Assembly (NCBI GenBank): GCA_041687695.1
Contig: JAWLBL010000018.1
Coordinates: 1-64,000, forward strand
Direction of reading: 5' to 3'
From: Myxococcota bacterium
Lineage (GTDB): Bacteria; Myxococcota_A; UBA9042; PHBI01; JAWLBL01
Length of the DNA stretch: 64,000 nucleotides
Made by a program: the position numbers and the translations under genes
In this document: positions 1 through 64,000 of the stretch, one piece after another
How the letters are laid out: every line of letters starts with the position of its first letter
How positions within the stretch are numbered: the first letter of the stretch is position 1
Notes under the pieces: model-generated
Databases searched by the model: none
What the model saw: the letters and a program-made list of their open reading frames with translations, nothing else
Told to the model about the DNA's origin: nothing

Positions 1-96
1 TACTTCAACGCCGTCCTCGCCAAGCCCTTCAAGTGGACCTACGCAGGGAAGCCGTTGTGCGCATAACCGGATCGCCATTCCCGCCGAGGTCATCTA
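1..96 (+). mobile_element. Right end of an IS630-family element (transposase C-terminus 1-66, then terminal sequence ending at TA)
   Basis: Frame 1 reads YFNAVLAKPFKWTYAGKPLCA*, matching the KPFxWTY C-terminal motif of IS630 transposases; CTAG at 94-97 gives a TA target site about 30 bp after the stop. Confidence 0.7.
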
Positions 97-516
97 GACA
101 TCCAAGGTCAGTGGTCTACCACGAACGAGTTCTCGATCGATGAAGCCTCGGCCGAAGGTCTGAGCGACTCGTTCAAGCGAGAGCTGTCCAACACTCCGAT
201 CGGGGAGCTGCGCGTACCGATGCGCTTCCGCTTCGACATCACAGGCGACGCTCCTGTAAGCTCAGGAAACTCCGTCTCGTTCGCGGTCAATGAAGCCGGT
301 GTCCTGCACCTCGTTGACGACCACTTGCGCGCTAGACTCTGGCTCCACCGCATTAGCGGACAACCGCTCTCCGAAGCGCAGCAGGCCTACCTGTTCAGGT
401 CCAGAATGCCGACCAAGCGCGACTTCGGCCGCTTGCCTACGAGCGCAACCGCGGCCGTCGCGGGCGCGCGCCTCATGCTGCGCCACATGGCCGGCGTCAG
501 GCTGCCCCTCGAATGA
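97..516 (+). pseudogene. 3' remnant of a gene interrupted by the IS630 insertion (ORF track calls 220-516)
   Basis: Frame is open from the IS end (DIQGQWSTTNEF...) to the stop at 516, with no obvious RBS/start; its stop overlaps the next ATG (ATGA). Confidence 0.5.
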
Positions 517-941
517 CCGCAGGGTATCGGAAGCCTGGGTCGGGAACGGGCCTTCTGGCGACCGTCCTGTTCGTGACGAGCCTGTCGCCGCTCGCCGCGT
601 GCGATCGCCCGTGCGATGACGCGGAGACCCTCAGATTGTCTCGCGACTACTTCAGCAGGGCGCTCGAGCTTGCCGAGTCTGTCAGCCGAATGCGATTGCA
701 CGATGCTTTCGAGCCCTTGGCGCGCGCGAACGCGATGTGCGATGCGGCCGCGGAAGCCTACAACAGAGCCGCTTGGAGATGCGGGACGAGGTGCCCATTG
801 CCTGACCGGGCTCCTGTCTGGTACGTGACGCTGCCCCACATGGATCCGAGGTCGCTACGCGAGTTGCGTCAATGGAACGAGCGACTGAATCAGCACTTCG
901 ACGCTATGACCGCAGAGCTGAGCAACTGTCGTGTTCCGTGA
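513..941 (+). CDS. Hypothetical Cys-containing lipoprotein (immunity-like)
   Basis: Hydrophobic signal plus lipobox LAAC; ATGA coupling to the upstream ORF; codon usage differs from the core genes. Confidence 0.6.
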   Translation: MTAGYRKPGSGTGLLATVLFVTSLSPLAACDRPCDDAETLRLSRDYFSRALELAESVSRMRLHDAFEPLARANAMCDAAAEAYNRAAWRCGTRCPLPDRAPVWYVTLPHMDPRSLRELRQWNERLNQHFDAMTAELSNCRVP

Positions 942-1572
942 TCGGCCCATCCGAGCGCGCCCCTGTGAGCACGTCGAGGACGTCCTAGCCGCTCCCGCGC
1001 GTCGTCAGGGCGAGCGTTGGGCCAGCTGGCTCCTGCTCACCATGGCCGCGCTGCTCATGAGCGCAGGCTGTTCAAGGCCTTGCACGCATTCTTCGGCCCT
1101 CGCCACCGCGCAGTACTTGTATGGCCGCACGCAGAGCAATGCGAGCTTGCACTCCGAGATCCCAAAGGACGAGCGAGGGTCCAGAAGCCTGGCGGACCAA
1201 AGAGCGATCATCGCCGAGTACTGTGATGCCGCGAACTCGTTTCTCGAGCTCGGCCTCGCAGGTTGTGGTCCAGAGTGTCAGTCCGTGGCTCGAGATCTCC
1301 AACCACCCCAGTGCGACCACCTCGACGGGACGCACGAGGATTTCGAGCAAGCGCTGGCGAACCTCGTCCGGTTCACAGAGTCCTTCCCAGCTCTCCGCCG
1401 CCGCATCGAGCAGGCGCGCGGCTTCGACACCTATGGCGCCTACTCCTGGCGACGCAACACGCTCATCGCCGCGGCCGTCGTCCTGGCGCTCGCGGCCGCC
1501 TGGACCCTTCGCCGCCGACGACGTCGACGAGTCCTGAGCAGAGCGCCCAGCAGCGCGGAGACCGGCACCTGA
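931..1572 (+). CDS. Hypothetical lipoprotein with C-terminal TM anchor, paralog of 513-941 (start uncertain, possibly 1042)
   Basis: Lipobox-like SAGC; shares CxRPC, CDAA and CGxxC with the previous ORF; C-terminal hydrophobic helix followed by poly-Arg. Confidence 0.6.
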   Translation: MFRDRPIRARPCEHVEDVLAAPARRQGERWASWLLLTMAALLMSAGCSRPCTHSSALATAQYLYGRTQSNASLHSEIPKDERGSRSLADQRAIIAEYCDAANSFLELGLAGCGPECQSVARDLQPPQCDHLDGTHEDFEQALANLVRFTESFPALRRRIEQARGFDTYGAYSWRRNTLIAAAVVLALAAAWTLRRRRRRRVLSRAPSSAETGT

Positions 1573-1626
1573 CGGCGGGCTGCGACTGTGCCTGGGGCCC
1601 TCCGCGCCCAGCTCACCCGCCCCGAC

Positions 1627-1700
1627 TGACCCGCCAGCCTGCCGACACCACCGAAAACGTTTCCGCGGTAACGTCCCCACCGACCCGCCGGCCTGGCGAC
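1627..1700. repeat. ~53-bp repeat unit with near-palindrome ACGTTTCCGCGGTAACGT (1657-1674)
   Basis: Same unit recurs twice at 4023-4143. Confidence 0.85.
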
Positions 1701-1701
1701 G

Positions 1702-3918
1702 CTAGTCGTCCTCGCCGCTCAACCCAGGCTGCCACGATAGCGAGGCAAAGACCCCGAGTGGCGTCGGCGCCCCCGGATGGAAGTCCACGCCCGCGCCCAC
1801 CGCGAAGCGATCGAACAGCGGCACCTGGGCTCGCGCGGACAGGCGATGGAACGCCATGCGGCCGACCAGCGCGCCGGTCTTGGGGTCAATAGAGGTCTGC
1901 GGAGGGTCCTCGCGGAAGTTGTAGACCCCCTCCAGCCCGAGCAGCATCCACTCCAGGCGCAACAGGTGCACGGCGAACAGCGCGCCGAACGTCGGCGTCC
2001 ACAGCGAGCGCTCGTCGTCGTAGGCCAAGGTGCTGCCCCCCAGCTCCAGGCCGAAGTCCCAGGCCCAGGCGTCGCTCATCGTGCGCCAGCGGAAGTCGAC
2101 CGACAGGTGGGACGCCTCGGACTGCAGCCACTGCGGGCCCAGCGCGCCGCCCAGGATGATGCCGATGTCCTCGTCGAGCTCGACGCTGCGCAGCTCGACC
2201 CGGGCCCGGGCCGAGACCGGCGCGCCGGGCAGCGGGAGCTGGGCGCCCTCGAGGCCCACGCCGATGCCGCTGGTCAGCAGCCGCTGGCTGCGGGCGACGG
2301 AGGCCTTCGGCGAGGGCCGGTTGTGCCGGTTCACGTACGCCCGCAAGGCCGCCGCCTGCTCGTCGTGGTGCTGCACGTAGTCGTCGAGCCCATCGACCCA
2401 CTGCTCGTTCGGCTCTCTGCGCTCGGGCTCGAGCACCGTGTCCAGCCGGCGGCCTTCGAGCACCGCCTGCAGCCGCCAGGGCTCTAGGCCCTCGTGCTCG
2501 GCGAACCACGCGGTGACCCACGCCGGCGTCCGCTTCAGCGTCAGGCCCACGCCCAGGGCGCGCGCGGTCCCCGCGCTGACGTCGCCTCGCTTGGCCTCCT
2601 GCAGCGCCGCCTCCCGCTGCCGCTCCGACCACGCCTCGAGCAACGGCTCGAGCTTCAGCGTCACATGCCGCTGCACATCCACGGCCGCGTCGGAGTCCAG
2701 CGTCACTCTGGCTTTGGTGCCGTCGGGCAGCGCGATCAGGACGGGAAGCCGCACGCTCCAACGCTTCTTGGTCACATCCCGCGTCCCCACCTTCACCTGG
2801 CGAGGCAGATAGCGCACGTGCTCGGTCTTCTCTGTCCGCGCCTGAATCCCTTTCACGGCCCGGTCGCACAGCCCCACGTAGTCGCGGCTCCGATCGCGGC
2901 CCGGCTTGAGGGTCGATTGCCCGAAGTTCTTGGTGCACTGGACCTTCTCGCGGCGCCGCACGACCTCTTCGTAGACGGTCTCCTCGCGGATGAATCGGAT
3001 CTCGTCCCACTCGGTGCGATAGACGTCTTCCTGGACTTTGTAGGCCCTCGGGCCGCAGGTGGCGCCGGCCACCTCGATGGCGATGCGCTGCTGCGCCTCG
3101 GGCGCGCGCAGCATGGCGGCCGTGGCCCTTCGAATCCCCGCCTCGACCTGCTCCCCCTTGCAGGCCGCTTGCCCGTCGAAGGACGCCAGCGCCGCGCCCA
3201 TGGGAGCGCTCGCGAGCAGCTGCTTCCGCAGCCCCGAGTCCACCTCGCCGGTCAGCCCCGCGGCGATGCTCTCGTAGAAAATCCGCAGCGTCGGGTCCCC
3301 GGCCCCGGCCGCCCGCTCCCGCCAGGGCCGGATGGCGCGCGCTTCGTACCCCATCAGCGCCTCGAGCCGGGCGGGCGAGGTGTCCACGCGCACCAGCCAC
3401 GCCGCCACGTCGCGCGCCCAGGTCAGCCGCCCCTCCCTCGCGGCCGCCTCGGCCTCCGCCGCCGCCGCCGCGATGGCCGGCTTCAGCGCGGCCTCCACCC
3501 CTGCGTCCTCGGACTCGGGGAACCACGGCGCATCGCGCAGCGCCAGGAGCCTCTGGAGCGCCTCGACGCCCCCGCCCGCCTCGGCCTCGCCCTTCAGCCG
3601 CGCCAGCTCGGCGCGGGCGTAGGCCAGCTCGGCCCTCCGGACCAGCGCCTCGGCCTCGGCGACCTCGTCCGCGTCCGCCTCGCCCACCCGGCGCAGCTCC
3701 TTCGCGGTCGTCCGCGCCGCCGCCACCGCGTCCTCGACCGAGCCGGCCCGCAGCCGCTCCTCGACCCGCACCTCGGTCGCCCGGAGCACCCCGCTCGCGC
3801 TCGGCCCGCAGCCACCCAACGCCCCGGCCACCGCCACCAGCGCCATGCCCCGCGCCAGCCCCGCCACCCCACCCGCACCCGCGAAAGCCCAAGGATTCAA
3901 CACCTTCATGCCCCTCAC
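1702..3918 (-). CDS. Large hypothetical lipoprotein with a beta-strand-rich (barrel-like) C-terminus
   Basis: 738-aa ORF with GC3-biased codons; lipobox LGGC; alternating hydrophobic strands near the C-terminus (GVFASLSWQP). Confidence 0.7.
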   Translation of the reverse strand: MRGMKVLNPWAFAGAGGVAGLARGMALVAVAGALGGCGPSASGVLRATEVRVEERLRAGSVEDAVAAARTTAKELRRVGEADADEVAEAEALVRRAELAYARAELARLKGEAEAGGGVEALQRLLALRDAPWFPESEDAGVEAALKPAIAAAAAEAEAAAREGRLTWARDVAAWLVRVDTSPARLEALMGYEARAIRPWRERAAGAGDPTLRIFYESIAAGLTGEVDSGLRKQLLASAPMGAALASFDGQAACKGEQVEAGIRRATAAMLRAPEAQQRIAIEVAGATCGPRAYKVQEDVYRTEWDEIRFIREETVYEEVVRRREKVQCTKNFGQSTLKPGRDRSRDYVGLCDRAVKGIQARTEKTEHVRYLPRQVKVGTRDVTKKRWSVRLPVLIALPDGTKARVTLDSDAAVDVQRHVTLKLEPLLEAWSERQREAALQEAKRGDVSAGTARALGVGLTLKRTPAWVTAWFAEHEGLEPWRLQAVLEGRRLDTVLEPERREPNEQWVDGLDDYVQHHDEQAAALRAYVNRHNRPSPKASVARSQRLLTSGIGVGLEGAQLPLPGAPVSARARVELRSVELDEDIGIILGGALGPQWLQSEASHLSVDFRWRTMSDAWAWDFGLELGGSTLAYDDERSLWTPTFGALFAVHLLRLEWMLLGLEGVYNFREDPPQTSIDPKTGALVGRMAFHRLSARAQVPLFDRFAVGAGVDFHPGAPTPLGVFASLSWQPGLSGEDD

Positions 3919-4022
3919 CCTATCGGTTCAGGGCCTCACTGACCACCGCCGCCAGCCCAGGTTCCCGCGCGGCGCCCCTTCGAGCGGCCCCCCACCTGGC
4001 CTCGGTCCCCGTGCCACCCTGC

Positions 4023-4143
4023 TGCCGACCCCACCGAAACGTTTCCGCGGTAACGTCCCCACCGACCCGCCGGCCTGCCGGCACCACCGAAACGTTTCCG
4101 CGGTAACGTCCCCCACCGACCCGCCGGCCTGCCGACACCACCG
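4023..4143. repeat. Two tandem copies of the ~53-bp palindrome-containing unit (cores 4039-4056 and 4092-4109)
   Basis: Direct sequence comparison. Confidence 0.85.
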
Positions 4144-4261
4144 GACTCGCTCCCGCGGTTGCATCGGACGCAAGCCGACCTTGTTCACCGGCGGAGCTCG
4201 GATGGTCGGCGCGCGGGCCGGCGCACCGTGAACGTCCTGCCCCAGGGCACGCCGGAACGAC

Positions 4262-4420
4262 GCGCGCCTCGATCTCTGGTGCCCGAGGGCTGCCAGCGAC
4301 CGAGGCGCGTCTCATTCTGGCATACCGATCGGCACCGGTCGGCTACGCGCGTCTCATTCTGGCATACCGATCGGCACCGACCAGCGAGGCGCGCCTCGTC
4401 GGGCGGTGCCGATCGGCACA
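4262..4420. repeat. Degenerate 42-bp tandem repeat (near-identical units at 4305 and 4347; degenerate ones near 4262 and 4389)
   Basis: GCGCGTCTCATTCTGGCATACCGATCGGCACC repeated with a 42-bp period; contains palindrome CCGATCGG. Confidence 0.75.
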
Positions 4421-4461
4421 CGTCTGTTCAGTGTCGGGTCGCCGGCGGGACTCGAACGAGG

Positions 4462-5220
4462 TCAGGCGACGGGCTCCGGCTCGGCCGGGGCCGGGGCCGG
4501 GACCGTGGTCGACTTCCCCGAGGTCTCCGCGCGCAGGTCGTCGATGGGACGCAGGGCGGCGCGGACGGCCCGGACCGCGGCCTCGTCGGCCTCGTCCAGG
4601 GTGCCGATGAGCTTGCTCGTGTAGTAGGTGATGGCGGCGCGCAGGGCGCGGAGCGGCTCCAGCAGGGCGATGGAGGTGGGCTCGGGCGCCGGCTTGGCCT
4701 TGGTGATGCCCAGGACTTCCCCGTAGGTCTCATGGGTGACGCGGACCTCGGCCAGGAAGTCGGGGCCGATGACGCTGACGACGTCGGGCTCGAGGCCCTC
4801 GCGGGCGATGGCGTCGAGGCGCAGCTGGCCCTGGTTGTGCTGCTTGTCGTAGGGCAGCGTCAGGAAGTCGGCGCCGGTCGGGAAGAGCCGGGTGTGGACG
4901 CGGGCCGCGACCGCGGCCTTGGGATAGCGGTCGTGAGGCAGCCGCGAATAGGCGAGCAGAACGTCGCGGAAGGCGCTCCAGGCCGTGTCCACGGCCATGT
5001 CGGCGGGACGCTTGAGCGACGGCGCGGTCGGCTGCGCGAGCGGCAGACGCACCTCGTCCAGCGTCTGCTTGGAGCTGGCCATCTGCGCGAGGGCGCGCGC
5101 TACCAGCGCATGCGGGTCCTTGGGCGCCGCCGTGAGCAGCGCGCCCGCGAGCGAGCTGGCGCGGTTCGCGTCGGTGACCGGCAGCGTGGCGTAGTCCTTC
5201 TGGTCGATGAGGGCGATCAT
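4462..5220 (-). CDS. Conserved hypothetical helical protein (myxobacterial type)
   Basis: GAAGGAG RBS before the ATG at 5220; GC3-biased codons; LFPxG..FL..PY and H..YG.VLGIT motifs resemble a myxobacterial family recalled from memory. Confidence 0.7.
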   Translation of the reverse strand: MIALIDQKDYATLPVTDANRASSLAGALLTAAPKDPHALVARALAQMASSKQTLDEVRLPLAQPTAPSLKRPADMAVDTAWSAFRDVLLAYSRLPHDRYPKAAVAARVHTRLFPTGADFLTLPYDKQHNQGQLRLDAIAREGLEPDVVSVIGPDFLAEVRVTHETYGEVLGITKAKPAPEPTSIALLEPLRALRAAITYYTSKLIGTLDEADEAAVRAVRAALRPIDDLRAETSGKSTTVPAPAPAEPEPVA

Positions 5221-5643
5221 CGAATGGCTCCTTCGGGCAAGGGTGAGTTCAGTGGACCGTGGCCACGACACCATGGGGCGCCGCATTGCACAACCCAGCG
5301 AGGACCGAATGTCAGAAAGCTCCATGATTCTGGTGTCCTGTGGCGGCCGAGCCTCGCGAACGCACGTCGCGCAGCGGCTCGCCCGCGACCGGCTCAGTGA
5401 CGCAGTTGGCCGAGATCCTTGACGATCGGCGGTCTCGCTGCCGCGCCGGCGCGTGTTCCCGCGCGCCGCCCTCCTGGGTGCTGCCGTGACGAACCGAAGG
5501 TCGCGGGACCTCGCACGGGCGTTGGCCCATTGCGCCGTTGGTCTCGACCGTGCTCATCTGGGGCCTCTCTCGCCAGGCCCGCACGACGCCGGACCCCGGC
5601 AGAGTCCCTGCTGTCCGACTGACGTGCCTGGGAGAACTCCGAG

Positions 5644-6408
5644 ATGACGCCTCATGAACTCGAGCATTGGCATCGCCCCCATCTGAGCGGGGCCGGTGGC
5701 GAGGCCCACCTCGACCTCCGGGTGCACGGGCGGCTGGACGACAGACTCAGCGTGTCCCGAACGCGCCATCGGTGTGAGGGACTTCCGCCCGGCTTCGACC
5801 TGCAGGTGTACGAGGCCGCGAAGCACCCGGAGGTGGTTTCCTTCGACCGTAGCGGCTACTTCGGGCGGAGCCTCGAGCGGCTCCCCTCATCCGTGATCGC
5901 CGACGTCGAGAGGGCGTCACACGTCGCGGTCCTACGAGGCCGCACATCGGCGACCACCACGCTGGACTACCTGCGGGACGCTGTCGGGCTGATCCAGGCG
6001 CTGCTGGACACCGGAGGTGTTGCCGTCTTCGATCCGCTCATCCTCGACGGGTGGTCGGCCTCGCAATGGCGAGATGAGGTCTTCGCCCCAGCAGGCCCGG
6101 TCCCAACCAGGCACGCGACGATTCTGGTGAGCGACGAACCCGGTGGCACGAGGTGGTTCCACACCAGGGAGATGCTCGAGTTCGGCCGCCCGGACCTCAG
6201 CGTCCGCGGCGTCGACGAGGCCCTCGAGGAGCGAGTGGTCGAGCTCTGCAATCGCTTCATCGAGTATCAGGCCCTCGGAGCCGTCGTCCCGGACGGGCAG
6301 GTCATCAGGATGCCCGGGCTTCCTGCGTGGACATGCCGGACGGTCGGTAGCCTCGAAGATCCCGACTTCAACAACCGGCGCATCGAGATCGCCGCGGCGG
6401 GGGCGTAG
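5644..6408 (+). CDS. Hypothetical protein, DUF4261-like C-terminus
   Basis: WFHTREMLEFGRPDL motif resembles the HTxG(M/L)xxFGxPDL of DUF4261-type proteins. Confidence 0.6.
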   Translation: MTPHELEHWHRPHLSGAGGEAHLDLRVHGRLDDRLSVSRTRHRCEGLPPGFDLQVYEAAKHPEVVSFDRSGYFGRSLERLPSSVIADVERASHVAVLRGRTSATTTLDYLRDAVGLIQALLDTGGVAVFDPLILDGWSASQWRDEVFAPAGPVPTRHATILVSDEPGGTRWFHTREMLEFGRPDLSVRGVDEALEERVVELCNRFIEYQALGAVVPDGQVIRMPGLPAWTCRTVGSLEDPDFNNRRIEIAAAGA

Positions 6409-6743
6409 CCGATGAAGGCGATTCTCGAAGCAGACAGGGGCCGTTGAAGAGCGTCGCTGACTCAGGGCCGGCTGGAAGCCGGCGGTCCCAGGGAGGCGGG
6501 GTCGGAGGGCGGCGGCGGGGCGCTGACCCCGGGCCGGCTGGAAGCTGGCGGTCCCAGGGAGGCGGGGTCGGAGGACGGCGGCGGGGCGGCACCCCCAGGC
6601 CGGCTGGAAGCCGGCGGTCCCAGGGAGGCGGGGTCGGAGGGCGACGGAGGGGCGCCAACCCCAGGCCGGCTGGAAGCCGGCGGTCCCAGAGAGGCTGGGT
6701 CGGAGGGCGGCGGAGGGGCGGCGACCCCGGGCCGGCTGGAAGC

Positions 6744-7068
6744 TGTGGAGTCCAGAAAGTTTGGCGGGGATCGTCCAGTAATTCTGGCGGGATCCATAGC
6801 GCCGGCATGGCCGGCGCGGTCCATAGCGCCGGCAAGGCCGGCGCGGTCCATAGCGCCGGCATGGCCGGCGCGGTCCAGAGCGCCGGCATGGCCGGCGCGG
6901 TCCAGAGCGCCGGCATGGCCGGCGCGAACGACCCTGCGAGCATGCTCGGGCTGGGGTGTCGTTCCGCCGCCGCAGGCGGCTGTGGACCGCGCAGGCCATG
7001 CCGGCGCTGTGCGATGGAACCCGCCAGAATTTCTGGAATGTCACCCGCCAGGATTATCGGACTTCACA
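6744..7068. mobile_element. 325-bp non-autonomous element (MITE-A) with TGT...ACA ends and 5-bp TSD GAAGC
   Basis: Ends TGTGGAGTCC / GGACTTCACA; ~50-bp imperfect TIRs, each with two 18-bp sites; GAAGC at 6739-6743 and 7069-7073. Confidence 0.85.
6793..6926 (+). repeat. Five 27-bp tandem hairpin repeats inside MITE-A (TCCATAGCGCCGGCATGGCCGGCGCGG), plus an inverted copy near 6983-7012
   Basis: Direct reading; stem GCGCCGGC/GCCGGCGC. Confidence 0.9.
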
Positions 7069-7177
7069 GAAGCCGGCGGGCCCAGGGAGGCTGGGTCCCA
7101 GGGCGGCGGCGGGGCGGCGACCCCAGGCCGGCTGGAAGCCGGCCGTCCCAGCCGGCCTATCCGGGCCCGTGACGGTC

Positions 7178-7573
7178 TCACTCGGCGCGACGCGTGCTGC
7201 CTGTGAGTCGGCGAAGCGTGCCCGTCACCTCCGCCTTCGTCGCCTCGCCTCGGGCGACGCTCATCGTCAGCTCGTACAGTTCCTTTGGCTGGGCGCTGAT
7301 GGGGAGGCCATTGAAATCCAGAAAGACCAGAGCCGAGAGCAGGCCGGGGCACTCGGCGAGCTTGCGGAAGGTGTCGTCGTGCGCGTCCATCATGGCCTCG
7401 GCGGAGGCACGGAGGCGGCGAGCTCGGTCCGATCCCACCGGTCGGATGACGAGTCCTTCGCCATCGGTGCGGACCTCGAGCTCCGTGTCGCGGTCGATGC
7501 CGAGCAGCTCGAGGATGGGACCCTCGATGACGAGGCCGAGCTCGCCTCCGACGTCTGTGAGCTTGCGGATCAA
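7178..7573 (-). pseudogene. AbrB/MazE-type antitoxin fused in frame to a C-terminal Doc (Fic) toxin remnant
   Basis: N-terminal ~74 aa are AbrB-like (ending FRKLAE); then GLLSALVFLDFNG... matches Doc downstream of the HxFxDGNKR motif, which is missing. Confidence 0.75.
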
Positions 7574-7899
7574 GGGTGACCTCCGGGGCGAGCAGGTGGG
7601 TGTTGGCCGTGGAGTCGATAGGCGAGGGCCGAGGTCGTGTCACCGGTGGGTCGGGTCGGCATGGGGGCCACCGTATCGGCAGGCCGGCGGGTCTGTCATC
7701 CAGGTCGAGGGCGGCGGCGGGGCGGCGATCCGCGGCCGGCTGGAAGTGGGTGCCGTCGGCTTCCAGAGGGGAGCTGAGGCAAGCTGCCTTGCCGCCATTC
7801 GGGCCGGCGGGGAGGCATTGGCTCGCTGTCTGCGTGGGCGTCGGGCGACCGAGCGTCTTGCTTGGATACCGGGAATGCATGTATGGATGGAGGACGTTC

Positions 7900-8190
7900 G
7901 TGATCGCGAGCTTCGCCGACAAGGCGACGGAGGACCTGTTCCACGGCCGTGTCAGCGCCGCGACCCGGCGCGTGCCTGTCGAGGTGAGGGCCAGGGCTGT
8001 TCGCAAGCTCGACGCATTGCAGGCCGCGCGAGCTCTGAACGACCTGGCGAGCCCGCCTGGCAACCGGCTCGAGGCCTTGGCGGGCTCGCTGGCCGGGTAC
8101 TACAGCATCCGAGTGAACCAACAGTGGCGTATCGTGTTTCGTTGGCTCGACGGGGCCGCGCACGATGTCCGATTCGCCGACTACCACTGA
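7900..8190 (+). CDS. higB: HigB (RelE/ParE superfamily) plasmid-maintenance killer toxin
   Basis: GGAGG RBS plus GTG at 7900; PPGNRLEAL, YSIRVNQQWRIVFRW and DYH C-terminus. Confidence 0.92.
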   Translation: MIASFADKATEDLFHGRVSAATRRVPVEVRARAVRKLDALQAARALNDLASPPGNRLEALAGSLAGYYSIRVNQQWRIVFRWLDGAAHDVRFADYH

Positions 8191-8199
8191 GGAAGCGTC

Positions 8200-8514
8200 A
8201 TGTTGCCCAGTCATCGCGTTGCGACCCATCCGGGCGAGATCCTGTTGGAAGAGTTCCTGGTGCCGCTGAACCTGTCGCAGGCCGAGCTGGCCCGGCACCT
8301 GGGGGTGCCCATCCAGCGGGTCAACGAGATCGTCAAGGGCAAGCGGGGCATCACGGCCGAGACCGCGTGGCTGCTGGCCGACGCGTTCCGGATGACGCCG
8401 GAGTTCTGGATGCACGCGCAGGCCGCATACGACCTGACTCTGACGAGGGACAAGCGGCGGCGCGTGGCTCCGCTGGTGCCCGAGGCGACCGTGAAGCTCG
8501 AAGAGCCGGGCTGA
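8200..8514 (+). CDS. higA: HigA antitoxin (XRE HTH)
   Basis: HPGEILLEEFL...SQAELARHLGVP...RVNEIVKGKRGIT...PEFW. Confidence 0.95.
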   Translation: MLPSHRVATHPGEILLEEFLVPLNLSQAELARHLGVPIQRVNEIVKGKRGITAETAWLLADAFRMTPEFWMHAQAAYDLTLTRDKRRRVAPLVPEATVKLEEPG

Positions 8515-8587
8515 CGGTGCCCGGGGTCGGATGACCCGAGCCGGTGGGGTCGCTGGACCCTTCGGTCGGGGCGGACGGGGCCGTGGG

Positions 8588-9562
8588 TCAGGGCGTGGCG
8601 CGGGCGGGGACGGGGACGGACGGCAGGGCGCGGGCGGTGCCCTCGGGCAGGACCCAGAAGGTGGCGGGGTCGACCGAGGCGGCGGTGAGGGCCGCGGCGA
8701 GGTCGGCCTGGGGGGCGTCGAAGGCCTCGTCGGTGAGGCGGAAGGTGCCGTAGTGGATGGAGAGGCTGTGGGCGGCGCGCAGGTCCAGGTGGGCCTGGAC
8801 CGCCTCGGCGGGGTCCATGTGGACCTGCTTCATCACCCAGCGGGGGGCGTAGGCGCCGATGGGCAATAGGGCCAGGCGGGGCGGGCCGAGGCGGGCCGCG
8901 ATGTCGGTGAAGTGGGGGCCGTAGCCGGTGTCGCCGGCGAAGAAGAGGGGGCCGGCGGGGGAGGCGACGACGTGGCCGCCCCACAGGGCGCGGTCGCGGT
9001 CGAAGAGGCCGCGGCCCGAGAAGTGCTGGGCGGGGACGAAGGTGACCCGGGCGGGACCGGCGGGGCCGGAGAGGTCGGTCGACTGCCACCAGGCCAGCTC
9101 GGTGACGTGGCGGACGCCGAAGGAGGCGAGCAGGGCGGCGTGGCCGAGGCCGGTGATCCAGCGGGCCTGGGGGTGCCGCTGGGCCAGGGCGCGGGCGGTG
9201 GCGGCGTCGAGGTGGTCGTAGTGGTTGTGGCTGAGCAGGACCGCGTCGAGGGGGGGCAGGTCGTCCAAGCGCAGGCCGGGGGGGCGGACGCGGCGGGGGC
9301 CGGCCCACTGGACGGGGCTGCAGCGGCGGGACCAGACCGGGTCGGTCAGCAGGTTCAGGCCGTCCAGCTGGACCAGCACCGTGGCGTGGCCGACGAAGGT
9401 GGCGCGCAGCTCGCCGGCGCCGACGCGGGCGGGCGGCGGCGGGCCGGGCGGGGCGTCGAAGGGCTTGGGCCAGGGGACCGGACGGCGGGTGACGGCCCAC
9501 TTGACGATGTCCTTGAAGCCGGCGTGGCGGGTCGGGACCAGGTTCTGGTGGCGGTCAGCCAT
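8588..9562 (-). CDS. MBL-fold metallo-hydrolase (NAPE-PLD/RomA-like)
   Basis: GHAT, TDPVWS, SHNHYDHLD, FAGDTGY, HMDP and IHYGTF motifs. Confidence 0.92.
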   Translation of the reverse strand: MADRHQNLVPTRHAGFKDIVKWAVTRRPVPWPKPFDAPPGPPPPARVGAGELRATFVGHATVLVQLDGLNLLTDPVWSRRCSPVQWAGPRRVRPPGLRLDDLPPLDAVLLSHNHYDHLDAATARALAQRHPQARWITGLGHAALLASFGVRHVTELAWWQSTDLSGPAGPARVTFVPAQHFSGRGLFDRDRALWGGHVVASPAGPLFFAGDTGYGPHFTDIAARLGPPRLALLPIGAYAPRWVMKQVHMDPAEAVQAHLDLRAAHSLSIHYGTFRLTDEAFDAPQADLAAALTAASVDPATFWVLPEGTARALPSVPVPARATP

Positions 9563-10295
9563 GGGGGGCCTCGGGCGCGGGCGGGGTGGGCCAGGCGAAG
9601 AAGCCGCGGGGGCGGTCGGTGATGCCCTCGGGGAGCTGGACCTCGGTGAGGGTGTAGCCCCAGGCGCGCCAGCGGTCCAGGCGGCGGCGGGTGATCTCGG
9701 CCACCATGGCGTCGCCGGACAGATCGAGGCGCTGGGCGTCTGCGCCCAGCAGGGCGCGCGATTCGCAGCAGGGCACGACGAAGAAGGGGGCGCCGCTGCG
9801 GTGGGCCAGGGCGGCGGTGTGGTCGGTCAGGGCGCCGCAGCCGTGGATGGCGGCGACCAGGGTGCGCGGGGTGACCGGGGAGGTGTGCTCGGCGCGGCGC
9901 TCGAGGTAGCGCAGGCGGCGCTTGAGGAAAGGCCAGCGGGGCGCGACCAGCTCGACGATGCGCTCGTAGCTGTCGGGCTGGCGCTTGTCGACCAGGGTGA
10001 CGCGGGTCAGGTGGGGGTGGGTCAGGGCGGCGAAGACCCCGACCATGCCGTGGCCGGCGGCGACCTCGCACAGGGCGTCGACGCGGGGCAGCGCCGGGGC
10101 GAGGAGCTCGAGGGCGCAGACCGACTCGCAGAACTCCTTGAGGCGCACGGCGCGGCGGTTCATCACCAGGTGGGCGAAGACGTACAGCGGGTGCTGGCGG
10201 CCGAGCCAGCCGCGCACGAAGGCCGCCTTGTCCATGTTCAGGTGGTGGGTCGAGCGCAGGTTGCCCGGCGGCGGGGCGGGCGCGACGGCGTGCAC
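9555..10295 (-). CDS. SAM-dependent methyltransferase-like protein
   Basis: AGGAGG RBS plus GTG at 10295; EVAAGHG motif I, IHGCGALTD and VPCC motifs. Confidence 0.75.
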   Translation of the reverse strand: MHAVAPAPPPGNLRSTHHLNMDKAAFVRGWLGRQHPLYVFAHLVMNRRAVRLKEFCESVCALELLAPALPRVDALCEVAAGHGMVGVFAALTHPHLTRVTLVDKRQPDSYERIVELVAPRWPFLKRRLRYLERRAEHTSPVTPRTLVAAIHGCGALTDHTAALAHRSGAPFFVVPCCESRALLGADAQRLDLSGDAMVAEITRRRLDRWRAWGYTLTEVQLPEGITDRPRGFFAWPTPPAPEAPHG

Positions 10296-10417
10296 GGCGG
10301 GGGGCCTCCTGGCGGGCGGGTCCGGGGCATGTTGGGCGCCGCGGCGGGCGGTGGCAAGGGGCGCGGCGGGCGCGGGCGGCGGCCAAGAGGGGCCACGGCT
10401 GGCTTCGAGCTTGCCGC

Positions 10418-10438
10418 GGTGTAGAATTCCTCTACACC
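10418..10438. promoter_or_regulatory. Perfect inverted repeat GGTGTAGA-N5-TCTACACC, candidate enhancer-binding-protein site
   Basis: AT-rich TGT-N11-ACA dyad about 85-100 bp upstream of a sigma54 promoter. Confidence 0.6.
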
Positions 10439-10520
10439 CGTGGTCAGCGCCTGGGCAGGGAGATCCGGCGGGGCGAGGTCGCGGGCGCGGCCGGCGCGAT
10501 GCAGCGGGTCGCCGGCAGGC

Positions 10521-10536
10521 TGGCACGGACCTTGCT
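10521..10536 (+). promoter_or_regulatory. Sigma54 (-24/-12) promoter
   Basis: TGGCACGGACCTTGCT matches TGGCACG-N4-TTGCW exactly, 43 bp before the ATG. Confidence 0.85.
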
Positions 10537-10579
10537 GAAGCTCTAGGATGCTCCCTTCCCACCCCTCCGAGGTGACCCC

Positions 10580-11785
10580 ATGATGTCCCGACTGCTCGCC
10601 CTCACCGCCGGGATCGGCGCCTTCGCCCTCGGCGGACAAGCGCTGGCCCAGACCTGTGTGACCGACGCCGACTGCGCCGAAGGCCAGGTGTGCCTGGCGA
10701 CGCCGTGCGCCGCGCCCGACTGCGACCCCGACGACGCCGAGTGCGACCCGCCCGTGTGCGAGGACGTCTGCGTCGACGACCCGGGCGGCGTCCCGTGGTC
10801 CGAGTGCGCCAGCGACGACGACTGCGGCGCCGGCTTCGTGTGCGAGGCGGTCGGCGGGTCCGACTGCGCCTGCCCCGCCGGGGCCGACTGCATGGACTGC
10901 GAGCCCGAGACCTTCTACGGCTGCGTGCCGGCGCCCTGCCAGAGCGACGCCGACTGTGGCGAGGGCCTGGTCTGCCTGACCTTCGAGAGCGCGAGCTGCA
11001 GCGACACCGCCGAGCCGATGCCCGTCTGCGAGCCCGGCCAGGAGTGCGAGGAGCCCAGCGGCGTCCCGGCGCCGCCCGAGTGCGAGACCGAGACGGTCAG
11101 CTTCTGCGGGCCCAAGTACCTCGCCGCCTGCGAGGTCGACGGCGACTGCGGCGAGGGCTTCACCTGCGAGGTCGCCGAGGAGTGCAGCTGCTCGGGCGGC
11201 GGCGCGACCCCGACCGACCCCGTGCCCGAGCCGGGCCAGGACGGCGGCGACGCCGGCGACCCGATGCCGCCGCGCGAGTTCGACGACGGCGCTCCGCCCG
11301 AAGAGTGCGTGTGCGAGCCGACGGGCGAGAAGTACTGCCAGGCGCAGGAGATCGCCTGTGAGGACGACGCGGCCTGCCCGACCGGCTGGACGTGCGAGAG
11401 CTACCCCTCGACCCCCAGCACCTGCTGGACCGACGAGTCCGGCAACGTCGAGTGCGACGACGAGCAGGGCGTCCCGGCGCCGTCCGTCTGCGTGCCGCCC
11501 TACTACGGTGAGTACCCCGGCCCCGGCCAGCCCGGCGGCGTCCCGGTCGACGACAAGGAGACCAGCGAGCCGAACCGCCCCGACCCGACCACCGACCCCA
11601 CCGACCCGACGACCGAGACCCCCGGCGAGAGCCAGGGCCCGGGCGCCCAGCCGACCGAGGCGACCGGCGGGGCGAGCGGCTGCGCGGGCGGCGAAGGCGG
11701 CCTGGGCGCGACGCTGACCCTGCTGGCGGCGCTGCTGCTGGGCGGGCTGGTGCGCCGCGAGCGGAGCTTCGGACGCCGCTCGTAA
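10580..11785 (+). CDS. Secreted acidic Cys-rich repeat protein with MYXO-CTERM-like sorting tail
   Basis: Signal peptide; repeated CxxDxDCxxGxxC units; Pro/Thr linker; SGC, then a TM helix, then an Arg-rich end. Confidence 0.88.
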   Translation: MMSRLLALTAGIGAFALGGQALAQTCVTDADCAEGQVCLATPCAAPDCDPDDAECDPPVCEDVCVDDPGGVPWSECASDDDCGAGFVCEAVGGSDCACPAGADCMDCEPETFYGCVPAPCQSDADCGEGLVCLTFESASCSDTAEPMPVCEPGQECEEPSGVPAPPECETETVSFCGPKYLAACEVDGDCGEGFTCEVAEECSCSGGGATPTDPVPEPGQDGGDAGDPMPPREFDDGAPPEECVCEPTGEKYCQAQEIACEDDAACPTGWTCESYPSTPSTCWTDESGNVECDDEQGVPAPSVCVPPYYGEYPGPGQPGGVPVDDKETSEPNRPDPTTDPTDPTTETPGESQGPGAQPTEATGGASGCAGGEGGLGATLTLLAALLLGGLVRRERSFGRRS

Positions 11786-11804
11786 GCGAAGCCCGAGACT
11801 GAAC

Positions 11805-11873
11805 CCGCGCCCCGCCCGGCCGCGCGGGCCCCGCACCCGGGGCTCGCGCCGGCTGGCGCGGGGCGCGGCGTTT
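11805..11873. terminator. Long GC-rich hairpin between convergent genes
   Basis: CCGCGCCCCGC...GCGGGGCGCGG with inner paired segments; only a short T run follows. Confidence 0.55.
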
Positions 11874-11923
11874 CGAAGACCGCGGGGGGCGGAGGCGGCG
11901 CTGGGGCGGCGCGGGCCGGAGCG

Positions 11924-12820
11924 TCAGCGGGGCGTCGGCGCGGGGCGAGGCTGCAGGCGCGCGTCGGGGTTCTGCTCGAGGAAGCGCTCGAGCAGCGGGT
12001 CGGGCTGCACGCGGAAATGGCCGATGATGGGCCAGTCGGTCAGCCGGTGGTGGTCGGTCGGGCGCTTGTCGGCGGGGACGACGGTGACGACGCGGGGGAC
12101 GCCCTTGGCGTCGCGGCGGTCGGTGACCAAGCCGACCATCGTCGGGATGGCGGCGCCGGGGTTGGGGGCCCAGAAGACGAGGTCGCCGGGCAGGAAGGCG
12201 GCGAGGCGCTCGGGGGTGTCGGCGGCCGTCGGGTGGGCGTCGGCGAAGGTCTTGACGAAGACGTGCAGGATGGGCAGGCGCCGGTGGTCGATGGAGGTGT
12301 CCGGGCGGGGACGACCCCAGATGTGCAGGGGATAGCGCGACGGCGTCTTCACGCGGTCGTGGTGGACCAGCTGCTGCAGATCGAGGCCCACGGCGCGCAG
12401 GCAGCGCACGACCAGATCGGGGGACGAGACCAGGTGCGCGCCGACGTCGCCCCAGGGGTAGTCCATCTTCTGATAGGTCTGCGAAAAGCGCGGGTTGCGG
12501 GCGACCTGGGCGTCGGCGCAGGCGACCAGGCGGGCCTGGGCGTCGGTGAGCTGGCCGGGCCACGGGGGCAGCTGCGGGACGTCAGGGTCGTGCTGCTCGG
12601 CGCCGGCGAGGACCTCGCGGACCACCTGGCGGAAGGCGCGCTCGCGCTTGACCCAGTCCTCGGGGTTCTCGAAGAGCGGGCTGAAGACCCAGTACCAGAG
12701 CCACGCGATGCCGCCGATGAGGGCCAGGCCGACGAAGAGGCCGGTCAGCGGGTGGCGGCGGCGCGCGCGGCGGGTGGGGCCGCCTTCGAGCGGCATCTGG
12801 GGCTCGCCCCAGGCGCTCAT
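11924..12820 (-). CDS. DUF1287-family (YijF-like) membrane-anchored protein
   Basis: YPWGDV, GLDLQQLVH, PDTSIDHRR and PGDLVFW motifs; N-terminal TM helix. Confidence 0.85.
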   Translation of the reverse strand: MSAWGEPQMPLEGGPTRRARRRHPLTGLFVGLALIGGIAWLWYWVFSPLFENPEDWVKRERAFRQVVREVLAGAEQHDPDVPQLPPWPGQLTDAQARLVACADAQVARNPRFSQTYQKMDYPWGDVGAHLVSSPDLVVRCLRAVGLDLQQLVHHDRVKTPSRYPLHIWGRPRPDTSIDHRRLPILHVFVKTFADAHPTAADTPERLAAFLPGDLVFWAPNPGAAIPTMVGLVTDRRDAKGVPRVVTVVPADKRPTDHHRLTDWPIIGHFRVQPDPLLERFLEQNPDARLQPRPAPTPR

Positions 12821-13974
12821 CAGCCGGCGACCCCGGCGGCGACCGACCAGCCGGCCCAGGGGGCGAGCCAGGCGAGGGCGACGACGAGCGCGGCGGCGGC
12901 CCAGGAGGCCCAGGGGGCGCGGCCGGTGGCGAGGGCGGTGAAGAGGCCGACGGCCATCAAGACCGCGCCGGCGAGCAGGGCGTGGGCGACGGCGGGGGCG
13001 AGGGCGGCGCCGGAGGCGAACAGGGCGCCGGCGGCGGCGACCAGCAGGGCCAGGGCGACGAAGGCCGGCAGGGAGGTGGTGGGGGCCGGGGTCGGGGTGG
13101 GCGCCGGGGCCGGGCGGAGGCCGCGGAAGGCGGCGAAGGCCAGGGCCAGGCCGAGGACGAGGCGGAGCGGGTCGACGGCGGGGCGCGAGGCGAGGCCGAG
13201 GGCGCCCTGGGGCGCGGCCTGGGACGTGAGGGCGAGGTGGCCGCCGGTGGCGAGGTGGAGGCGCTCGAGCGCCTGGGCGGGGTCGTCGACGGTCAGGGTC
13301 GCGCCGCCGAGGAGCTGGACCAGACCGGCGGCGCCGAAGACGGCGAGCAGGGCGGCGCAGGCGGCGAGGCCGAGGTAGCCGACGCGGGTCGCCTGGGCGT
13401 GGCGGGCGATGTGGCCGCCGAGCAGGGTCAGGGCGGCGAGGGCGAGCAGGGCCGGCAGGGCCGCGCCGAGCCAGGCCAGCGGGGGAGACAGGGGCACGGC
13501 GGCGGGCGCGACGACCGAGGCGAGGAGGCCGGTGCGGGCGTCCTGGGCGCCCAGGGTCCAGGGCAGCGCGCGGCCATCGGGAGCGAGCAGGACGGCGAGG
13601 CCGTCGGGCAGAAGGGCGGCCAGGGCAGCCACGGCGGCGACGGCGAGGGTGACGCGGACCGCGCGGTCCGGGCTGGGGCGGCGGGCGGCCCGGCCGGCGG
13701 CGTGCAAGGCGAGGCCCAGGGCGGCGCCGCTGAGGGCGGTGGCCACGATGACCAGCGGGTCCGTCAGCGCCTGTCCGGTCGGGGTGGCGGCGACCAGGAC
13801 GGCGACCAGGCCGACCGGGAGGGCCAGCAGGGAGCCGGCGCCGACGGCGGTGGCGACGGCCAGCAGCAGGGCGGGCGCCTCGGGGGCGCCGCCGAGCAGG
13901 GACAGGGCGGTCGCCGACAGGGCCAGCAGCAGGGCGGCGGCGAGGCGGGCGCTGGACAGGCGGGCGGGTGACAT
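12820..13974 (-). CDS. Polytopic membrane protein in the ccsA position, lacking a recognisable WWD motif
   Basis: Start overlaps the upstream stop (TGATG at 13972-13976); many hydrophobic helices. Confidence 0.65.
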   Translation of the reverse strand: MSPARLSSARLAAALLLALSATALSLLGGAPEAPALLLAVATAVGAGSLLALPVGLVAVLVAATPTGQALTDPLVIVATALSGAALGLALHAAGRAARRPSPDRAVRVTLAVAAVAALAALLPDGLAVLLAPDGRALPWTLGAQDARTGLLASVVAPAAVPLSPPLAWLGAALPALLALAALTLLGGHIARHAQATRVGYLGLAACAALLAVFGAAGLVQLLGGATLTVDDPAQALERLHLATGGHLALTSQAAPQGALGLASRPAVDPLRLVLGLALAFAAFRGLRPAPAPTPTPAPTTSLPAFVALALLVAAAGALFASGAALAPAVAHALLAGAVLMAVGLFTALATGRAPWASWAAAALVVALAWLAPWAGWSVAAGVAG

Positions 13975-15320
13975 CAAGCGGCGGCCTTCCGGGCGCCCGC
14001 GACCAGGCGCTCGAGCAGGTGGCGCGGCCGGCGCGCCCGGTTCCAGGAGGTCAGCGTGACGCGGGTGCCTTCGGCGGTCGGGGTCAGGCGCGCGGTCAGC
14101 TGGGGGACGGCGGCGAAGGCGAGCAGGCCCAGCAGGGCGAGGCCGAGGCCGGTCCACAGGAGGAGGCGGCCGGGGTGAGTGGTCAGGGCGACGGCGACGC
14201 GGGCGCTGGGGACGGCCGAGACGTGGAGCCCGGCGACCGGGGGCGGGGTGGCGTGGTCGGGAGCCGGGGCGAGCAGGACGGGGGGCTGGTCGGGGGCGCG
14301 CAGGACGACCAGCGGGCCGTCGGCGCCCTGGAAGGCGGTCAGGCGGCGGCCGTCGGGCAGGGCGTAGGTGCCGCCGGGCTCGGCGGTGAGGGCCTCGGGG
14401 CGCTCGGCGTCGGCGCGGCGCAGCAGGAGGCGGGCGGGGGCCTGGGGGTCGGCCGGGGCCGGGGCCTCGGAGAGGGGGCGCAGGGTGACGCCCTCGACCT
14501 GGGCCTGGGCGCCGGACCAGAGGTCGACGGTGGACACGCCCGAGGGGCCGCCGACCTGGCAGGCGCGGCGGCGCCAGGGGTCGGCGGGGTCGGCGTCCTG
14601 GCAGACGAGCTGGAGGGGCAGCTGGGCGTCGAGCCAGCGGTCGCCGTCGCGGATCTGGCCGAGGAGCTGGGCGTCGTCGGGGGTCGGGGCGCCGGCGAGG
14701 AAGGTGGCGCGGGCGTCGAGGCCGGTGAGGAGGTCGACGGCGTGGCCGGCGAGGGCGGCGGTGAGGCCGAAGGCGACCAGGATGAGGGGCTGCACGGGGC
14801 CGCCGCGGCGGGCGACGAGGTCGCCGGTCGGGCCGGGATCGAGGCCGCGGGCGGTCAGGCGCGGATCGAGGGCGGTCAGGCGGGCGGCGACGTCGGTCGG
14901 CGGCTCGGGGAGGAGGCCCTCGGCGATGGCGGTCGGGCCCGGGAGGGCGGCGGGGGAGGCGCCGCGGCGGGCGAGGACGAGGCCGGTGAGGTTGAGGGCG
15001 ATGAGCAGGCCGGTGAGCAGGGTCGGCCAGGCGGTCAGGACGTGGTGGAGCTCGAGGGCCTCGATGGTGCGGGCGACCGCGAAGGAGAAGTGGGCGTCGA
15101 GCACGTCGCGGGTGGCGCCCTGCGGGACGAAGAGGCCGGCGAGCAGCAGCGCGGCCAGGGTGACGCCGAGGCCGGCCAGGGTGCGCGGCGAGGTGAGCGT
15201 GGCCCAGGCGAGGTGGGCGAGGTCGCTCGCGGAGGTGGCGGCCGCGGCGCCGGCGGCGGGGGCCGGGGCGGCGGTCGGGGGGGCGTTCTGGACGCGGGGC
15301 CGGGTGGGTGCTTCAGCCAT
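13974..15320 (-). CDS. Divergent ResB/Ccs1-like membrane protein
   Basis: N-terminal LTSPRT...LAGLFVPQ and C-terminal HPG...WTGL..LLGL resemble ResB ends; large soluble middle domain. Confidence 0.6.
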   Translation of the reverse strand: MAEAPTRPRVQNAPPTAAPAPAAGAAAATSASDLAHLAWATLTSPRTLAGLGVTLAALLLAGLFVPQGATRDVLDAHFSFAVARTIEALELHHVLTAWPTLLTGLLIALNLTGLVLARRGASPAALPGPTAIAEGLLPEPPTDVAARLTALDPRLTARGLDPGPTGDLVARRGGPVQPLILVAFGLTAALAGHAVDLLTGLDARATFLAGAPTPDDAQLLGQIRDGDRWLDAQLPLQLVCQDADPADPWRRRACQVGGPSGVSTVDLWSGAQAQVEGVTLRPLSEAPAPADPQAPARLLLRRADAERPEALTAEPGGTYALPDGRRLTAFQGADGPLVVLRAPDQPPVLLAPAPDHATPPPVAGLHVSAVPSARVAVALTTHPGRLLLWTGLGLALLGLLAFAAVPQLTARLTPTAEGTRVTLTSWNRARRPRHLLERLVAGARKAAA

Positions 15321-15418
15321 GGCGCGGTCCATAACACAGGCAGGGGGGGCGAACCATCCGAGGAAACGGTCGCGGGGGGCGCTTTCGTTCGGGCGGCGGG
15401 CGCGGTATAGGCGCGGAC

Positions 15419-16060
15419 ATGGCGGACGCAGGGCGACAGCGGTTGGGGCGGATGGCCGTCGTGGGGCTGACGGGGGGCATCGCGTCGGGCAAGAGCACGG
15501 TGGCGGCGCGGCTGCGTGAGCGCGGGGTGCCGGTGGTGGACGCGGATCGGGTGGCGCGCGAGGTGGTCGAGCCGGGGCAGCCGGCGCTGGAGGCGATCCG
15601 GGCGCGGTTCGGCGAGGGGGTGATGCAGGCGGACGGGGCGCTGGACCGGGGGGCGCTGGGGGCGCGGGTGTTCGCGGACCCGGTGGAGCTGGCGGCGCTG
15701 AACGCGATCGTGCACCCGGCGATCCTGCGGCGGGTGGGCGAGCGGATGGAGGCGCTGCGGGGCGAGGGGCACCCGTTCGTGGTGTACGAGGCGGCGCTGA
15801 TCCTGGAGAACCGACTGGCGCCGGGGCTGGACGCGCTGGTGGTCGTCATCGCCGAGCCCGAGGTGCAGGTCGAGCGGCTGATGGCGCGCAACGCGCTGGA
15901 CGAGGCGGCGGCGCGGGCGCGGCTGGCGGCGCAGACGGACAACGCGACGCGGCTGGCGGCGGCGGACCTGGTCATCGAGAACCACGGGGACGTGGAGGCC
16001 CTGCGGGCGCGGACCGACGAGGTGGTCGAGGCCTTGCAGGCGCGGTTCGGCGGGATGTGA
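15419..16060 (+). CDS. coaE: Dephospho-CoA kinase
   Basis: VGLTGGIASGKSTV, DAD..AREVV, LNAIVHP. Confidence 0.96.
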   Translation: MADAGRQRLGRMAVVGLTGGIASGKSTVAARLRERGVPVVDADRVAREVVEPGQPALEAIRARFGEGVMQADGALDRGALGARVFADPVELAALNAIVHPAILRRVGERMEALRGEGHPFVVYEAALILENRLAPGLDALVVVIAEPEVQVERLMARNALDEAAARARLAAQTDNATRLAAADLVIENHGDVEALRARTDEVVEALQARFGGM

Positions 16061-16068
16061 CCAGCCCG

Positions 16069-16215
16069 GCCGGCTGGAAGCCGGCGATCCCAGCGGCGGC
16101 GGGTGCCGGGGGATGGCGCGGGTGCGGCCGGCTGGAAGCCGGCGATCCCGGGGCGGCGGGTGCCGGGGGATGGCGCGGGTGCGGCCGGCTGGAAGCCGGC
16201 GATCCCAGCGGCGGC
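16069..16215 (+). repeat. Three REP units (57-58-bp period)
   Basis: GCCGGCTGGAAGCCGGCGATCCC at 16069, 16127 and 16184. Confidence 0.9.
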
Positions 16216-16245
16216 GGGTGCCTGGTGATGGTGCAGGTGCGGGCC

Positions 16246-16957
16246 GATCCCGGGGCGGCGGAGGCCGTCTTGGAGTGCTCCAGCTTGCTGGAGCCCCGGC
16301 CCCGGCGGCTTGCCGCCGGGATCTGGCCGCAAACCCGGCGCAGCAAGCTGCGCCGATTCGGGGCTCCACCAAGGTGGAGCACTCCAGTTGGGCTTTCGCG
16401 ACACCCGCTGCAAGCCGGCGATCCCGGGGCGGCGGAGGCCGTCTTGGAGTGCTCCAGCTTGCTGGAGCCCCGGCCCCGGCGGCTTGCCGCCGGGATCTGG
16501 CCGCAAACCCGGCGCAGCAAGCTGCGCCGATTCGGGGCTCCACCAAGGTGGAGCACTCCAGTTGGGCTTTCGCGACACCCGCTGCAAGCCGGCGATCCCG
16601 GGGCGGCGGAGGCCGTCTTGGAGTGCTCCAGCTTGCTGGAGCCCCGGCCCCGGCGGCTTGCCGCCGGGATCTGGCCGCAAACCCGGCGCAGCAAGCTGCG
16701 CCGATTCGGGGCTCCACCAAGGTGGAGCACTCCAGTTGGGCTTTCGCGACACCCGCTGCAAGCCGGCGATCCCGGGGCGGCGGAGGCCGTCTTGGAGTGC
16801 TCCAGCTTGCTGGAGCCCCGGCCCCGGCGGCTTGCCGCCGGGATCTGGCCGCAAACCCGGCGCAGCAAGCTGCGCCGATTCGGGGCTCCACCAAGGTGGA
16901 GCACTCCAGTTGGGCTTTCGCGACACCCGCTGCAAGCCGGCGATCCCGGGGCGGCGG
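16246..16957 (+). repeat. Four apparently identical 174-bp tandem units derived from MITE-B plus a half REP
   Basis: Units start at 16246, 16420, 16594 and 16768, partial at 16942; the multi-hairpin core matches the 52-53 kb elements. Confidence 0.92.
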
Positions 16958-16983
16958 CTGGGGAGGGGGCGGCCCGCTGGACG

Positions 16984-17793
16984 TCAGGCCTTGACGAGGC
17001 CGGCGCGGCGGAGCTGGCTCAGGACGCAGCAGGTCTCGAGGGGCGTGTAGGGGCTCGCCTTGATGAGCTTGGCGATGCTGGTCTTGCCGTCGATGCGGCC
17101 GAGCAGGGCCGCGACGCGGGTGGTGGCGGTGAAGGCCGTGGGCATCTCGGCGTTGGCGCTCGGGGTGGCGCGCTGGAGCACGACGTCGAAGGGGCCGATG
17201 AAGCCCTCGTAGAGGTTGAGGAGCTTGGCCTCGTTGAGGTCGAGGAACTCCTTGAGCTCGCCGCTGGGCTCGCCGCGGACCAGCAGGCGCTCGAGGGAGA
17301 TGAGCGCGCCCTCGCCGTCGTTGATGGCCAGGAGCCAGAGCACGTCCTCGTACAAGAGGTTGGCGGTCTGGCGCGCGGCGTCGGAGGGCGCCCGCTTGCG
17401 GCGGCCCTTGCGCGGCGCGGCCATGCCGGGGTCGGCCCCGTCGGAGGTCATCGCGTCGGCGCCGAGGCCGGCGTCGTCGGTCGCGACCACGATCATGTCG
17501 GGGTCGACCTCGACCACCTCGTCGAGGTCGTGGACCTCCTCGATGTCGAGCTCCTCGATGCCCTCGGCCTCGGCGCGCTCGAACTCGGCGAGCCGCTGGG
17601 TCAGCGAGGCGATGAGGGCGTCGAGGTCGGCCAGCGGCGCCGCGACCTCGTCAGGCGAGCGCGGGTCGGCGGCGAGGGCGGCCTCGCGACGCGCCCGCGC
17701 GCCGGGATCTCCGAGCGCCTCGCCCAGCACCGTCTCGAATACCGTCGCCCTCACGACCCCCCATTCCCGCCGGCGCGCGGACGCCGGCTGCAT
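16984..17793 (-). CDS. Hypothetical protein with acidic linker and winged-helix-like C-terminus (start uncertain)
   Basis: GC3-biased ORF; C-terminal IDGKTSIAKL...LSQLRRAGLV. Confidence 0.65.
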   Translation of the reverse strand: MQPASARRREWGVVRATVFETVLGEALGDPGARARREAALAADPRSPDEVAAPLADLDALIASLTQRLAEFERAEAEGIEELDIEEVHDLDEVVEVDPDMIVVATDDAGLGADAMTSDGADPGMAAPRKGRRKRAPSDAARQTANLLYEDVLWLLAINDGEGALISLERLLVRGEPSGELKEFLDLNEAKLLNLYEGFIGPFDVVLQRATPSANAEMPTAFTATTRVAALLGRIDGKTSIAKLIKASPYTPLETCCVLSQLRRAGLVKA

Positions 17794-17863
17794 CGACGGA
17801 CGAGGTTGCCCCAGCGCGTCAAATCGCGCAAGGCGGCCGGCGCGAAGCGGGAGCCGCCGCGCA

Positions 17864-19108
<1,245 letters not shown>

Positions 19109-19145
19109 GGCGCCCTCCTGGGCGGACGACTTCAACGGGGCGCGG

Positions 19146-20486
19146 TCAGAGGATGTAGTTCTCGAGCTTGGGGTCCTCGATGACGTCCCTCAGCGCGGAC
19201 TCCACGTACCCCTGATCGACCGTGACTGTCACGCCGTTCATGTCGGGCGCGTTGAAGGAGACCTCCTCGAGCAGGCGCTCCATCACCGTGTGCAGGCGCC
19301 GGGCGCCGATGTTCTCCTGGCGCTCGTTGACCGAGAACGCCATGCGCGCGATGGCGCGGATGCCGTCCTCGGTGAAGTCCACCTTGACGCCTTCGGTCGC
19401 CAGGAGCTCGGCGTACTGGCGCGTCAGCGAGTTCTCGGGCTCGCTCAGGATGCGGACGAAGTCCTCCTCGGTCAGGCTCTCGAGCTCGACCCGGATGGGG
19501 AAGCGCCCCTGCAGCTCGGGGATGAGGTCCGAGACCTGCGCGACGTGGAAGGCGCCCGCCGCGATGAACAGGATGTGGTCGGTCTTCACCATGCCATGCT
19601 TGGTGTTGACCGTGGAGCCCTCGACGATGGGCAGCAGATCCCGCTGCACGCCCTCGCGGCTGACGTCCGGCCCCTGCGCGGCGCCCTGGCGGCCGGCGAC
19701 CTTGTCGATCTCGTCGAGGAAGATGATGCCGCTCTGCTGAACGCGCGTCAGCGCCTCGCCGACCACCTTGTCCTGGTCGACCAGCTTGTCGGCCTCCTGC
19801 GCGACCAGCACCCGCCGCGCCTCCTTGACCGGGATGCGCCGCCGCTTGGTCTTCTGCGGCAGGAACTGCGAGAAGGTGTCCCGCAGGTTGTTGCCCATCT
19901 CCTCCATGCCCGCGCCGGCGAACATGTCCAGCATCGGCATCGACGTCTCGGTCGACTCGACCTCGACCTCGCGCTCGTCGAGGTGCCCCTCGCGCAGCAG
20001 GCGCCGCAGCTTCTCGCGCGTCCCGCTCGAGGTCTCGCTCTCCTCGTAGCTGGGCTTGCGCCCCGGCAGCAGCAGCTCGAGCAGCCGCTCCTCGGCCAGC
20101 TCCTCGGCCCGCGCCTGCACCCGCTCGCGCTCCTCCTCCTGCACCAGCTTGATGGCCACCTCGGTCAGATCCCGGATCATCGACTCGACGTCGCGCCCGA
20201 CGTAGCCCACCTCGGTGAACTTGCTGGCCTCGATCTTGATGAACGGCGCCTTGGCCAGCTTGGCCAGCCGCCGCGCGATCTCGGTCTTACCCACGCCCGT
20301 CGGTCCGATCATGATGATGTTCTTGGGCGAGATCTCGTCGCGCAGCTCCTCGGGGACCTGCTGCCGCCGCCAGCGGTTGCGCAGCGCGATGGCCACCGAC
20401 CGCTTGGCCTTGCCCTGGCCGACGATGTAGCGGTCCAGCTCGCCCACGAGCTGCCGCGGAGTCAGGTTCGCGCTGTCGTTCATCAC
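19146..20486 (-). CDS. hslU: ATP-dependent protease ATPase subunit HslU
   Basis: [44 protein letters not shown]. Confidence 0.98.
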
Positions 20487-21049
20487 TGTCCCTCGCCCTT
20501 CGCCGGCCCGCCGATCTCCTCGATCGTCAGATTACGGTTGGTGTAGATGCACACGTCCGCCGCGATGGCCATCGCCTCCTCGGCGATGCGCCGCGCGTCC
20601 AGGTCGGTGTGCCGGATGAGCGCCAGCGCCGCCGACTCGGCGTACTTGCCGCCCGACCCGACCGCGATGACGCCCTGGTCCGGCTCGACCACGTCGCCCG
20701 ACCCGGTCAGGACCAGCGTCTCGGTGGCGTCGGCCGCGATCATCATCGCCTCGAGCCGCCGCAGCGCCCGGTCCATGCGCCAGTCCTTGGCCAGCTCGAC
20801 CGCCGAACGCCGCAGGTTGCCGCTGTAGGCCTTGAGCTTGGCCTCGAACCGCTCGAACAGCGTGAACGCGTCCGCCGTGCTGCCCGCGAACCCGATGACC
20901 ACCTGGTCGCCGTACAGGCGCCGCACCTTCTTGGCGCCCGCCTTCATCACCGTGCTGCCCAGGGTCACCTGCCCGTCGCCGGCCACCACCACGTGCCCGT
21001 CCCGGCGCACCGCCAGGATGGTCGTGCCGTGCATCGTCGTCTCACTCAT
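20483..21049 (-). CDS. hslV: ATP-dependent protease subunit HslV
   Basis: [28 protein letters not shown]. Confidence 0.98.
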
Positions 21050-22028
21050 CGTCGGGGTCCTCGCTGGGGTCGTAGGCTTCGGGGGGTAGGTCGGGCTGGC
21101 GGTGGACGACGGCCCGGGGGTGCGCGGCGTCGTACACGCGCACGAGCTGCTCGACCGACACGTGGGTGTAGATCTGCGTCGTGGAGATGCTCGCGTGCCC
21201 CAGGAGCTCCTGGATATGGCGAAGATCCACGCCGCTGTCGAGGAGGTGGGTCGCGAAGGCGTGCCGGATGAGGTGCGGGTGGACGTGCCGCCCGGCGGCG
21301 CAGCGCAGGACCGCCTGGTCGATGATCCGGCGCACGCTGCGGTCGGTCAGCCGCCCGCCGCGCAGGTTCAGCAGCAGGGCGCCGTGGTCTCGCGAGTAGC
21401 CGCCGGCGCCCAGCAGCTCGCCGCGCCGGGGCAGCCAGGCGCGGATCGCCGCCGCGCAGCGCGCGTGGATGGGCACGTCGCGCGTCTTGCGCCCCTTTCC
21501 GGTCACGCGGACGCGCCGGCCGTCGAGATCCAGGTCGCGCACGTCCAGGCCGACCAGCTCGCCCACGCGCACCCCGGCCGCATACAGCAGCTCGAGGATG
21601 ACCCGGTCGCGCAGCCCCGCCGCGCTGTCGCCGGGCGGCGCCTCGAGCAGCGCCACCACGTCGTCGACGGGCAGCGTCTCGGGCAGCGGGCGCCCCGCGC
21701 GTGGGTTGGCGATACCGTCCATGGGCGAGTCGTCCCGAGTCCCCTCGACCTGCAGCCACCGGAAGAAGCCCCGCAACGTGCTGAGCTTGCGGCTGACGGT
21801 CCGGGCCGCGTTCCGCCGCGCGAGGTCGGCAACGTAGGCACGCACCTCGTGGCGGTCAACGCGGGCCACGGCCTTGCCGCCGCGGTGCTCCTCCAGGAAG
21901 GCCGCGAAGTCGGCCAGATCCCCCTCGGTGGCGCGCAGAGTGTGCGGCGAGGCGTTCCTCACCGCGCGCAGGTGCTTCAAGTAGGCGCCCGGCGCGCCCG
22001 CGTCGGTCTCTTGGCTGGCTGTGGGCAT
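21042..22028 (-). CDS. xerC: Tyrosine recombinase XerC
   Basis: R-K-H-R-H-Y catalytic set (GVRVGEL, GKGRK, HLIRH, LGH, TQIY); xerC-hslVU synteny. Confidence 0.9.
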
Positions 22029-22110
22029 CGCGTCGCCTCCCGCGCTCGGCGCGCGTATGCTATGCCCGTCGCGCGTCGCCGCCACGAAACCCACCCGCGG
22101 AGCCTCCGAG

Positions 22111-22500
22111 ATGTCGATCTTCGACCGCCTCGCTCGCCTGGCCAAGTCCGAGCTCAACCACCTGGCCGACAAGGTCTCGCAACGCGCCCAACGTCACCCG
22201 AGGCGCGACGAGCAGGCCGCCCCCGAGGAGGAGGTCGAGACCGGCCCGCGCTCGGGCGCGACCAGCGGCGCCGGCGGCCGCTTCCCCAAGGAGATCCGCG
22301 ACGCCTACGCCGCGCTGGAGCTGCCGCTGGGCGCCGACCGCGAGGCCGTCAAGAAGGCCTACCGCGAGCTGCTGCGCCGCTATCACCCCGACAAGCACCA
22401 GGCCGACCCGGCGCGCGCCGCGACCGCGACCGACCTGACACGCCAGCTGACCGAAGCGCAGCGCCGCCTGCTCGCCTGGCTCGAGGCCCAGGGCAAGTAG
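22111..22500 (+). CDS. Small J-domain (DnaJ-like) protein
   Basis: VKKAYRELLRRYHPDK. Confidence 0.88.
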   Translation: MSIFDRLARLAKSELNHLADKVSQRAQRHPRRDEQAAPEEEVETGPRSGATSGAGGRFPKEIRDAYAALELPLGADREAVKKAYRELLRRYHPDKHQADPARAATATDLTRQLTEAQRRLLAWLEAQGK

Positions 22501-22512
22501 CGCAGGGCCCGC

Positions 22513-23043
22513 TCAGGGCGTCGCCACGCCGGTGCCCATCGCCCAGCCGAAGGTGATCCCGGCCGAGGCCTCGGACGGCTGGTCGGTCAGCCGGGTGTCG
22601 TAGCCGATCCACAACCCGACGTAGGGCCCCGTCCCGAAGAAGCCGCGGCGCTTGCGGCCGGCGGCGTCGAACAGCGCCAGCCCGGCCTCGGCGAAGGGGC
22701 TGGCCATGCCGAAGCCGAAGGCGCCGTCGACCCGCTCGAACTGCAGGAAGTGGGTGCCCACGCGCAGGTAGGGGCTGGGACCGTCGGCCAGGGCCGTCAC
22801 GAACAGGTGGCTGCCGCCGGCGAGCTGCTGGACGTTCTCGGTGACGCGGGCGCGCGCCGACAGGCCGAGCCCCATCACGAAGGACGCGTCGCTCAGGCCG
22901 AAGCCGGCGTGGCCCTGCGCCTCGACGCCCAGACGCCCGGGGCGGTCGTCGAGCCCCGCGACGCCGCCGCCGCCCACCTGATAGAGCAGCCCGCAGCCGC
23001 TGAGCAGCGGCGCCGCCGCCCACGTGAGGAGCGCGCGTCTCAC
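22513..23043 (-). CDS. Small hypothetical lipoprotein, beta-strand-rich
   Basis: GTG overlaps the tex stop (GTGA); lipobox LSGC; amphipathic strands. Confidence 0.65.
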   Translation of the reverse strand: MRRALLTWAAAPLLSGCGLLYQVGGGGVAGLDDRPGRLGVEAQGHAGFGLSDASFVMGLGLSARARVTENVQQLAGGSHLFVTALADGPSPYLRVGTHFLQFERVDGAFGFGMASPFAEAGLALFDAAGRKRRGFFGTGPYVGLWIGYDTRLTDQPSEASAGITFGWAMGTGVATP

Positions 23044-25217
23044 TTGGCCCCCTTGGCGGTCAGGGCGATGCGCTTGCGCGCCCGGTCGACCTCGAGCACC
23101 CGCACCGTCAGCCGGTCGCCGACCTTCACCACGTCGTGCGGGTTCTTCACGAAGCGGTCGGCCAGCTGCGAGATGTGGACCAGCCCGTCCTGGTGCACGC
23201 CCACGTCGACGAAGGCCCCGAAGGCCGTCACGTTGGTCACCACCCCCTCCAGCGTCATGCCCTCGCGCAGGTCCGCGATGTCGTTCACGTCGTCGCGGAA
23301 GGCCGGCGGCTCGAAGCGCTTGCGCGGGTCGCGCCCCGGCTTGGCCAGCTCGTCGACGATGTCGCGCAGCGTCGGCTCGCCCACCTCGTCCGTGACGTAG
23401 CGACCCGGCTCGATGCGCGCCGCCAGCTCGGCGTCGCCCACCAGCCGCTCCAGCGGCACCCGCAGGTCCTTGGCGATGCGCTCGACCACGCCGTAGCGCT
23501 CGGGGTGCACCGCCGACCGGTCCAGCGGGTGCCGCCCGTCGCGCACCCGCAGAAAGCCCGCCGCCAGCTCGAAGGCCTTGGGCCCCAGGCCGCCGACCTT
23601 CTTCAGCTCGGCCCGGCTGGCGAAGGCGCCCTTGTCCTGCCGGTGGGCCACGATCTTCTTGGCCAGCGAGGGCCCGACCCCCGACACGTACGACAAGAGC
23701 GGCGCCGACGCCGTGTTCAGCTCGACGCCGACCCGGTTCACCGCCGACTCGACCACCTCGCCCAGCTTCCTGGCCAGCAGCGTCTGCGACACGTCGTGCT
23801 GGTACTGCCCGACCCCGATGGCCTTGGGCTCGACCTTGACCAGCTCGGCCAGCGGGTCCTGCAGCCGCCGCGCGATCGAGATGGCGCCGCGCACCGTCAG
23901 ATCCAGGTCCGGGAACTCGTCGCGGGCCAGATCCGACGCGCTGTAGACCGACGCGCCGGCCTCGCTGACCGACACCACGAGCAGGTCGTCCAGCCCCGCC
24001 TCCTGCTTCACGCGACGCACCAGCTGCTCGGTCTCGCGCCCGCCGGTCCCGTTGCCGACCGCCACCGCTTTGGGCCGGTGCTTGCGCACAAGCGCCGCCA
24101 GCTCGCGCCGCGCCCGCTCCTCGTCGCCGGCGCCGCGGAACGGATAGATGGTCAGGTGCTCGACGAAGCGCCCGGTCGCGTCGACCGCCGCGCACTTGCA
24201 GCCGGTCCGCAGCCCCGGGTCGATGCCCACCACCGGCTCGGCCCCGAGCGGCGCCGCCATCAGCAGGTTGCCCAGGTTCTCGGCAAAGACCTGCACCGCC
24301 TCGGCGTGCGCCCACGCCTCGACGTCGCCGCGCACCTCGGTCTCGACCGACGGGGCCAGCCGGCGCTTGAACGCCTCGCCGACGCCGGCCCGCAGCTCGC
24401 CCGCGAAGGGCGACCGCTCGTCCAGCCCGACGCGCCGCTCGATCCGCGGCAGCAGCCGGTCGGCCTCGACCTCGAGCTTCACCTTCAGGACGCCCTGCGC
24501 CTCGCCGCGGGCCAGCGCCAGGTAGCGATGCGCCGGCAGGCGGCCGATGGGCTCGGCGAAGTCGTAGTAGTCCTCGAAGGGCGTGCGCTCGCTGGCCTTG
24601 TCCTTGACCACCGCGCTGCGCACCACCGACTGCTTGGCGAAGACCTCGCGCACCATGGCGCGCACGTCGGCCCGCTCGCTGACGACCTCTGCCACGATCT
24701 CGCGCGCGCCGTCCAGCGCCGCCGCGACGTCCGGCACCTCGCGCGCGGCGTCGACGAAGCGGCGCGCCTCGGCCTCGGGGCTGCCCGTCCGCGGCTGCTG
24801 CAGGATGCGCTCGGCCAGCGGCCCGAGGCCCCGCTCGCGGGCGATGGTGGCCTTGGTGCGCCGCTTGGGCTTGAACGGCAGGTACAGATCCTCGAGCTCG
24901 GCCTTGGTGCGGCAGGCCTCGAGGCGCCGCCGCAGCTCGGGGTCGAGCTTGCCCTGCTCGGCGATGCTCTGCAGGACCGCCGCGCGCCGGTCCTCGAGCT
25001 CGCGCAGGTAGCCGTGGCGCTCCTCGATGGCGCGGATCTGGACCTCGTCGAGGCCGCCCGTGCGCTCCTTGCGGTAGCGCGCGATGAAGGGGACGGTCGC
25101 CTTGTCGGCCAGCAGGGCCAGCGTCTCGGCGACCCCGCGCTCGGGCAGGGCCAGATCGCGCGCGACCTGGGCGGCCAGATCCGGCCCTGGACGGGATGGG
25201 GAGGTGGGCTGCGTCAT
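23040..25217 (-). CDS. tex: Tex (YhgF) RNA-binding transcription accessory protein
   Basis: TVPFIARYRKE, GIDPGLRTGCK, AIGVGQYQHDV, C-terminal S1 domain. Confidence 0.96.
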   Translation of the reverse strand: MTQPTSPSRPGPDLAAQVARDLALPERGVAETLALLADKATVPFIARYRKERTGGLDEVQIRAIEERHGYLRELEDRRAAVLQSIAEQGKLDPELRRRLEACRTKAELEDLYLPFKPKRRTKATIARERGLGPLAERILQQPRTGSPEAEARRFVDAAREVPDVAAALDGAREIVAEVVSERADVRAMVREVFAKQSVVRSAVVKDKASERTPFEDYYDFAEPIGRLPAHRYLALARGEAQGVLKVKLEVEADRLLPRIERRVGLDERSPFAGELRAGVGEAFKRRLAPSVETEVRGDVEAWAHAEAVQVFAENLGNLLMAAPLGAEPVVGIDPGLRTGCKCAAVDATGRFVEHLTIYPFRGAGDEERARRELAALVRKHRPKAVAVGNGTGGRETEQLVRRVKQEAGLDDLLVVSVSEAGASVYSASDLARDEFPDLDLTVRGAISIARRLQDPLAELVKVEPKAIGVGQYQHDVSQTLLARKLGEVVESAVNRVGVELNTASAPLLSYVSGVGPSLAKKIVAHRQDKGAFASRAELKKVGGLGPKAFELAAGFLRVRDGRHPLDRSAVHPERYGVVERIAKDLRVPLERLVGDAELAARIEPGRYVTDEVGEPTLRDIVDELAKPGRDPRKRFEPPAFRDDVNDIADLREGMTLEGVVTNVTAFGAFVDVGVHQDGLVHISQLADRFVKNPHDVVKVGDRLTVRVLEVDRARKRIALTAKGAK

Positions 25218-25256
25218 GCGCGCTCCCTACCCTCGCCGGGCCGAGACGGCAACCGC

Positions 25257-26783
25257 CTAGCGGATCTCTACGTTCTCGACGTGCAGATCCTCGCGCGGGA
25301 CGACACGGATCTCGGCCTTGTGCTCGCGCTCGAGATCCGTCAGCTCGTCCTGGTACTCCTCGATGAGCAGCTCGGTGACCTTGGGGTGCGCGTGGATGCT
25401 CAGCTGCTGCTGGGGCTCGCGCGTCAGCTGCTGGCGGACGCGGCGCATCAGCTCGTCCACCACCACCCAGGCCGCCTTCAGGTAGCCCTGCCCGTCGCAG
25501 TACATGCACGGCTCGGTCAGCGTCGACACGATCGACTCGCGCACGCGCTTGCGCGTCATCTCGATGAGCCCCAGCTGGCTCATCGGCAGCACCTTGGTGG
25601 TCGCCTTGTCGGCGCTCAGCGCCTCGACCAGCGCCTCGTGGACGCGCTCGCGGTTGTCGGGCGACTCCATGTCGATGAAGTCGATGACGATGATCCCGCC
25701 GATGTCGCGGAAGCGCAGCTGGTAGGCGATCTCGCGCACCGCCTCGAGGTTCACCTCGAAGATGGTCTGCTCGAAGTTGGCCTTGCCGACGTTGCGGCCG
25801 CTGTTGACGTCGATGGCGGTCAGCGCCTCGGTGCGGTCGATGATGATGTAGCCGCCCGACTTGAGCCACACCCGCCGCCGCATGGCGCGGCTGATCTCCC
25901 ACTCGAGCCCGAAGCGCTCGAACAGCGTGTCCGGACCCGACCAGGTCTCGACCGACTGCTCGAACTGCGGCATGAACCGCGCGACGAACTGCCGGACGCG
26001 CTCGGCCTCGTCCTCGCTGTCGACCAGCACCCGGTCGTCCTCGCTGGTCAGCAGATCCCGGACCGAGCGCAGGGTCACGTCGAGGTCCTCGTGCACCAGC
26101 TCGGGCGCCCGCAGCTTCTCGGCGCGCGTGCGGACGTCGTCCCACAGGCGCCGGAGGAAGGTCAGGTCCTCGCGCAGATCCTCCTCGCCCTGCCCTTCGG
26201 CGACCGTGCGCAGGATGAGCCCGCCGCTGTCGGGCGCGATGCGCTCGGCGATCTCCTTGAGGCGCGCCCGCTCGTCCGCGTCGCCGATGCGCCGCGAGAT
26301 GCCCAGGTGCTCGACCGTCGGCAGGTAGACCACGTGCCGCCCGGGCAGGCTGATGTGGGCGGTCAGCCGCGCGCCCTTGGTGCCGATGGGCTCCTTGGCG
26401 ACCTGCACCAGGATCTCTTGCCCGACCTTCAGCACCTCGGCGATGGGCGGGTACTTCTCGCCGCGCCCGGCCGCCGCCTCGCTGACGTCCTCGTCGCCGT
26501 CGGGCGTCGGCCCGCCGCCCCCCTCGTCGACGCCGACCGGCTTGTCCGGCCGCACGTAGTCGCCGACGAACAGGAAGCCCGTGCGCGACAGGCCCACCTC
26601 GACGAACGCCGACTGCATCCCGGGCAGCACGCGCACGACGCGGCCCTTGTAGATGTTGCCGACGAGCGTGCGCTCCTTGAAGCGCTCGAAGAACAGCTCG
26701 GTGGTGAGCCCGTTCTCGATGAGGGCGACCCGCCGCTCATCGGGGCGGCAGTTGATGAGCAGCAGGCGCTTCATGGTGGTCAT
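25257..26783 (-). CDS. rng: Rne/Rng-family ribonuclease (RNase G-like)
   Basis: GNIYKGRV, KEPIGTKGARLT, AIDVNSG, GGIIVIDFIDM, EMTRKR, CxxCxG. Confidence 0.93.
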   Translation of the reverse strand: MTTMKRLLLINCRPDERRVALIENGLTTELFFERFKERTLVGNIYKGRVVRVLPGMQSAFVEVGLSRTGFLFVGDYVRPDKPVGVDEGGGGPTPDGDEDVSEAAAGRGEKYPPIAEVLKVGQEILVQVAKEPIGTKGARLTAHISLPGRHVVYLPTVEHLGISRRIGDADERARLKEIAERIAPDSGGLILRTVAEGQGEEDLREDLTFLRRLWDDVRTRAEKLRAPELVHEDLDVTLRSVRDLLTSEDDRVLVDSEDEAERVRQFVARFMPQFEQSVETWSGPDTLFERFGLEWEISRAMRRRVWLKSGGYIIIDRTEALTAIDVNSGRNVGKANFEQTIFEVNLEAVREIAYQLRFRDIGGIIVIDFIDMESPDNRERVHEALVEALSADKATTKVLPMSQLGLIEMTRKRVRESIVSTLTEPCMYCDGQGYLKAAWVVVDELMRRVRQQLTREPQQQLSIHAHPKVTELLIEEYQDELTDLEREHKAEIRVVPREDLHVENVEIR

Positions 26784-27997
26784 TACTGGAACAACACGTC
26801 GAAGTTGCCCTCGGTGACCTCGATCTCTTCGCCGGCGGGCGTGCGCAGCGTCGCGCTGAACGAGCCGGTGAGGCGGCTGCCCGGCCCGTTGTTGGTCGCG
26901 AGGGTCAGGTCGTACAGGACGCTGCCGTGGCTGAAGCCCTCGGGGCAGCCGGGGGCGCCGCCGGCGACCAGGCCGCCGTCGTAGTAGCAGATCACCACGC
27001 CGACCTCGCCCTCGTCGGTGTCGGTCCACTTGCCGACGTTGAACTTGTCGATGGGGGCGATGTTGATCTCGAGCTTCCGGCCGCTGAGGCCGGCGCTCAT
27101 CTTCAGGTTCTGGTCGACGGCGATGTAGTCGGCGCGGCCGTTGAAGTCGAACTTGGTCTTCACGCCGGCGAACTTGGCCTCGATGAAGGAGATCTTCTCG
27201 AGGGGCGGGATGAAGACCTCCTTGACGTCGGTGCCCGTGGTGTCGGTCGCCGCGGCGTCGTCCTGCACGTCCCCGCTGGTCGCGTCGCCCTCGGGCAGGT
27301 CGTCGACGCCGGCCACCTTGGCCTGGCAGAAGCCGCTCTTGCAGATCTGGGGCGAGGCGCAGGTCGTCTTCGTCTCGCCGGCGCCGATGGCGTCGCAGAC
27401 GTAGCTGTCGTCGCCGTCGCAGCGGGCCGCGCCCGGGGCGCACGCGCGGTCGACGCAGGCCGCGGCGCCGTCCGTGTCGCCGCAGATCTGGCCTGCGCCG
27501 CAGGGCGTGGCGGTCCAGGCGCCGCCCTGGCAGGTCGCGAGGGTGTAGGGATCGCCGCAGCGGACGTCGCCGTCGGTGCAGGTCGCAGGCAGGCAGGCGC
27601 CGGCGGCGCAGACCTCGCTGGCGCCGCAGTCGCGGGCCGCGGCCTGGCTGCTGCCGTTGGCGCTGCACTCGACCAGCTGGCCGCCGGTGCAGCTGCCGGA
27701 CGACGGCGCGCACTTGCCTTGGGCGCAGGCGCCGGAGGGGGCGCAGTAGCTGCCGGGCAGGCAGTTGGTGTAGGCCCAGGCCTTGCCGTCCTGGGCGCAG
27801 GTGGCGAGGGTCTGGCCGATGCACTTGCTCTCGGGCACGGTGCACAGGCTGGTGACGGTGGCGGGGGTGCTGGCGTCGCTACCGCAACCCGGGGCGGCGA
27901 CGAGACACAGGGCCAGGGTCAGGGCGTAGAAGGTGCGGGCGGGGGCGCGGAATGGCGCGCGGGCGCGCGGGCTTCGAACGGGGGGCTGGGGTCGCAT
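26783..27997 (-). CDS. Cys-rich repeat lipoprotein
   Basis: Lipobox APGC; tandem Cys-rich modules; stop overlaps the rng start (TAATG). Confidence 0.8.
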   Translation of the reverse strand: MRPQPPVRSPRARAPFRAPARTFYALTLALCLVAAPGCGSDASTPATVTSLCTVPESKCIGQTLATCAQDGKAWAYTNCLPGSYCAPSGACAQGKCAPSSGSCTGGQLVECSANGSSQAAARDCGASEVCAAGACLPATCTDGDVRCGDPYTLATCQGGAWTATPCGAGQICGDTDGAAACVDRACAPGAARCDGDDSYVCDAIGAGETKTTCASPQICKSGFCQAKVAGVDDLPEGDATSGDVQDDAAATDTTGTDVKEVFIPPLEKISFIEAKFAGVKTKFDFNGRADYIAVDQNLKMSAGLSGRKLEINIAPIDKFNVGKWTDTDEGEVGVVICYYDGGLVAGGAPGCPEGFSHGSVLYDLTLATNNGPGSRLTGSFSATLRTPAGEEIEVTEGNFDVLFQ

Positions 27998-28110
27998 GCA
28001 TCCTCGGGTCGGGGCGGGTGGCGTCTGCCGGCGGCAGCGCGCCCATCCAAAAGGCGCGCAAGGGTAACACGGCCGCGAAGCTCGGCGCAATGGGCTCGGC
28101 GCCGGTTACT

Positions 28111-28126
28111 AGCAATATCCATACCA
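28111..28126 (-). promoter_or_regulatory. Sigma54 promoter divergent from rpoN
   Basis: Minus strand TGGTATGGATATTGCT: GG-N10-GC with TTGCT. Confidence 0.7.
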
Positions 28127-28228
28127 AACATCCTTCGGGGGCTTGTCCGGGACCCGACCCGGTGTTAGCATCGGGGTCGTCTCGGTGAGTGAAGCACCCC
28201 GTACGCGGGGCTGGAGGTCGGAGTCCCG

Positions 28229-29704
28229 ATGGAGCTGAAGCAGTACCTGAAGATGACGCAGCAGCTGGTGATGACGCCCCAGCTGCAGCAAGCCATCAAG
28301 CTGCTCCAGCTGTCGCGCGTCGAGCTGGCGGAGACGGTCCAGTCCGAGCTGCTCGAGAACCCGGTGCTCGAGGAGCACTACGACGGCGGCGGCGACGGTG
28401 GCGGCGGCGCCGGAGGCTTCGAGGACGCGACGTCGAGCGCCGTCCCCAGCAATGAGGGCCTGCGCGAGGACGTGACCTCGGCCACCGACAGCGGGCGCGA
28501 CAAGCGCGACGACCTCGACTGGGAGTCGTTCGTCGAGAACTACAACCAGTACAGCTACGCGCCGGGCGCGGCGGGGCCCATCCGCTACGGCGACGACGAC
28601 ATGCCGACGCTCGAGCAGACGCTGTCGAGCAAGACGAACCTGTTCGACCACCTCGAGTGGCAGCTCGGCCTGGTCCAGCTGACCGACGACGAGCGCGAGG
28701 TCGCCCACAGCCTCATCGGAAACATCAACGATGACGGCTACTTGCACCCAGAGGCCGTCGACGCCATCGCCGAGGACGCCGGCATGGAGGTCGACGAGGT
28801 CGAGGCCGTGCTCGAGGTCATCCAGGAGTTCGACCCGGTCGGCGTCGGGGCGCGCAACCTCAAGGAGTGCCTGCTGATCCAGGCCAAGCACTTCTACCCG
28901 CACGAGGACATCGTCCACGCCATCATCGAGCGCCACCTCGAGAACCTCGAGAAGCGCAACGTGCAGGCGGTGCTGCGGGACCTCGGCCTCGAGGTCGAGG
29001 ACCTGGCCGACGCCGCCTCGATCATCGCCAACCTCGAGCCCAAGCCCGGCCGCGGCTTCGGTTCGGACGACACGCAGTACATCACGCCCGACGTCTACGT
29101 GATGCGCGTCGGCGACGACTACATCGTCACGCTCAACGAGGACGGGCTGCCCAAGCTCAAGATCTCGAACTTCTACGAAAACCGCATCAAGGGCGGCGGG
29201 GCGAGCGGCGACGAGAAGAACTTCATCCAGGACAAGTTCCGCAGCGCGGTGTGGCTCATCCGCTCCATCCACCAGCGCCAGAACACCATCCGCAAGGTCA
29301 CCGAGTCGATCGTGCGCCACCAGCGCGAGTTCCTCGACAAGGGCGTCGGCTACCTGAAGCCGCTCATCCTCCGCGACATCGCCGAGGACGTCGGCATGCA
29401 CGAGTCGACCATCAGCCGCGTGACCACCAGCAAGTACGTCCACACCCCCCAAGGGCTCTTCGAGCTCAAGTACTTCTTCAACAGCCGCATCAGCAGCTCC
29501 ACCGGTGACGACCTCGCCTCCGAGAGCGTCAAGCAGCGGATCAAGCAGATGATCGGCCAGGAGGACCCGAACAAGCCCCTCTCCGACCAGAAGCTCTGCG
29601 ACATGCTGGCCGAGGAGGGGACCGAGATCGCGCGACGCACCGTCGCCAAGTACCGGGAGATGCTGGGGATCGCCCCTTCGTCCAAGCGCAAGAAGTTGTT
29701 CTAG
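28229..29704 (+). CDS. rpoN: RNA polymerase sigma-54 factor
   Basis: MTPQLQQAIKLLQLS, HESTISR, RpoN box ARRTVAKYRE. Confidence 0.99.
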   Translation: MELKQYLKMTQQLVMTPQLQQAIKLLQLSRVELAETVQSELLENPVLEEHYDGGGDGGGGAGGFEDATSSAVPSNEGLREDVTSATDSGRDKRDDLDWESFVENYNQYSYAPGAAGPIRYGDDDMPTLEQTLSSKTNLFDHLEWQLGLVQLTDDEREVAHSLIGNINDDGYLHPEAVDAIAEDAGMEVDEVEAVLEVIQEFDPVGVGARNLKECLLIQAKHFYPHEDIVHAIIERHLENLEKRNVQAVLRDLGLEVEDLADAASIIANLEPKPGRGFGSDDTQYITPDVYVMRVGDDYIVTLNEDGLPKLKISNFYENRIKGGGASGDEKNFIQDKFRSAVWLIRSIHQRQNTIRKVTESIVRHQREFLDKGVGYLKPLILRDIAEDVGMHESTISRVTTSKYVHTPQGLFELKYFFNSRISSSTGDDLASESVKQRIKQMIGQEDPNKPLSDQKLCDMLAEEGTEIARRTVAKYREMLGIAPSSKRKKLF

Positions 29705-29729
29705 TACTTCCCCCTGGAGCGGAGCCACC

Positions 29730-30071
29730 ATGAAGATCAGCTATACGTTTCGCCAGATGGACTCGAGCGAAGGCCTCAAGGAGCACACCGCGAGCAAGAT
29801 CGAGCGCCTCGGGCGGTTCGAGGATCGCGAGATGTCGGTGCACGTGATCTTCTCGCTGGAGAAGTTCCACAAGACCGTCGAGTTCCAGGTCTCGAGCTCC
29901 AGCGGGACGTTCGTGTCGAGCGAGACGCGCGAGGACATGTACGAGGCGATCGATCTGGCGATGGACAAGCTCGACCGGCAGCTCTCCAGGGACAAGGCCA
30001 AGCGCAAGCACCACAAGGGCCAGCAGCCGGCGACGCCGCGTGACGGCGAGGCGTTGCCCGCGGCCGAGTGA
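29730..30071 (+). CDS. hpf: Ribosome hibernation promoting factor
   Basis: DMYEAIDLAMDKLDRQL; downstream of rpoN. Confidence 0.93.
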   Translation: MKISYTFRQMDSSEGLKEHTASKIERLGRFEDREMSVHVIFSLEKFHKTVEFQVSSSSGTFVSSETREDMYEAIDLAMDKLDRQLSRDKAKRKHHKGQQPATPRDGEALPAAE

Positions 30072-30110
30072 GGCACGCATGATGGATGGCCGTCGCCCCG
30101 GAGCGCGCTC

Positions 30111-31001
30111 GTGAACAGCCCAGCGGATGCACCGTCGCCTCGCGTCGAGGTGGTCGTGGTCAGCGGTCTGTCCGGCTCCGGCAAGACGACGGCCATCCAC
30201 GCGCTCGAGGACGCCGGCCACTTCTGCGTCGACAACCTGCCGGGGCCGCTGCTCGAGACCTTCCTGCGCCTGGTCGACGACAACCCGGCCATCAGCCGCG
30301 TCGCCATCGCGATGGACGTGCGCGAGGCCAGCTTCTACCCCGACGTCGCGCGCCGCCTGGCCGAGATCCAGGCCGCCGGCTATCGCGCGCAGATCCTGTA
30401 CCTGGACTGCAACGATCGCGTCGCCATCAACCGGTTCAAGGAGACGCGGCGACGCCACCCGCTGCTCGGCAGCGGCGACGCCAAGAGCCTCGACGAGGCC
30501 ATCCAGATGGAGCGCGCCTGGCTCGAGCCCATCCGCTCGCTGGCCTCGACCGTCATCGACACCTCCGGGGCCAACATCCACGAGCTGAAGCGGCGGGTGC
30601 AGGCCCTGTACGGGGGCCCCTCGGCGCACCGGATGAACGTGCACCTGATGAGCTTCGGCTTCCGGCACGGGCTGCCGGCCGAGGCCGACTTCGTGTTCGA
30701 CGTGCGCTTCATCCCGAACCCGTACTTCGTCGAGCACCTGCGCCCCGGCAGCGGCCTCGACGGCGAGGTCTCGGCCTACGTGCTGGCGCAGCCGGCCGCC
30801 GGACGCATGCTGGACCACATCCTGAACCTGCTCAGCGACGTGCTGCCGCTCGCCGAGGAAGAGGGCAAGCCCTCGACCACCGTCGCCATCGGCTGCACCG
30901 GCGGGCGGCACCGCTCGGTGGCCATGGTCGAGGCCCTGCGCGGCCGCGTCGCCGCCACCGGCCGCGACCCGCTGGTCACGCACCGCGACATCCAAAAGTA
31001 G
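30111..31001 (+). CDS. rapZ: RNase adapter RapZ (YhbJ/YvcJ)
   Basis: GLSGSGKT, VDNLP, SFGFRHG, FDVRFIPNP, GCTGGRHRSV. Confidence 0.96.
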   Translation: MNSPADAPSPRVEVVVVSGLSGSGKTTAIHALEDAGHFCVDNLPGPLLETFLRLVDDNPAISRVAIAMDVREASFYPDVARRLAEIQAAGYRAQILYLDCNDRVAINRFKETRRRHPLLGSGDAKSLDEAIQMERAWLEPIRSLASTVIDTSGANIHELKRRVQALYGGPSAHRMNVHLMSFGFRHGLPAEADFVFDVRFIPNPYFVEHLRPGSGLDGEVSAYVLAQPAAGRMLDHILNLLSDVLPLAEEEGKPSTTVAIGCTGGRHRSVAMVEALRGRVAATGRDPLVTHRDIQK

Positions 31002-31050
31002 GCCGGCAGAAGTAGGCCGGCAGAAGTAGGCCGGCGGAGGCAGGCCGGAG
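30996..31050 (+). repeat. 14-bp tandem repeat AAGTAGGCCGGCAG, three copies plus a degenerate one
   Basis: Units at 30996, 31010 and 31024; the first contains the rapZ stop codon. Confidence 0.85.
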
Positions 31051-31205
31051 CGGGCGCGCGCGGGCCGAGGCAGCCGCGCGTTCGGACGAGGCCGTGGCGC
31101 CTGGTCCAGCCGGCCCGGATGACCCACCGGCTTGCCGCTGCGGCGGCGGTGGGTCAACATGCCGCCAACCTCGCCGCTGCGCTCTCCCCCGTCCCACGGG
31201 CCCCG

Positions 31206-31475
31206 ATGGACACTCTCCAGAAAACCCTTACAATCCAGAACGAAAAAGGCTTGCACGTGCGGGCCGCGACCGTGCTCGCGCAGACGGCGAGTCGGTTCGC
31301 GTCCAGCGTCACCCTCGAGCACGGCGGCGAGAAGGCCAACGGCAAGAGCGTGATGAACCTGCTGCTGCTGACGGCGGCCAAGGGGACCCAGGTGCACGTG
31401 ACGGTCTCGGGCGACGACGCGCAGGCGGCCATGGAGGCCGTCACGCAGGTCATCGAGAGCGGGTTCGGCGAGTAG
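31206..31475 (+). CDS. ptsH: HPr/NPr phosphocarrier
   Basis: GLHVRAA (phospho-His) and NGKSVM (regulatory Ser). Confidence 0.93.
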   Translation: MDTLQKTLTIQNEKGLHVRAATVLAQTASRFASSVTLEHGGEKANGKSVMNLLLLTAAKGTQVHVTVSGDDAQAAMEAVTQVIESGFGE

Positions 31476-31476
31476 C

Positions 31477-33276
31477 GTGGGACGGCACACGGAGAACCTG
31501 GGGACGGTGCTGCGGGGCGCGCGCGCTTCGCCGGGCATCGTTTTGGGCAAGGCCGTCCGGGTCGACCGGGAGACGGTCAAGGTCGAGCACGTCCGGCTGC
31601 CGGAGTCGCTGGTCAAGGCCGAGGTGAGCCGGCTGCACGACGCCGTGCAAGCGGCGGAGGCCGAGATCGACGAGCTGTACGGGTCGCTCACCCGCAGCGG
31701 CATGGGCCACGGCGAGCACCGGGGCCTGCTGGACGCGCACAAGATGATGCTGCGCGACCCGATGCTGCTCGACGACACGGCGCACCGGATCCGCGAGGAG
31801 CGCCTGAACGCCGAGTGGGCGCTGCAGCTGACCCTGCATCACCTGGGCGACATCTTCGCCAAGGTCGAGGACCCGTTCTTCCGCGAGCGCGGCAGCGACA
31901 TCGCCCACGTCGGCGAGCTGCTGCTGCGCATGCTGGCGGGCGGGCGCGACGGCCAGGACACGCACGTCGCGGCGGGCAGCATCGTGGTCAGCCGGAACAT
32001 CTCGCCGGCCGACGCGCTGGCCCTGGGGCGGCTGCCGGTGGCGGCGTTCGTGCTGGACAGCGGCACGCCGACCAGCCACACGGCCATCATCGCGCGATCG
32101 CTCGGCATCCCGGCGGTGGTCGGCCTGCAGAACGCGTCGGACCACATCGCCGAGGGCGACCAGATCATCGTCGACGGCGACGAGGGCGAGATCATCGTCC
32201 ACCCGAGCGAGGACGAGGAGCTGCTGTACGAGCGGCGCGCGCGCCGGGCGCGGGTCTTCATGAAGACCCTGCGTCAGAACCGCGGGCAGCCGGCCGAGAC
32301 GCCGGACGGGTCGCGCATGACCCTGCGGGGCAACCTGGACTTCATCGGCGAGGCCGACCGCATCCTCGAGTTCGGCGGCGAAGGGGTCGGCCTGTTCCGG
32401 ACCGAGTTCCTCTTCCTCGACCGGCCGCAGCTGCCCAGCGAGGAGGAGCAGTTCCAGGTCTACGTCTCGGTGCTGCAGCGGATGAACCCGAACGTGGTCA
32501 CCATCCGCACGCTGGACGTGGGGGGCGACAAGGTCCTGCCGGTCGAGCGCCTGAACGTCACCGCCTCGCCCGGCCTGCGCGCCATCCGCTACTGCCTGCA
32601 CGACCAGACGCTGTTTCGCGCGCATCTGCGCGCGCTGCTGCGCGCCTCGGCCTACGGCAAGATGCGCCTGCTCATCCCGTTCATCTCGTGCATGTCCGAG
32701 GTGGTCGCGGTCAAGCGCATCCTGGCGTCCGTCCGCGCCGAGCTGCTCGACGAGGGCCACCCGGTCGCCGAGCACGTCCCCCTCGGCTTCATGATCGAGG
32801 TCCCCTCCGCGGCCCTCATCAGCGATCTCCTCGCCCGCGAGGCCGACTTCTTCTCGGTCGGCACCAACGACCTCATCCAGTACACGCTCGCGATCTCCCG
32901 CGACGACCCGGCGCTCGACTACCTCTACCACCCGCTCGACCCGTCGATCCTGCGCGTCCTGCGCATGATCACCCGCTCGGCCCACGCCGCCGGCATCCCG
33001 GTCGCCCTGTGCGGCGAGATGGCGGGCGAGCCTCGCTACGCGCTGGTCCTGCTGGCTCTGGGCTTCACCGAGCTCAGCATGAACGCCCGCTCGATCCCGC
33101 TGGTCAAGGAGATCGTCCGCCGCACCCCGATGGCCGAGGCCATCAAGCTGCTGCAGCGCCTGATGCGCGAGAGCTCGGTCGCCGAGATCACCGACGTCGT
33201 CGATTCGTTCATGGTCGAGCGCTTCCCCGAGATCATCACGCCGCGCATCCGCGGGGCCCCGCGCCACATGCGATGA
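31477..33276 (+). CDS. ptsI: PEP-protein phosphotransferase, enzyme I (no GAF domain)
   Basis: TSHTAIIARS, GVGLFRTEFLF, SVGTNDLIQY, CGEMAG. Confidence 0.93.
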   Translation: MGRHTENLGTVLRGARASPGIVLGKAVRVDRETVKVEHVRLPESLVKAEVSRLHDAVQAAEAEIDELYGSLTRSGMGHGEHRGLLDAHKMMLRDPMLLDDTAHRIREERLNAEWALQLTLHHLGDIFAKVEDPFFRERGSDIAHVGELLLRMLAGGRDGQDTHVAAGSIVVSRNISPADALALGRLPVAAFVLDSGTPTSHTAIIARSLGIPAVVGLQNASDHIAEGDQIIVDGDEGEIIVHPSEDEELLYERRARRARVFMKTLRQNRGQPAETPDGSRMTLRGNLDFIGEADRILEFGGEGVGLFRTEFLFLDRPQLPSEEEQFQVYVSVLQRMNPNVVTIRTLDVGGDKVLPVERLNVTASPGLRAIRYCLHDQTLFRAHLRALLRASAYGKMRLLIPFISCMSEVVAVKRILASVRAELLDEGHPVAEHVPLGFMIEVPSAALISDLLAREADFFSVGTNDLIQYTLAISRDDPALDYLYHPLDPSILRVLRMITRSAHAAGIPVALCGEMAGEPRYALVLLALGFTELSMNARSIPLVKEIVRRTPMAEAIKLLQRLMRESSVAEITDVVDSFMVERFPEIITPRIRGAPRHMR

Positions 33277-34787
33277 GCGCCGCCCCCGTGGCCCCGCCCG
33301 ACCCCCGGCCGCCGACGCCCACCGCGAACCGCATCGCCTTCTGGTTCGGCCCCCTGGCCGCGCTGGCCTGCGTCGTCGCTTCGCGCGTCGGCCTGCTCCC
33401 GGACGGGATGACCCCCGAGGCGATGGTGGTCACGGGCATCGCCGCCTGGATGGCCGCCTGGTGGATCTTCGAGGCCGTCCCCATCGCCGCGACCTCGCTG
33501 TTGCCGATGGTGGCCTTCCCGCTGCTGGGCGTCGCCCCGATGAAGGCCGTGGTGCAGCCCTACATGCACCCGTTCATCGTGCTGATGATGGCCGGCTTCA
33601 TGGCCGCGCTGGCCATCGAGCGCTGGAACCTGCACCGCCGCGTCGCCATGCACGTCCTGGCGCGCGTCGGCACCTCGCCGCCGCGCCTCGTGCTCGGGAT
33701 GATGCTGGCCATCGCCGTCATCTCGATGTGGATCTCCAACACCGCGGCCACGCTGATGCTGCTGCCCGTGGGCACGGCCCTGGTGCGCCGCGCCGAGCAG
33801 GACGCCGGCGAGACCGACCCCCGTTCGGTCCACCGCTTCGGGACCATCCTCTTTCTGGGCCTGGCCTACGCCTCCAGCCTGGGTGGCCTCGCGACGCCCA
33901 TCGGCACGCCGCCCAACCTCATCTTCATGGCGACCTACGGCCAGCAGTTCCCCGATCGCCCCGCGCTCACCTTCGTCGACTGGGTCCTGTTCGCCCTGCC
34001 CCTGGTGGTCCTCCTGCTGCCGCTGGTCTGGCTGTACCTGACCCGCGTCGTCGCCCCGCTGCCGCCCACCCTGCGCTTCGGCTCGCAGGACGTCCTGCAG
34101 CGCGAGCTGCGCGCCCTGGGCCCCATGGACCGCGACGAGCGCGCCGTCGCCCTCGTGTTCGGGGCCATGGCCCTGCTCTGGGTCACCCGCCAGGTGCGCG
34201 TGGGCGACACCCTCCTCGGCTGGGCGCCTGCGCTGGGGCTCGACGGGCTGGTCGACGACGCCACGGTCGCGGTCCTCGGCGCCGTCACGCTCTTCGTCTG
34301 GCCGTCGCGCACGCAGCCCGGCGAGCGGCTGCTCGACTGGCCGACCGCCCGCCGCATCCCCTGGGACGTGGTGCTTCTGTTCGGAGGCGGCGTCGCCCTG
34401 GCCGGCGCGTTCGAGTCCTCGGGCCTCAGCGCCTTCGTCGCCCAGCTGCTCGCCGGCCTCGCCGACCTGCCTGGCCTGCTGCTCGTCCTGGCGGTCTGCC
34501 TGGTCGTGACCTTCTTGACCGAGGTCACCTCGAACACGGCCACGGCGACCATCCTGCTGCCGGTCCTGGCCGCCTTCGCCCGGGCCGCCGAGCTCGACCC
34601 GCTGGCCGTCCTGGTCCCGGCGACCCTGTCGGCCTCTTGCGCCTTCATGTTGCCGGTCGCCACGCCGCCCAACGCCGTCGTCTACGGCACCGGCCGCGTC
34701 ACGATGCGCGAGATGGCGCGCGCCGGCGTGGCCCTGAACCTCTCGGTCGCCGTCGCGATCTCGGTCTACGCCTTCCTGGTCCTGTGA
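33273..34787 (+). CDS. SLC13/DASS anion:sodium symporter
   Basis: SMWISNTA, GTPPN, TEVTSNTAT, PVATPPNA. Confidence 0.93.
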   Translation: MSAAPVAPPDPRPPTPTANRIAFWFGPLAALACVVASRVGLLPDGMTPEAMVVTGIAAWMAAWWIFEAVPIAATSLLPMVAFPLLGVAPMKAVVQPYMHPFIVLMMAGFMAALAIERWNLHRRVAMHVLARVGTSPPRLVLGMMLAIAVISMWISNTAATLMLLPVGTALVRRAEQDAGETDPRSVHRFGTILFLGLAYASSLGGLATPIGTPPNLIFMATYGQQFPDRPALTFVDWVLFALPLVVLLLPLVWLYLTRVVAPLPPTLRFGSQDVLQRELRALGPMDRDERAVALVFGAMALLWVTRQVRVGDTLLGWAPALGLDGLVDDATVAVLGAVTLFVWPSRTQPGERLLDWPTARRIPWDVVLLFGGGVALAGAFESSGLSAFVAQLLAGLADLPGLLLVLAVCLVVTFLTEVTSNTATATILLPVLAAFARAAELDPLAVLVPATLSASCAFMLPVATPPNAVVYGTGRVTMREMARAGVALNLSVAVAISVYAFLVL

Positions 34788-35507
34788 CTACAGGGCTAGG
34801 CGCGCCATCACCGGCAGGTGCGTGCTGCCGACCGACGGGATCGCGGTGGCCGGGCCGACGACCTGCACCTCGTGCGAGACGAAGACGTGGTCGATGGCCC
34901 GCTCGGGCGCGCGCGCGGGGAAGGTCGGCTCGGGGTCGTCGCCGCCGGCGTTCTTCAGCGAGACCTCGAGCTGCCGCAGCACGGGGTCGTCCCAGGTCGT
35001 GCCGAAGTCACCCAGCACCAGGATGGGGCTGGCCTGGGTCTGCGCGTGCCGCAGGATGGCGGGGATCTGCGCCGCCCGGTCGACCTCGTTGACGCTCAGC
35101 TGCGTGACCAGCACGCTGACCGGCCCCTTGGGCGTCACCACCGTGCCCGACAGGATGCAGCGCTGCTCGTCTTTGCGTTTGGGCAGCCGGTGGCGCGTCC
35201 ACGGCCCCAGCGGAAAGCGCGACAGCAGCGCCACGCCCAGCCCGGGCCGGTCCTCGGCCGTCGGCGCGGGGATGCGCTCGGGCGGCGTCACCCCCGGCCG
35301 CACCGTCAGCGCCGACGCGAACCGGAAGTGGTTGAGCCCGCTCGCGCGCGCCAGCTTGGCCGCCTGGTGCCCGCCCTCGCCCTCGAGCCAGTCACACCCC
35401 ACCTCCTGGACGGCGACCACGTCGGCCTCGCCCATGAGGCCGGCGACGGTGGCCAGGTCGCTCTCGAGGCCCAGGTGGATGTTGTAGGTCATGACCGTGA
35501 ATTCCAT
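34788..35507 (-). CDS. Endonuclease/exonuclease/phosphatase (EEP) family protein with degenerate motifs
   Basis: MTYNIH, VAVQEV, LGDF, IDHVF. Confidence 0.85.
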   Translation of the reverse strand: MEFTVMTYNIHLGLESDLATVAGLMGEADVVAVQEVGCDWLEGEGGHQAAKLARASGLNHFRFASALTVRPGVTPPERIPAPTAEDRPGLGVALLSRFPLGPWTRHRLPKRKDEQRCILSGTVVTPKGPVSVLVTQLSVNEVDRAAQIPAILRHAQTQASPILVLGDFGTTWDDPVLRQLEVSLKNAGGDDPEPTFPARAPERAIDHVFVSHEVQVVGPATAIPSVGSTHLPVMARLAL

Positions 35508-35639
35508 GGCCCTACGAATACCCCGGTTCGCGGCCCCGCGACAACCAGAGCAGAGCATACCGGCGCTCCCCCGTGACCGTCGTCGTCGCGGCCGGTGTGC
35601 ACCGCGTCCGTGGGCGCCTCGCCGGGACCCGCGCCGGCC

Positions 35640-37292
35640 TCAGGCCGCCTCGGAGACGCCACGGCCGGCCGCGCCCGCCCGCCCGGCGCCCGGCAGCTCG
35701 AGCACGAAGCGGGTGCCCCGCGCCCCGTCCGGCCGGGGGCTCTCGACCGCCACCTGTCCGCCGTGCTCGGTGACGATCTGCTGGGTCAGCGCCAGACCCA
35801 GGCCGGTGCCGCCGCTCTTGGCGGTCACGAACGGCTCGAACAGGCGGTCGCGCACCGACGGGTCCACCCCCGGGCCGGTGTCGTCGATGGTCACCCTGAC
35901 CCCACCCTGTCCCTCCGCGTCGCTCACGGTGAAGACCAGCCGGCGCTCGTCCGGCTGCTCGGCCATCGCCTCGACGGCGTTGCGGGCGATGTTCAGCAAG
36001 GCCTGCCGCACCTGGTCGGCGTCGGCGGGCACCGGCTCCCACCCCTGGCCCCGCTGGTCGACCAGCTCCCAGGCCACCCCCGCCGCGGCCAGCTCGCGGG
36101 TCAGGAAGGTCAGCAGCTGGCGCAGCACGTCGGCCACGTCGACCGGCGCCAGCTCGGGCCGCGGCAGGCGCGCGTAGCGCAGGTACTCCTCGGTGATGGC
36201 CTTGAGGCGCTGCACCTCGCCCTGGATGGCCTCGAGCAGGCTGCGCGCCTCGTCCGGGTCGCCGCCGTCCAGCTCCTCTTCGAGCATCTCGGCGTTCAAG
36301 CTGATGGAGCTGAGGGGGTTGCGCACCTCGTGGGTGATCTGCGCGGCCAGCTTGCCGATGGTGGCCAGGCGGTCGGCGCGCAGCAGCTCCTCGCGCTGGC
36401 GGGCCAGCTCGGCGTCGCGGGCGCGCAGCGCCTCGGCCATGGTGTTGAACTCGGCCGCGAGCTGCCCGATCTCGTCGTGCGAGGTCACCCGCACGTTCTC
36501 GTCGTAGTGGCCGGCGGCGATGCGGCGGGCGCCCTCGCGCAGGCGTCGGATGGGGCGCACCGTCAGCTGGCTGACGGCCAGCATCAGCAGCGACAGCAGC
36601 AGGGCCGCGCTGGCGATGAGGATGACGGCCAGGGTGGCGCCCTTCTCGTCGCTCTCGGCGCGCTCGTTCATCGCGCGGATGGGCAGCGCGAGGTCGCGCG
36701 AGGCCTCCATGATGGTCCGGTTGATGCGGCGCAGCGCGCGGATCATGCCGCGGGCCTCGGCCGACCCGGCGGTCAGGCGGCCCTCGTTGGCCCGCTTGAC
36801 CGTGCGCCGCGTCAGCTGTTCGAAGAGGGCGCGGCTGGTCAGCTCGGCGCCGTCGGCGCCGGTCGCCAGCTCGGGCAGGTCCTCGGAGGCGACCGCCTCG
36901 ACCAGCGCCCGCCCGGTCTCGAAGGCCTCGAGCTTGTCGACGATGCCCTCGAAGGCGCGGCGGTCGGAGGCGGCGACCTCGTCCGAGGCGGCCAGCACCT
37001 CGAGGCGCGCCCGGATGAGCGCCAGCTCCTCGAAGGGGTCCAGCGAGGGCAGCAGGCGCTGGAGCCACTGCGCGTCGGTCGAGCGCTTGAGCGTCAGGAA
37101 CTCCTCGGGGGCGCGCACGCGGCGCGTCAGCTCCTTGAGCTGCCCCGAGACGGGGATGACCTCTTGCCAGATGAGCGTGACCGACTCGCGCAGCGCGTTC
37201 ATCCGGTAGATGGTGAACGCGCACGCGGCCCCGAACGCGACGATGACGACCGCGAAGCCGAGGAAGATCTTTGTCGATACGCTGAGTTTCAA
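35640..37292 (-). CDS. HAMP sensor histidine kinase (NtrB-like)
   Basis: Two TM helices, HAMP (DEIGQLAAEFN), HEVRNPL, DTGPG, FEPFVTAK, GTGLGL; TTG start inferred. Confidence 0.93.
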   Translation of the reverse strand: MKLSVSTKIFLGFAVVIVAFGAACAFTIYRMNALRESVTLIWQEVIPVSGQLKELTRRVRAPEEFLTLKRSTDAQWLQRLLPSLDPFEELALIRARLEVLAASDEVAASDRRAFEGIVDKLEAFETGRALVEAVASEDLPELATGADGAELTSRALFEQLTRRTVKRANEGRLTAGSAEARGMIRALRRINRTIMEASRDLALPIRAMNERAESDEKGATLAVILIASAALLLSLLMLAVSQLTVRPIRRLREGARRIAAGHYDENVRVTSHDEIGQLAAEFNTMAEALRARDAELARQREELLRADRLATIGKLAAQITHEVRNPLSSISLNAEMLEEELDGGDPDEARSLLEAIQGEVQRLKAITEEYLRYARLPRPELAPVDVADVLRQLLTFLTRELAAAGVAWELVDQRGQGWEPVPADADQVRQALLNIARNAVEAMAEQPDERRLVFTVSDAEGQGGVRVTIDDTGPGVDPSVRDRLFEPFVTAKSGGTGLGLALTQQIVTEHGGQVAVESPRPDGARGTRFVLELPGAGRAGAAGRGVSEAA

Positions 37293-37308
37293 GCGGCCTT
37301 GAGCGAGA

Positions 37309-38832
37309 TCACCCTTCGGTCGGCTTCCAGCGGATGATCGGGTTTCGGATGGCGCGGGTCTCGTCGAGGCGGCCGACCAGCGGCAGGTGCGGCGCCGTCT
37401 TGAGCTGCTCGGCATCCTCGCGGGCCGTCCGGTCGATGTCGAGCATCGCGCCGACGAAGCGGTCGAGCGTGGCCAGGCTCTCCGTCTCGGTCGGCTCGAT
37501 CATGATGGCGTTGGGCACGCAGATGGGGAAGTAGACCGTGGGCGGGTGGAAGCCGCGGTCGATGAGCCCCTTGGCGATGTCGCGGGTCTCGACGCCGGTC
37601 GCCTTGCGCTGGTTGCGGTCGGTCAGCACCACCTCGTGCATGCAGGTGCGATCGTGCACGACGTGGTAGGCCTCGGACAGGCGCACGCGCAGGTAGTTGG
37701 CGTTCAGGACCGCCATGTCCGTCGCCTCGGCCAGCCCCTCGCGGCCCAGCTCGCGGATGTAGGTGTAGGCGCGGACGTGCATGCCGAAGTTGCCGAAGAA
37801 CGCCTTGACGCGGCCGATGGTCTTCGGCCGGTCCAGGTTCAGGGTGAACCGGTCGCCGTCGCGCTCGACCCGCGGGACGGGCAGGTACGGCTCGAGCGCC
37901 GGCACGACGCCGACCGGGCCCGAGCCGGGGCCGCCGCCGCCGTGCGGGGTCGAGAAGGTCTTGTGGAGGTTGAAGTGCATCGCGTCGACGCCCATGTCGC
38001 CCGGGCGCGCGCGGCCGAGGAGCGAGTTGAGGTTCGCGCCGTCGCAGTACACGTAGCCGCCCTTGTCGTGGACGATGCGGGCGATCTCGGCGATGTGCGT
38101 CTCGAACAGGCCCAGCGTGTTCGGGTTCGTCACCATGATGGCGGCGACGTCCTCGTCCATGGCCGCGGCGACCGCCTCGGGCAGCACGATGCCGGTCTCG
38201 GACGACTTGATGGGCACCGTGTCGTAGCCGTTGAGCGTGCAGCTGGCCGGGTTGGTGCCGTGGGCCGTGTCGGGGATGAGGACCTTCTTGCGCGGACGCC
38301 CCTCGGTGGCCAGCAGGTGCGCGCGGATCATGTTGAGCGCGGTGAACTCGCCGTGCGCGCCGGCCGCCGGCTGGAGCGTGATGGCGGACAGGCCGGAGAT
38401 CTCGGCGAGGTAGCGCTCGAGCTCCCAGTACAGCCGCAGGGCGCCCTGCGTCCACGACTCGGGGGCCAGCGGGTGCAGGTCGGAGAACCCCGACAGGCGC
38501 GCGACGTCCTCGTTGATCTTGGGGTTGTACTTCATCGTGCACGAGCCGAGCGGGAAGAAGCCCGTGTCGATGGCGTAGTTCTGCTGGCTCAGGCGCACGA
38601 AGTGGCGGACGACCTCGGGCTCGGAGACCTCGGGCCAGGCGGGCCGCTGCTTGCGGCGCAAGCCCTGGGGGATGGCCACCTGGGCGTCCGGATCGCCCGT
38701 CACCTGCTCGACCGTGCCCGGCAGGCTGCAGCCGACGCGGCCGGGGGCCGAGGTCTCGAAGATGAGCGGCTCGCGGAAGGTCAGGCCGCTGGTGGCGAGG
38801 GGCTTGAAGTCCGACATGGGAGGCTCCTGCAC
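37309..38832 (-). CDS. gcvPB: Glycine dehydrogenase (decarboxylating) subunit 2
   Basis: PLGSCTMKYNP, QPAAGAHGE, NLHKTFSTPHGGGGPG, IEPTETES. Confidence 0.96.
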   Translation of the reverse strand: MQEPPMSDFKPLATSGLTFREPLIFETSAPGRVGCSLPGTVEQVTGDPDAQVAIPQGLRRKQRPAWPEVSEPEVVRHFVRLSQQNYAIDTGFFPLGSCTMKYNPKINEDVARLSGFSDLHPLAPESWTQGALRLYWELERYLAEISGLSAITLQPAAGAHGEFTALNMIRAHLLATEGRPRKKVLIPDTAHGTNPASCTLNGYDTVPIKSSETGIVLPEAVAAAMDEDVAAIMVTNPNTLGLFETHIAEIARIVHDKGGYVYCDGANLNSLLGRARPGDMGVDAMHFNLHKTFSTPHGGGGPGSGPVGVVPALEPYLPVPRVERDGDRFTLNLDRPKTIGRVKAFFGNFGMHVRAYTYIRELGREGLAEATDMAVLNANYLRVRLSEAYHVVHDRTCMHEVVLTDRNQRKATGVETRDIAKGLIDRGFHPPTVYFPICVPNAIMIEPTETESLATLDRFVGAMLDIDRTAREDAEQLKTAPHLPLVGRLDETRAIRNPIIRWKPTEG

Positions 38833-38856
38833 GGCGAAGGCGGCGGTCTCATAACA

Positions 38857-38888
38857 CGAACGCCCGCGCGGGACAGCGCGGGCGTTCG
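38857..38888 (-). terminator. Hairpin terminator after the PPIase gene
   Basis: 13-bp stem CGAACGCCCGCGC/GCGCGGGCGTTCG followed by TGTTAT on the minus strand. Confidence 0.65.
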
Positions 38889-38920
38889 GGGGAGATCACA
38901 TTGTCTCGGTCGCTGAGGGC

Positions 38921-40078
38921 TCAGTGCCCGTGCGAGTCGCCGCCCGGACGGCCCGGGCGCTCGCCGTGCGCGCTCGGCGGCGGCGGGTCCGCGATCATCT
39001 TCTCGATCTTGGCCTCGCGCTCGAGGTCCTGCAGGAGCTTTCGGCGCTCCTGGAAGAACTTCTTGTTCTTCAGGCTCTGCACGATCTGGTCCTTGACCTC
39101 GTCGAGGGGCTTCTTCCGCTCCTCGCGCTTGTCGGTGACCTTGATGATGTGGAAGCCGAAGCGGGTGCGGATGGGGCCCGAAACGTCGCCCGGCTTCATG
39201 TTGAAGGCCGCCTCCTCGAACTCCTTGACCATCTGGCCCTTGCCGAAGAAGCCCAGATCCCCGCCCTTGGGCGCCGAGGGACCCTCGGACGAGGCCTTGG
39301 CCAGCTCCTCGAAGTCCTTGCCGCCCTTGAGCTCCTTCTGCAGCTCCTTGATCTTGCCGAGCGCGGCCTCCTCCTGCTCCTTGGTCGGGTTCTCGGGGAG
39401 CTTGACCAGGATGTGGCTGGCCCGGACGCCGGCCTTCTCGACGTAGAACCGCTCGTTCTTGTCGTAGAAGTCCTTGGCCTCGGCCTCGTCGACGCCCAGG
39501 TTGCCCTTGGCCTCGATGAGCTTCTCGAGGGCGCGCTTTTCGTGCAGGCGCTCCTTGATCGACTCGACCGACACCCGGCCGTGGCGCAGGTAGTTCTGGA
39601 ACTGCTCGTCGGTCTGGAAGCGCTTCTTGTACTCCTCGAAGGCCGCGTCGATCTCGCCGTCCTCCACCTTGATGGACGCCTTCTCGACGGCCTGGCGGAT
39701 GAGCTCCTTCTCGATGAGGCGCTTCAAGATGTTCGACTCGATGCGCGCGAGCCGCTCGGCCGGGATCTTGGCGTTGCGCGCCGTGATCTTGTCCAGCTCG
39801 GCGTAGAACACCGCCGCGTCGATCGGCACCTCGTTCACCTTGGCCACCGGACCGGTCAGGCGCTCCTTGGCCTCGGGCGCGGCGGTCGGCGCGGTGGTCG
39901 CCGTCGGGGGCTCGGTGTGCTCGTCCGGCTTCGCCTTCGCGGTGCCCGGATCCGCCGCGGCGGCGGCCTTGGGATCGGCCTCGGCCGGCTTGGCGGCCGG
40001 CTCGGCCTTCTTTCCGCAACCGGCTACGCCGACGAGCATCGCCACCGTGCAGCCGATGGTGATGAGGGTGCGGTTCAT
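38921..40078 (-). CDS. Lipoprotein parvulin (PpiC-type) peptidyl-prolyl isomerase, SurA/PrsA-like
   Basis: Lipobox VAGC; RASHIL, GGDLGFF, FEEAAF, FGFHIIK. Confidence 0.93.
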   Translation of the reverse strand: MNRTLITIGCTVAMLVGVAGCGKKAEPAAKPAEADPKAAAAADPGTAKAKPDEHTEPPTATTAPTAAPEAKERLTGPVAKVNEVPIDAAVFYAELDKITARNAKIPAERLARIESNILKRLIEKELIRQAVEKASIKVEDGEIDAAFEEYKKRFQTDEQFQNYLRHGRVSVESIKERLHEKRALEKLIEAKGNLGVDEAEAKDFYDKNERFYVEKAGVRASHILVKLPENPTKEQEEAALGKIKELQKELKGGKDFEELAKASSEGPSAPKGGDLGFFGKGQMVKEFEEAAFNMKPGDVSGPIRTRFGFHIIKVTDKREERKKPLDEVKDQIVQSLKNKKFFQERRKLLQDLEREAKIEKMIADPPPPSAHGERPGRPGGDSHGH

Positions 40079-40087
40079 GCTTGCTCC

Positions 40088-41080
40088 TTACCTGTGATCG
40101 GTTCGCGGGAGGCCGCCCTGGGCCTGCCGCCAGAGGGCGATCGGCACGTCTCCACGAGCGAAGACGAGGCCATTGAACGCCAGGAGGTCGATGAGTTCTT
40201 CCCGAAGCCCGTCCGCCCGAGGCGTCGCCGGGTCAGCCGACGTGTCGGAGCCCCGAGGGACGCCGACGGCTTGGCCGCGCAGCATCTTAGTGAGGTGCCC
40301 ACCCGTGTCAACGCACGCGCGGGACGCGTCGGCCCCGGCGAGCAGGGCTCCCACCCACCAGGCGACGTCGCCCAGCACCGTCCCGGTGACCCGGTAGCCC
40401 TCGACCAGCCCGTCCACGACCCGCTGCGCGAGGTCGGGCGCGAGCGCCGGGGGCGCGCCGAGCCGATGGCCCGACAGGACCTGGGCCAGGGATGTGAGCG
40501 TGGGGTCGACAGGGTCGTTCGCCTCCGACAGAGCCGTCGCAACAACACGCGCGCGCGTCAGAAAGTTCATCAGGTGCCCACCCGGCTGCGCGTCGACCTC
40601 CGGCAGGTGCCAGGCGTCCCGCGCCAGGAAGCGCTCGGCGGGCCCGTGTCGCGCGGCGAGGTCGGCCCAGGTCTCGGTCACCGGCCCGACCAGCGCGGCG
40701 ATCAGCGCGGCCGTCGACTCGGCGCCCCTGGCCGCCCCGACCATCCTCTGGCGGGTCGCCTCCCAGGCCTCGCGCGCCCAGACGTGGTCGGGCCCGACCG
40801 GGATCACCTCGGCCCCCGCCGCCAGCCGCTCGGTCGCCCGCGGCGTGTCCAGCCACCCACCCTCGGCCAGCGCCGTCACCCGCGCGTGGACCGCCAGCCG
40901 CGGCGCCTCGAGCGTCTGCACCAGCTGGGCGGGCCACACCGGCGCCAGCGCCAGCGCGGCCACCAAACGGGCCTCGAGGTCGTCCAGCCCGCGCCGCCGA
41001 CCCAGCGCCTCGTCGACCAGCGCCGCGGCCTCGACCCGCACCCCGGCCCGGAGCCCCGGCACCTGCGCCCGCAGCCTCAA
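40088..41080 (-). CDS. Hypothetical protein
   Basis: Fills the gap between proB and the PPIase gene with a 4-bp overlap; no motif recognised. Confidence 0.55.
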   Translation of the reverse strand: MRLRAQVPGLRAGVRVEAAALVDEALGRRRGLDDLEARLVAALALAPVWPAQLVQTLEAPRLAVHARVTALAEGGWLDTPRATERLAAGAEVIPVGPDHVWAREAWEATRQRMVGAARGAESTAALIAALVGPVTETWADLAARHGPAERFLARDAWHLPEVDAQPGGHLMNFLTRARVVATALSEANDPVDPTLTSLAQVLSGHRLGAPPALAPDLAQRVVDGLVEGYRVTGTVLGDVAWWVGALLAGADASRACVDTGGHLTKMLRGQAVGVPRGSDTSADPATPRADGLREELIDLLAFNGLVFARGDVPIALWRQAQGGLPRTDHR

Positions 41081-42195
41081 CGTCCCTCGCCCTCCTCAAT
41101 GAGCACCATGTCGTTGCGGTGCACCACCGGGTCCACGCCCTCGACCTGCAGGATGTCCGCCGCCTCGGCCGTGCGACGGCCCGCGATGCGCGCCAGCTCG
41201 GCGTGCCCGTAGCCGACCAGGCCGCGCGCCAGCTCGCGCCCGTCGGGGCCGACCACGCTCACGGCGTCGCCCCGCGAGAACGGCCCCCGCGCCTCGGTCA
41301 CGCCGATGGGCAGCAGGCTGGATCCGCGCGTGCGCAGCGCCTCGGCCGCCCCGGCGTCGACCACCACCGTCCCGTGCACCTTGCTGAGAAAACCGATCCA
41401 GTGGCGCCGCCGGCCCACGCGCTTGGGCCGCGCGTGAAAGCGCGTACCGACCAGCTCGCCCGCCATGAGGCGCGTCAGCACGTCCGGCGCCGATCCGCGC
41501 GCCAGGATGAGCGGGATGCCCGCCTCGACCGCCAGGTGCGCCGCCTCGATCTTCGAGGCCATCCCGCCGGTCCCCAGCTGGCTGCCGGCGCTGCCCGCCA
41601 TCGCCCGCACGTTGGCGTCGATGGCCTCGACCTCGTGGATGGGCCGCGCGCCCGGCGTCGTCCGCGGGTCGGCGTCGCACAGCGCGTCGACGTCGCTCAG
41701 CAGGACGACCAGGTCCGCGTCCACCACCGTCGCCAGGGCCGCGGCGAGGCGGTCGTTGTCGCCGAAGCGCAGCTCCTCGGTCGCCACGGTGTCGTTCTCG
41801 TTGACGATCGGCACGGCGCCCATCGCCAGCGTCTCGAGCAGGGTGTGGCGGATGTTCAGGAAGTGGCGCCGGTGGCTGATGTCCTCGTGGGTCAGCAGGA
41901 TCTGCGCGCACGGCACGCCGAAGCGCCCGAACAGCGCCTTGTAGCGGCCCATGACGTCCGCCTGGCCGACGGCGGCCAAGGCCTGCTTGCGCGCCAGCTC
42001 GCGCGGGCGCTCGCTCAGCCCCATCGAGGCCATGCCCAGGGCGACCGCGCCGCTGGTCACGACCGCCACCTCGTGGCCGCGCTCGCGGAGCGCCTGCATC
42101 TGCAGGACCAGCCCCTCGAGCTCGGGCGCGACGACGGTCGTGCTGCCCAGCTTGACGACGATGCGCCGCGCGGCGCGGAGGTCGCGCGTGGTCAC
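41077..42195 (-). CDS. proB: Glutamate 5-kinase
   Basis: VVKLGS, PIVNENDTV, GDNDRL, GTGGMASK, PUA domain. Confidence 0.97.
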   Translation of the reverse strand: MTTRDLRAARRIVVKLGSTTVVAPELEGLVLQMQALRERGHEVAVVTSGAVALGMASMGLSERPRELARKQALAAVGQADVMGRYKALFGRFGVPCAQILLTHEDISHRRHFLNIRHTLLETLAMGAVPIVNENDTVATEELRFGDNDRLAAALATVVDADLVVLLSDVDALCDADPRTTPGARPIHEVEAIDANVRAMAGSAGSQLGTGGMASKIEAAHLAVEAGIPLILARGSAPDVLTRLMAGELVGTRFHARPKRVGRRRHWIGFLSKVHGTVVVDAGAAEALRTRGSSLLPIGVTEARGPFSRGDAVSVVGPDGRELARGLVGYGHAELARIAGRRTAEAADILQVEGVDPVVHRNDMVLIEEGEGR

Positions 42196-42199
42196 CGGG

Positions 42200-43480
42200 T
42201 CACGACTCGCGCGAGATCTGGGCGCCGAGCTCGCGCAGCTTGTCGTCGATGCGCTCGTAGCCGCGATCGATCTGCCGCACGTTGTAGATGGTCGAGGTGC
42301 CCTTGGCGGCGAGGCTGGCGATGAGCAGCGACATGCCGGCGCGGACGTCGGGGCTCTCGAGGCGCGTGCCGTACAGCTGCGACGGCCCGACGACCACGGC
42401 GCGGTGCGGGTCGCACAGGATGATGCTGGCGCCCATGGTGGTCAGGGCGTCGGTGAAGAACATGCGGCCCTCGAACATCTTCTCGAAGAACAGCACGGTG
42501 CCGTGGCACTGCGTGGCGACCGTGATGAGGATGGACATGAGGTCGGTCGGGAAGGCCGGCCAGGGCGCGTCGTCGATCTTGGGGATGGCGCCGTGCAGAT
42601 CGCTGCGGACCTTCATCGGCTGGCCCGGCGAGACGCGGACGCGGTCCTCGCCGACCTCGGGGCAGATGCCGAGCTTGGCGAAGGTGTGCAGGATCATGCG
42701 CAGCTCGCCGGGGCGCACGTCGGTGATGGTGATGTCCGACTGCGTGATGGCGGCGAGGCCCATGAAGCTGCCGATCTCGAGGTAGTCCGGGCCGATGGTG
42801 TGGGTCGTGCCGTGCAGGCGCCCGGCGCCGGTGATGCGCAGCGAGCTGGTGCCGATGCCGGTGACCTCGGCGCCCATGGAGACCAGCATGCGGCAGATGC
42901 CCTGCACGTGCGGCTCGCAGGCGGCGTTCATCAGCGTAGTCGTGCCCTTGGCCAGGGCGGCGGCCATGATGATGTTCTCGGTCGCGGTGACCGAGGCCTC
43001 GTCCAGGAAGATCTCGGTGCCGACCAGGCCCTCGTCGGTCGTCAGGTGATAGCCGTCGTCCAGGGACAGGCGGCCGCCCAGCGCCTCGAGGCCCAGAAAG
43101 TGCGTGTCCACGCGGCGGCGGCCGATGACGTCGCCGCCCGGCGGGGGCAGGGTCACCGAGCCCATGCGGGCCAGCATCGGCCCGGCGAACAGGATGGACG
43201 CGCGGATGCGGCGGCACAGGTCGGGGTCCAGGGTCGTGCCGGTCAGGCTCTCGGCGGTGATCCGGACGGTGCCGGGGGCGAGGCGCTCGATCTTGCAGCC
43301 GATGCTCTCCATCACCTCGAGCATGACCCGCACGTCGACGATGTCCGGCAGGTTCTTGAGGATGACCGGCTCGCTGGTCAGCAGGCAGGCCGCCAGCGCC
43401 GGCAGGGCCTCGTTCTTGCTGCCGCTGGGGCGGACGGTGCCGGACAGCGCGCGGCCGCCCTCGATGATGAACTTGTCCAA
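42200..43480 (-). CDS. murA: UDP-N-acetylglucosamine 1-carboxyvinyltransferase (Asp variant)
   Basis: GSKNEALP, RASIL, PGGDVIGRR, SVTATEN, PAFPTDL. Confidence 0.96.
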   Translation of the reverse strand: MDKFIIEGGRALSGTVRPSGSKNEALPALAACLLTSEPVILKNLPDIVDVRVMLEVMESIGCKIERLAPGTVRITAESLTGTTLDPDLCRRIRASILFAGPMLARMGSVTLPPPGGDVIGRRRVDTHFLGLEALGGRLSLDDGYHLTTDEGLVGTEIFLDEASVTATENIIMAAALAKGTTTLMNAACEPHVQGICRMLVSMGAEVTGIGTSSLRITGAGRLHGTTHTIGPDYLEIGSFMGLAAITQSDITITDVRPGELRMILHTFAKLGICPEVGEDRVRVSPGQPMKVRSDLHGAIPKIDDAPWPAFPTDLMSILITVATQCHGTVLFFEKMFEGRMFFTDALTTMGASIILCDPHRAVVVGPSQLYGTRLESPDVRAGMSLLIASLAAKGTSTIYNVRQIDRGYERIDDKLRELGAQISRES

Positions 43481-43540
43481 GCTGGCCTCCTAGCCCGGCG
43501 TGGGACGCCGAGGCGACTGTAATCTGGCTCGGTTACGGCG

Positions 43541-44668
43541 TCACGAATCGGCGCCCGGGCCGAGGACGCCGCCGCGCACCGTGAACACGCGGGCGGTCTC
43601 GTCGGTCCGCCCGACCTGCACCCAGCGGCGGTCGGTGGTGGTGATGAAGACCTGGCCGCCGGCGCCGTCGAGGTAGCTCATCAGCTGCGCGTTGCGCGTG
43701 CGATCGAGCTCGCTGGAGACGTCGTCGAGCAGCAGGACCGGGAAGACGCCCAGCGCCTGGGCGATACGTTGCATCTCGGCGACCTTGAGGGCCAGCACGA
43801 AGGCGCGGTGCTGGCCCTGGCTGGCGAACTGGCGGACCGGGCGACCCGCCAGCGAGAAGTCCAGGTCGTCGGTGTGCGGACCGCTGGTCGTGTAGCCACG
43901 CCGCAGGTCCGTGTCGACCGTGGCGGCGAGCCGCTCGGTGAAGGCCGCCTCGAGGGCCTCCTCGTCGGCGCCCTCGCGCGCGCCGGGCAGGCCGACGTAG
44001 CGCAGGTCGCCCTCGAGCTTGCCGCCGGTCATGTCGCTCAGGACACGCTCGAAGAGCGGACGGAAGCTGTCGACGTAGGTCAGCCGGCGCCACAGGACCC
44101 GCGCCCCGCGCCGCGCCAGCTCCTGGTCGAACGAGGCCATCAGCGCCGGATCGACCGCGCGGCCGCCGGACTGCTTGAGCAGCTTGTTGCGGCTCTTGAG
44201 GGCGGTGGCGTAGGCCCGCGCCTCGTCGAGGTAGGCCGGCCACACGCCGAAGACGGCCCGGTCGAGCAGGCGCCGCCGCAGGGCCGGCCCCTCCTTGGTG
44301 ACCGCCAGGTCGTCGGGCCCGAACAGGACGACGTTGAGGTGCCCGAAGAAGCTCGACAGGCTGGTGACCGCCTTGCCGTCCAGCTCGGCGCGCCGGCCCT
44401 TGGCCGAGATCTCGACCGCGATGGTCCGGGTGACCTCGCGTCGGACCGCCTCGCCCCGCACCAGCGCCGTCGCGTGACCCCAGCCGATGAGCTCGGCCGA
44501 GCGGGCGTCGCGGAAGCTGCGGAAGGTGGCGAGGAGGTAGATGGCCTCGAGGAGGTTCGTCTTCCCCTGGCCGTTGTCGCCCTCGAGGATGTTGAAGCGC
44601 GGGTGCGCCTCGAGGGCGACGTGGTCCAGGTTGCGGAAGCGCTCGCAGGTGAGCCGGAGCAGCTGCAC
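43541..44668 (-). CDS. recF: DNA replication/repair protein RecF
   Basis: GDNGQGKTNLLEAI, GPHTDD, SQGQ, LLLDDVSSELD. Confidence 0.97.
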   Translation of the reverse strand: MQLLRLTCERFRNLDHVALEAHPRFNILEGDNGQGKTNLLEAIYLLATFRSFRDARSAELIGWGHATALVRGEAVRREVTRTIAVEISAKGRRAELDGKAVTSLSSFFGHLNVVLFGPDDLAVTKEGPALRRRLLDRAVFGVWPAYLDEARAYATALKSRNKLLKQSGGRAVDPALMASFDQELARRGARVLWRRLTYVDSFRPLFERVLSDMTGGKLEGDLRYVGLPGAREGADEEALEAAFTERLAATVDTDLRRGYTTSGPHTDDLDFSLAGRPVRQFASQGQHRAFVLALKVAEMQRIAQALGVFPVLLLDDVSSELDRTRNAQLMSYLDGAGGQVFITTTDRRWVQVGRTDETARVFTVRGGVLGPGADS

Positions 44669-44723
44669 GGCCGTCGATCTCTCCGGCTGACGCGGACGGG
44701 GCTGGGGGACGCTCGGGCGAGCG

Positions 44724-45851
44724 TCAGATACGCATCGGCATGACGACGAAGAGCGCCCCGGGCTCGGCCGGCGACGACAGGACCGAGGCCCCGTACTCGT
44801 CGGAGAACTCGAGGACGGCCGTCTCGCCGCGGATGACGTTCAGGACGTCGAGCAGGTAGGTGTAGTTGAACCCGATGACCATCCCCTCGCCGTCGTAGTC
44901 GACGTCGAGCTCGTCGCGGCCCTCGCCGTAGTCGGGGTTCGAGGTCGTGAAGGCGAGGCGCCCGGGCTGCAGCTCGAGCTTGATGATGTAGGTCTTGTTC
45001 GAGGTCAGGATGGCGATGCGGCGGATGGCGCTGAGCATCCGCTGGCGATCGACCGTGATCTTGATGGGCGACGAGGCCGGGATGACGCGCTGGTACTCGG
45101 GGTAGTTGCCCTCGATCTGGCGCACCGTGAAGGTGGTCCCGCTGGCGCGGAAGAGGATCTGACCGCGGGCGAAGCCGACCTCGACCACGCTCTGGTCGTC
45201 GTCGAGCAGGCGGCGGAGCTCCTGGACGCCCTTCTTGTGGACGATGGCCTCGTGGGGCTTGCCGTCGTAGCCCTGCGCCTCGGTCTCGAGCTCGACCTTG
45301 GACAGGCGGTGGCCGTCCGTGGAGACGGCGGTCAGGCGGGCGAGGCCCTCCTCGCTGCCGGCGCCGACCTTGAGGAAGACGCCGTTCAGGTTCATGCGCG
45401 TCTCGTCGTCCGAGATGCTGAAGGCGGTCTTCTCGATGAGGTCCTTGAGCGTCCCGCGCGGGATGCCGATCCAGGTGACCTCGGAGGGGGTGGTCACGTC
45501 GGGGAAGTCCGACGCCGGGATGCCGGCCAGCTTGAAGCGGCTGCGGCCGGCGGTGACCTCGGCCCAGTGGTTGGGCTGGATCGACAGGCGGATGCTGGCG
45601 TCGTCGAGGCTCTTGACCACGTCGAACAGGCTCTTGCCGTTGACGCAGGCCGTGCCCGCCTGGAGCACCTCGCCGGCGACCTGGGCCTGCACGACGACGT
45701 CGTAGTCGGTGCCGACCATCTGGAGCCCCCCGTCGGTCGAGGCGAGCAGCAGGTGGCTCAGCACGTTCACCGTGCTCTTCTTGTCGACGACACCCTGGGC
45801 CTTCGACAGCGCGCCGAGGAAGGTGCTGCGGTCGAGCTTCAGCTCCAGCAT
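44724..45851 (-). CDS. dnaN: DNA polymerase III beta clamp
   Basis: LNGV, STDGHRL, GNYPEYQRVIP, VVMPMRI. Confidence 0.98.
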   Translation of the reverse strand: MLELKLDRSTFLGALSKAQGVVDKKSTVNVLSHLLLASTDGGLQMVGTDYDVVVQAQVAGEVLQAGTACVNGKSLFDVVKSLDDASIRLSIQPNHWAEVTAGRSRFKLAGIPASDFPDVTTPSEVTWIGIPRGTLKDLIEKTAFSISDDETRMNLNGVFLKVGAGSEEGLARLTAVSTDGHRLSKVELETEAQGYDGKPHEAIVHKKGVQELRRLLDDDQSVVEVGFARGQILFRASGTTFTVRQIEGNYPEYQRVIPASSPIKITVDRQRMLSAIRRIAILTSNKTYIIKLELQPGRLAFTTSNPDYGEGRDELDVDYDGEGMVIGFNYTYLLDVLNVIRGETAVLEFSDEYGASVLSSPAEPGALFVVMPMRI

Positions 45852-46296
45852 GGGGACCCTCTCTTCAGAGACTCTTCATCATCAAAGGAGAGCCTCCATA
45901 GCAGATCCCAGAAGAGAAAGTAAGGGCTGTGGGCGGTGTGGAGCGGCGCCGGAACCACCCGTAAGCCCGAGACAATCGGGATCCTTTTCCCCGGGGATCG
46001 CGCGATCGATCCACAGGGGGACTTCCTGTGGATGACGCGGAGCGTCACGTCGCCCACCGCTCCTCCACAGGGCCGTCACCAGGATGTCAACGCGTTGTCC
46101 ACGGGGGCCTGTGGATCATCGGAGAAAGTCCCCAACGGACTGGGAAATCTTTCGCTCGGACTCCGAACGCAAGAAGGCCGATCGCGCGGGGGGCGCGTCG
46201 GCCTCGGGTGACCGCCGTCGGAGGGCGGTCGGCGCAGGTCGTCCGGCGGGACGCGGGGGTCCCGTCGGCGGAGTCACGCCACGGCTGGCAGGTGGA
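45852..46296. other. Probable oriC in the dnaA-dnaN intergenic region
   Basis: Degenerate DnaA boxes at 45928, 45937, 46007, 46027 (TCATCCACA on minus), 46061, 46095 and 46110 (TGATCCACA on minus); AT-richer stretch near 45860-45925. Confidence 0.8.
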
Positions 46297-47646
46297 TCAG
46301 TGCGTCAGGCCTCGCCGGAGCCGCTCGATGCGGGCCTTCAGCTCGGGGTCGGCCTCGCGCAGCAGCTCGATGCGCTTCAAGGCGTTGATCACCGTGGTGT
46401 GGTCGCGCCCCCCGAACATCTGCCCGATCTGCGGCAGCGAGCCGTCGGTCAGCTCGCGCACCAGGTGCATCGCCACCTGGCGCGGGACGGTGATGTTGCG
46501 GTGGCGCTTGGGGCCCTTGAGATCGTTGACCGTCAGCCGGTAGTCGGCGGCGACCGCCTTGATGATGGCGTCGGGCGAGACGCGGCGCGCCTCCTCGCTG
46601 ACCAGGTCGCCCAGCACCTCTCGCGTCATGGCGATGGTGATGGGCGTTCCGAAGATGCGGGCGGTCGCCTCGAGGCGCATCAGCGCCCCCTCGAGCTCGC
46701 GCACGTTGGCCACGATGTGGCGCGCGAGCAGCATCGCGACCTCGTCGGGGAGGTCGCAGCCGTCGGCGTCGGCCTTGCGCTTCAAGATGGCGACCCGCGT
46801 CTCGAGCCCCGGCGGCTTGACGTCGGCGATGAGGCCCCACTCGAGGCGGGACTTCAGGCGATCCTCCATGTCGGGGATCGTGCGGGGCGGCTGGTCGCTC
46901 GTCAGCACGATCTGGCGGTGCGACGAGTGCAGCGTGTTGAAGACGTGGAAGAACTCCTCCTCGGTCCGGTCCTTGCCGGCGAGGAACTGGATGTCGTCGA
47001 CCAGCAGGAGATCGCACTCGTCGCGGTACTTGCGGCGGAAGTCGTGGACGCTGTCGGTGCGGATCGCGTTGATGAAGTCGTTGAGGAAGGTCTCGCTGGT
47101 GACGTAGCGGATGCGCGCGCGCGGGTTGCGCTCGGCGACCTCGTGGCCGATGGCGTGGAGCAGGTGCGTCTTGCCCAGGCCCACTCCCCCGTAGATGAAG
47201 AGGGGGTTGTAGCGGGTGCCGGGTCCGTCGGCGACGGCGCGCGCCGCGTTGAGCGCGAACTGGTTGGTCGGGCCGTCGACGAAGCTCTCGAACCGGTAGC
47301 GGGCGATGAGCTCGGGGCGCGGCGTCGGGGCGGCGGGCGCGGTGATCGTCGGCCCGGACCGGTCGGCAGGCGACGCCGGCGCCAGGGCGGCCGCCTGCGC
47401 GTCGTCACCCGGCGTGTCCCAGACGATGCCGTAGTCGGCCAGGCCCTCGCCGGCGAGCGCTTCGGCGATCGTTGGAAGCAGGTGCTCCTCGAGCCAATGC
47501 GCGTGCGACGCGTCGGGGACGCCCAGCACGATCTCGCGGCGCTGGTGATCGACCCGGTGGCACACGATCGGGGCGATCCAGTGCATGTAGTCGTACGGTT
47601 GAATGGTCGACTTCAGCTTGTCGACCGTTCTTTCCCAGACGTTCAA
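46297..47646 (-). CDS. dnaA: Chromosomal replication initiator DnaA
   Basis: [43 protein letters not shown] start. Confidence 0.99.
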
Positions 47647-48067
47647 AGGAGAACCCTTTCACTCGACGGACATGGACGGACGAGGCCATCGACCGCAGCT
47701 GCGGACCATGGCGAGCTCCTCCGTGACGTGGCTGGCGCTGTCCATGCAAAGACGATCGCGAGCGACCGCACGCATCTCCCCGGACAGGCGACGCACGACA
47801 CGGAGCTATTCGAGGCGACGGGTGGGTCGACGCGACCGAGCGCGGCGCGTGACCAGCTTGGTGAGGGGTAGCAGACGGTTCGGGAGGTCGGCAAGGGGCC
47901 CCGCGCCCGGGCGTGGTGACTTCGGGGCGAACCCCCGGAGATCGGGGCCGAATCGGGTTCACGGTGGTCGGGGGGTCGGGCCCGGTGATCCCCAGGTCGG
48001 ATCCGCCAGCGTGGATCGCTCAACGATCCCGGGCGGTTACGGTGGGGCCTCCGCGGCGCCTTTCTTC

Positions 48068-48098
48068 TTGACAGCCGGGCGAGGGGCGTGGTTAGTGT
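48068..48098 (+). promoter_or_regulatory. Candidate sigma70 promoter for the rpmH operon
   Basis: Perfect TTGACA at 48068; -10-like TAGTGT only at a long (19-bp) spacing. Confidence 0.4.
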
Positions 48099-48156
48099 CG
48101 CCGCCTCTTTTGCCCCGGCGGCCCCCGACCGCCCCATCGAAGTCCCGGAGGACGCG

Positions 48157-48309
48157 GTGTCCAAGCGCACGTACCAGCCGAGCAACCGCAAGCGCAAGAA
48201 CAAGCACGGGTTCCGCGAGCGCAACTCGACCCACTCGGGTCGCAAGATCCTGGCCGCTCGCCGCCGTAAGGGCCGCAAGCGCCTGACGGTCACGACGCCC
48301 AAGAAGTGA
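48157..48309 (+). CDS. rpmH: 50S ribosomal protein L34
   Basis: [28 protein letters not shown] plus GTG. Confidence 0.98.
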
Positions 48310-48773
48310 TCCCGCCGGGTGGGGTGGAGTCCGATCGGCCCAGCCATCGCTTCACACCCGAGCAACGCCTCCGCAAGCGCCGCGAGTTCCTCCGCATCCA
48401 GGACCGCGGCCGGCGGATCCACGGCCGACGCTTCATCTTCTCGATCCAACCCGGCGCCACCGACAAGGCCCGCATCGGCATCACGGTCTCCCGAAAGGTC
48501 GGCAACGCCGTCGTCCGAAACCGGATCAAGCGCTGGGTCCGCGAGGCCTTCCGCCAACACCCGGAGCTGTTCCGATACCCCATCGACGTCGTGATGACGG
48601 CCAAGCGGGGCATCGAGGACTTCAGCTACGCGGCCGTTCGGGACGAGCTCATCGATGTCATCACCCGCTACTACGAGTCGCCCGGCGAGGGCCGCCACCG
48701 CGGTGGTCACGGCCCTTCGCGCGCTCGACGCGGGCATCGGCCACGTGGCTCGGGTGCCGATCGCGCTGTATAA
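48306..48773 (+). CDS. rnpA: RNase P protein component
   Basis: [21 protein letters not shown]. Confidence 0.96.
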
Positions 48774-48981
48774 GGCGCTCGTCTCGCCCTTCCTCCCGCC
48801 GGCCTGCCGGTTCCATCCGACCTGCTCGGCCTACGCCGACGGCTGCCTCCGCACCCACGGCTTCCTCCGGGGCGCCCTCCTCGGCGCCTGGCGCATCCTG
48901 CGCTGCCACCCCTGGTCCGCCGGGGGCGAGGATCCCGTCCCACCCCGCCCTCCCCTTCGCCCCTGCCGAGGACGCCCGTGA
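48655..48981 (+). CDS. yidD: Membrane protein insertion efficiency factor (start uncertain)
   Basis: CRFHPTCSAY...RILRCHPW...DPVP. Confidence 0.93.
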   Translation: MSSPATTSRPARAATAVVTALRALDAGIGHVARVPIALYKALVSPFLPPACRFHPTCSAYADGCLRTHGFLRGALLGAWRILRCHPWSAGGEDPVPPRPPLRPCRGRP

Positions 48982-51113
48982 TGATTCGCCCAAGCGCGCG
49001 CGCGCTGATCGCGACCCTGACGGTCACGGCCGCCCTGATGGCCCCGCCAGGCCGCGCCCAGGAGGCGCAGAGCCAGGGGGCCGCCCAGGGCGACGGCGTG
49101 CAGGCGCCCGCCGGACCGGTGATCGAGGTGCCCGGCGAGGTGTCGCGGGCGCGGGTCGAGACCCCGACGGGGCAGCCGATCTCGGACGAGCGCGTCAAGG
49201 TGCGCGTCCCCAAGGCCGATCCCGCGGTCGAGTACGAGTTCACGAGCCGCGGCGGGACGACCCGCGCGGCGCGCATGCTGAACGAGCGCTACACGCGCGA
49301 CGCCCAGCCGGCCGTGCCGGGGGTTCCGGCCGAGAAGGTGGCCGGCGGGCCCATCGATCTGGTGATGACCTGGGACCCCGGGTTCCTGCCGTTCCGGCTC
49401 GAGTTCAGCGAGCTGGCGACCGGGAGCGCGATCACGACCGTCGTGCACCGGGCCCGCGGCGGCGCCCTGGTGGGCGGTCAGCTGCGGCCGCCCGAGGCCG
49501 CGGTCGACGTCGATCAGCGCGTGCGGCCCGGCGATCAGATCGTGATCACGGCGCCGGCCACCGTGGCGGGCACCTTCACCGTGCGCGACGTGGCCGTCGG
49601 CGGCTTCACGCCGGCCGAGACGCTGCCCGTCGCCGACGCGGCGGGCGTGGACTACGAGATCCGGCGCGTCGGTGATCTCAAGGCGCTGTGGGACGCCGGA
49701 CCGACCTTCGCGCGGGTGTCGCAGGGCACCGGCCTGCCGCTGGTCTACGTCTGGCCCGACCCGGCGACCACCGACTCGCCGGTGTATGTCGAGAAGCGCT
49801 TCAGCGCGACCGGCCGCCCCTACCAGCTCGAGCTGGCGGTGACCCTGCACAACGTCGGCGCGGTCGACCTGCGCCACCGCTTCGGGCTGCGGGTCACCGG
49901 GTGGCAGCACCCGTCGATCGGCCCGGGCGGGCTGTTCGAGATCCCGCTGCACACGCTGGCGGGCAGCTGCTGGACCGGCGGCGACCTCGAGCGGCACGAG
50001 TTCGGCTCGCTCGCCGAGGAGCCGCGCAGCTTCTCGACCGACACGTCCTGGGTCGGCGTCGACAGCCGGTACTTCGTCTCGGCGGTCGCCGGGCTGGATC
50101 TTCCGGACGGGCAGTGCGCGCTCGAGGCCAACGCGCAGACGCGCGTCGTCTCGGCGACGCTGTGGCTGCGGGGGGTCCAGACGATCAAGGGGGCGCCCAC
50201 GGCGTGCATCCCGTCGTGGATGGCGCAGCGGCAGCCCGATCGGGTGACCTGCGAGGCCGCGGCGCAGGCCCTGGGCCACCAGCCGACCGACGCGATGCGG
50301 GACATCCGGGCCAGCTGGCAGACCCGCCGGCCCGGCCTCGAGGGCGCCGCGCAGAAGGCGCTGGACGACGCGTGGCAGGCCCTCAGCGCCCGGTCGCGGG
50401 ACGCCTATCGCTTCCTCATCTACACCGGCCCCAAGGACCTCGACGTCCTGAGCCTGGCCGGTCAGAACCTGTCCGAGAGCCTCGACTTCGGCGTGCTGGG
50501 GGTCATCGGCGAGCCGATGCACCGGCTGATGCGCTGGTTCCACGACCTGACGGGCCACTGGGCGCTCGCCATCATCCTGCTGACGCTGCTGGTCAAGCTG
50601 CTGCTGCTGCCGCTGACCAACAAGAGCTTCCAGATGATGCAGAAGATGCAGAAGCTCAAGCCCGAGATGGACGCCCTGCGCGCCAAGCACGGCGAGGATC
50701 GGGTGAAGATCCAGCAGGAGATGATGGCGCTGTACAAGCGCTATCAGGTCAATCCACTGTCGGGCTGCCTGCCGATGGTCATCCAGATGCCGATCTGGCT
50801 CGCCCTGTACCACACCATCGGCTCGGCCGTGGAGCTGTACCACGCGCCCCTCGGGCTGTGGATCCAGGACCTCTCCGCGCCCGATCCCTACTACACCATG
50901 CCCGTTGTGCTCGGCGCCCTGATGCTGGTACAGAGCCACTTCACCACGACCACGCCGATGGAAGGCTTCCAGGGCAAGTTCCTGAAGTACGGCATGCCGG
51001 CCATGTTCAGCATCTTCATGCTGTTCCTGCCGAGCGGGCTCGTCCTGTACATCCTCGTCAACACCCTGCTGACCATCATCCAGAACATCATCATCCGGCG
51101 GCGCATGGCATGA
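48978..51113 (+). CDS. yidC: Membrane protein insertase YidC
   Basis: AIILLTLLVKLLLLPL, NPLSGCLP..IQMP, WIQDLSAPDP, PSGLVLY. Confidence 0.96.
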   Translation: MMIRPSARALIATLTVTAALMAPPGRAQEAQSQGAAQGDGVQAPAGPVIEVPGEVSRARVETPTGQPISDERVKVRVPKADPAVEYEFTSRGGTTRAARMLNERYTRDAQPAVPGVPAEKVAGGPIDLVMTWDPGFLPFRLEFSELATGSAITTVVHRARGGALVGGQLRPPEAAVDVDQRVRPGDQIVITAPATVAGTFTVRDVAVGGFTPAETLPVADAAGVDYEIRRVGDLKALWDAGPTFARVSQGTGLPLVYVWPDPATTDSPVYVEKRFSATGRPYQLELAVTLHNVGAVDLRHRFGLRVTGWQHPSIGPGGLFEIPLHTLAGSCWTGGDLERHEFGSLAEEPRSFSTDTSWVGVDSRYFVSAVAGLDLPDGQCALEANAQTRVVSATLWLRGVQTIKGAPTACIPSWMAQRQPDRVTCEAAAQALGHQPTDAMRDIRASWQTRRPGLEGAAQKALDDAWQALSARSRDAYRFLIYTGPKDLDVLSLAGQNLSESLDFGVLGVIGEPMHRLMRWFHDLTGHWALAIILLTLLVKLLLLPLTNKSFQMMQKMQKLKPEMDALRAKHGEDRVKIQQEMMALYKRYQVNPLSGCLPMVIQMPIWLALYHTIGSAVELYHAPLGLWIQDLSAPDPYYTMPVVLGALMLVQSHFTTTTPMEGFQGKFLKYGMPAMFSIFMLFLPSGLVLYILVNTLLTIIQNIIIRRRMA

Positions 51114-52105
51114 GCAAGAACACCTACACGGGCAAGAACATCGAGACGGCCGTGGCGAACGCCGCCAAGAAGCTGGGCGTGGCGCCGGACGCGCTGAACT
51201 ACGAGGTCCTCGCCGGCCAGGCCGGCGGGTTCGCGCTGATCAAGGTCGTCGAAGGCGGCCCGAAGGCCACCGACCTCGTCGAGAAGCTGAGCGGTCCGGC
51301 GGCCGAGGGCGCTCCGGCGGCCGAGGGCGCCGAGGCGCGCGAAGAGGCGCCGCGCGAGGAGCGACGCGAGCGGCGCGAGGACCGTGGCGAGCGCGGTGAG
51401 CGCGGCGGGCGCGGCGAGCGCGGTGACCGTGGCGAGCGCGGTGACCGTGGCGAGCGCGGTGACCGTGGGGGCCGGGGCCGCGGGCGGCGCGACGACCGCC
51501 GGGGCGGCCGCGACGACCGTCGGGGCCGTGACCGCGATCGCGACGAGCGTCCGCGGCGTCGGCGCGACGACGAGCCGCTGCCCGTGCCGGCCGACGGGCC
51601 GACCGAGGTGCTGCTCGAGGTGGCCGAGGGCACGACCCTGAGCGAGATCGGCGAGGACGCACACGAGGTGATGCGGGACATCCTGACCGGCATGGGCTTC
51701 GGGATGCGCGTGGTCCTCACCGAGAGCGAGGACACGGTCCACTTCCAGCTCCACAGCGGCGTCTATCACGACGCGCTGGTGGCCAACGATCTCGAGGTGC
51801 TCGACGGCATCGAGTACCTCATCGACAAGATCGTGAACTTCGACGCCGAGGACCGGCGCCGCATCGTCGTCGACTCCGAGGGCTACAAGGAGCGCGCCGA
51901 CGTGGATCTGGGCGACTCGGCCCGCGAGCTGGCCCAGCGGGCCATGGACGAGGGCCGGACCCTGAAGATGGGCCCCCTCGACGCGCGCTCGCGCCGCATC
52001 GTCCACATCGCCCTGCGCGAGATCGACGGCGTGACCACGATGAGCGAGGGCGAGGGCGCCTTCCGCCGGGTCTGCATCATCCCGAAGAACCTGACCGAGG
52101 CCTGA
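51110..52105 (+). CDS. jag: Jag/KhpB (EloR) RNA-binding protein with RG-rich linker
   Basis: Jag_N (TGKNIETAV), KH-like region, R3H (RRIVH...SEGEG); ATGA coupling to yidC. Confidence 0.88.
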   Translation: MSKNTYTGKNIETAVANAAKKLGVAPDALNYEVLAGQAGGFALIKVVEGGPKATDLVEKLSGPAAEGAPAAEGAEAREEAPREERRERREDRGERGERGGRGERGDRGERGDRGERGDRGGRGRGRRDDRRGGRDDRRGRDRDRDERPRRRRDDEPLPVPADGPTEVLLEVAEGTTLSEIGEDAHEVMRDILTGMGFGMRVVLTESEDTVHFQLHSGVYHDALVANDLEVLDGIEYLIDKIVNFDAEDRRRIVVDSEGYKERADVDLGDSARELAQRAMDEGRTLKMGPLDARSRRIVHIALREIDGVTTMSEGEGAFRRVCIIPKNLTEA

Positions 52106-52159
52106 TCGCCGGGCGCGCCGGGGGCGGGTCGATGGGCCCGTCCTCCCGGCCGGCTGGAA

Positions 52160-52332
52160 GAGGGTGTCGTATTGATGCCGGCGGAGGCGGCCCTGGAGTG
52201 CTCCGGCTTGCCGGAGCCCCGGCCCCGGCGGCTTGCCGCCGGGATCTGGCCGCCAGACCCGGCGCAGCAAGCTGCGCCGGATGGGGGCTCCACCAAGGTG
52301 GAGCACTCCGGTTGGGCTCTTGCGACACCTTC
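52160..52332. mobile_element. MITE-B copy 1 (173 bp, TSD TGGAA)
   Basis: GAGGGTGTCGTA...TGCGACACCTTC flanked by TGGAA. Confidence 0.75.
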
Positions 52333-52450
52333 TGGAAGACGGCGGTCCCAGGGGGGTGACCGCTGGGATCGGCGGTGACTCGGCCGGCTGGAAGCCGGCG
52401 GTCCCAGGCGGGCGGCCGCTGGGATGGGCGGTGCGCTCGGCCGGCTGGAA

Positions 52451-52623
52451 GAGGGTGTCGTATTGATGCCGGCGGAGGCGGCCCTGGAGTGCTCCGGCTT
52501 GCCGGAGCCCCGGCCCCGGCGGCTTGCCGCCGGGATCTGGCCGCCAGACCCGGCGCAGCAAGCTGCGCCGGATGGGGGCTCCACCAAGGTGGAGCACTCC
52601 GGTTGGGCTCTTGCGACACCTTC
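52451..52623. mobile_element. MITE-B copy 2
   Basis: Same as copy 1, shifted by 291 bp. Confidence 0.75.
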
Positions 52624-52852
52624 TGGAAGACGGCGGTCCCAGGGGGGTGACCGCTGGGATCGGCGGTGACTCGGCCGGCTGGAAGCCGGCGGTCCCAGGC
52701 GGGCGGCCGCTGGGATGGGCGGTGCGCTCGGCCGGCTGGAAGCCGGCGATCCCAGGGGGCTGGCCGCTGAGTTCGGCGGTGAGCTCGACCGCCTGGAAGG
52801 CGGCGGTCCCGCGCCTGAGCGCAGGGATCGGCGGGGACTCGGCCGGCTGGAA

Positions 52853-53024
52853 GAGGGTGTCGTACTGATGCCGGCGGAGGTGGCCTTGGAGTGCTGCGGC
52901 TTGCCGGAGCCCCGGCCCCGGCGGCTTGCCGCCGGGATCTGGCCGCCAGACCCGGCGCAGCAAGCTGCTGCCGGATGGGGGCTCCACCAAGGTGGAGCAC
53001 TCCGGTTGGCCTTGCGATACCCTC
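52853..53024. mobile_element. MITE-B copy 3 (172 bp)
   Basis: GAGGGTGTCGTA...TGCGATACCCTC; TGGAA at 52848-52852 and 53025-53029. Confidence 0.8.
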
Positions 53025-53141
53025 TGGAAGCCGGCGGTCCCAGGGGCTGCAGTCCCTGCATCGTCGCTAACCCGGCCGGCTGGAAGAGGGCGATCCCAGG
53101 GGGCTGACCGCAGGGATCGGCGGTGACGCGGCCGGCTGGAA

Positions 53142-53311
53142 GAGGGTGTCGTATTGATGCCGGCTGGGCGGCCTTGGAGTGCTCCGGCTTGCCGGAGCCC
53201 CGGCCCCGGCGGCTTGCCGCCGGGATCTGGCCGCCAGACCCGGCGCAGCAAGCTGCGCCGGATGGGGGCTCCACCAAGGTGGAGCACTCCGGTTGGCCTT
53301 GCGATACCCTC
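53142..53311. mobile_element. MITE-B copy 4 (170 bp)
   Basis: Same TIRs; TGGAA at 53137-53141 and 53312-53316. Confidence 0.8.
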
Positions 53312-53428
53312 TGGAAGCCGGCGGTCCCAGGGGCTGCAGTCCCTGCATCGTCGCTAACCCGGCCGGCTGGAAGAGGGCGATCCCAGGGGGCTGACCGCAG
53401 GGATCGGCGGTGACGCGGCCGGCTGGAA

Positions 53429-53600
53429 GAGGGTGTCGTATTGATGCCGGCTGGGCGGCCTTGGAGTGCTCCGGCTTGCCGGAGCCCCGGCCCCGGCGGC
53501 TTGCCGCCGGGAGCCGGCCGCCCAACCCGGCGCAGCAAGCTGCGCCGGATGGGGGCTCCACCAAGGTGGAGCACTCCGGTTGGGCTTTTGCGACACCGGC
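53429..53600. mobile_element. MITE-B copy 5 (172 bp)
   Basis: Right end CTTTTGCGACACCGGC; TGGAA on both sides. Confidence 0.72.
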
Positions 53601-53632
53601 TGGAAGCCGGCGGTCCCAGGCCGGCGTTCGGA

Positions 53633-54514
53633 TCAGGGCTTGGGGCGGCAGGCGCGGCGCCAGCGGGGCTCGACCGGCGGGTCGGAGACGCGCTCGAGGG
53701 GGACCAGCTCGACCTGGTCGCCGTTGGCCTCCAGGAACCGGCGCAGCGCCTCGACGGTCTCGGGGTACGGGTGGCCGATGGCGACCGCGTGGCCACGCGC
53801 CTGGGCGAGGCGCAGCGCTTGCTCGAGCTGGGAGACGATGGCGCCGACCTCGCGGTCGTTGTCCAGGAAGACGTCGCGCTCGGCGACGGGCCGGCGGCCG
53901 CGGGCCTGGCTGGCCAGCTGCGAGCGGCGGGTCGTGCGGCTGTCGAGGACGACGAAGTCGCGGGGCAGGAGGTCGACGACCTCGCGCATGACGCTCGGCT
54001 CGCGGGTGAGCCGGCTGCCCATGTGGTTGTTGAGGCCGATGGCGCCCGGGACCTCGGCCAGCGCGCGCGTCAGGACAAGCCGCCGCGTCTCGGGCGCGTC
54101 GTCCTGGCGGAGGAAGTTCGGCAGGGTCATGTGGTCGGCGCGCATGGGCTCCATCGGCTGGTGGACCAGCACCGAGGCGCCTCGCGCCGACAGCCAGCGC
54201 GCGTACTCGGCGCCCCAGCGCGAGCCGGGCAGGATGGCCCAGGTCAGCGGCGCGCCCAGGGCCCACAGGGGCTGCACCTGATCGGGGTGCAGGCCCAGGT
54301 CGTCGATGACCACGGTCAGCTTGGGCAGGCCGCGCGGCGCGCGCGGGGCGACGCCGTCGACGCCGTGTGGGACGAGGTCGACCTCTGGAGCCGCGGAGGC
54401 GAAGCGGCACAGGTCCGCGGCGGGCGGCGGCGCGGCCGGCGCGCCCGAGCAGCCGGTGACGAGACCAATCCAGGCCCACGCCGCGACCGCGCGGGCCGGA
54501 GTCAGCGCAGCCAC
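53633..54514 (-). CDS. Divergent polysaccharide deacetylase family (YibQ-like) lipoprotein
   Basis: VIDDLG, HQPMEP, GLNNHMGS, LDSRT, RDVFLDN, AIGHP. Confidence 0.9.
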   Translation of the reverse strand: MAALTPARAVAAWAWIGLVTGCSGAPAAPPPAADLCRFASAAPEVDLVPHGVDGVAPRAPRGLPKLTVVIDDLGLHPDQVQPLWALGAPLTWAILPGSRWGAEYARWLSARGASVLVHQPMEPMRADHMTLPNFLRQDDAPETRRLVLTRALAEVPGAIGLNNHMGSRLTREPSVMREVVDLLPRDFVVLDSRTTRRSQLASQARGRRPVAERDVFLDNDREVGAIVSQLEQALRLAQARGHAVAIGHPYPETVEALRRFLEANGDQVELVPLERVSDPPVEPRWRRACRPKP

Positions 54515-55644
54515 GGCTTGGGGTCGACCGCTTTGCCGTCGACCCGGATCTCGAAGTAGAGCTTCTGGCCGGTGAGCGAGCCCGAGTCGCCCACCGTGCC
54601 CAGGACCTGGCCCGTCTTGACCTTGTCGCCCTGCTCCACCGAGATCTCGCCCAGGTGGGCGTACAGCGACATGTGGCCCTGGCTGTGGTCCAGGATGACC
54701 GTGCGGCCGAGGCCCCGCATCCACCCCGCGAAGGCGACGTAACCCCAGTAGATGCTGCGGACCTTGTCCTCGGACGGATCGGGCTGGATGTCGATGCCGC
54801 GATGGACCGTCTTGGTGCCGAACTTCGGGTGGGTGCGCACCCCGAAGCGGCCGACGATGGTGCCCTTGCGCAGCGGGATCAGGAACTTGCCCTTGTTCTC
54901 GGCGAACCACAGGCGGCCGCGCTTGTCGTCGCGCAGCTCCTCCACCTGCTGCACCAGCGCCTCGTCGACGGTCTCCATCTCTTGCGCGACCTTGGCCTGG
55001 AAGGCGCCGCGGTCCCGGACCGCGTCGAGCAGGGCCTCCTTCTCCTGCCGGTCCCAGCTCAGCTCCTGGAGCAGGTGCGCGATGGCCTGCTGCGTGTTGG
55101 CCAGGTTGCGGCGGCGGCGCTCGAGGTCCTCCTTGGCGACGCGCCAGCGCTCGAGCTGGTCGCGATAGCGGGCGAGGCGCTGTCGGTCGGCCTCGAGCAG
55201 GGCACCCAGCGCGCGGGCGCGGCGGAGGTAGCGGGCGTAGTCCTCGGAGCCCAACAGGACCTGGTAGGCCTCGGTGCGCTTGAGCTGACCCATCGCGCGC
55301 AGGCGCCGGCGGACCAGCTGGCGGGCGGCGTCGAGGGCGGCGGTCTGCTCGTCGAACTGATCGGTGGTGCGGGCGAGGTCCTTGTCGACGATGCGCTGCT
55401 GCTCGCGCAGGCGGTCGAGCTCGCCGGTGCGGCGGGCGATGTCGATCTCGAGGCTGTGGGCGGCGTCGAGGATGCTCAGCTCGGCGCGCAGCAGCCGGTT
55501 GATGTCCTCGGCGGGCGTGCGCGTGGCCGGCGGCTCGGGCTTGGTGACGACCAGCGTGTCCGGGTCGACCGCGGCCGTTGCGTCGCCCTTGGGCCCGGCG
55601 CCCACCAGCGCGAGCGCGAGCAGGACCGGCAGCAGGCTAGCCAC
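54502..55644 (-). CDS. envC: EnvC-like murein hydrolase activator (coiled coil plus M23)
   Basis: Long coiled coil; HRGIDI, LYAHL, degenerate LYFEIR; follows ftsEX. Confidence 0.85.
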   Translation of the reverse strand: MASLLPVLLALALVGAGPKGDATAAVDPDTLVVTKPEPPATRTPAEDINRLLRAELSILDAAHSLEIDIARRTGELDRLREQQRIVDKDLARTTDQFDEQTAALDAARQLVRRRLRAMGQLKRTEAYQVLLGSEDYARYLRRARALGALLEADRQRLARYRDQLERWRVAKEDLERRRRNLANTQQAIAHLLQELSWDRQEKEALLDAVRDRGAFQAKVAQEMETVDEALVQQVEELRDDKRGRLWFAENKGKFLIPLRKGTIVGRFGVRTHPKFGTKTVHRGIDIQPDPSEDKVRSIYWGYVAFAGWMRGLGRTVILDHSQGHMSLYAHLGEISVEQGDKVKTGQVLGTVGDSGSLTGQKLYFEIRVDGKAVDPKPWLR

Positions 55645-56554
55645 GGAGATAGCGCCCCACGCTCAGGGCCGAGCCGGCCAGGCCCAGGCACACGCCGCCG
55701 AGCAGCAGCCACGCGACCATGCCGGCGGGCATGAGATCGAGCTGCAGGTTCAGCAGGTGCTCCTCCTCGACGAAGGTGGCCAGCTTGCCGTGGATGAGCG
55801 CCACGATGAGCAGCGCCGTCGCCGAGCCGAACAGCCCCGCGAAGGCGCCCTCGAGGTAGAAGGGCGCTCGGATGTAGCCGTCGGTGGCGCCGACGAGGCG
55901 CAGGACCTCGATCTCTTGCTGCCGCGCGTACACGGCGAGCTTGATGGTCGAGAAGGTGAAGAAGACCGCGGCCGCCAGAACGATGAGGCAGATGATGAGG
56001 CCGGTGAGGCGGACCAGGTCGATGACCGCGAAGATGATGCGGATCTTCTCGGCGCCGTAGTGCAGCTCCTCGACCCCGGACACGCCCTGGAGCTCGCCCA
56101 GCCAGGCCGACAGCTTGTCGAAGTCGTCGCGGTGGCGCTGGCGCGGCTGGAGCTGGATCTCGATGGAGGGCTGACCGGGGATGGCCTCGGCGTCGAGGCC
56201 CTCGAGCAGCTCGGGCGTGATGAGCGCGAGGTTGCGGGCGCGGTCCTCTTCGCGGGTCATGAAGCGGACGGTCTCGACCTCGTCGCGGCCGGCGATGTTG
56301 TCGAGCAGGGTCTTGATGGTCGCGTTGTCGACGTCGTCGGCCAGGTAGACGGTGACGTTGAGATCGCTGGCGATGTCGTCGAGCAGCCGGCTGGCGTTGA
56401 CCATCACGAAGCCGAACAGGCCCACCAGGATGAGGCTGACGGCGATGGTGAGGACGGCGACCAGGGTCAGGACCTTGGCCGTCATCACGTTCTTCCAGGC
56501 CTCGCGGACGAAGAACAGGGCGCGGGACGACGAGGAGGAGGACGAGGTCATCAT
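55637..56554 (-). CDS. ftsX: Cell division permease FtsX
   Basis: TIKLAVYARQQEIEVLRLVGAT..IRAPFYLEG. Confidence 0.95.
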   Translation of the reverse strand: MMTSSSSSSSRALFFVREAWKNVMTAKVLTLVAVLTIAVSLILVGLFGFVMVNASRLLDDIASDLNVTVYLADDVDNATIKTLLDNIAGRDEVETVRFMTREEDRARNLALITPELLEGLDAEAIPGQPSIEIQLQPRQRHRDDFDKLSAWLGELQGVSGVEELHYGAEKIRIIFAVIDLVRLTGLIICLIVLAAAVFFTFSTIKLAVYARQQEIEVLRLVGATDGYIRAPFYLEGAFAGLFGSATALLIVALIHGKLATFVEEEHLLNLQLDLMPAGMVAWLLLGGVCLGLAGSALSVGRYLRG

Positions 56555-57318
56555 CGGTCGAGGTCCATCTCGGCGGCCTCGGCCAGGGCGGCGGCGGCGC
56601 GCGCGCCCGGCGGGCGGGTGTCGGCCTGGCCCGGGGCGCCGGGCAGGACCTCGGCGGGGGCGCCGTCCTCGATGAGGAAGCCCTTGTTGAGCAGGACGAC
56701 GCGCTGGCCGAAGCGGTCCATCAGGCCGCGGTCGTGGGTCGCGACGATGACCGTGGTCCCGCGGGCCTGCACGTCGAGCAGCATCTGCATGATCTCGAGC
56801 GACAGGTCCGGGTCCAGGTTGCCGGTCGGCTCGTCGGCCAGCAGGATGGCCGGCTCGTTGACCAGCGCCCGCGCGATGGCGACGCGCTGCTGCTCGCCGC
56901 CCGACAGCCAGCTGGGCATCGACCGCGCGTAGCGCTCGAGCCCGACCATGTCGAGCACCTGGTCCACGCGCCGCTTGATCGACTTACGGGGCAGCCCAAG
57001 CACCTCGAGCGACACGGCGATGTTGTCGAAGACGTTGCGGTGGGCGAGCAGCTTGAAGTCCTGCCAGACCACGCCGATGTTCCGCCTCAGGAACGGGATC
57101 GACGAGCGCTTGAGGACCGCGAGGTTGCGCCCGGCGACGAGGATCTGCCCCTCGCTCGCCCGCTCCATCGCCATCAGCAGCTTGATGAAGGTCGTCTTGC
57201 CCGCGCCCGAGGGCCCCGAGAGGAACACGAACTCACCCTCGTGGATGTGGAGGGTGACGTCTCGCAACGCCTCGATTCCATTGGGGTAACGCTTGGTCAC
57301 ATGATAGAGCTGGATCAC
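56551..57318 (-). CDS. ftsE: Cell division ATP-binding protein FtsE
   Basis: GPSGAGKT, IPFLRRNIGVVWQDFKLL, LSGGEQQR, ADEPTGNLD. Confidence 0.96.
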   Translation of the reverse strand: MIQLYHVTKRYPNGIEALRDVTLHIHEGEFVFLSGPSGAGKTTFIKLLMAMERASEGQILVAGRNLAVLKRSSIPFLRRNIGVVWQDFKLLAHRNVFDNIAVSLEVLGLPRKSIKRRVDQVLDMVGLERYARSMPSWLSGGEQQRVAIARALVNEPAILLADEPTGNLDPDLSLEIMQMLLDVQARGTTVIVATHDRGLMDRFGQRVVLLNKGFLIEDGAPAEVLPGAPGQADTRPPGARAAAALAEAAEMDLDR

Positions 57319-57579
57319 GCGCCGGAAGCTAACACCAATCTTTTCGCGCGTCGACAGCGCCAACACGCCGCCGGCGCCCCGGTCGGGGTCACGGCGCGGC
57401 CGCGCGCCAAGGGTACGGGAGGTCCCCGAGGCCTGCAATCCTCTGGCGGCTTAGCTTGACACCCCAGATCCTGCGTGATAACCGCCGGCCGGTTTCCACG
57501 CACACGACATCCTCACGAAGGCGGCCCCCTCGGCGGACCGCGCCTTCGCCTCCCTCAAGCTCCCCACAGGAGAACTACC

Positions 57580-58965
57580 ATGGCGAATCGTCTGGCCGCC
57601 CTGGCCGCGTGCCTCGGCCTGGTCCTCTCGGCCTCCCCTGCCCTGGCCACCCAGGCTCGCATCGACTCGATGGGCGGCAGCTCGCGGTACATCACCGTCG
57701 AGGACGAGACGAACATCTTCTTCTTCCCGTCCCTGCTGGTCCGCTACGGCAACCTGGCCCTGGTGGACAACCTGAACGGGAACTCACTCGTCATCCCGGG
57801 CCTGAACACGCGCTTCGGCTTCCACTACATGATGGGCGAGGAGACCGTCCTCGCCATCTACGGTGGCCGCGTGAACGCGACCGGGCGCCCGGGCACGGAC
57901 TTCCGCTCGCGCTTCCTCGCCTCCGAGAACCCCTTCATCGGCGGCTCGTCGCTGGGCGTGGGCTTCACGGCCAGCCAGGCGGGCGGCGCCGGCGGCGGCA
58001 CCACCGAGGGCATGGCCGCCCAGGTCCCGACCGCCGCGTCGGACGCCATCGGCAACACCGATCTGAAGATGGGCCTCATCTTCGCCACCAAGTTCGGCCC
58101 GACCACCCGCTTCGGCGCCATGCTGAACATCATGGGTGACGACGCTGACGTCGAGCAGCCCTCCAACACCAACCAGACCGACCAGGGCGCGCTCCTCATC
58201 GACGCCGCCGTGGGCCTCGGCCTGGATCTGGTCGGCAGCGAGCTCGAGCTGACCCTGGGCTTCCAGTACGGCACCGTCGACGACTACCGCGACGCGGTGG
58301 TCGCCGCGACCGGCCAGTTCAACGATCTCGTCCAGCACTGGTCGGGCGAGCACATGGGCGTGCGCCTCGGCGGCCGCTGGGTCATCGAGATGACCGAGCG
58401 CCAGCGCCTGGTCCCCTACGCGACCCTGAACTACGGCACCCAGGACGTCCGCCACAACAACCTGCCCATCGGCGTGCAGCAGAACGGCTCGTGGAACGCC
58501 GTCGACTTCCAGGTCGGCGCCGACCTCCGCATGGAGCTGTTCGACGACGTGTTCGTCGTCCCGGGCCTGGGCATCCGCTACGCCCAGCACACCCTCGAGG
58601 GCGCCGGCAACGTCGACGACGACGTGGATCGCCTGGTCTCCTTCCCGTTCTACGGGATGGGCATCGACGTGAAGGTGTGGGAGTGGATGGACTTCCGCTT
58701 CGGCGCCAACCAGTTCGTCAACTTCCTGCGCCACTCGTCGACCACCTCGCCGCAGCCGGGCATCTCGATCACCAACGAGGACCGCGCCTCCGAGGTGCTG
58801 ACGACCGTGCACACGGGCCTCGGCTTCCACTTCCCGATCGCCGAGTCGGTCCTGAGCCTGGACATCAACGTCAACCCGACGTTCTGGCTCAACGGCCCCG
58901 ACTTCATCACCGGCAACGCCACGAACCCCTTCGGGCTCAACGCGGCCGTGAAGTACGACTGGTAG
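57580..58965 (+). CDS. Outer-membrane beta-barrel (porin-like) protein
   Basis: AGGAG RBS; signal peptide ending ALA; amphipathic strands; C-terminal VKYDW beta-signal. Confidence 0.85.
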   Translation: MANRLAALAACLGLVLSASPALATQARIDSMGGSSRYITVEDETNIFFFPSLLVRYGNLALVDNLNGNSLVIPGLNTRFGFHYMMGEETVLAIYGGRVNATGRPGTDFRSRFLASENPFIGGSSLGVGFTASQAGGAGGGTTEGMAAQVPTAASDAIGNTDLKMGLIFATKFGPTTRFGAMLNIMGDDADVEQPSNTNQTDQGALLIDAAVGLGLDLVGSELELTLGFQYGTVDDYRDAVVAATGQFNDLVQHWSGEHMGVRLGGRWVIEMTERQRLVPYATLNYGTQDVRHNNLPIGVQQNGSWNAVDFQVGADLRMELFDDVFVVPGLGIRYAQHTLEGAGNVDDDVDRLVSFPFYGMGIDVKVWEWMDFRFGANQFVNFLRHSSTTSPQPGISITNEDRASEVLTTVHTGLGFHFPIAESVLSLDINVNPTFWLNGPDFITGNATNPFGLNAAVKYDW

Positions 58966-58988
58966 TCGGTCCCTGGTCCTCGTGACCT

Positions 58989-59025
58989 GCGAAGGCCCGG
59001 TGGGAACCCCCCGCCGGGCCTTCGC
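58989..59025. terminator. Intrinsic terminator between convergent genes
   Basis: Stem GCGAAGGCCCGG/CCGGGCCTTCGC followed by GCTTT. Confidence 0.75.
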
Positions 59026-59049
59026 GCTTTCGAAGGTCCGCCCGAGCCG

Positions 59050-61452
59050 CTACTCGGGCACCCACAGCAGCTCGAGGCGCGTGACCTCGACTCTGGAGCG
59101 GTCGACGTGGACCGGCGCCAGACGGCAGGCCGCCAGCAGATCGACGGCGGTCAGCTCGAGCTCGGCCGCCTCGCGCTGCACCTCGCCCAGCGAGGCGTCG
59201 CGCATCTGCTTGGTCTGCCGGTACTTTTCGAGCTGCAGGCGCGCGCCGTCCCGGGCGCGGTCCAGGCGCGGCCCGGTCACCCCCTGCGCGGCCAGGGCCT
59301 CGAGCTCTCGCTTGGCCATGGCCAGCCCCTCCTGGTGCTCGGCCAGCCGGCGGTCCCACAGCGCGGCCTCGTGGGTCAGCCGCTCGCCCGCCGCGTGGCG
59401 GGTGCGCTCGCCCATGACGCGCAGCTCGTCGACCAGACTCGCTCGAAAGGCGTCCAGCGTCTGGCCCAGCTCGCCGTAACGGCCGCCGCCCTTCCACCTG
59501 GCGCAGTAGGGCACCATCAGCGGGGAGGCCAGCAGGCCGTCGGCGAAGCGCTGGCGCAGGACCAGCGGGGCGCCCTCGGGGCCCGAGAGCCACGGCGGCA
59601 GCGGGTCGAGCAGGGCGCCGTCCGGCGCGGCCTGGGTGACGAGGCGGTCGTCCAGCGTCAGCGGCGCGGACCAGACCAGGGCCTGCGGGCGGTCGGCCAG
59701 CGGGGCCAGGCGGGTGACCGTCAGGGTCTGGCGCGGGTGGTCGGCCGGGCGCCAGCGCACCTGCGCGGTGGCGAGCAGCGCCGGGTGGTACAGCGGCGCG
59801 CGCGGGTCGGTCAGCGAGACGACGGGCAGCTGGACGGCGTGGCGGATCGCGGGGTCGTCCAGCGCCTCGGGGAGGAGGAAGCGCTGCGGCAGCGTGGTGG
59901 CGCTGGTGCGGCGCGGCTCGGGCGTCGAAGCCAGCGGCGCCGGCCGGCGGGTCGGCGGGTGGAGCTGGACCTGCGGGGCGGCGGAGGGCGAAGGCGAGCC
60001 GGAACGGTTGGGTGCGGCCTCGGGCGCCTGCTCGGCCAGGATGGGCTCGGGCGCCTGGGAGAGGTTGTAGAAGCCGGCCTGCCGCAGCCGGCCCAGCTCG
60101 GCGCGGGTCAGCGGACCGCGCAGGTAGCTCATCGCGAAGCGGCTGCGGAAGACCTGGGGCCGGTCCAGCCAGCCGGCGTGCAGCAGGAACTGGCGGCGCT
60201 CGAGGCCGGCCAGCAGGCGGCCCAACGAGGCTCGGTCGGCGTTCGGCGCTCCGGTCGCCTCGGCGGTGACCAGGCCGTCCAGGATGCGGTCGCGGTCCTG
60301 GTCGGTCTGCAGCTTGCCGACCAGCCAGGTGCCGGCGTTGGACAGGGCCTTGTAGTCCAGATCCACGGGGTTCTGGGTGGCCAACACGACGCCCAGGCCG
60401 GCGGCGCGGGCCTGCTTGAGCAGGGTCAGCAGGGGCTGCTTGGACGAGGGGTTGCGGGGGTGCGGCGGCAGGAATCCGAAGACCTCGTCGAAGTAGAGCA
60501 GCGCGCGCAGGTCGCCCGAGCCGGGCTGGCGGCGCATCCAGGCGACCAGGCGCTCGAGCAGCAGGGTGACGAAGCTCATGCGCTCGGCGTCGCCGAGGTG
60601 GGCCAGGTGGAAGACCGAGGTGCGGGCGGCGCCGGCCTCGCGGGCCAGCAGGCGGTCGAGGTCGAGCGGGGCGCCCTCGCGCCAGGGGGCGAAGGACGGG
60701 CTGGCCAGCAGGGTGTTGAGGCGGGTCGCCAGCTGCACGCGGGCGCGCTCGGGGAAGAAGGTGTCGAGCTCGAGGGCGCCCAGGCGGGTGAAGGGCGGGC
60801 GCTCGAGGCCGCGGACCAGATCGGCGAGGGTGGCGCCCTGCCCTCGCTGCCAGTGGTGGGTGACCAGGTTGGACAGCAGGATGTGCTCGCGGGACTGCAG
60901 CGGGTCCGCGTCGACGCCGACCAGCTCGAGCAGGGCCGAGACGACGCCGGAGACCTGCTCGGCCCGGTCTTCGGCGCCGAGGTCGGCCCAGCCGGCGGGC
61001 GGGTCGAAGCGGTCGAGCAGCTTGACCGGGACCGAGGCCGACGAGCCGGGGGTGTAGACGGTGATGGCGGCGCGCTCGCGGAGCTGGCGGATCTCGTCCG
61101 GGCCGAGGCCAGAGGCGGCGAGGCCCTCGCGCCAGCGGGTCGCGACCGACTCGCCGTCTTCCGGGGCGTCGGGCGGCAGCCACTCGGCGAAGCGCTCGGC
61201 GGGGAGGTCGGGCCAGGACAGGGCCAGGTTGGCGAGGTCACCCTTGGGATCGATGGCCAGGACCGGGACGCCGGCGCGGGCGGCCTCTTCGAGCAGGGTC
61301 ACGCACAGGCCGGTCTTGCCGCTGCCCGTCATGCCCAGGCAGACGGCGTGGGTGGTGAGGGTGCGGGGGTCGACCTGCAGCCGCGCGGGGGCGGCCTCGG
61401 GCGCGGCGGGGTCGAGGCCAGGGGCTTGGAGGGTGCCGAGATACATGCTCAT
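59050..61452 (-). CDS. HerA/FtsK-superfamily P-loop ATPase (DUF87/DUF853-like)
   Basis: HAVCLGMTGSGKT, IDPKGD, LYFDE, KQAR, LATQNP. Confidence 0.88.
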   Translation of the reverse strand: MSMYLGTLQAPGLDPAAPEAAPARLQVDPRTLTTHAVCLGMTGSGKTGLCVTLLEEAARAGVPVLAIDPKGDLANLALSWPDLPAERFAEWLPPDAPEDGESVATRWREGLAASGLGPDEIRQLRERAAITVYTPGSSASVPVKLLDRFDPPAGWADLGAEDRAEQVSGVVSALLELVGVDADPLQSREHILLSNLVTHHWQRGQGATLADLVRGLERPPFTRLGALELDTFFPERARVQLATRLNTLLASPSFAPWREGAPLDLDRLLAREAGAARTSVFHLAHLGDAERMSFVTLLLERLVAWMRRQPGSGDLRALLYFDEVFGFLPPHPRNPSSKQPLLTLLKQARAAGLGVVLATQNPVDLDYKALSNAGTWLVGKLQTDQDRDRILDGLVTAEATGAPNADRASLGRLLAGLERRQFLLHAGWLDRPQVFRSRFAMSYLRGPLTRAELGRLRQAGFYNLSQAPEPILAEQAPEAAPNRSGSPSPSAAPQVQLHPPTRRPAPLASTPEPRRTSATTLPQRFLLPEALDDPAIRHAVQLPVVSLTDPRAPLYHPALLATAQVRWRPADHPRQTLTVTRLAPLADRPQALVWSAPLTLDDRLVTQAAPDGALLDPLPPWLSGPEGAPLVLRQRFADGLLASPLMVPYCARWKGGGRYGELGQTLDAFRASLVDELRVMGERTRHAAGERLTHEAALWDRRLAEHQEGLAMAKRELEALAAQGVTGPRLDRARDGARLQLEKYRQTKQMRDASLGEVQREAAELELTAVDLLAACRLAPVHVDRSRVEVTRLELLWVPE

Positions 61453-61615
61453 GGCCGAGCATGCTGACAGAGGCGCGGTGCGATGCAAGCGGGGTGCGTC
61501 GGAGCGCGGGGACCCGTGGTTTGACTCGCCGGTGTGCGATCCGGAACATGCTTGCTTTTCAGGGATTGGTCTGAAAGAACCGAACGCCGATCCCCCACGC
61601 ATCGAGGTGACGAGC

Positions 61616-63625
61616 ATGCAGCGACCGCGCTGGGCAGCGCCCACCGGCAAGGCTATCGTGGTGGGGCTGACGTTGGCGATCTGGGCGCTGGGAAGCGGCT
61701 GCACCGACGGACCTACCGGGACGCCGAAGGACGACGCGAGCGACGCCGACCCGGTGGACGGCGACGTCAGCAAGCCGGAGCTCGAGCCGGGGCAGATCTG
61801 CTATCAGGGCGAGGTCAAGGCCTGCATCGTCGAGGGCGGCAAGGCCGCGATGATCTGCAACGCGTCGGGCACGGCCTTCGTGCAGGGCGACTGCAAAGGC
61901 CCGGACGGGCGCGAGGCGCTGTGCAAGGACGGCGCCTGCACGACCTGCTTCCCGGGCACCAAGAAGTGCCTGGACGAGGAGACGGTCGCGCAGTGCTCGG
62001 CCGACGGCAGCGCCTGGGAGCCGCTCATCCAGTGCCAGGGCGGCACCAGCGGCCAGGTGTGCACCGAGCGCCTCGGCCCGGCGGTCTGCGAGACGCTGTG
62101 CGCCATCAACGTGAAGTTCAACAGCTACATCGGCTGCGACTACTGGGCGGTCGATCTGGACAACGCCTTCGTCCCAGGCGGCAACGAGACCGGCTACTAC
62201 GACGCCGCGGGCGCGCAGTACGCCATCGTCATCGCGGTGCCGCCCGACTCGCCCCTGCCCTCGTTCGTCGACATCTACCAGATGGAGGGCGGCGAGCAGC
62301 AGAAGGTCGTCTGGGACTCGAACGGCGACCCGCTGCCGACGACCCCGCTGCAGCCGGGCGAGCTGCGCGTCTTCAAGATGCCCAAGCGCGACGTGAACGG
62401 GACCACCCAGGCCCCGCTCGCCTACCGCGTCGTCGCCTCGGCCCCCATCATCGCCTACCAGTTCAACCCGCTCGAGAACGCCAACGTCTTCTCGAACGAC
62501 GCCAGCCTGCTCCTGCCGGCCACGCTGCTGGGCCGCGACTACATCGTGATGACGCGCGAGCAGACCTTCGACACGCTGCGCGGCTTCATCACCGTCGTCG
62601 GCACCGACCCGCAGCCGACCGAGGTCTTCGTCGACTTCACGGCCGACACGCTGACCGGGACCATCTATCCCGGCACGGCGCGGCAGGCCCCCATCCCGCC
62701 CTACAAGCCGGGTGGCAGCGCCAAGTTCGTCCTCGAGCAGTTCGACGTCCTGAACATCGAGACCAACCGCCCCGGCGCCGACCTCACCGGCACCATCATC
62801 CGCGCCAACCGGCGCGTCGCGGTCTTCGGCGGGTCCGAGGCGTCGAACGCGCCGAACACCGCCGCCTGCGTCGACATCGACCCGGTGACCAGCAAGGGCG
62901 TGTGCGCCTGGGACCGCAAGACCAGCTGCAAGTCGGTCAGCGACTGCGTCTCGGCGGGCTTCAACACCTGCTGCGCCGACCACCTCGAGCAGCAGATGTT
63001 CCCGGTCAGCACCTGGGGCAAGACCTACGTCGCCACCAAGAGCTGGGACCGCAACATGGAGTCGGACGTCTGGCGCATCATGGCGGCCGAGGACAACACC
63101 AAGGTGTTCGTCGTCCCCCCGCAGCCGGGCATCAGCGTGCCCGTCCTGAACCGCGGCGAGTGGTACGAGTTCGAGAGCCGCCAGCACTTCGAGGTCCACG
63201 CCGACAAGCCCATCCTGGTCGGGCAGTTCCTGGCTGCGCAGGACGCGCCCGAGCCCAACGTCGGCGGCATCCCGCAGGCGGGCGACGCGGGCACGGGCGA
63301 CCCGGCCTTCATGCTGGCCATCCCCATCGAGCAGTACCGCTTCGACTTCGTCGTGCTGACGCCGGCCGAGTACGAGTTCAACTACATCAACGTCGTCGCG
63401 CCGACGGGATCGGTGGTCGAGGTCAACGGCGAGGAGATCCCCGCCGGCTACTTCGAGGTCATCGGCTCGGGCGACTACAGCGTCTACCGGCAGCAGGTCC
63501 CGCCGGGGGCGCACACCATCACGTCCAGCGAGCCGGCGGGCGTCATCGTCTACGGCTACGACCAGTACGTCTCGTACGGGTACACGGGCGGCCTGGATCT
63601 GGTCGAGATCAACAAGACATTCTGA
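61616..63625 (+). CDS. Cys-rich lipoprotein with IgGFc-binding-like domain
   Basis: Lipobox GSGC; GCDYWAVDLDN, AYQFNPL, SNDASLLLP, DHLEQQMFP, GDPA, VSYGYTGG. Confidence 0.88.
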   Translation: MQRPRWAAPTGKAIVVGLTLAIWALGSGCTDGPTGTPKDDASDADPVDGDVSKPELEPGQICYQGEVKACIVEGGKAAMICNASGTAFVQGDCKGPDGREALCKDGACTTCFPGTKKCLDEETVAQCSADGSAWEPLIQCQGGTSGQVCTERLGPAVCETLCAINVKFNSYIGCDYWAVDLDNAFVPGGNETGYYDAAGAQYAIVIAVPPDSPLPSFVDIYQMEGGEQQKVVWDSNGDPLPTTPLQPGELRVFKMPKRDVNGTTQAPLAYRVVASAPIIAYQFNPLENANVFSNDASLLLPATLLGRDYIVMTREQTFDTLRGFITVVGTDPQPTEVFVDFTADTLTGTIYPGTARQAPIPPYKPGGSAKFVLEQFDVLNIETNRPGADLTGTIIRANRRVAVFGGSEASNAPNTAACVDIDPVTSKGVCAWDRKTSCKSVSDCVSAGFNTCCADHLEQQMFPVSTWGKTYVATKSWDRNMESDVWRIMAAEDNTKVFVVPPQPGISVPVLNRGEWYEFESRQHFEVHADKPILVGQFLAAQDAPEPNVGGIPQAGDAGTGDPAFMLAIPIEQYRFDFVVLTPAEYEFNYINVVAPTGSVVEVNGEEIPAGYFEVIGSGDYSVYRQQVPPGAHTITSSEPAGVIVYGYDQYVSYGYTGGLDLVEINKTF

Positions 63626-63692
63626 GGGCGATCCGGGACCCCGGCCGGCGCGTGGGGGCGTCGGCCGGCGGCGGGGCGCGTGGGAGGGAGCG

Positions 63693-64000
63693 ATGGAGCG
63701 CTGGCGCACGGGGTGGGGACGTTGGCTGGCGTGTGCGCTCGTCCTGGCGGCGTGCTCGGACGCCGACTCGGGCGCGACCGGGTCCAAGGGCGACGACGTC
63801 GCGGTGGGCGATGACGCGACCAGCGGCGACGACGCGGCGGCGACGCCGGAGGCCGGCGGTGACGCGGGCGCCGAGGACTCGGGGCCGGTCAAGGTCGACG
63901 TGCCGGTCGTCACGACGCTGACGCTCACGTCGGTGCAGCCCGACACGGGCCGCGCCACCGGCCTCGAGCAGGTCGAGCTGGTCGGGACGGGGTTCAACGA
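63693..64000 (+). CDS. Lipoprotein with IPT/TIG-like domain (partial, runs off the window)
   Basis: Lipobox LAAC; TLTSVQPDTG...VELVGTGF. Confidence 0.75.
   Translation, partial: MERWRTGWGRWLACALVLAACSDADSGATGSKGDDVAVGDDATSGDDAAATPEAGGDAGAEDSGPVKVDVPVVTTLTLTSVQPDTGRATGLEQVELVGTGFN

Follow-up and report, generated by a model that had tools for sequence, protein, structure and literature searches.

Repeated insertion of a gene-less IS1182-ended element into the loop of a REP hairpin in a Myxococcota genome

The repeat arrays in the window (the whole stretch of 64,000 nucleotides analysed) are best read, with a probability of about 0.78, as clusters of a REP sequence (REP H) that, across the genome, has often received in its 5-base loop an insertion of MITE-B, a gene-less element of 172 bp bearing IS1182-type ends. 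The mover is likely external; a second element, MITE-A, would be a single IS21-ended remnant.

The host hairpin REP H and its arrays

The arrays of a host hairpin, GCCGGC-TGGAA-GCCGGC, described in the original prediction were borne out. With up to one mismatch the sequence occurs 12 times in the window, whereas none of 100 shuffles has a match, and all 12 lie within three arrays located between convergent ORFs (Table 1). Genome-wide there are 110 exact copies, 100 of them outside crude ORFs. A census searched via the foot half of REP H gave 141 intact copies, 6 near-intact, 91 continuing into a MITE-B end and 27 other, with a filled copy in 62 of 92 clusters. This search is blind to off-centre insertions such as MITE-A, and these counts, as well as the tandem copy numbers, are approximate because these repeats break up the assembly. 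No IS21-type end was seen among the 27 unclassified rows.

Table 1. Repeat features of the window, in order of position.
Feature	Position	Strand	Remarks
Array 1 of REP H	6467..7143	-	66-bp units; foot GGGAYC on minus strand; intact copies at 6467, 6533, 6599, 6665, 7127; copy at 6731 split by MITE-A
MITE-A duplication	6739-6743 and 7069-7073		GAAGC, 5 bp
MITE-A	6744..7068	-	325 bp, IS21-type ends; strand as IRL to IRR
MITE-A, IS21 right-end-like terminus	6744..6791	+	TGT and two repeated boxes
MITE-A cargo	6794..7016	+	A-type REP x5 (27-bp period) and inverted partner
MITE-A, IS21 left-end-like terminus	7019..7068	-
Array 2 of REP H	16069..16200	-	three intact copies (16069, 16127, 16184)
Truncated MITE-B units	16245..16941	+	four in tandem, 174 bp; REPIN core, decayed right end, right REP half
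MITE-B copy 1	52160..52332	+	173 bp; ends GAGGGTGTCG; duplication TGGAA
REPIN core of MITE-B copy 1	52195-52309
Array 3, intact (empty) REP H	52383..52747	-	copies at 52383, 52674, 52731
MITE-B copy 2	52451..52623	+	identical to copy 1 (291-bp tandem duplication)
MITE-B copy 3	52853..53024	+
Hybrid site	53075..53097	+	left REP arm and loop, five MITE-B left-end bases, REP foot
MITE-B copy 4	53142..53311	+
MITE-B copy 5	53429..53600	+	REP sequence in place of the right end's last bases

REP H is a REP with a likely RAYT elsewhere in the genome. A RAYT-like gene (C22:44011) has one REP H upstream and seven downstream, on opposite strands; it passes PF01797 and scores 74.7 against the NF047646 cut-off of 80, in a 162-residue form whose start codon is unclear. 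The window itself gave no RAYT or transposase match, as had been stated, and RAYTs are found elsewhere in the genome. The tags of the hairpins are GGGAYC, YGGAGTGC and CCAHAG, and a GTAG-type tetranucleotide is absent: REP H and the cargo hairpins behave as REPs without being of the GTAG type.

Insertions of MITE-B and its probable mover

MITE-B is a gene-less element of about 172 bp in which a REPIN core is enclosed within IS-type ends (fold z = -8.3). Five copies lie between 52160 and 53600 with TGGAA on either side, and since this duplication is offset by 2 bp from the GAAGC that flanks MITE-A, the insertion points are indeed 2 bp apart. A 7-bp duplication with shorter ends also fits the MITE-B junction and was rejected, as seven discriminating copies and the non-REP sites favour 5 bp. 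The hybrid REP/MITE-B site, possibly a deletion scar at its tabulated position, recurs at 53362-53384. The 174-bp units of array 2 (16.2-16.9 kb) are not intact MITE-B: the left end and left REP half are gone, and the right junction is decayed. These truncated units and the tandem copies may stem from local slippage or recombination.

In the whole genome, 81 paired MITE-B-ended elements were located at 58 loci on 34 contigs, and the REP loop holds 74 of them. An exact 5-bp duplication surrounds 56 elements, the other 25 being without one, and it is precisely the 5-base spacer of GCCGGC-N5-GCCGGC that is duplicated. Five or six of the six stem pairs were present around the duplication at 68 of 81 sites, compared with 226 of 20000 random sites. 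The variant loops TCGAA, CGAAA, TGGGA, CCATA and TACTT are duplicated on both sides of the element, which is also inserted in a second REP family having GCCGGC arms; at four loci MITE-B lies in A-type REPs. The copies are many and dispersed, have no coding capacity, and show a median identity of 0.93 (n = 65) with 60 distinct sequences. Among 72 orientable copies, 43 lie in the same orientation, 23 in the opposite one and 6 at non-REP sites; on a tree of 47 copies, one per locus, orientation is unclustered (13 changes versus a shuffled mean of 12.9), this tree having good support on only 3 of its 44 inner branches. No outer flank of at least 250 bp is common to any two of the 58 loci. Unshared flanks at the 58 loci, both orientations and duplicated variant loops support many independent insertions into the REP loop, and not a descent of MITE-B from one ancestral insertion spread by tandem duplication only. 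The genome has only 26 non-REP GCCGGC-N5-GCCGGC sites, 10 of them outside crude ORFs, so that recognition of sequence and of structure are inseparable here. Mechanistically, a DDE transposase dimer could cut the two strands with a 5-bp stagger that spans the loop, or the centre, of the REP palindrome.

Neither DNA searches of 40 relatives nor four sequencing runs turned up a strain whose orthologous sites are empty; the runs yielded short scattered pieces alone, none bridging the array. The DNA search of the 40 relatives detected no homologue of MITE-B or MITE-A beyond one weak match each. All 52 matches of an exact junction scan of species-representative genomes were without a matching right end and are chance matches; a metagenome scan gave 2 matches, neither a complete element.

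The ends of MITE-B resemble those of a complete 1802-bp element (L092, ends GAGGCTGTCGTG and GAGGCTGTCGCAAA) in G086, a genome belonging to the same class, the first 12-14 bases agreeing save one or two at each end. The L092 transposase belongs to IS1182 and passes NF033551 (283 bits, cut-off 270), and the element occupies the loop of a hairpin. Its duplication measures 4 bp, versus 5 bp for MITE-B, and no REPIN-like core adjoins its ends. L092 is the one close element behind this assignment: 30 loci were checked, and the remaining IS1182 elements there have ends that resemble those of MITE-B less and were not seen in a hairpin. A search pattern was shaped partly on the L092 element, and its single outside match is therefore not independent. 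Searches of the genome of MITE-B with PF05598, NF033551 and tblastn revealed no IS1182 gene, in an assembly 99% complete by markers and broken at repeats, and DDE_Tnp_1 was not found there; the mover was thus assigned from end sequence alone. MITE-B would be an IS1182-derived MITE whose mover is likely an IS1182 transposase from another source; in its own genome the gene may have been lost or may be missing from the assembly. Relatives of the L092 transposase occur in five other genomes among 400 of the phylum (40-53%), with one match at 32% in plasmids and none in viral contigs.

MITE-A and the hairpin cargoes

At its right end MITE-A agrees in 44 of 48 bases with an end beyond istB (locus L128) and at its left end in 41 of 50 with an end before istA (L132). 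In three other genomes ends of this type precede istA and follow istB, and the proteins inside them pass the NCBIfam cut-offs NF033546 (IS21 transposase) and NF038214 (IstB). Matching ends, the TGT start and repeated boxes are held in common with the IS21 family, from which MITE-A differs in being gene-less and single-copy with a REP array as interior. A Tn7/TniA origin, considered on account of the TGT ends, was dropped upon finding istA/istB; a Mu-transpos_C search of the genome was blank, but so were its controls, making it uninformative. The genome's own IstA/IstB matches are only 24-37% identical to the related IS21 clade, and plasmids and viral contigs gave no match to a MITE-A end. The whole genome holds one left and one right end and no second copy. 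Judged by its ends, MITE-A is a single-copy IS21-ended remnant, and nothing indicates that it moves as a unit or prefers REP H. MITE-A was not amplified in tandem as a composite, as had been proposed; amplification involved only its internal hairpin of 27 bp (five copies) and the host unit of 66 bp. Of the two unrelated REP-targeting MITE families in the original prediction, the unrelated transposase origins (IS1182 and IS21) stand, but MITE-A, being single-copy, is not a family and agrees with the refuting outcome that the prediction itself had named; likewise, the REP as a landing pad is supported for MITE-B, with its 58 loci, and not supported for MITE-A, with one insertion only, and a pad common to two families is not shown.

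That the two transposase families truly share the REP loop as a target, the IS21 clade of MITE-A preferring it as well (or hairpin tips in general), is an unlikely reading, though the best of the alternatives. The MITE-A and MITE-B sites do lie 2 bp apart, the 5-bp duplication of MITE-A is clean, the roughly 240 REP loops are so tiny a share of non-coding DNA that, by rough estimate, a single random hit is unlikely taken alone, and several IS families target REPs according to the available text of PMC1525189. Against this, there is a single MITE-A event, picked because of its position, in a genome without a second IS21-type end, and the 16 related ends in four genomes have no flank consensus and none lies in REP H, a weak test since these four genomes hold one REP H match in all.

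Both cargoes are inverted REP doublets that also occur free and resemble REPs beside RAYT genes. The hairpin doublets that each MITE had been expected to carry are thus present, but as REP families, free and resembling RAYT-flanking REPs, rather than as each element's own. The A-type REP has 146 matches at 40 loci, including six copies downstream of a RAYT (C15) that passes NF047646. The core of MITE-B, REPIN-B, shares only the foot GGAGTGC with REPs beside two other RAYTs (C26 and C54), and stems identical to its own were found beside none of 11 RAYT-like genes, several RAYTs lying at contig ends. MITE-B-type ends enclose at least four interiors, with hairpins of RAYT-flanking families in each. 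The element lengths of 135, 168, 172-173 and 217-218 bp correspond to 12.9, 16.0, 16.4-16.5 and 20.7-20.8 helical turns, and no phasing was seen among these only four types. On a single occasion, the interior of an IS1182 derivative may have been exchanged for a REPIN, which spread afterwards mostly as cargo; MITE-A likely arose in a similar manner from an IS21 element, with the ends kept and an A-type REPIN in place of the interior. It is improbable that the inner hairpins are native to the parent IS, or that the whole 172-bp unit is RAYT-moved with incidental IS-like ends: a hairpin does occur near the right end of related IS21 elements, and the few free REPIN-B cores could have escaped from MITE-B, but the different interiors within the same ends, a 5-bp duplication and inverted ends that fit a DDE enzyme, and the L092 element without such a core all speak against it.

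REPIN-B cores number 108, of which 81 are in full shells, 23 have one end and 4 (at 2 loci) are free. As 104 of 108 retain at least one IS end, MITE-B has likely amplified and spread its REPIN core. The least probable alternative, in which filled REPs spread mainly as REP plus MITE composites by RAYT activity or gene conversion after few true insertions, would suit the common tandem copies (81 elements at 58 loci), the likely RAYT of REP H and the twofold excess of the same orientation, but is opposed by orientations mixed on the tree, by non-REP sites and variant loops with duplications of their own, and by MITE-B in A-type REPs.

Known systems and the spread of REPINs

Published work already describes IS that enter REPs and IS1182 members that target hairpins, and the relation of MITE-B to REP H reveals no new class of system. 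The available portions of PMC1525189, PMC3184786 and PMC12288879 describe fixed REP insertion points for ISPsy8, ISPa11, ISPpu9, ISPpu10, ISRm22, IS1397 and IS621; ISPsy8 and ISRm22 insert at the REP symmetry axis with a duplication, as MITE-B does, and ISPpu9 and ISPpu10 are two different IS at one REP site. The elements listed there belong to IS3, IS110, IS4, IS256 and IS5, not to IS1182 or IS21, and the MITE-like derivative MITEPpu9 carries a small RNA gene instead of a REPIN. REPs as insertion sites for several IS families were already published in PMC1525189. Within IS1182, IS1272 and TnSha1 use hairpin-forming DNA as target, as excerpts of PMC5678879 and PMC4923244 report; there, IS1272 deletes the target hairpin, with no duplication or sequence consensus, whereas MITE-B makes a 5-bp duplication, mostly in one REP, and is non-autonomous with a REPIN as cargo. 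Duplication of the loop only, the outcome seen for MITE-B, is drawn as a possible pathway for IS1272 (Fig 13c of PMC5678879, in the part available) and not seen there. MITEPye1 of Paracoccus yeei is similarly gene-less and intergenic, with IS1182-like ends, short direct repeats and a stem-loop, but has 1-3 copies per chromosome and 4-bp repeats, and the accessible text of PMC11578231 mentions neither a REP target nor REPIN cargo. An IS or MITE with REPIN cargo was not found in the literature searched.

The hairpins resemble the REP/REPIN-RAYT (TnpA-REP) systems, as far as covered by the available text of PMC3733652 and PMC6006769, in being short and GC-rich with a 5' tag, in forming doublets and clusters, and in lying between convergent genes and flanking tyrosine-transposase genes. 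Their tags differ from the GTAG or GT[AG]G of those published REPs and, unlike published REPINs, most REPIN-B copies lie within DDE-type ends.

Tentatively, and with less than even odds, REPINs may change vehicles: within one genome, the minimal ends of two unrelated DDE transposon families, IS1182 (at least four times) and IS21 (once), would have come to enclose REPINs that belong to different RAYT families; cargo that folds back would be favoured by aiding end pairing, and one hybrid would hold nearly all copies of its REPIN while inserting into the loop of a rival REP family and so breaking that hairpin. If true, vehicle change would give RAYT-dependent repeats a general means of escaping their own enzyme and of competing with one another. 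MITE-B itself shows cleanly, and in high copy number, an IS1182-type element duplicating the loop of a hairpin target, and its defined 17-bp target lends itself to a simple test of whether sequence or structure is recognised. Our findings suggest that a DDE transposase can drive REPIN copy number, which is usually credited to RAYTs.

Host REP hairpins and their putative transposase

Contig C18, which bears the window, belongs to an assembly of 63 contigs (7.97 Mb, G+C ~73%). Convergent ORFs bracket each of the three arrays of the host REP (GCCGGC-TGGAA-GCCGGC); the gene upstream of array 2 matches dephospho-CoA kinase and passes the cut-off of one model, and that upstream of array 3 matches Jag/EloR under the cut-off. 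The arrays described in the original prediction were borne out by 12 window matches with at most one mismatch, against none in 100 shuffles. Genome-wide, 110 exact copies are present, 100 of them outside ORFs as crudely called. The suggested census of empty and filled REPs, anchored on the foot half of the hairpin, gave 141 intact copies, 6 near-intact copies, 91 followed by an end of MITE-B (a gene-less element of ~172 bp) and 27 unclassified, with a filled copy in 62 of 92 REP clusters.

The proposed hunt for RAYTs (REP-associated tyrosine transposases) yielded 11 Y1_Tnp matches in the genome and a probable partner for the host REP. The gene on contig C22, flanked by host REPs on opposite strands (one copy upstream, seven downstream), is likely its RAYT; the protein passes the Pfam threshold and scores 74.7 against a RAYT model cut-off of 80, in a short form whose start codon is uncertain. 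Six of the 11 matches (contigs C59, C40, C61, C48 and C53) make up a distinct group whose C-terminal parts are long; several of these genes are broken, and none of the three REP families was found near them.

Coordinates of repeat elements and neighbouring features in the genome under study (G000)
Feature	Location	Description
MITE-A	window 6744-7068	GAAGC on both sides
Other interiors within MITE-B ends	C32:13928-14145	218 bp
	C45:457-673	217 bp
	C10:144721-144888	168 bp
	C23:8750-8884	135 bp
MITE-B in A-type REPs	C48:9505 and 9863; C40:15123; C31:83421; C21:169858	GTGGC-like bases duplicated
Hybrid sites	window 53075-53097 and 53362-53384	REP half, five bases of MITE-B left end, then REP foot
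Lone REP half	window 7735-7775	remnant; next to it a short, decayed stretch in which a second loop motif lies inverted
Likely HigB-HigA toxin-antitoxin pair	window 7888-8514	adjoins array 1; HigA passes its model, upstream ORF a weak toxin match only
Small repeat family	window 1619-1716 and 4055-4159; further copy at 48784	~50 bp, 54-bp spacing

MITE-B insertions in the REP loop

MITE-B is a real and strong family of REP-loop MITEs. As originally claimed it duplicates TGGAA, which flanks both sides of all five copies in array 3, and the four 174-bp units of array 2 are truncated copies without the left end. Two pooled sets of paired elements, from which four rows had first been removed (three chimeric pairings and one pair likely due to chance), gave 81 elements distributed over 58 loci and 34 contigs, including a few with other interiors and two contig-end loci that are possibly one. 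No two of the 58 loci have 250 bp of outer flank in common. Among the 81 elements, 56 have an exact 5-bp duplication, 74 occupy the REP loop position and 68 can form at least 5 of the 6 stem pairs flanking the duplication, compared with 226 of 20000 random sites; where the loop is variant, both sides carry the same variant. The 72 orientable copies comprise 43 in one orientation, 23 in the other and 6 at non-REP sites. Median identity of the 65 full copies, 60 of them distinct, is 0.93. Orientation does not cluster on a tree to which 47 loci each contribute one copy: it changes 13 times, compared with a mean of 12.9 after shuffling, although only 3 of the 44 branches are well supported.

At four loci MITE-B also lies in A-type REPs. 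There the insertion point is displaced by one base from the axis of the hairpin but once more immediately follows GCCGGC, so the arm sequence may be as important as the loop. The hybrid sites listed in the table may be scars of deletion or imprecise excision. At C27:125278 a REP loop contains a MITE-B-like end, after which comes a membrane-protein ORF of ~170 codons; no partner end was seen up to the contig end.

Relationship of MITE-B to IS1182 and of MITE-A to IS21

The search for a cognate transposase, called for in the original prediction, started from a presumed resemblance between MITE-B ends and IS1182 ends. It led to this family through the ends and one close element, and to no IS1182 member in the genome itself, either in a class-wide search (64 of 107 genomes positive) or in further searches. 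Of 30 loci inspected, one, L092 (G086:C143, in another genome), is a complete element of 1802 bp. Its protein passes the IS1182 model, the first 12-14 bases of its ends agree with those of MITE-B save 1-2 positions, and it has inserted into the loop of a GC-rich hairpin, with 4 bp of that loop duplicated. Among 401 genomes, a right-end-plus-hairpin pattern, shaped partly on L092, matched only two: the genome under study, with 35 occurrences, and G086. End similarity and this element point to an IS1182 transposase as the likely mover of MITE-B. Most likely, it would act in trans, making cuts offset by 5 bp that span the centre of GCCGGC-N5-GCCGGC and placing MITE-B in either orientation, with slippage or recombination afterwards giving rise to tandem and truncated copies. 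The enzyme may recognise either the sequence of this site or an extruded hairpin.

REPs are targets of five IS families, ISPpu9 and ISPpu10 use a single common REP site (PMC1525189, PMC3184786, PMC12288879) and MITEPpu9 has been described (PMC12288879), as has a MITE derived from IS1182 (PMC11578231). In PMC5678879 and PMC4923244, which credit palindrome targeting to Siguier et al. 2015, IS1272 (IS1182 family) deletes its stem-loop target on insertion, whereas MITE-B duplicates the loop; loop duplication is drawn there as an alternative pathway. A literature search with most subscription journals and ISfinder outside its scope found no IS1182 or IS21 MITE with a REPIN entering REP loops.

Two MITE families had been proposed to share the REP loop, and only MITE-B is supported as such a family. 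MITE-A does duplicate GAAGC, and is, judged from its sequence, an IS21 remnant, because its ends occur once in the genome, with no second copy found, and match those of istA/istB elements. Its paired-box pattern matched 3 of 400 other genomes. There, such ends lie before istA or after istB, the products of both genes pass IS21 models, and identity is 44/48 and 41/50 bases; the IS21 genes present in the genome under study share 24-37% identity with this clade. Sixteen related IS21 ends in four genomes have varied flanks and none lies in a copy of the host REP, but only one match to that REP occurs in five genomes checked. The position of MITE-A, a single event, may reflect chance plus case selection or a general hairpin preference. 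The tandem amplification attributed to both composites does not extend to the MITE-A composite. Overall, the observed tie between inserts and the REP loop holds with these corrections, and its interpretation in part. At L124/L146 (G166:C294, another genome), an IS21 left end is followed by ORFs resembling, by eye, antitoxin or toxin-antitoxin genes instead of istA, with no right end within 14 kb.

Origin of the REP cargo

Classes of REPs and RAYTs are set out in PMC3733652 and PMC6006769. The A-type hairpins carried by MITE-A have 146 matches at 40 loci genome-wide and flank the C15 RAYT. The foot of the B-type hairpin, GGAGTGC, also occurs in REPs that adjoin the RAYT genes of C26 and C54, and a MITE-B end lies upstream of 223 of the 387 hairpins with this foot. 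Of 108 gap-free cores of REPIN-B, the REP doublet of MITE-B, 81 lie within both ends, 23 have one end and 4 are free. MITE-B ends also enclose other interiors with other REP-type hairpins (see table), all in the host REP loop. Strong folding relative to shuffles (z = -8.3 for MITE-B, -14.4 for MITE-A) is expected from the make-up of both elements. Within the spacer of the A-type doublet, window positions 6953-6962 contain GGGGTGTCGT, which closely resembles the MITE-B end, and at C50:5809 a MITE-B end continues directly into this spacer, a join possibly due to recombination.

We infer that the cargo was captured and is not native to the MITEs; our preferred guess is that REPINs would have entered IS ends by RAYT insertion followed by deletion. 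The repeats of this genome considered here comprise three REP families, a strong family of REP-loop MITEs and a single IS21 remnant.
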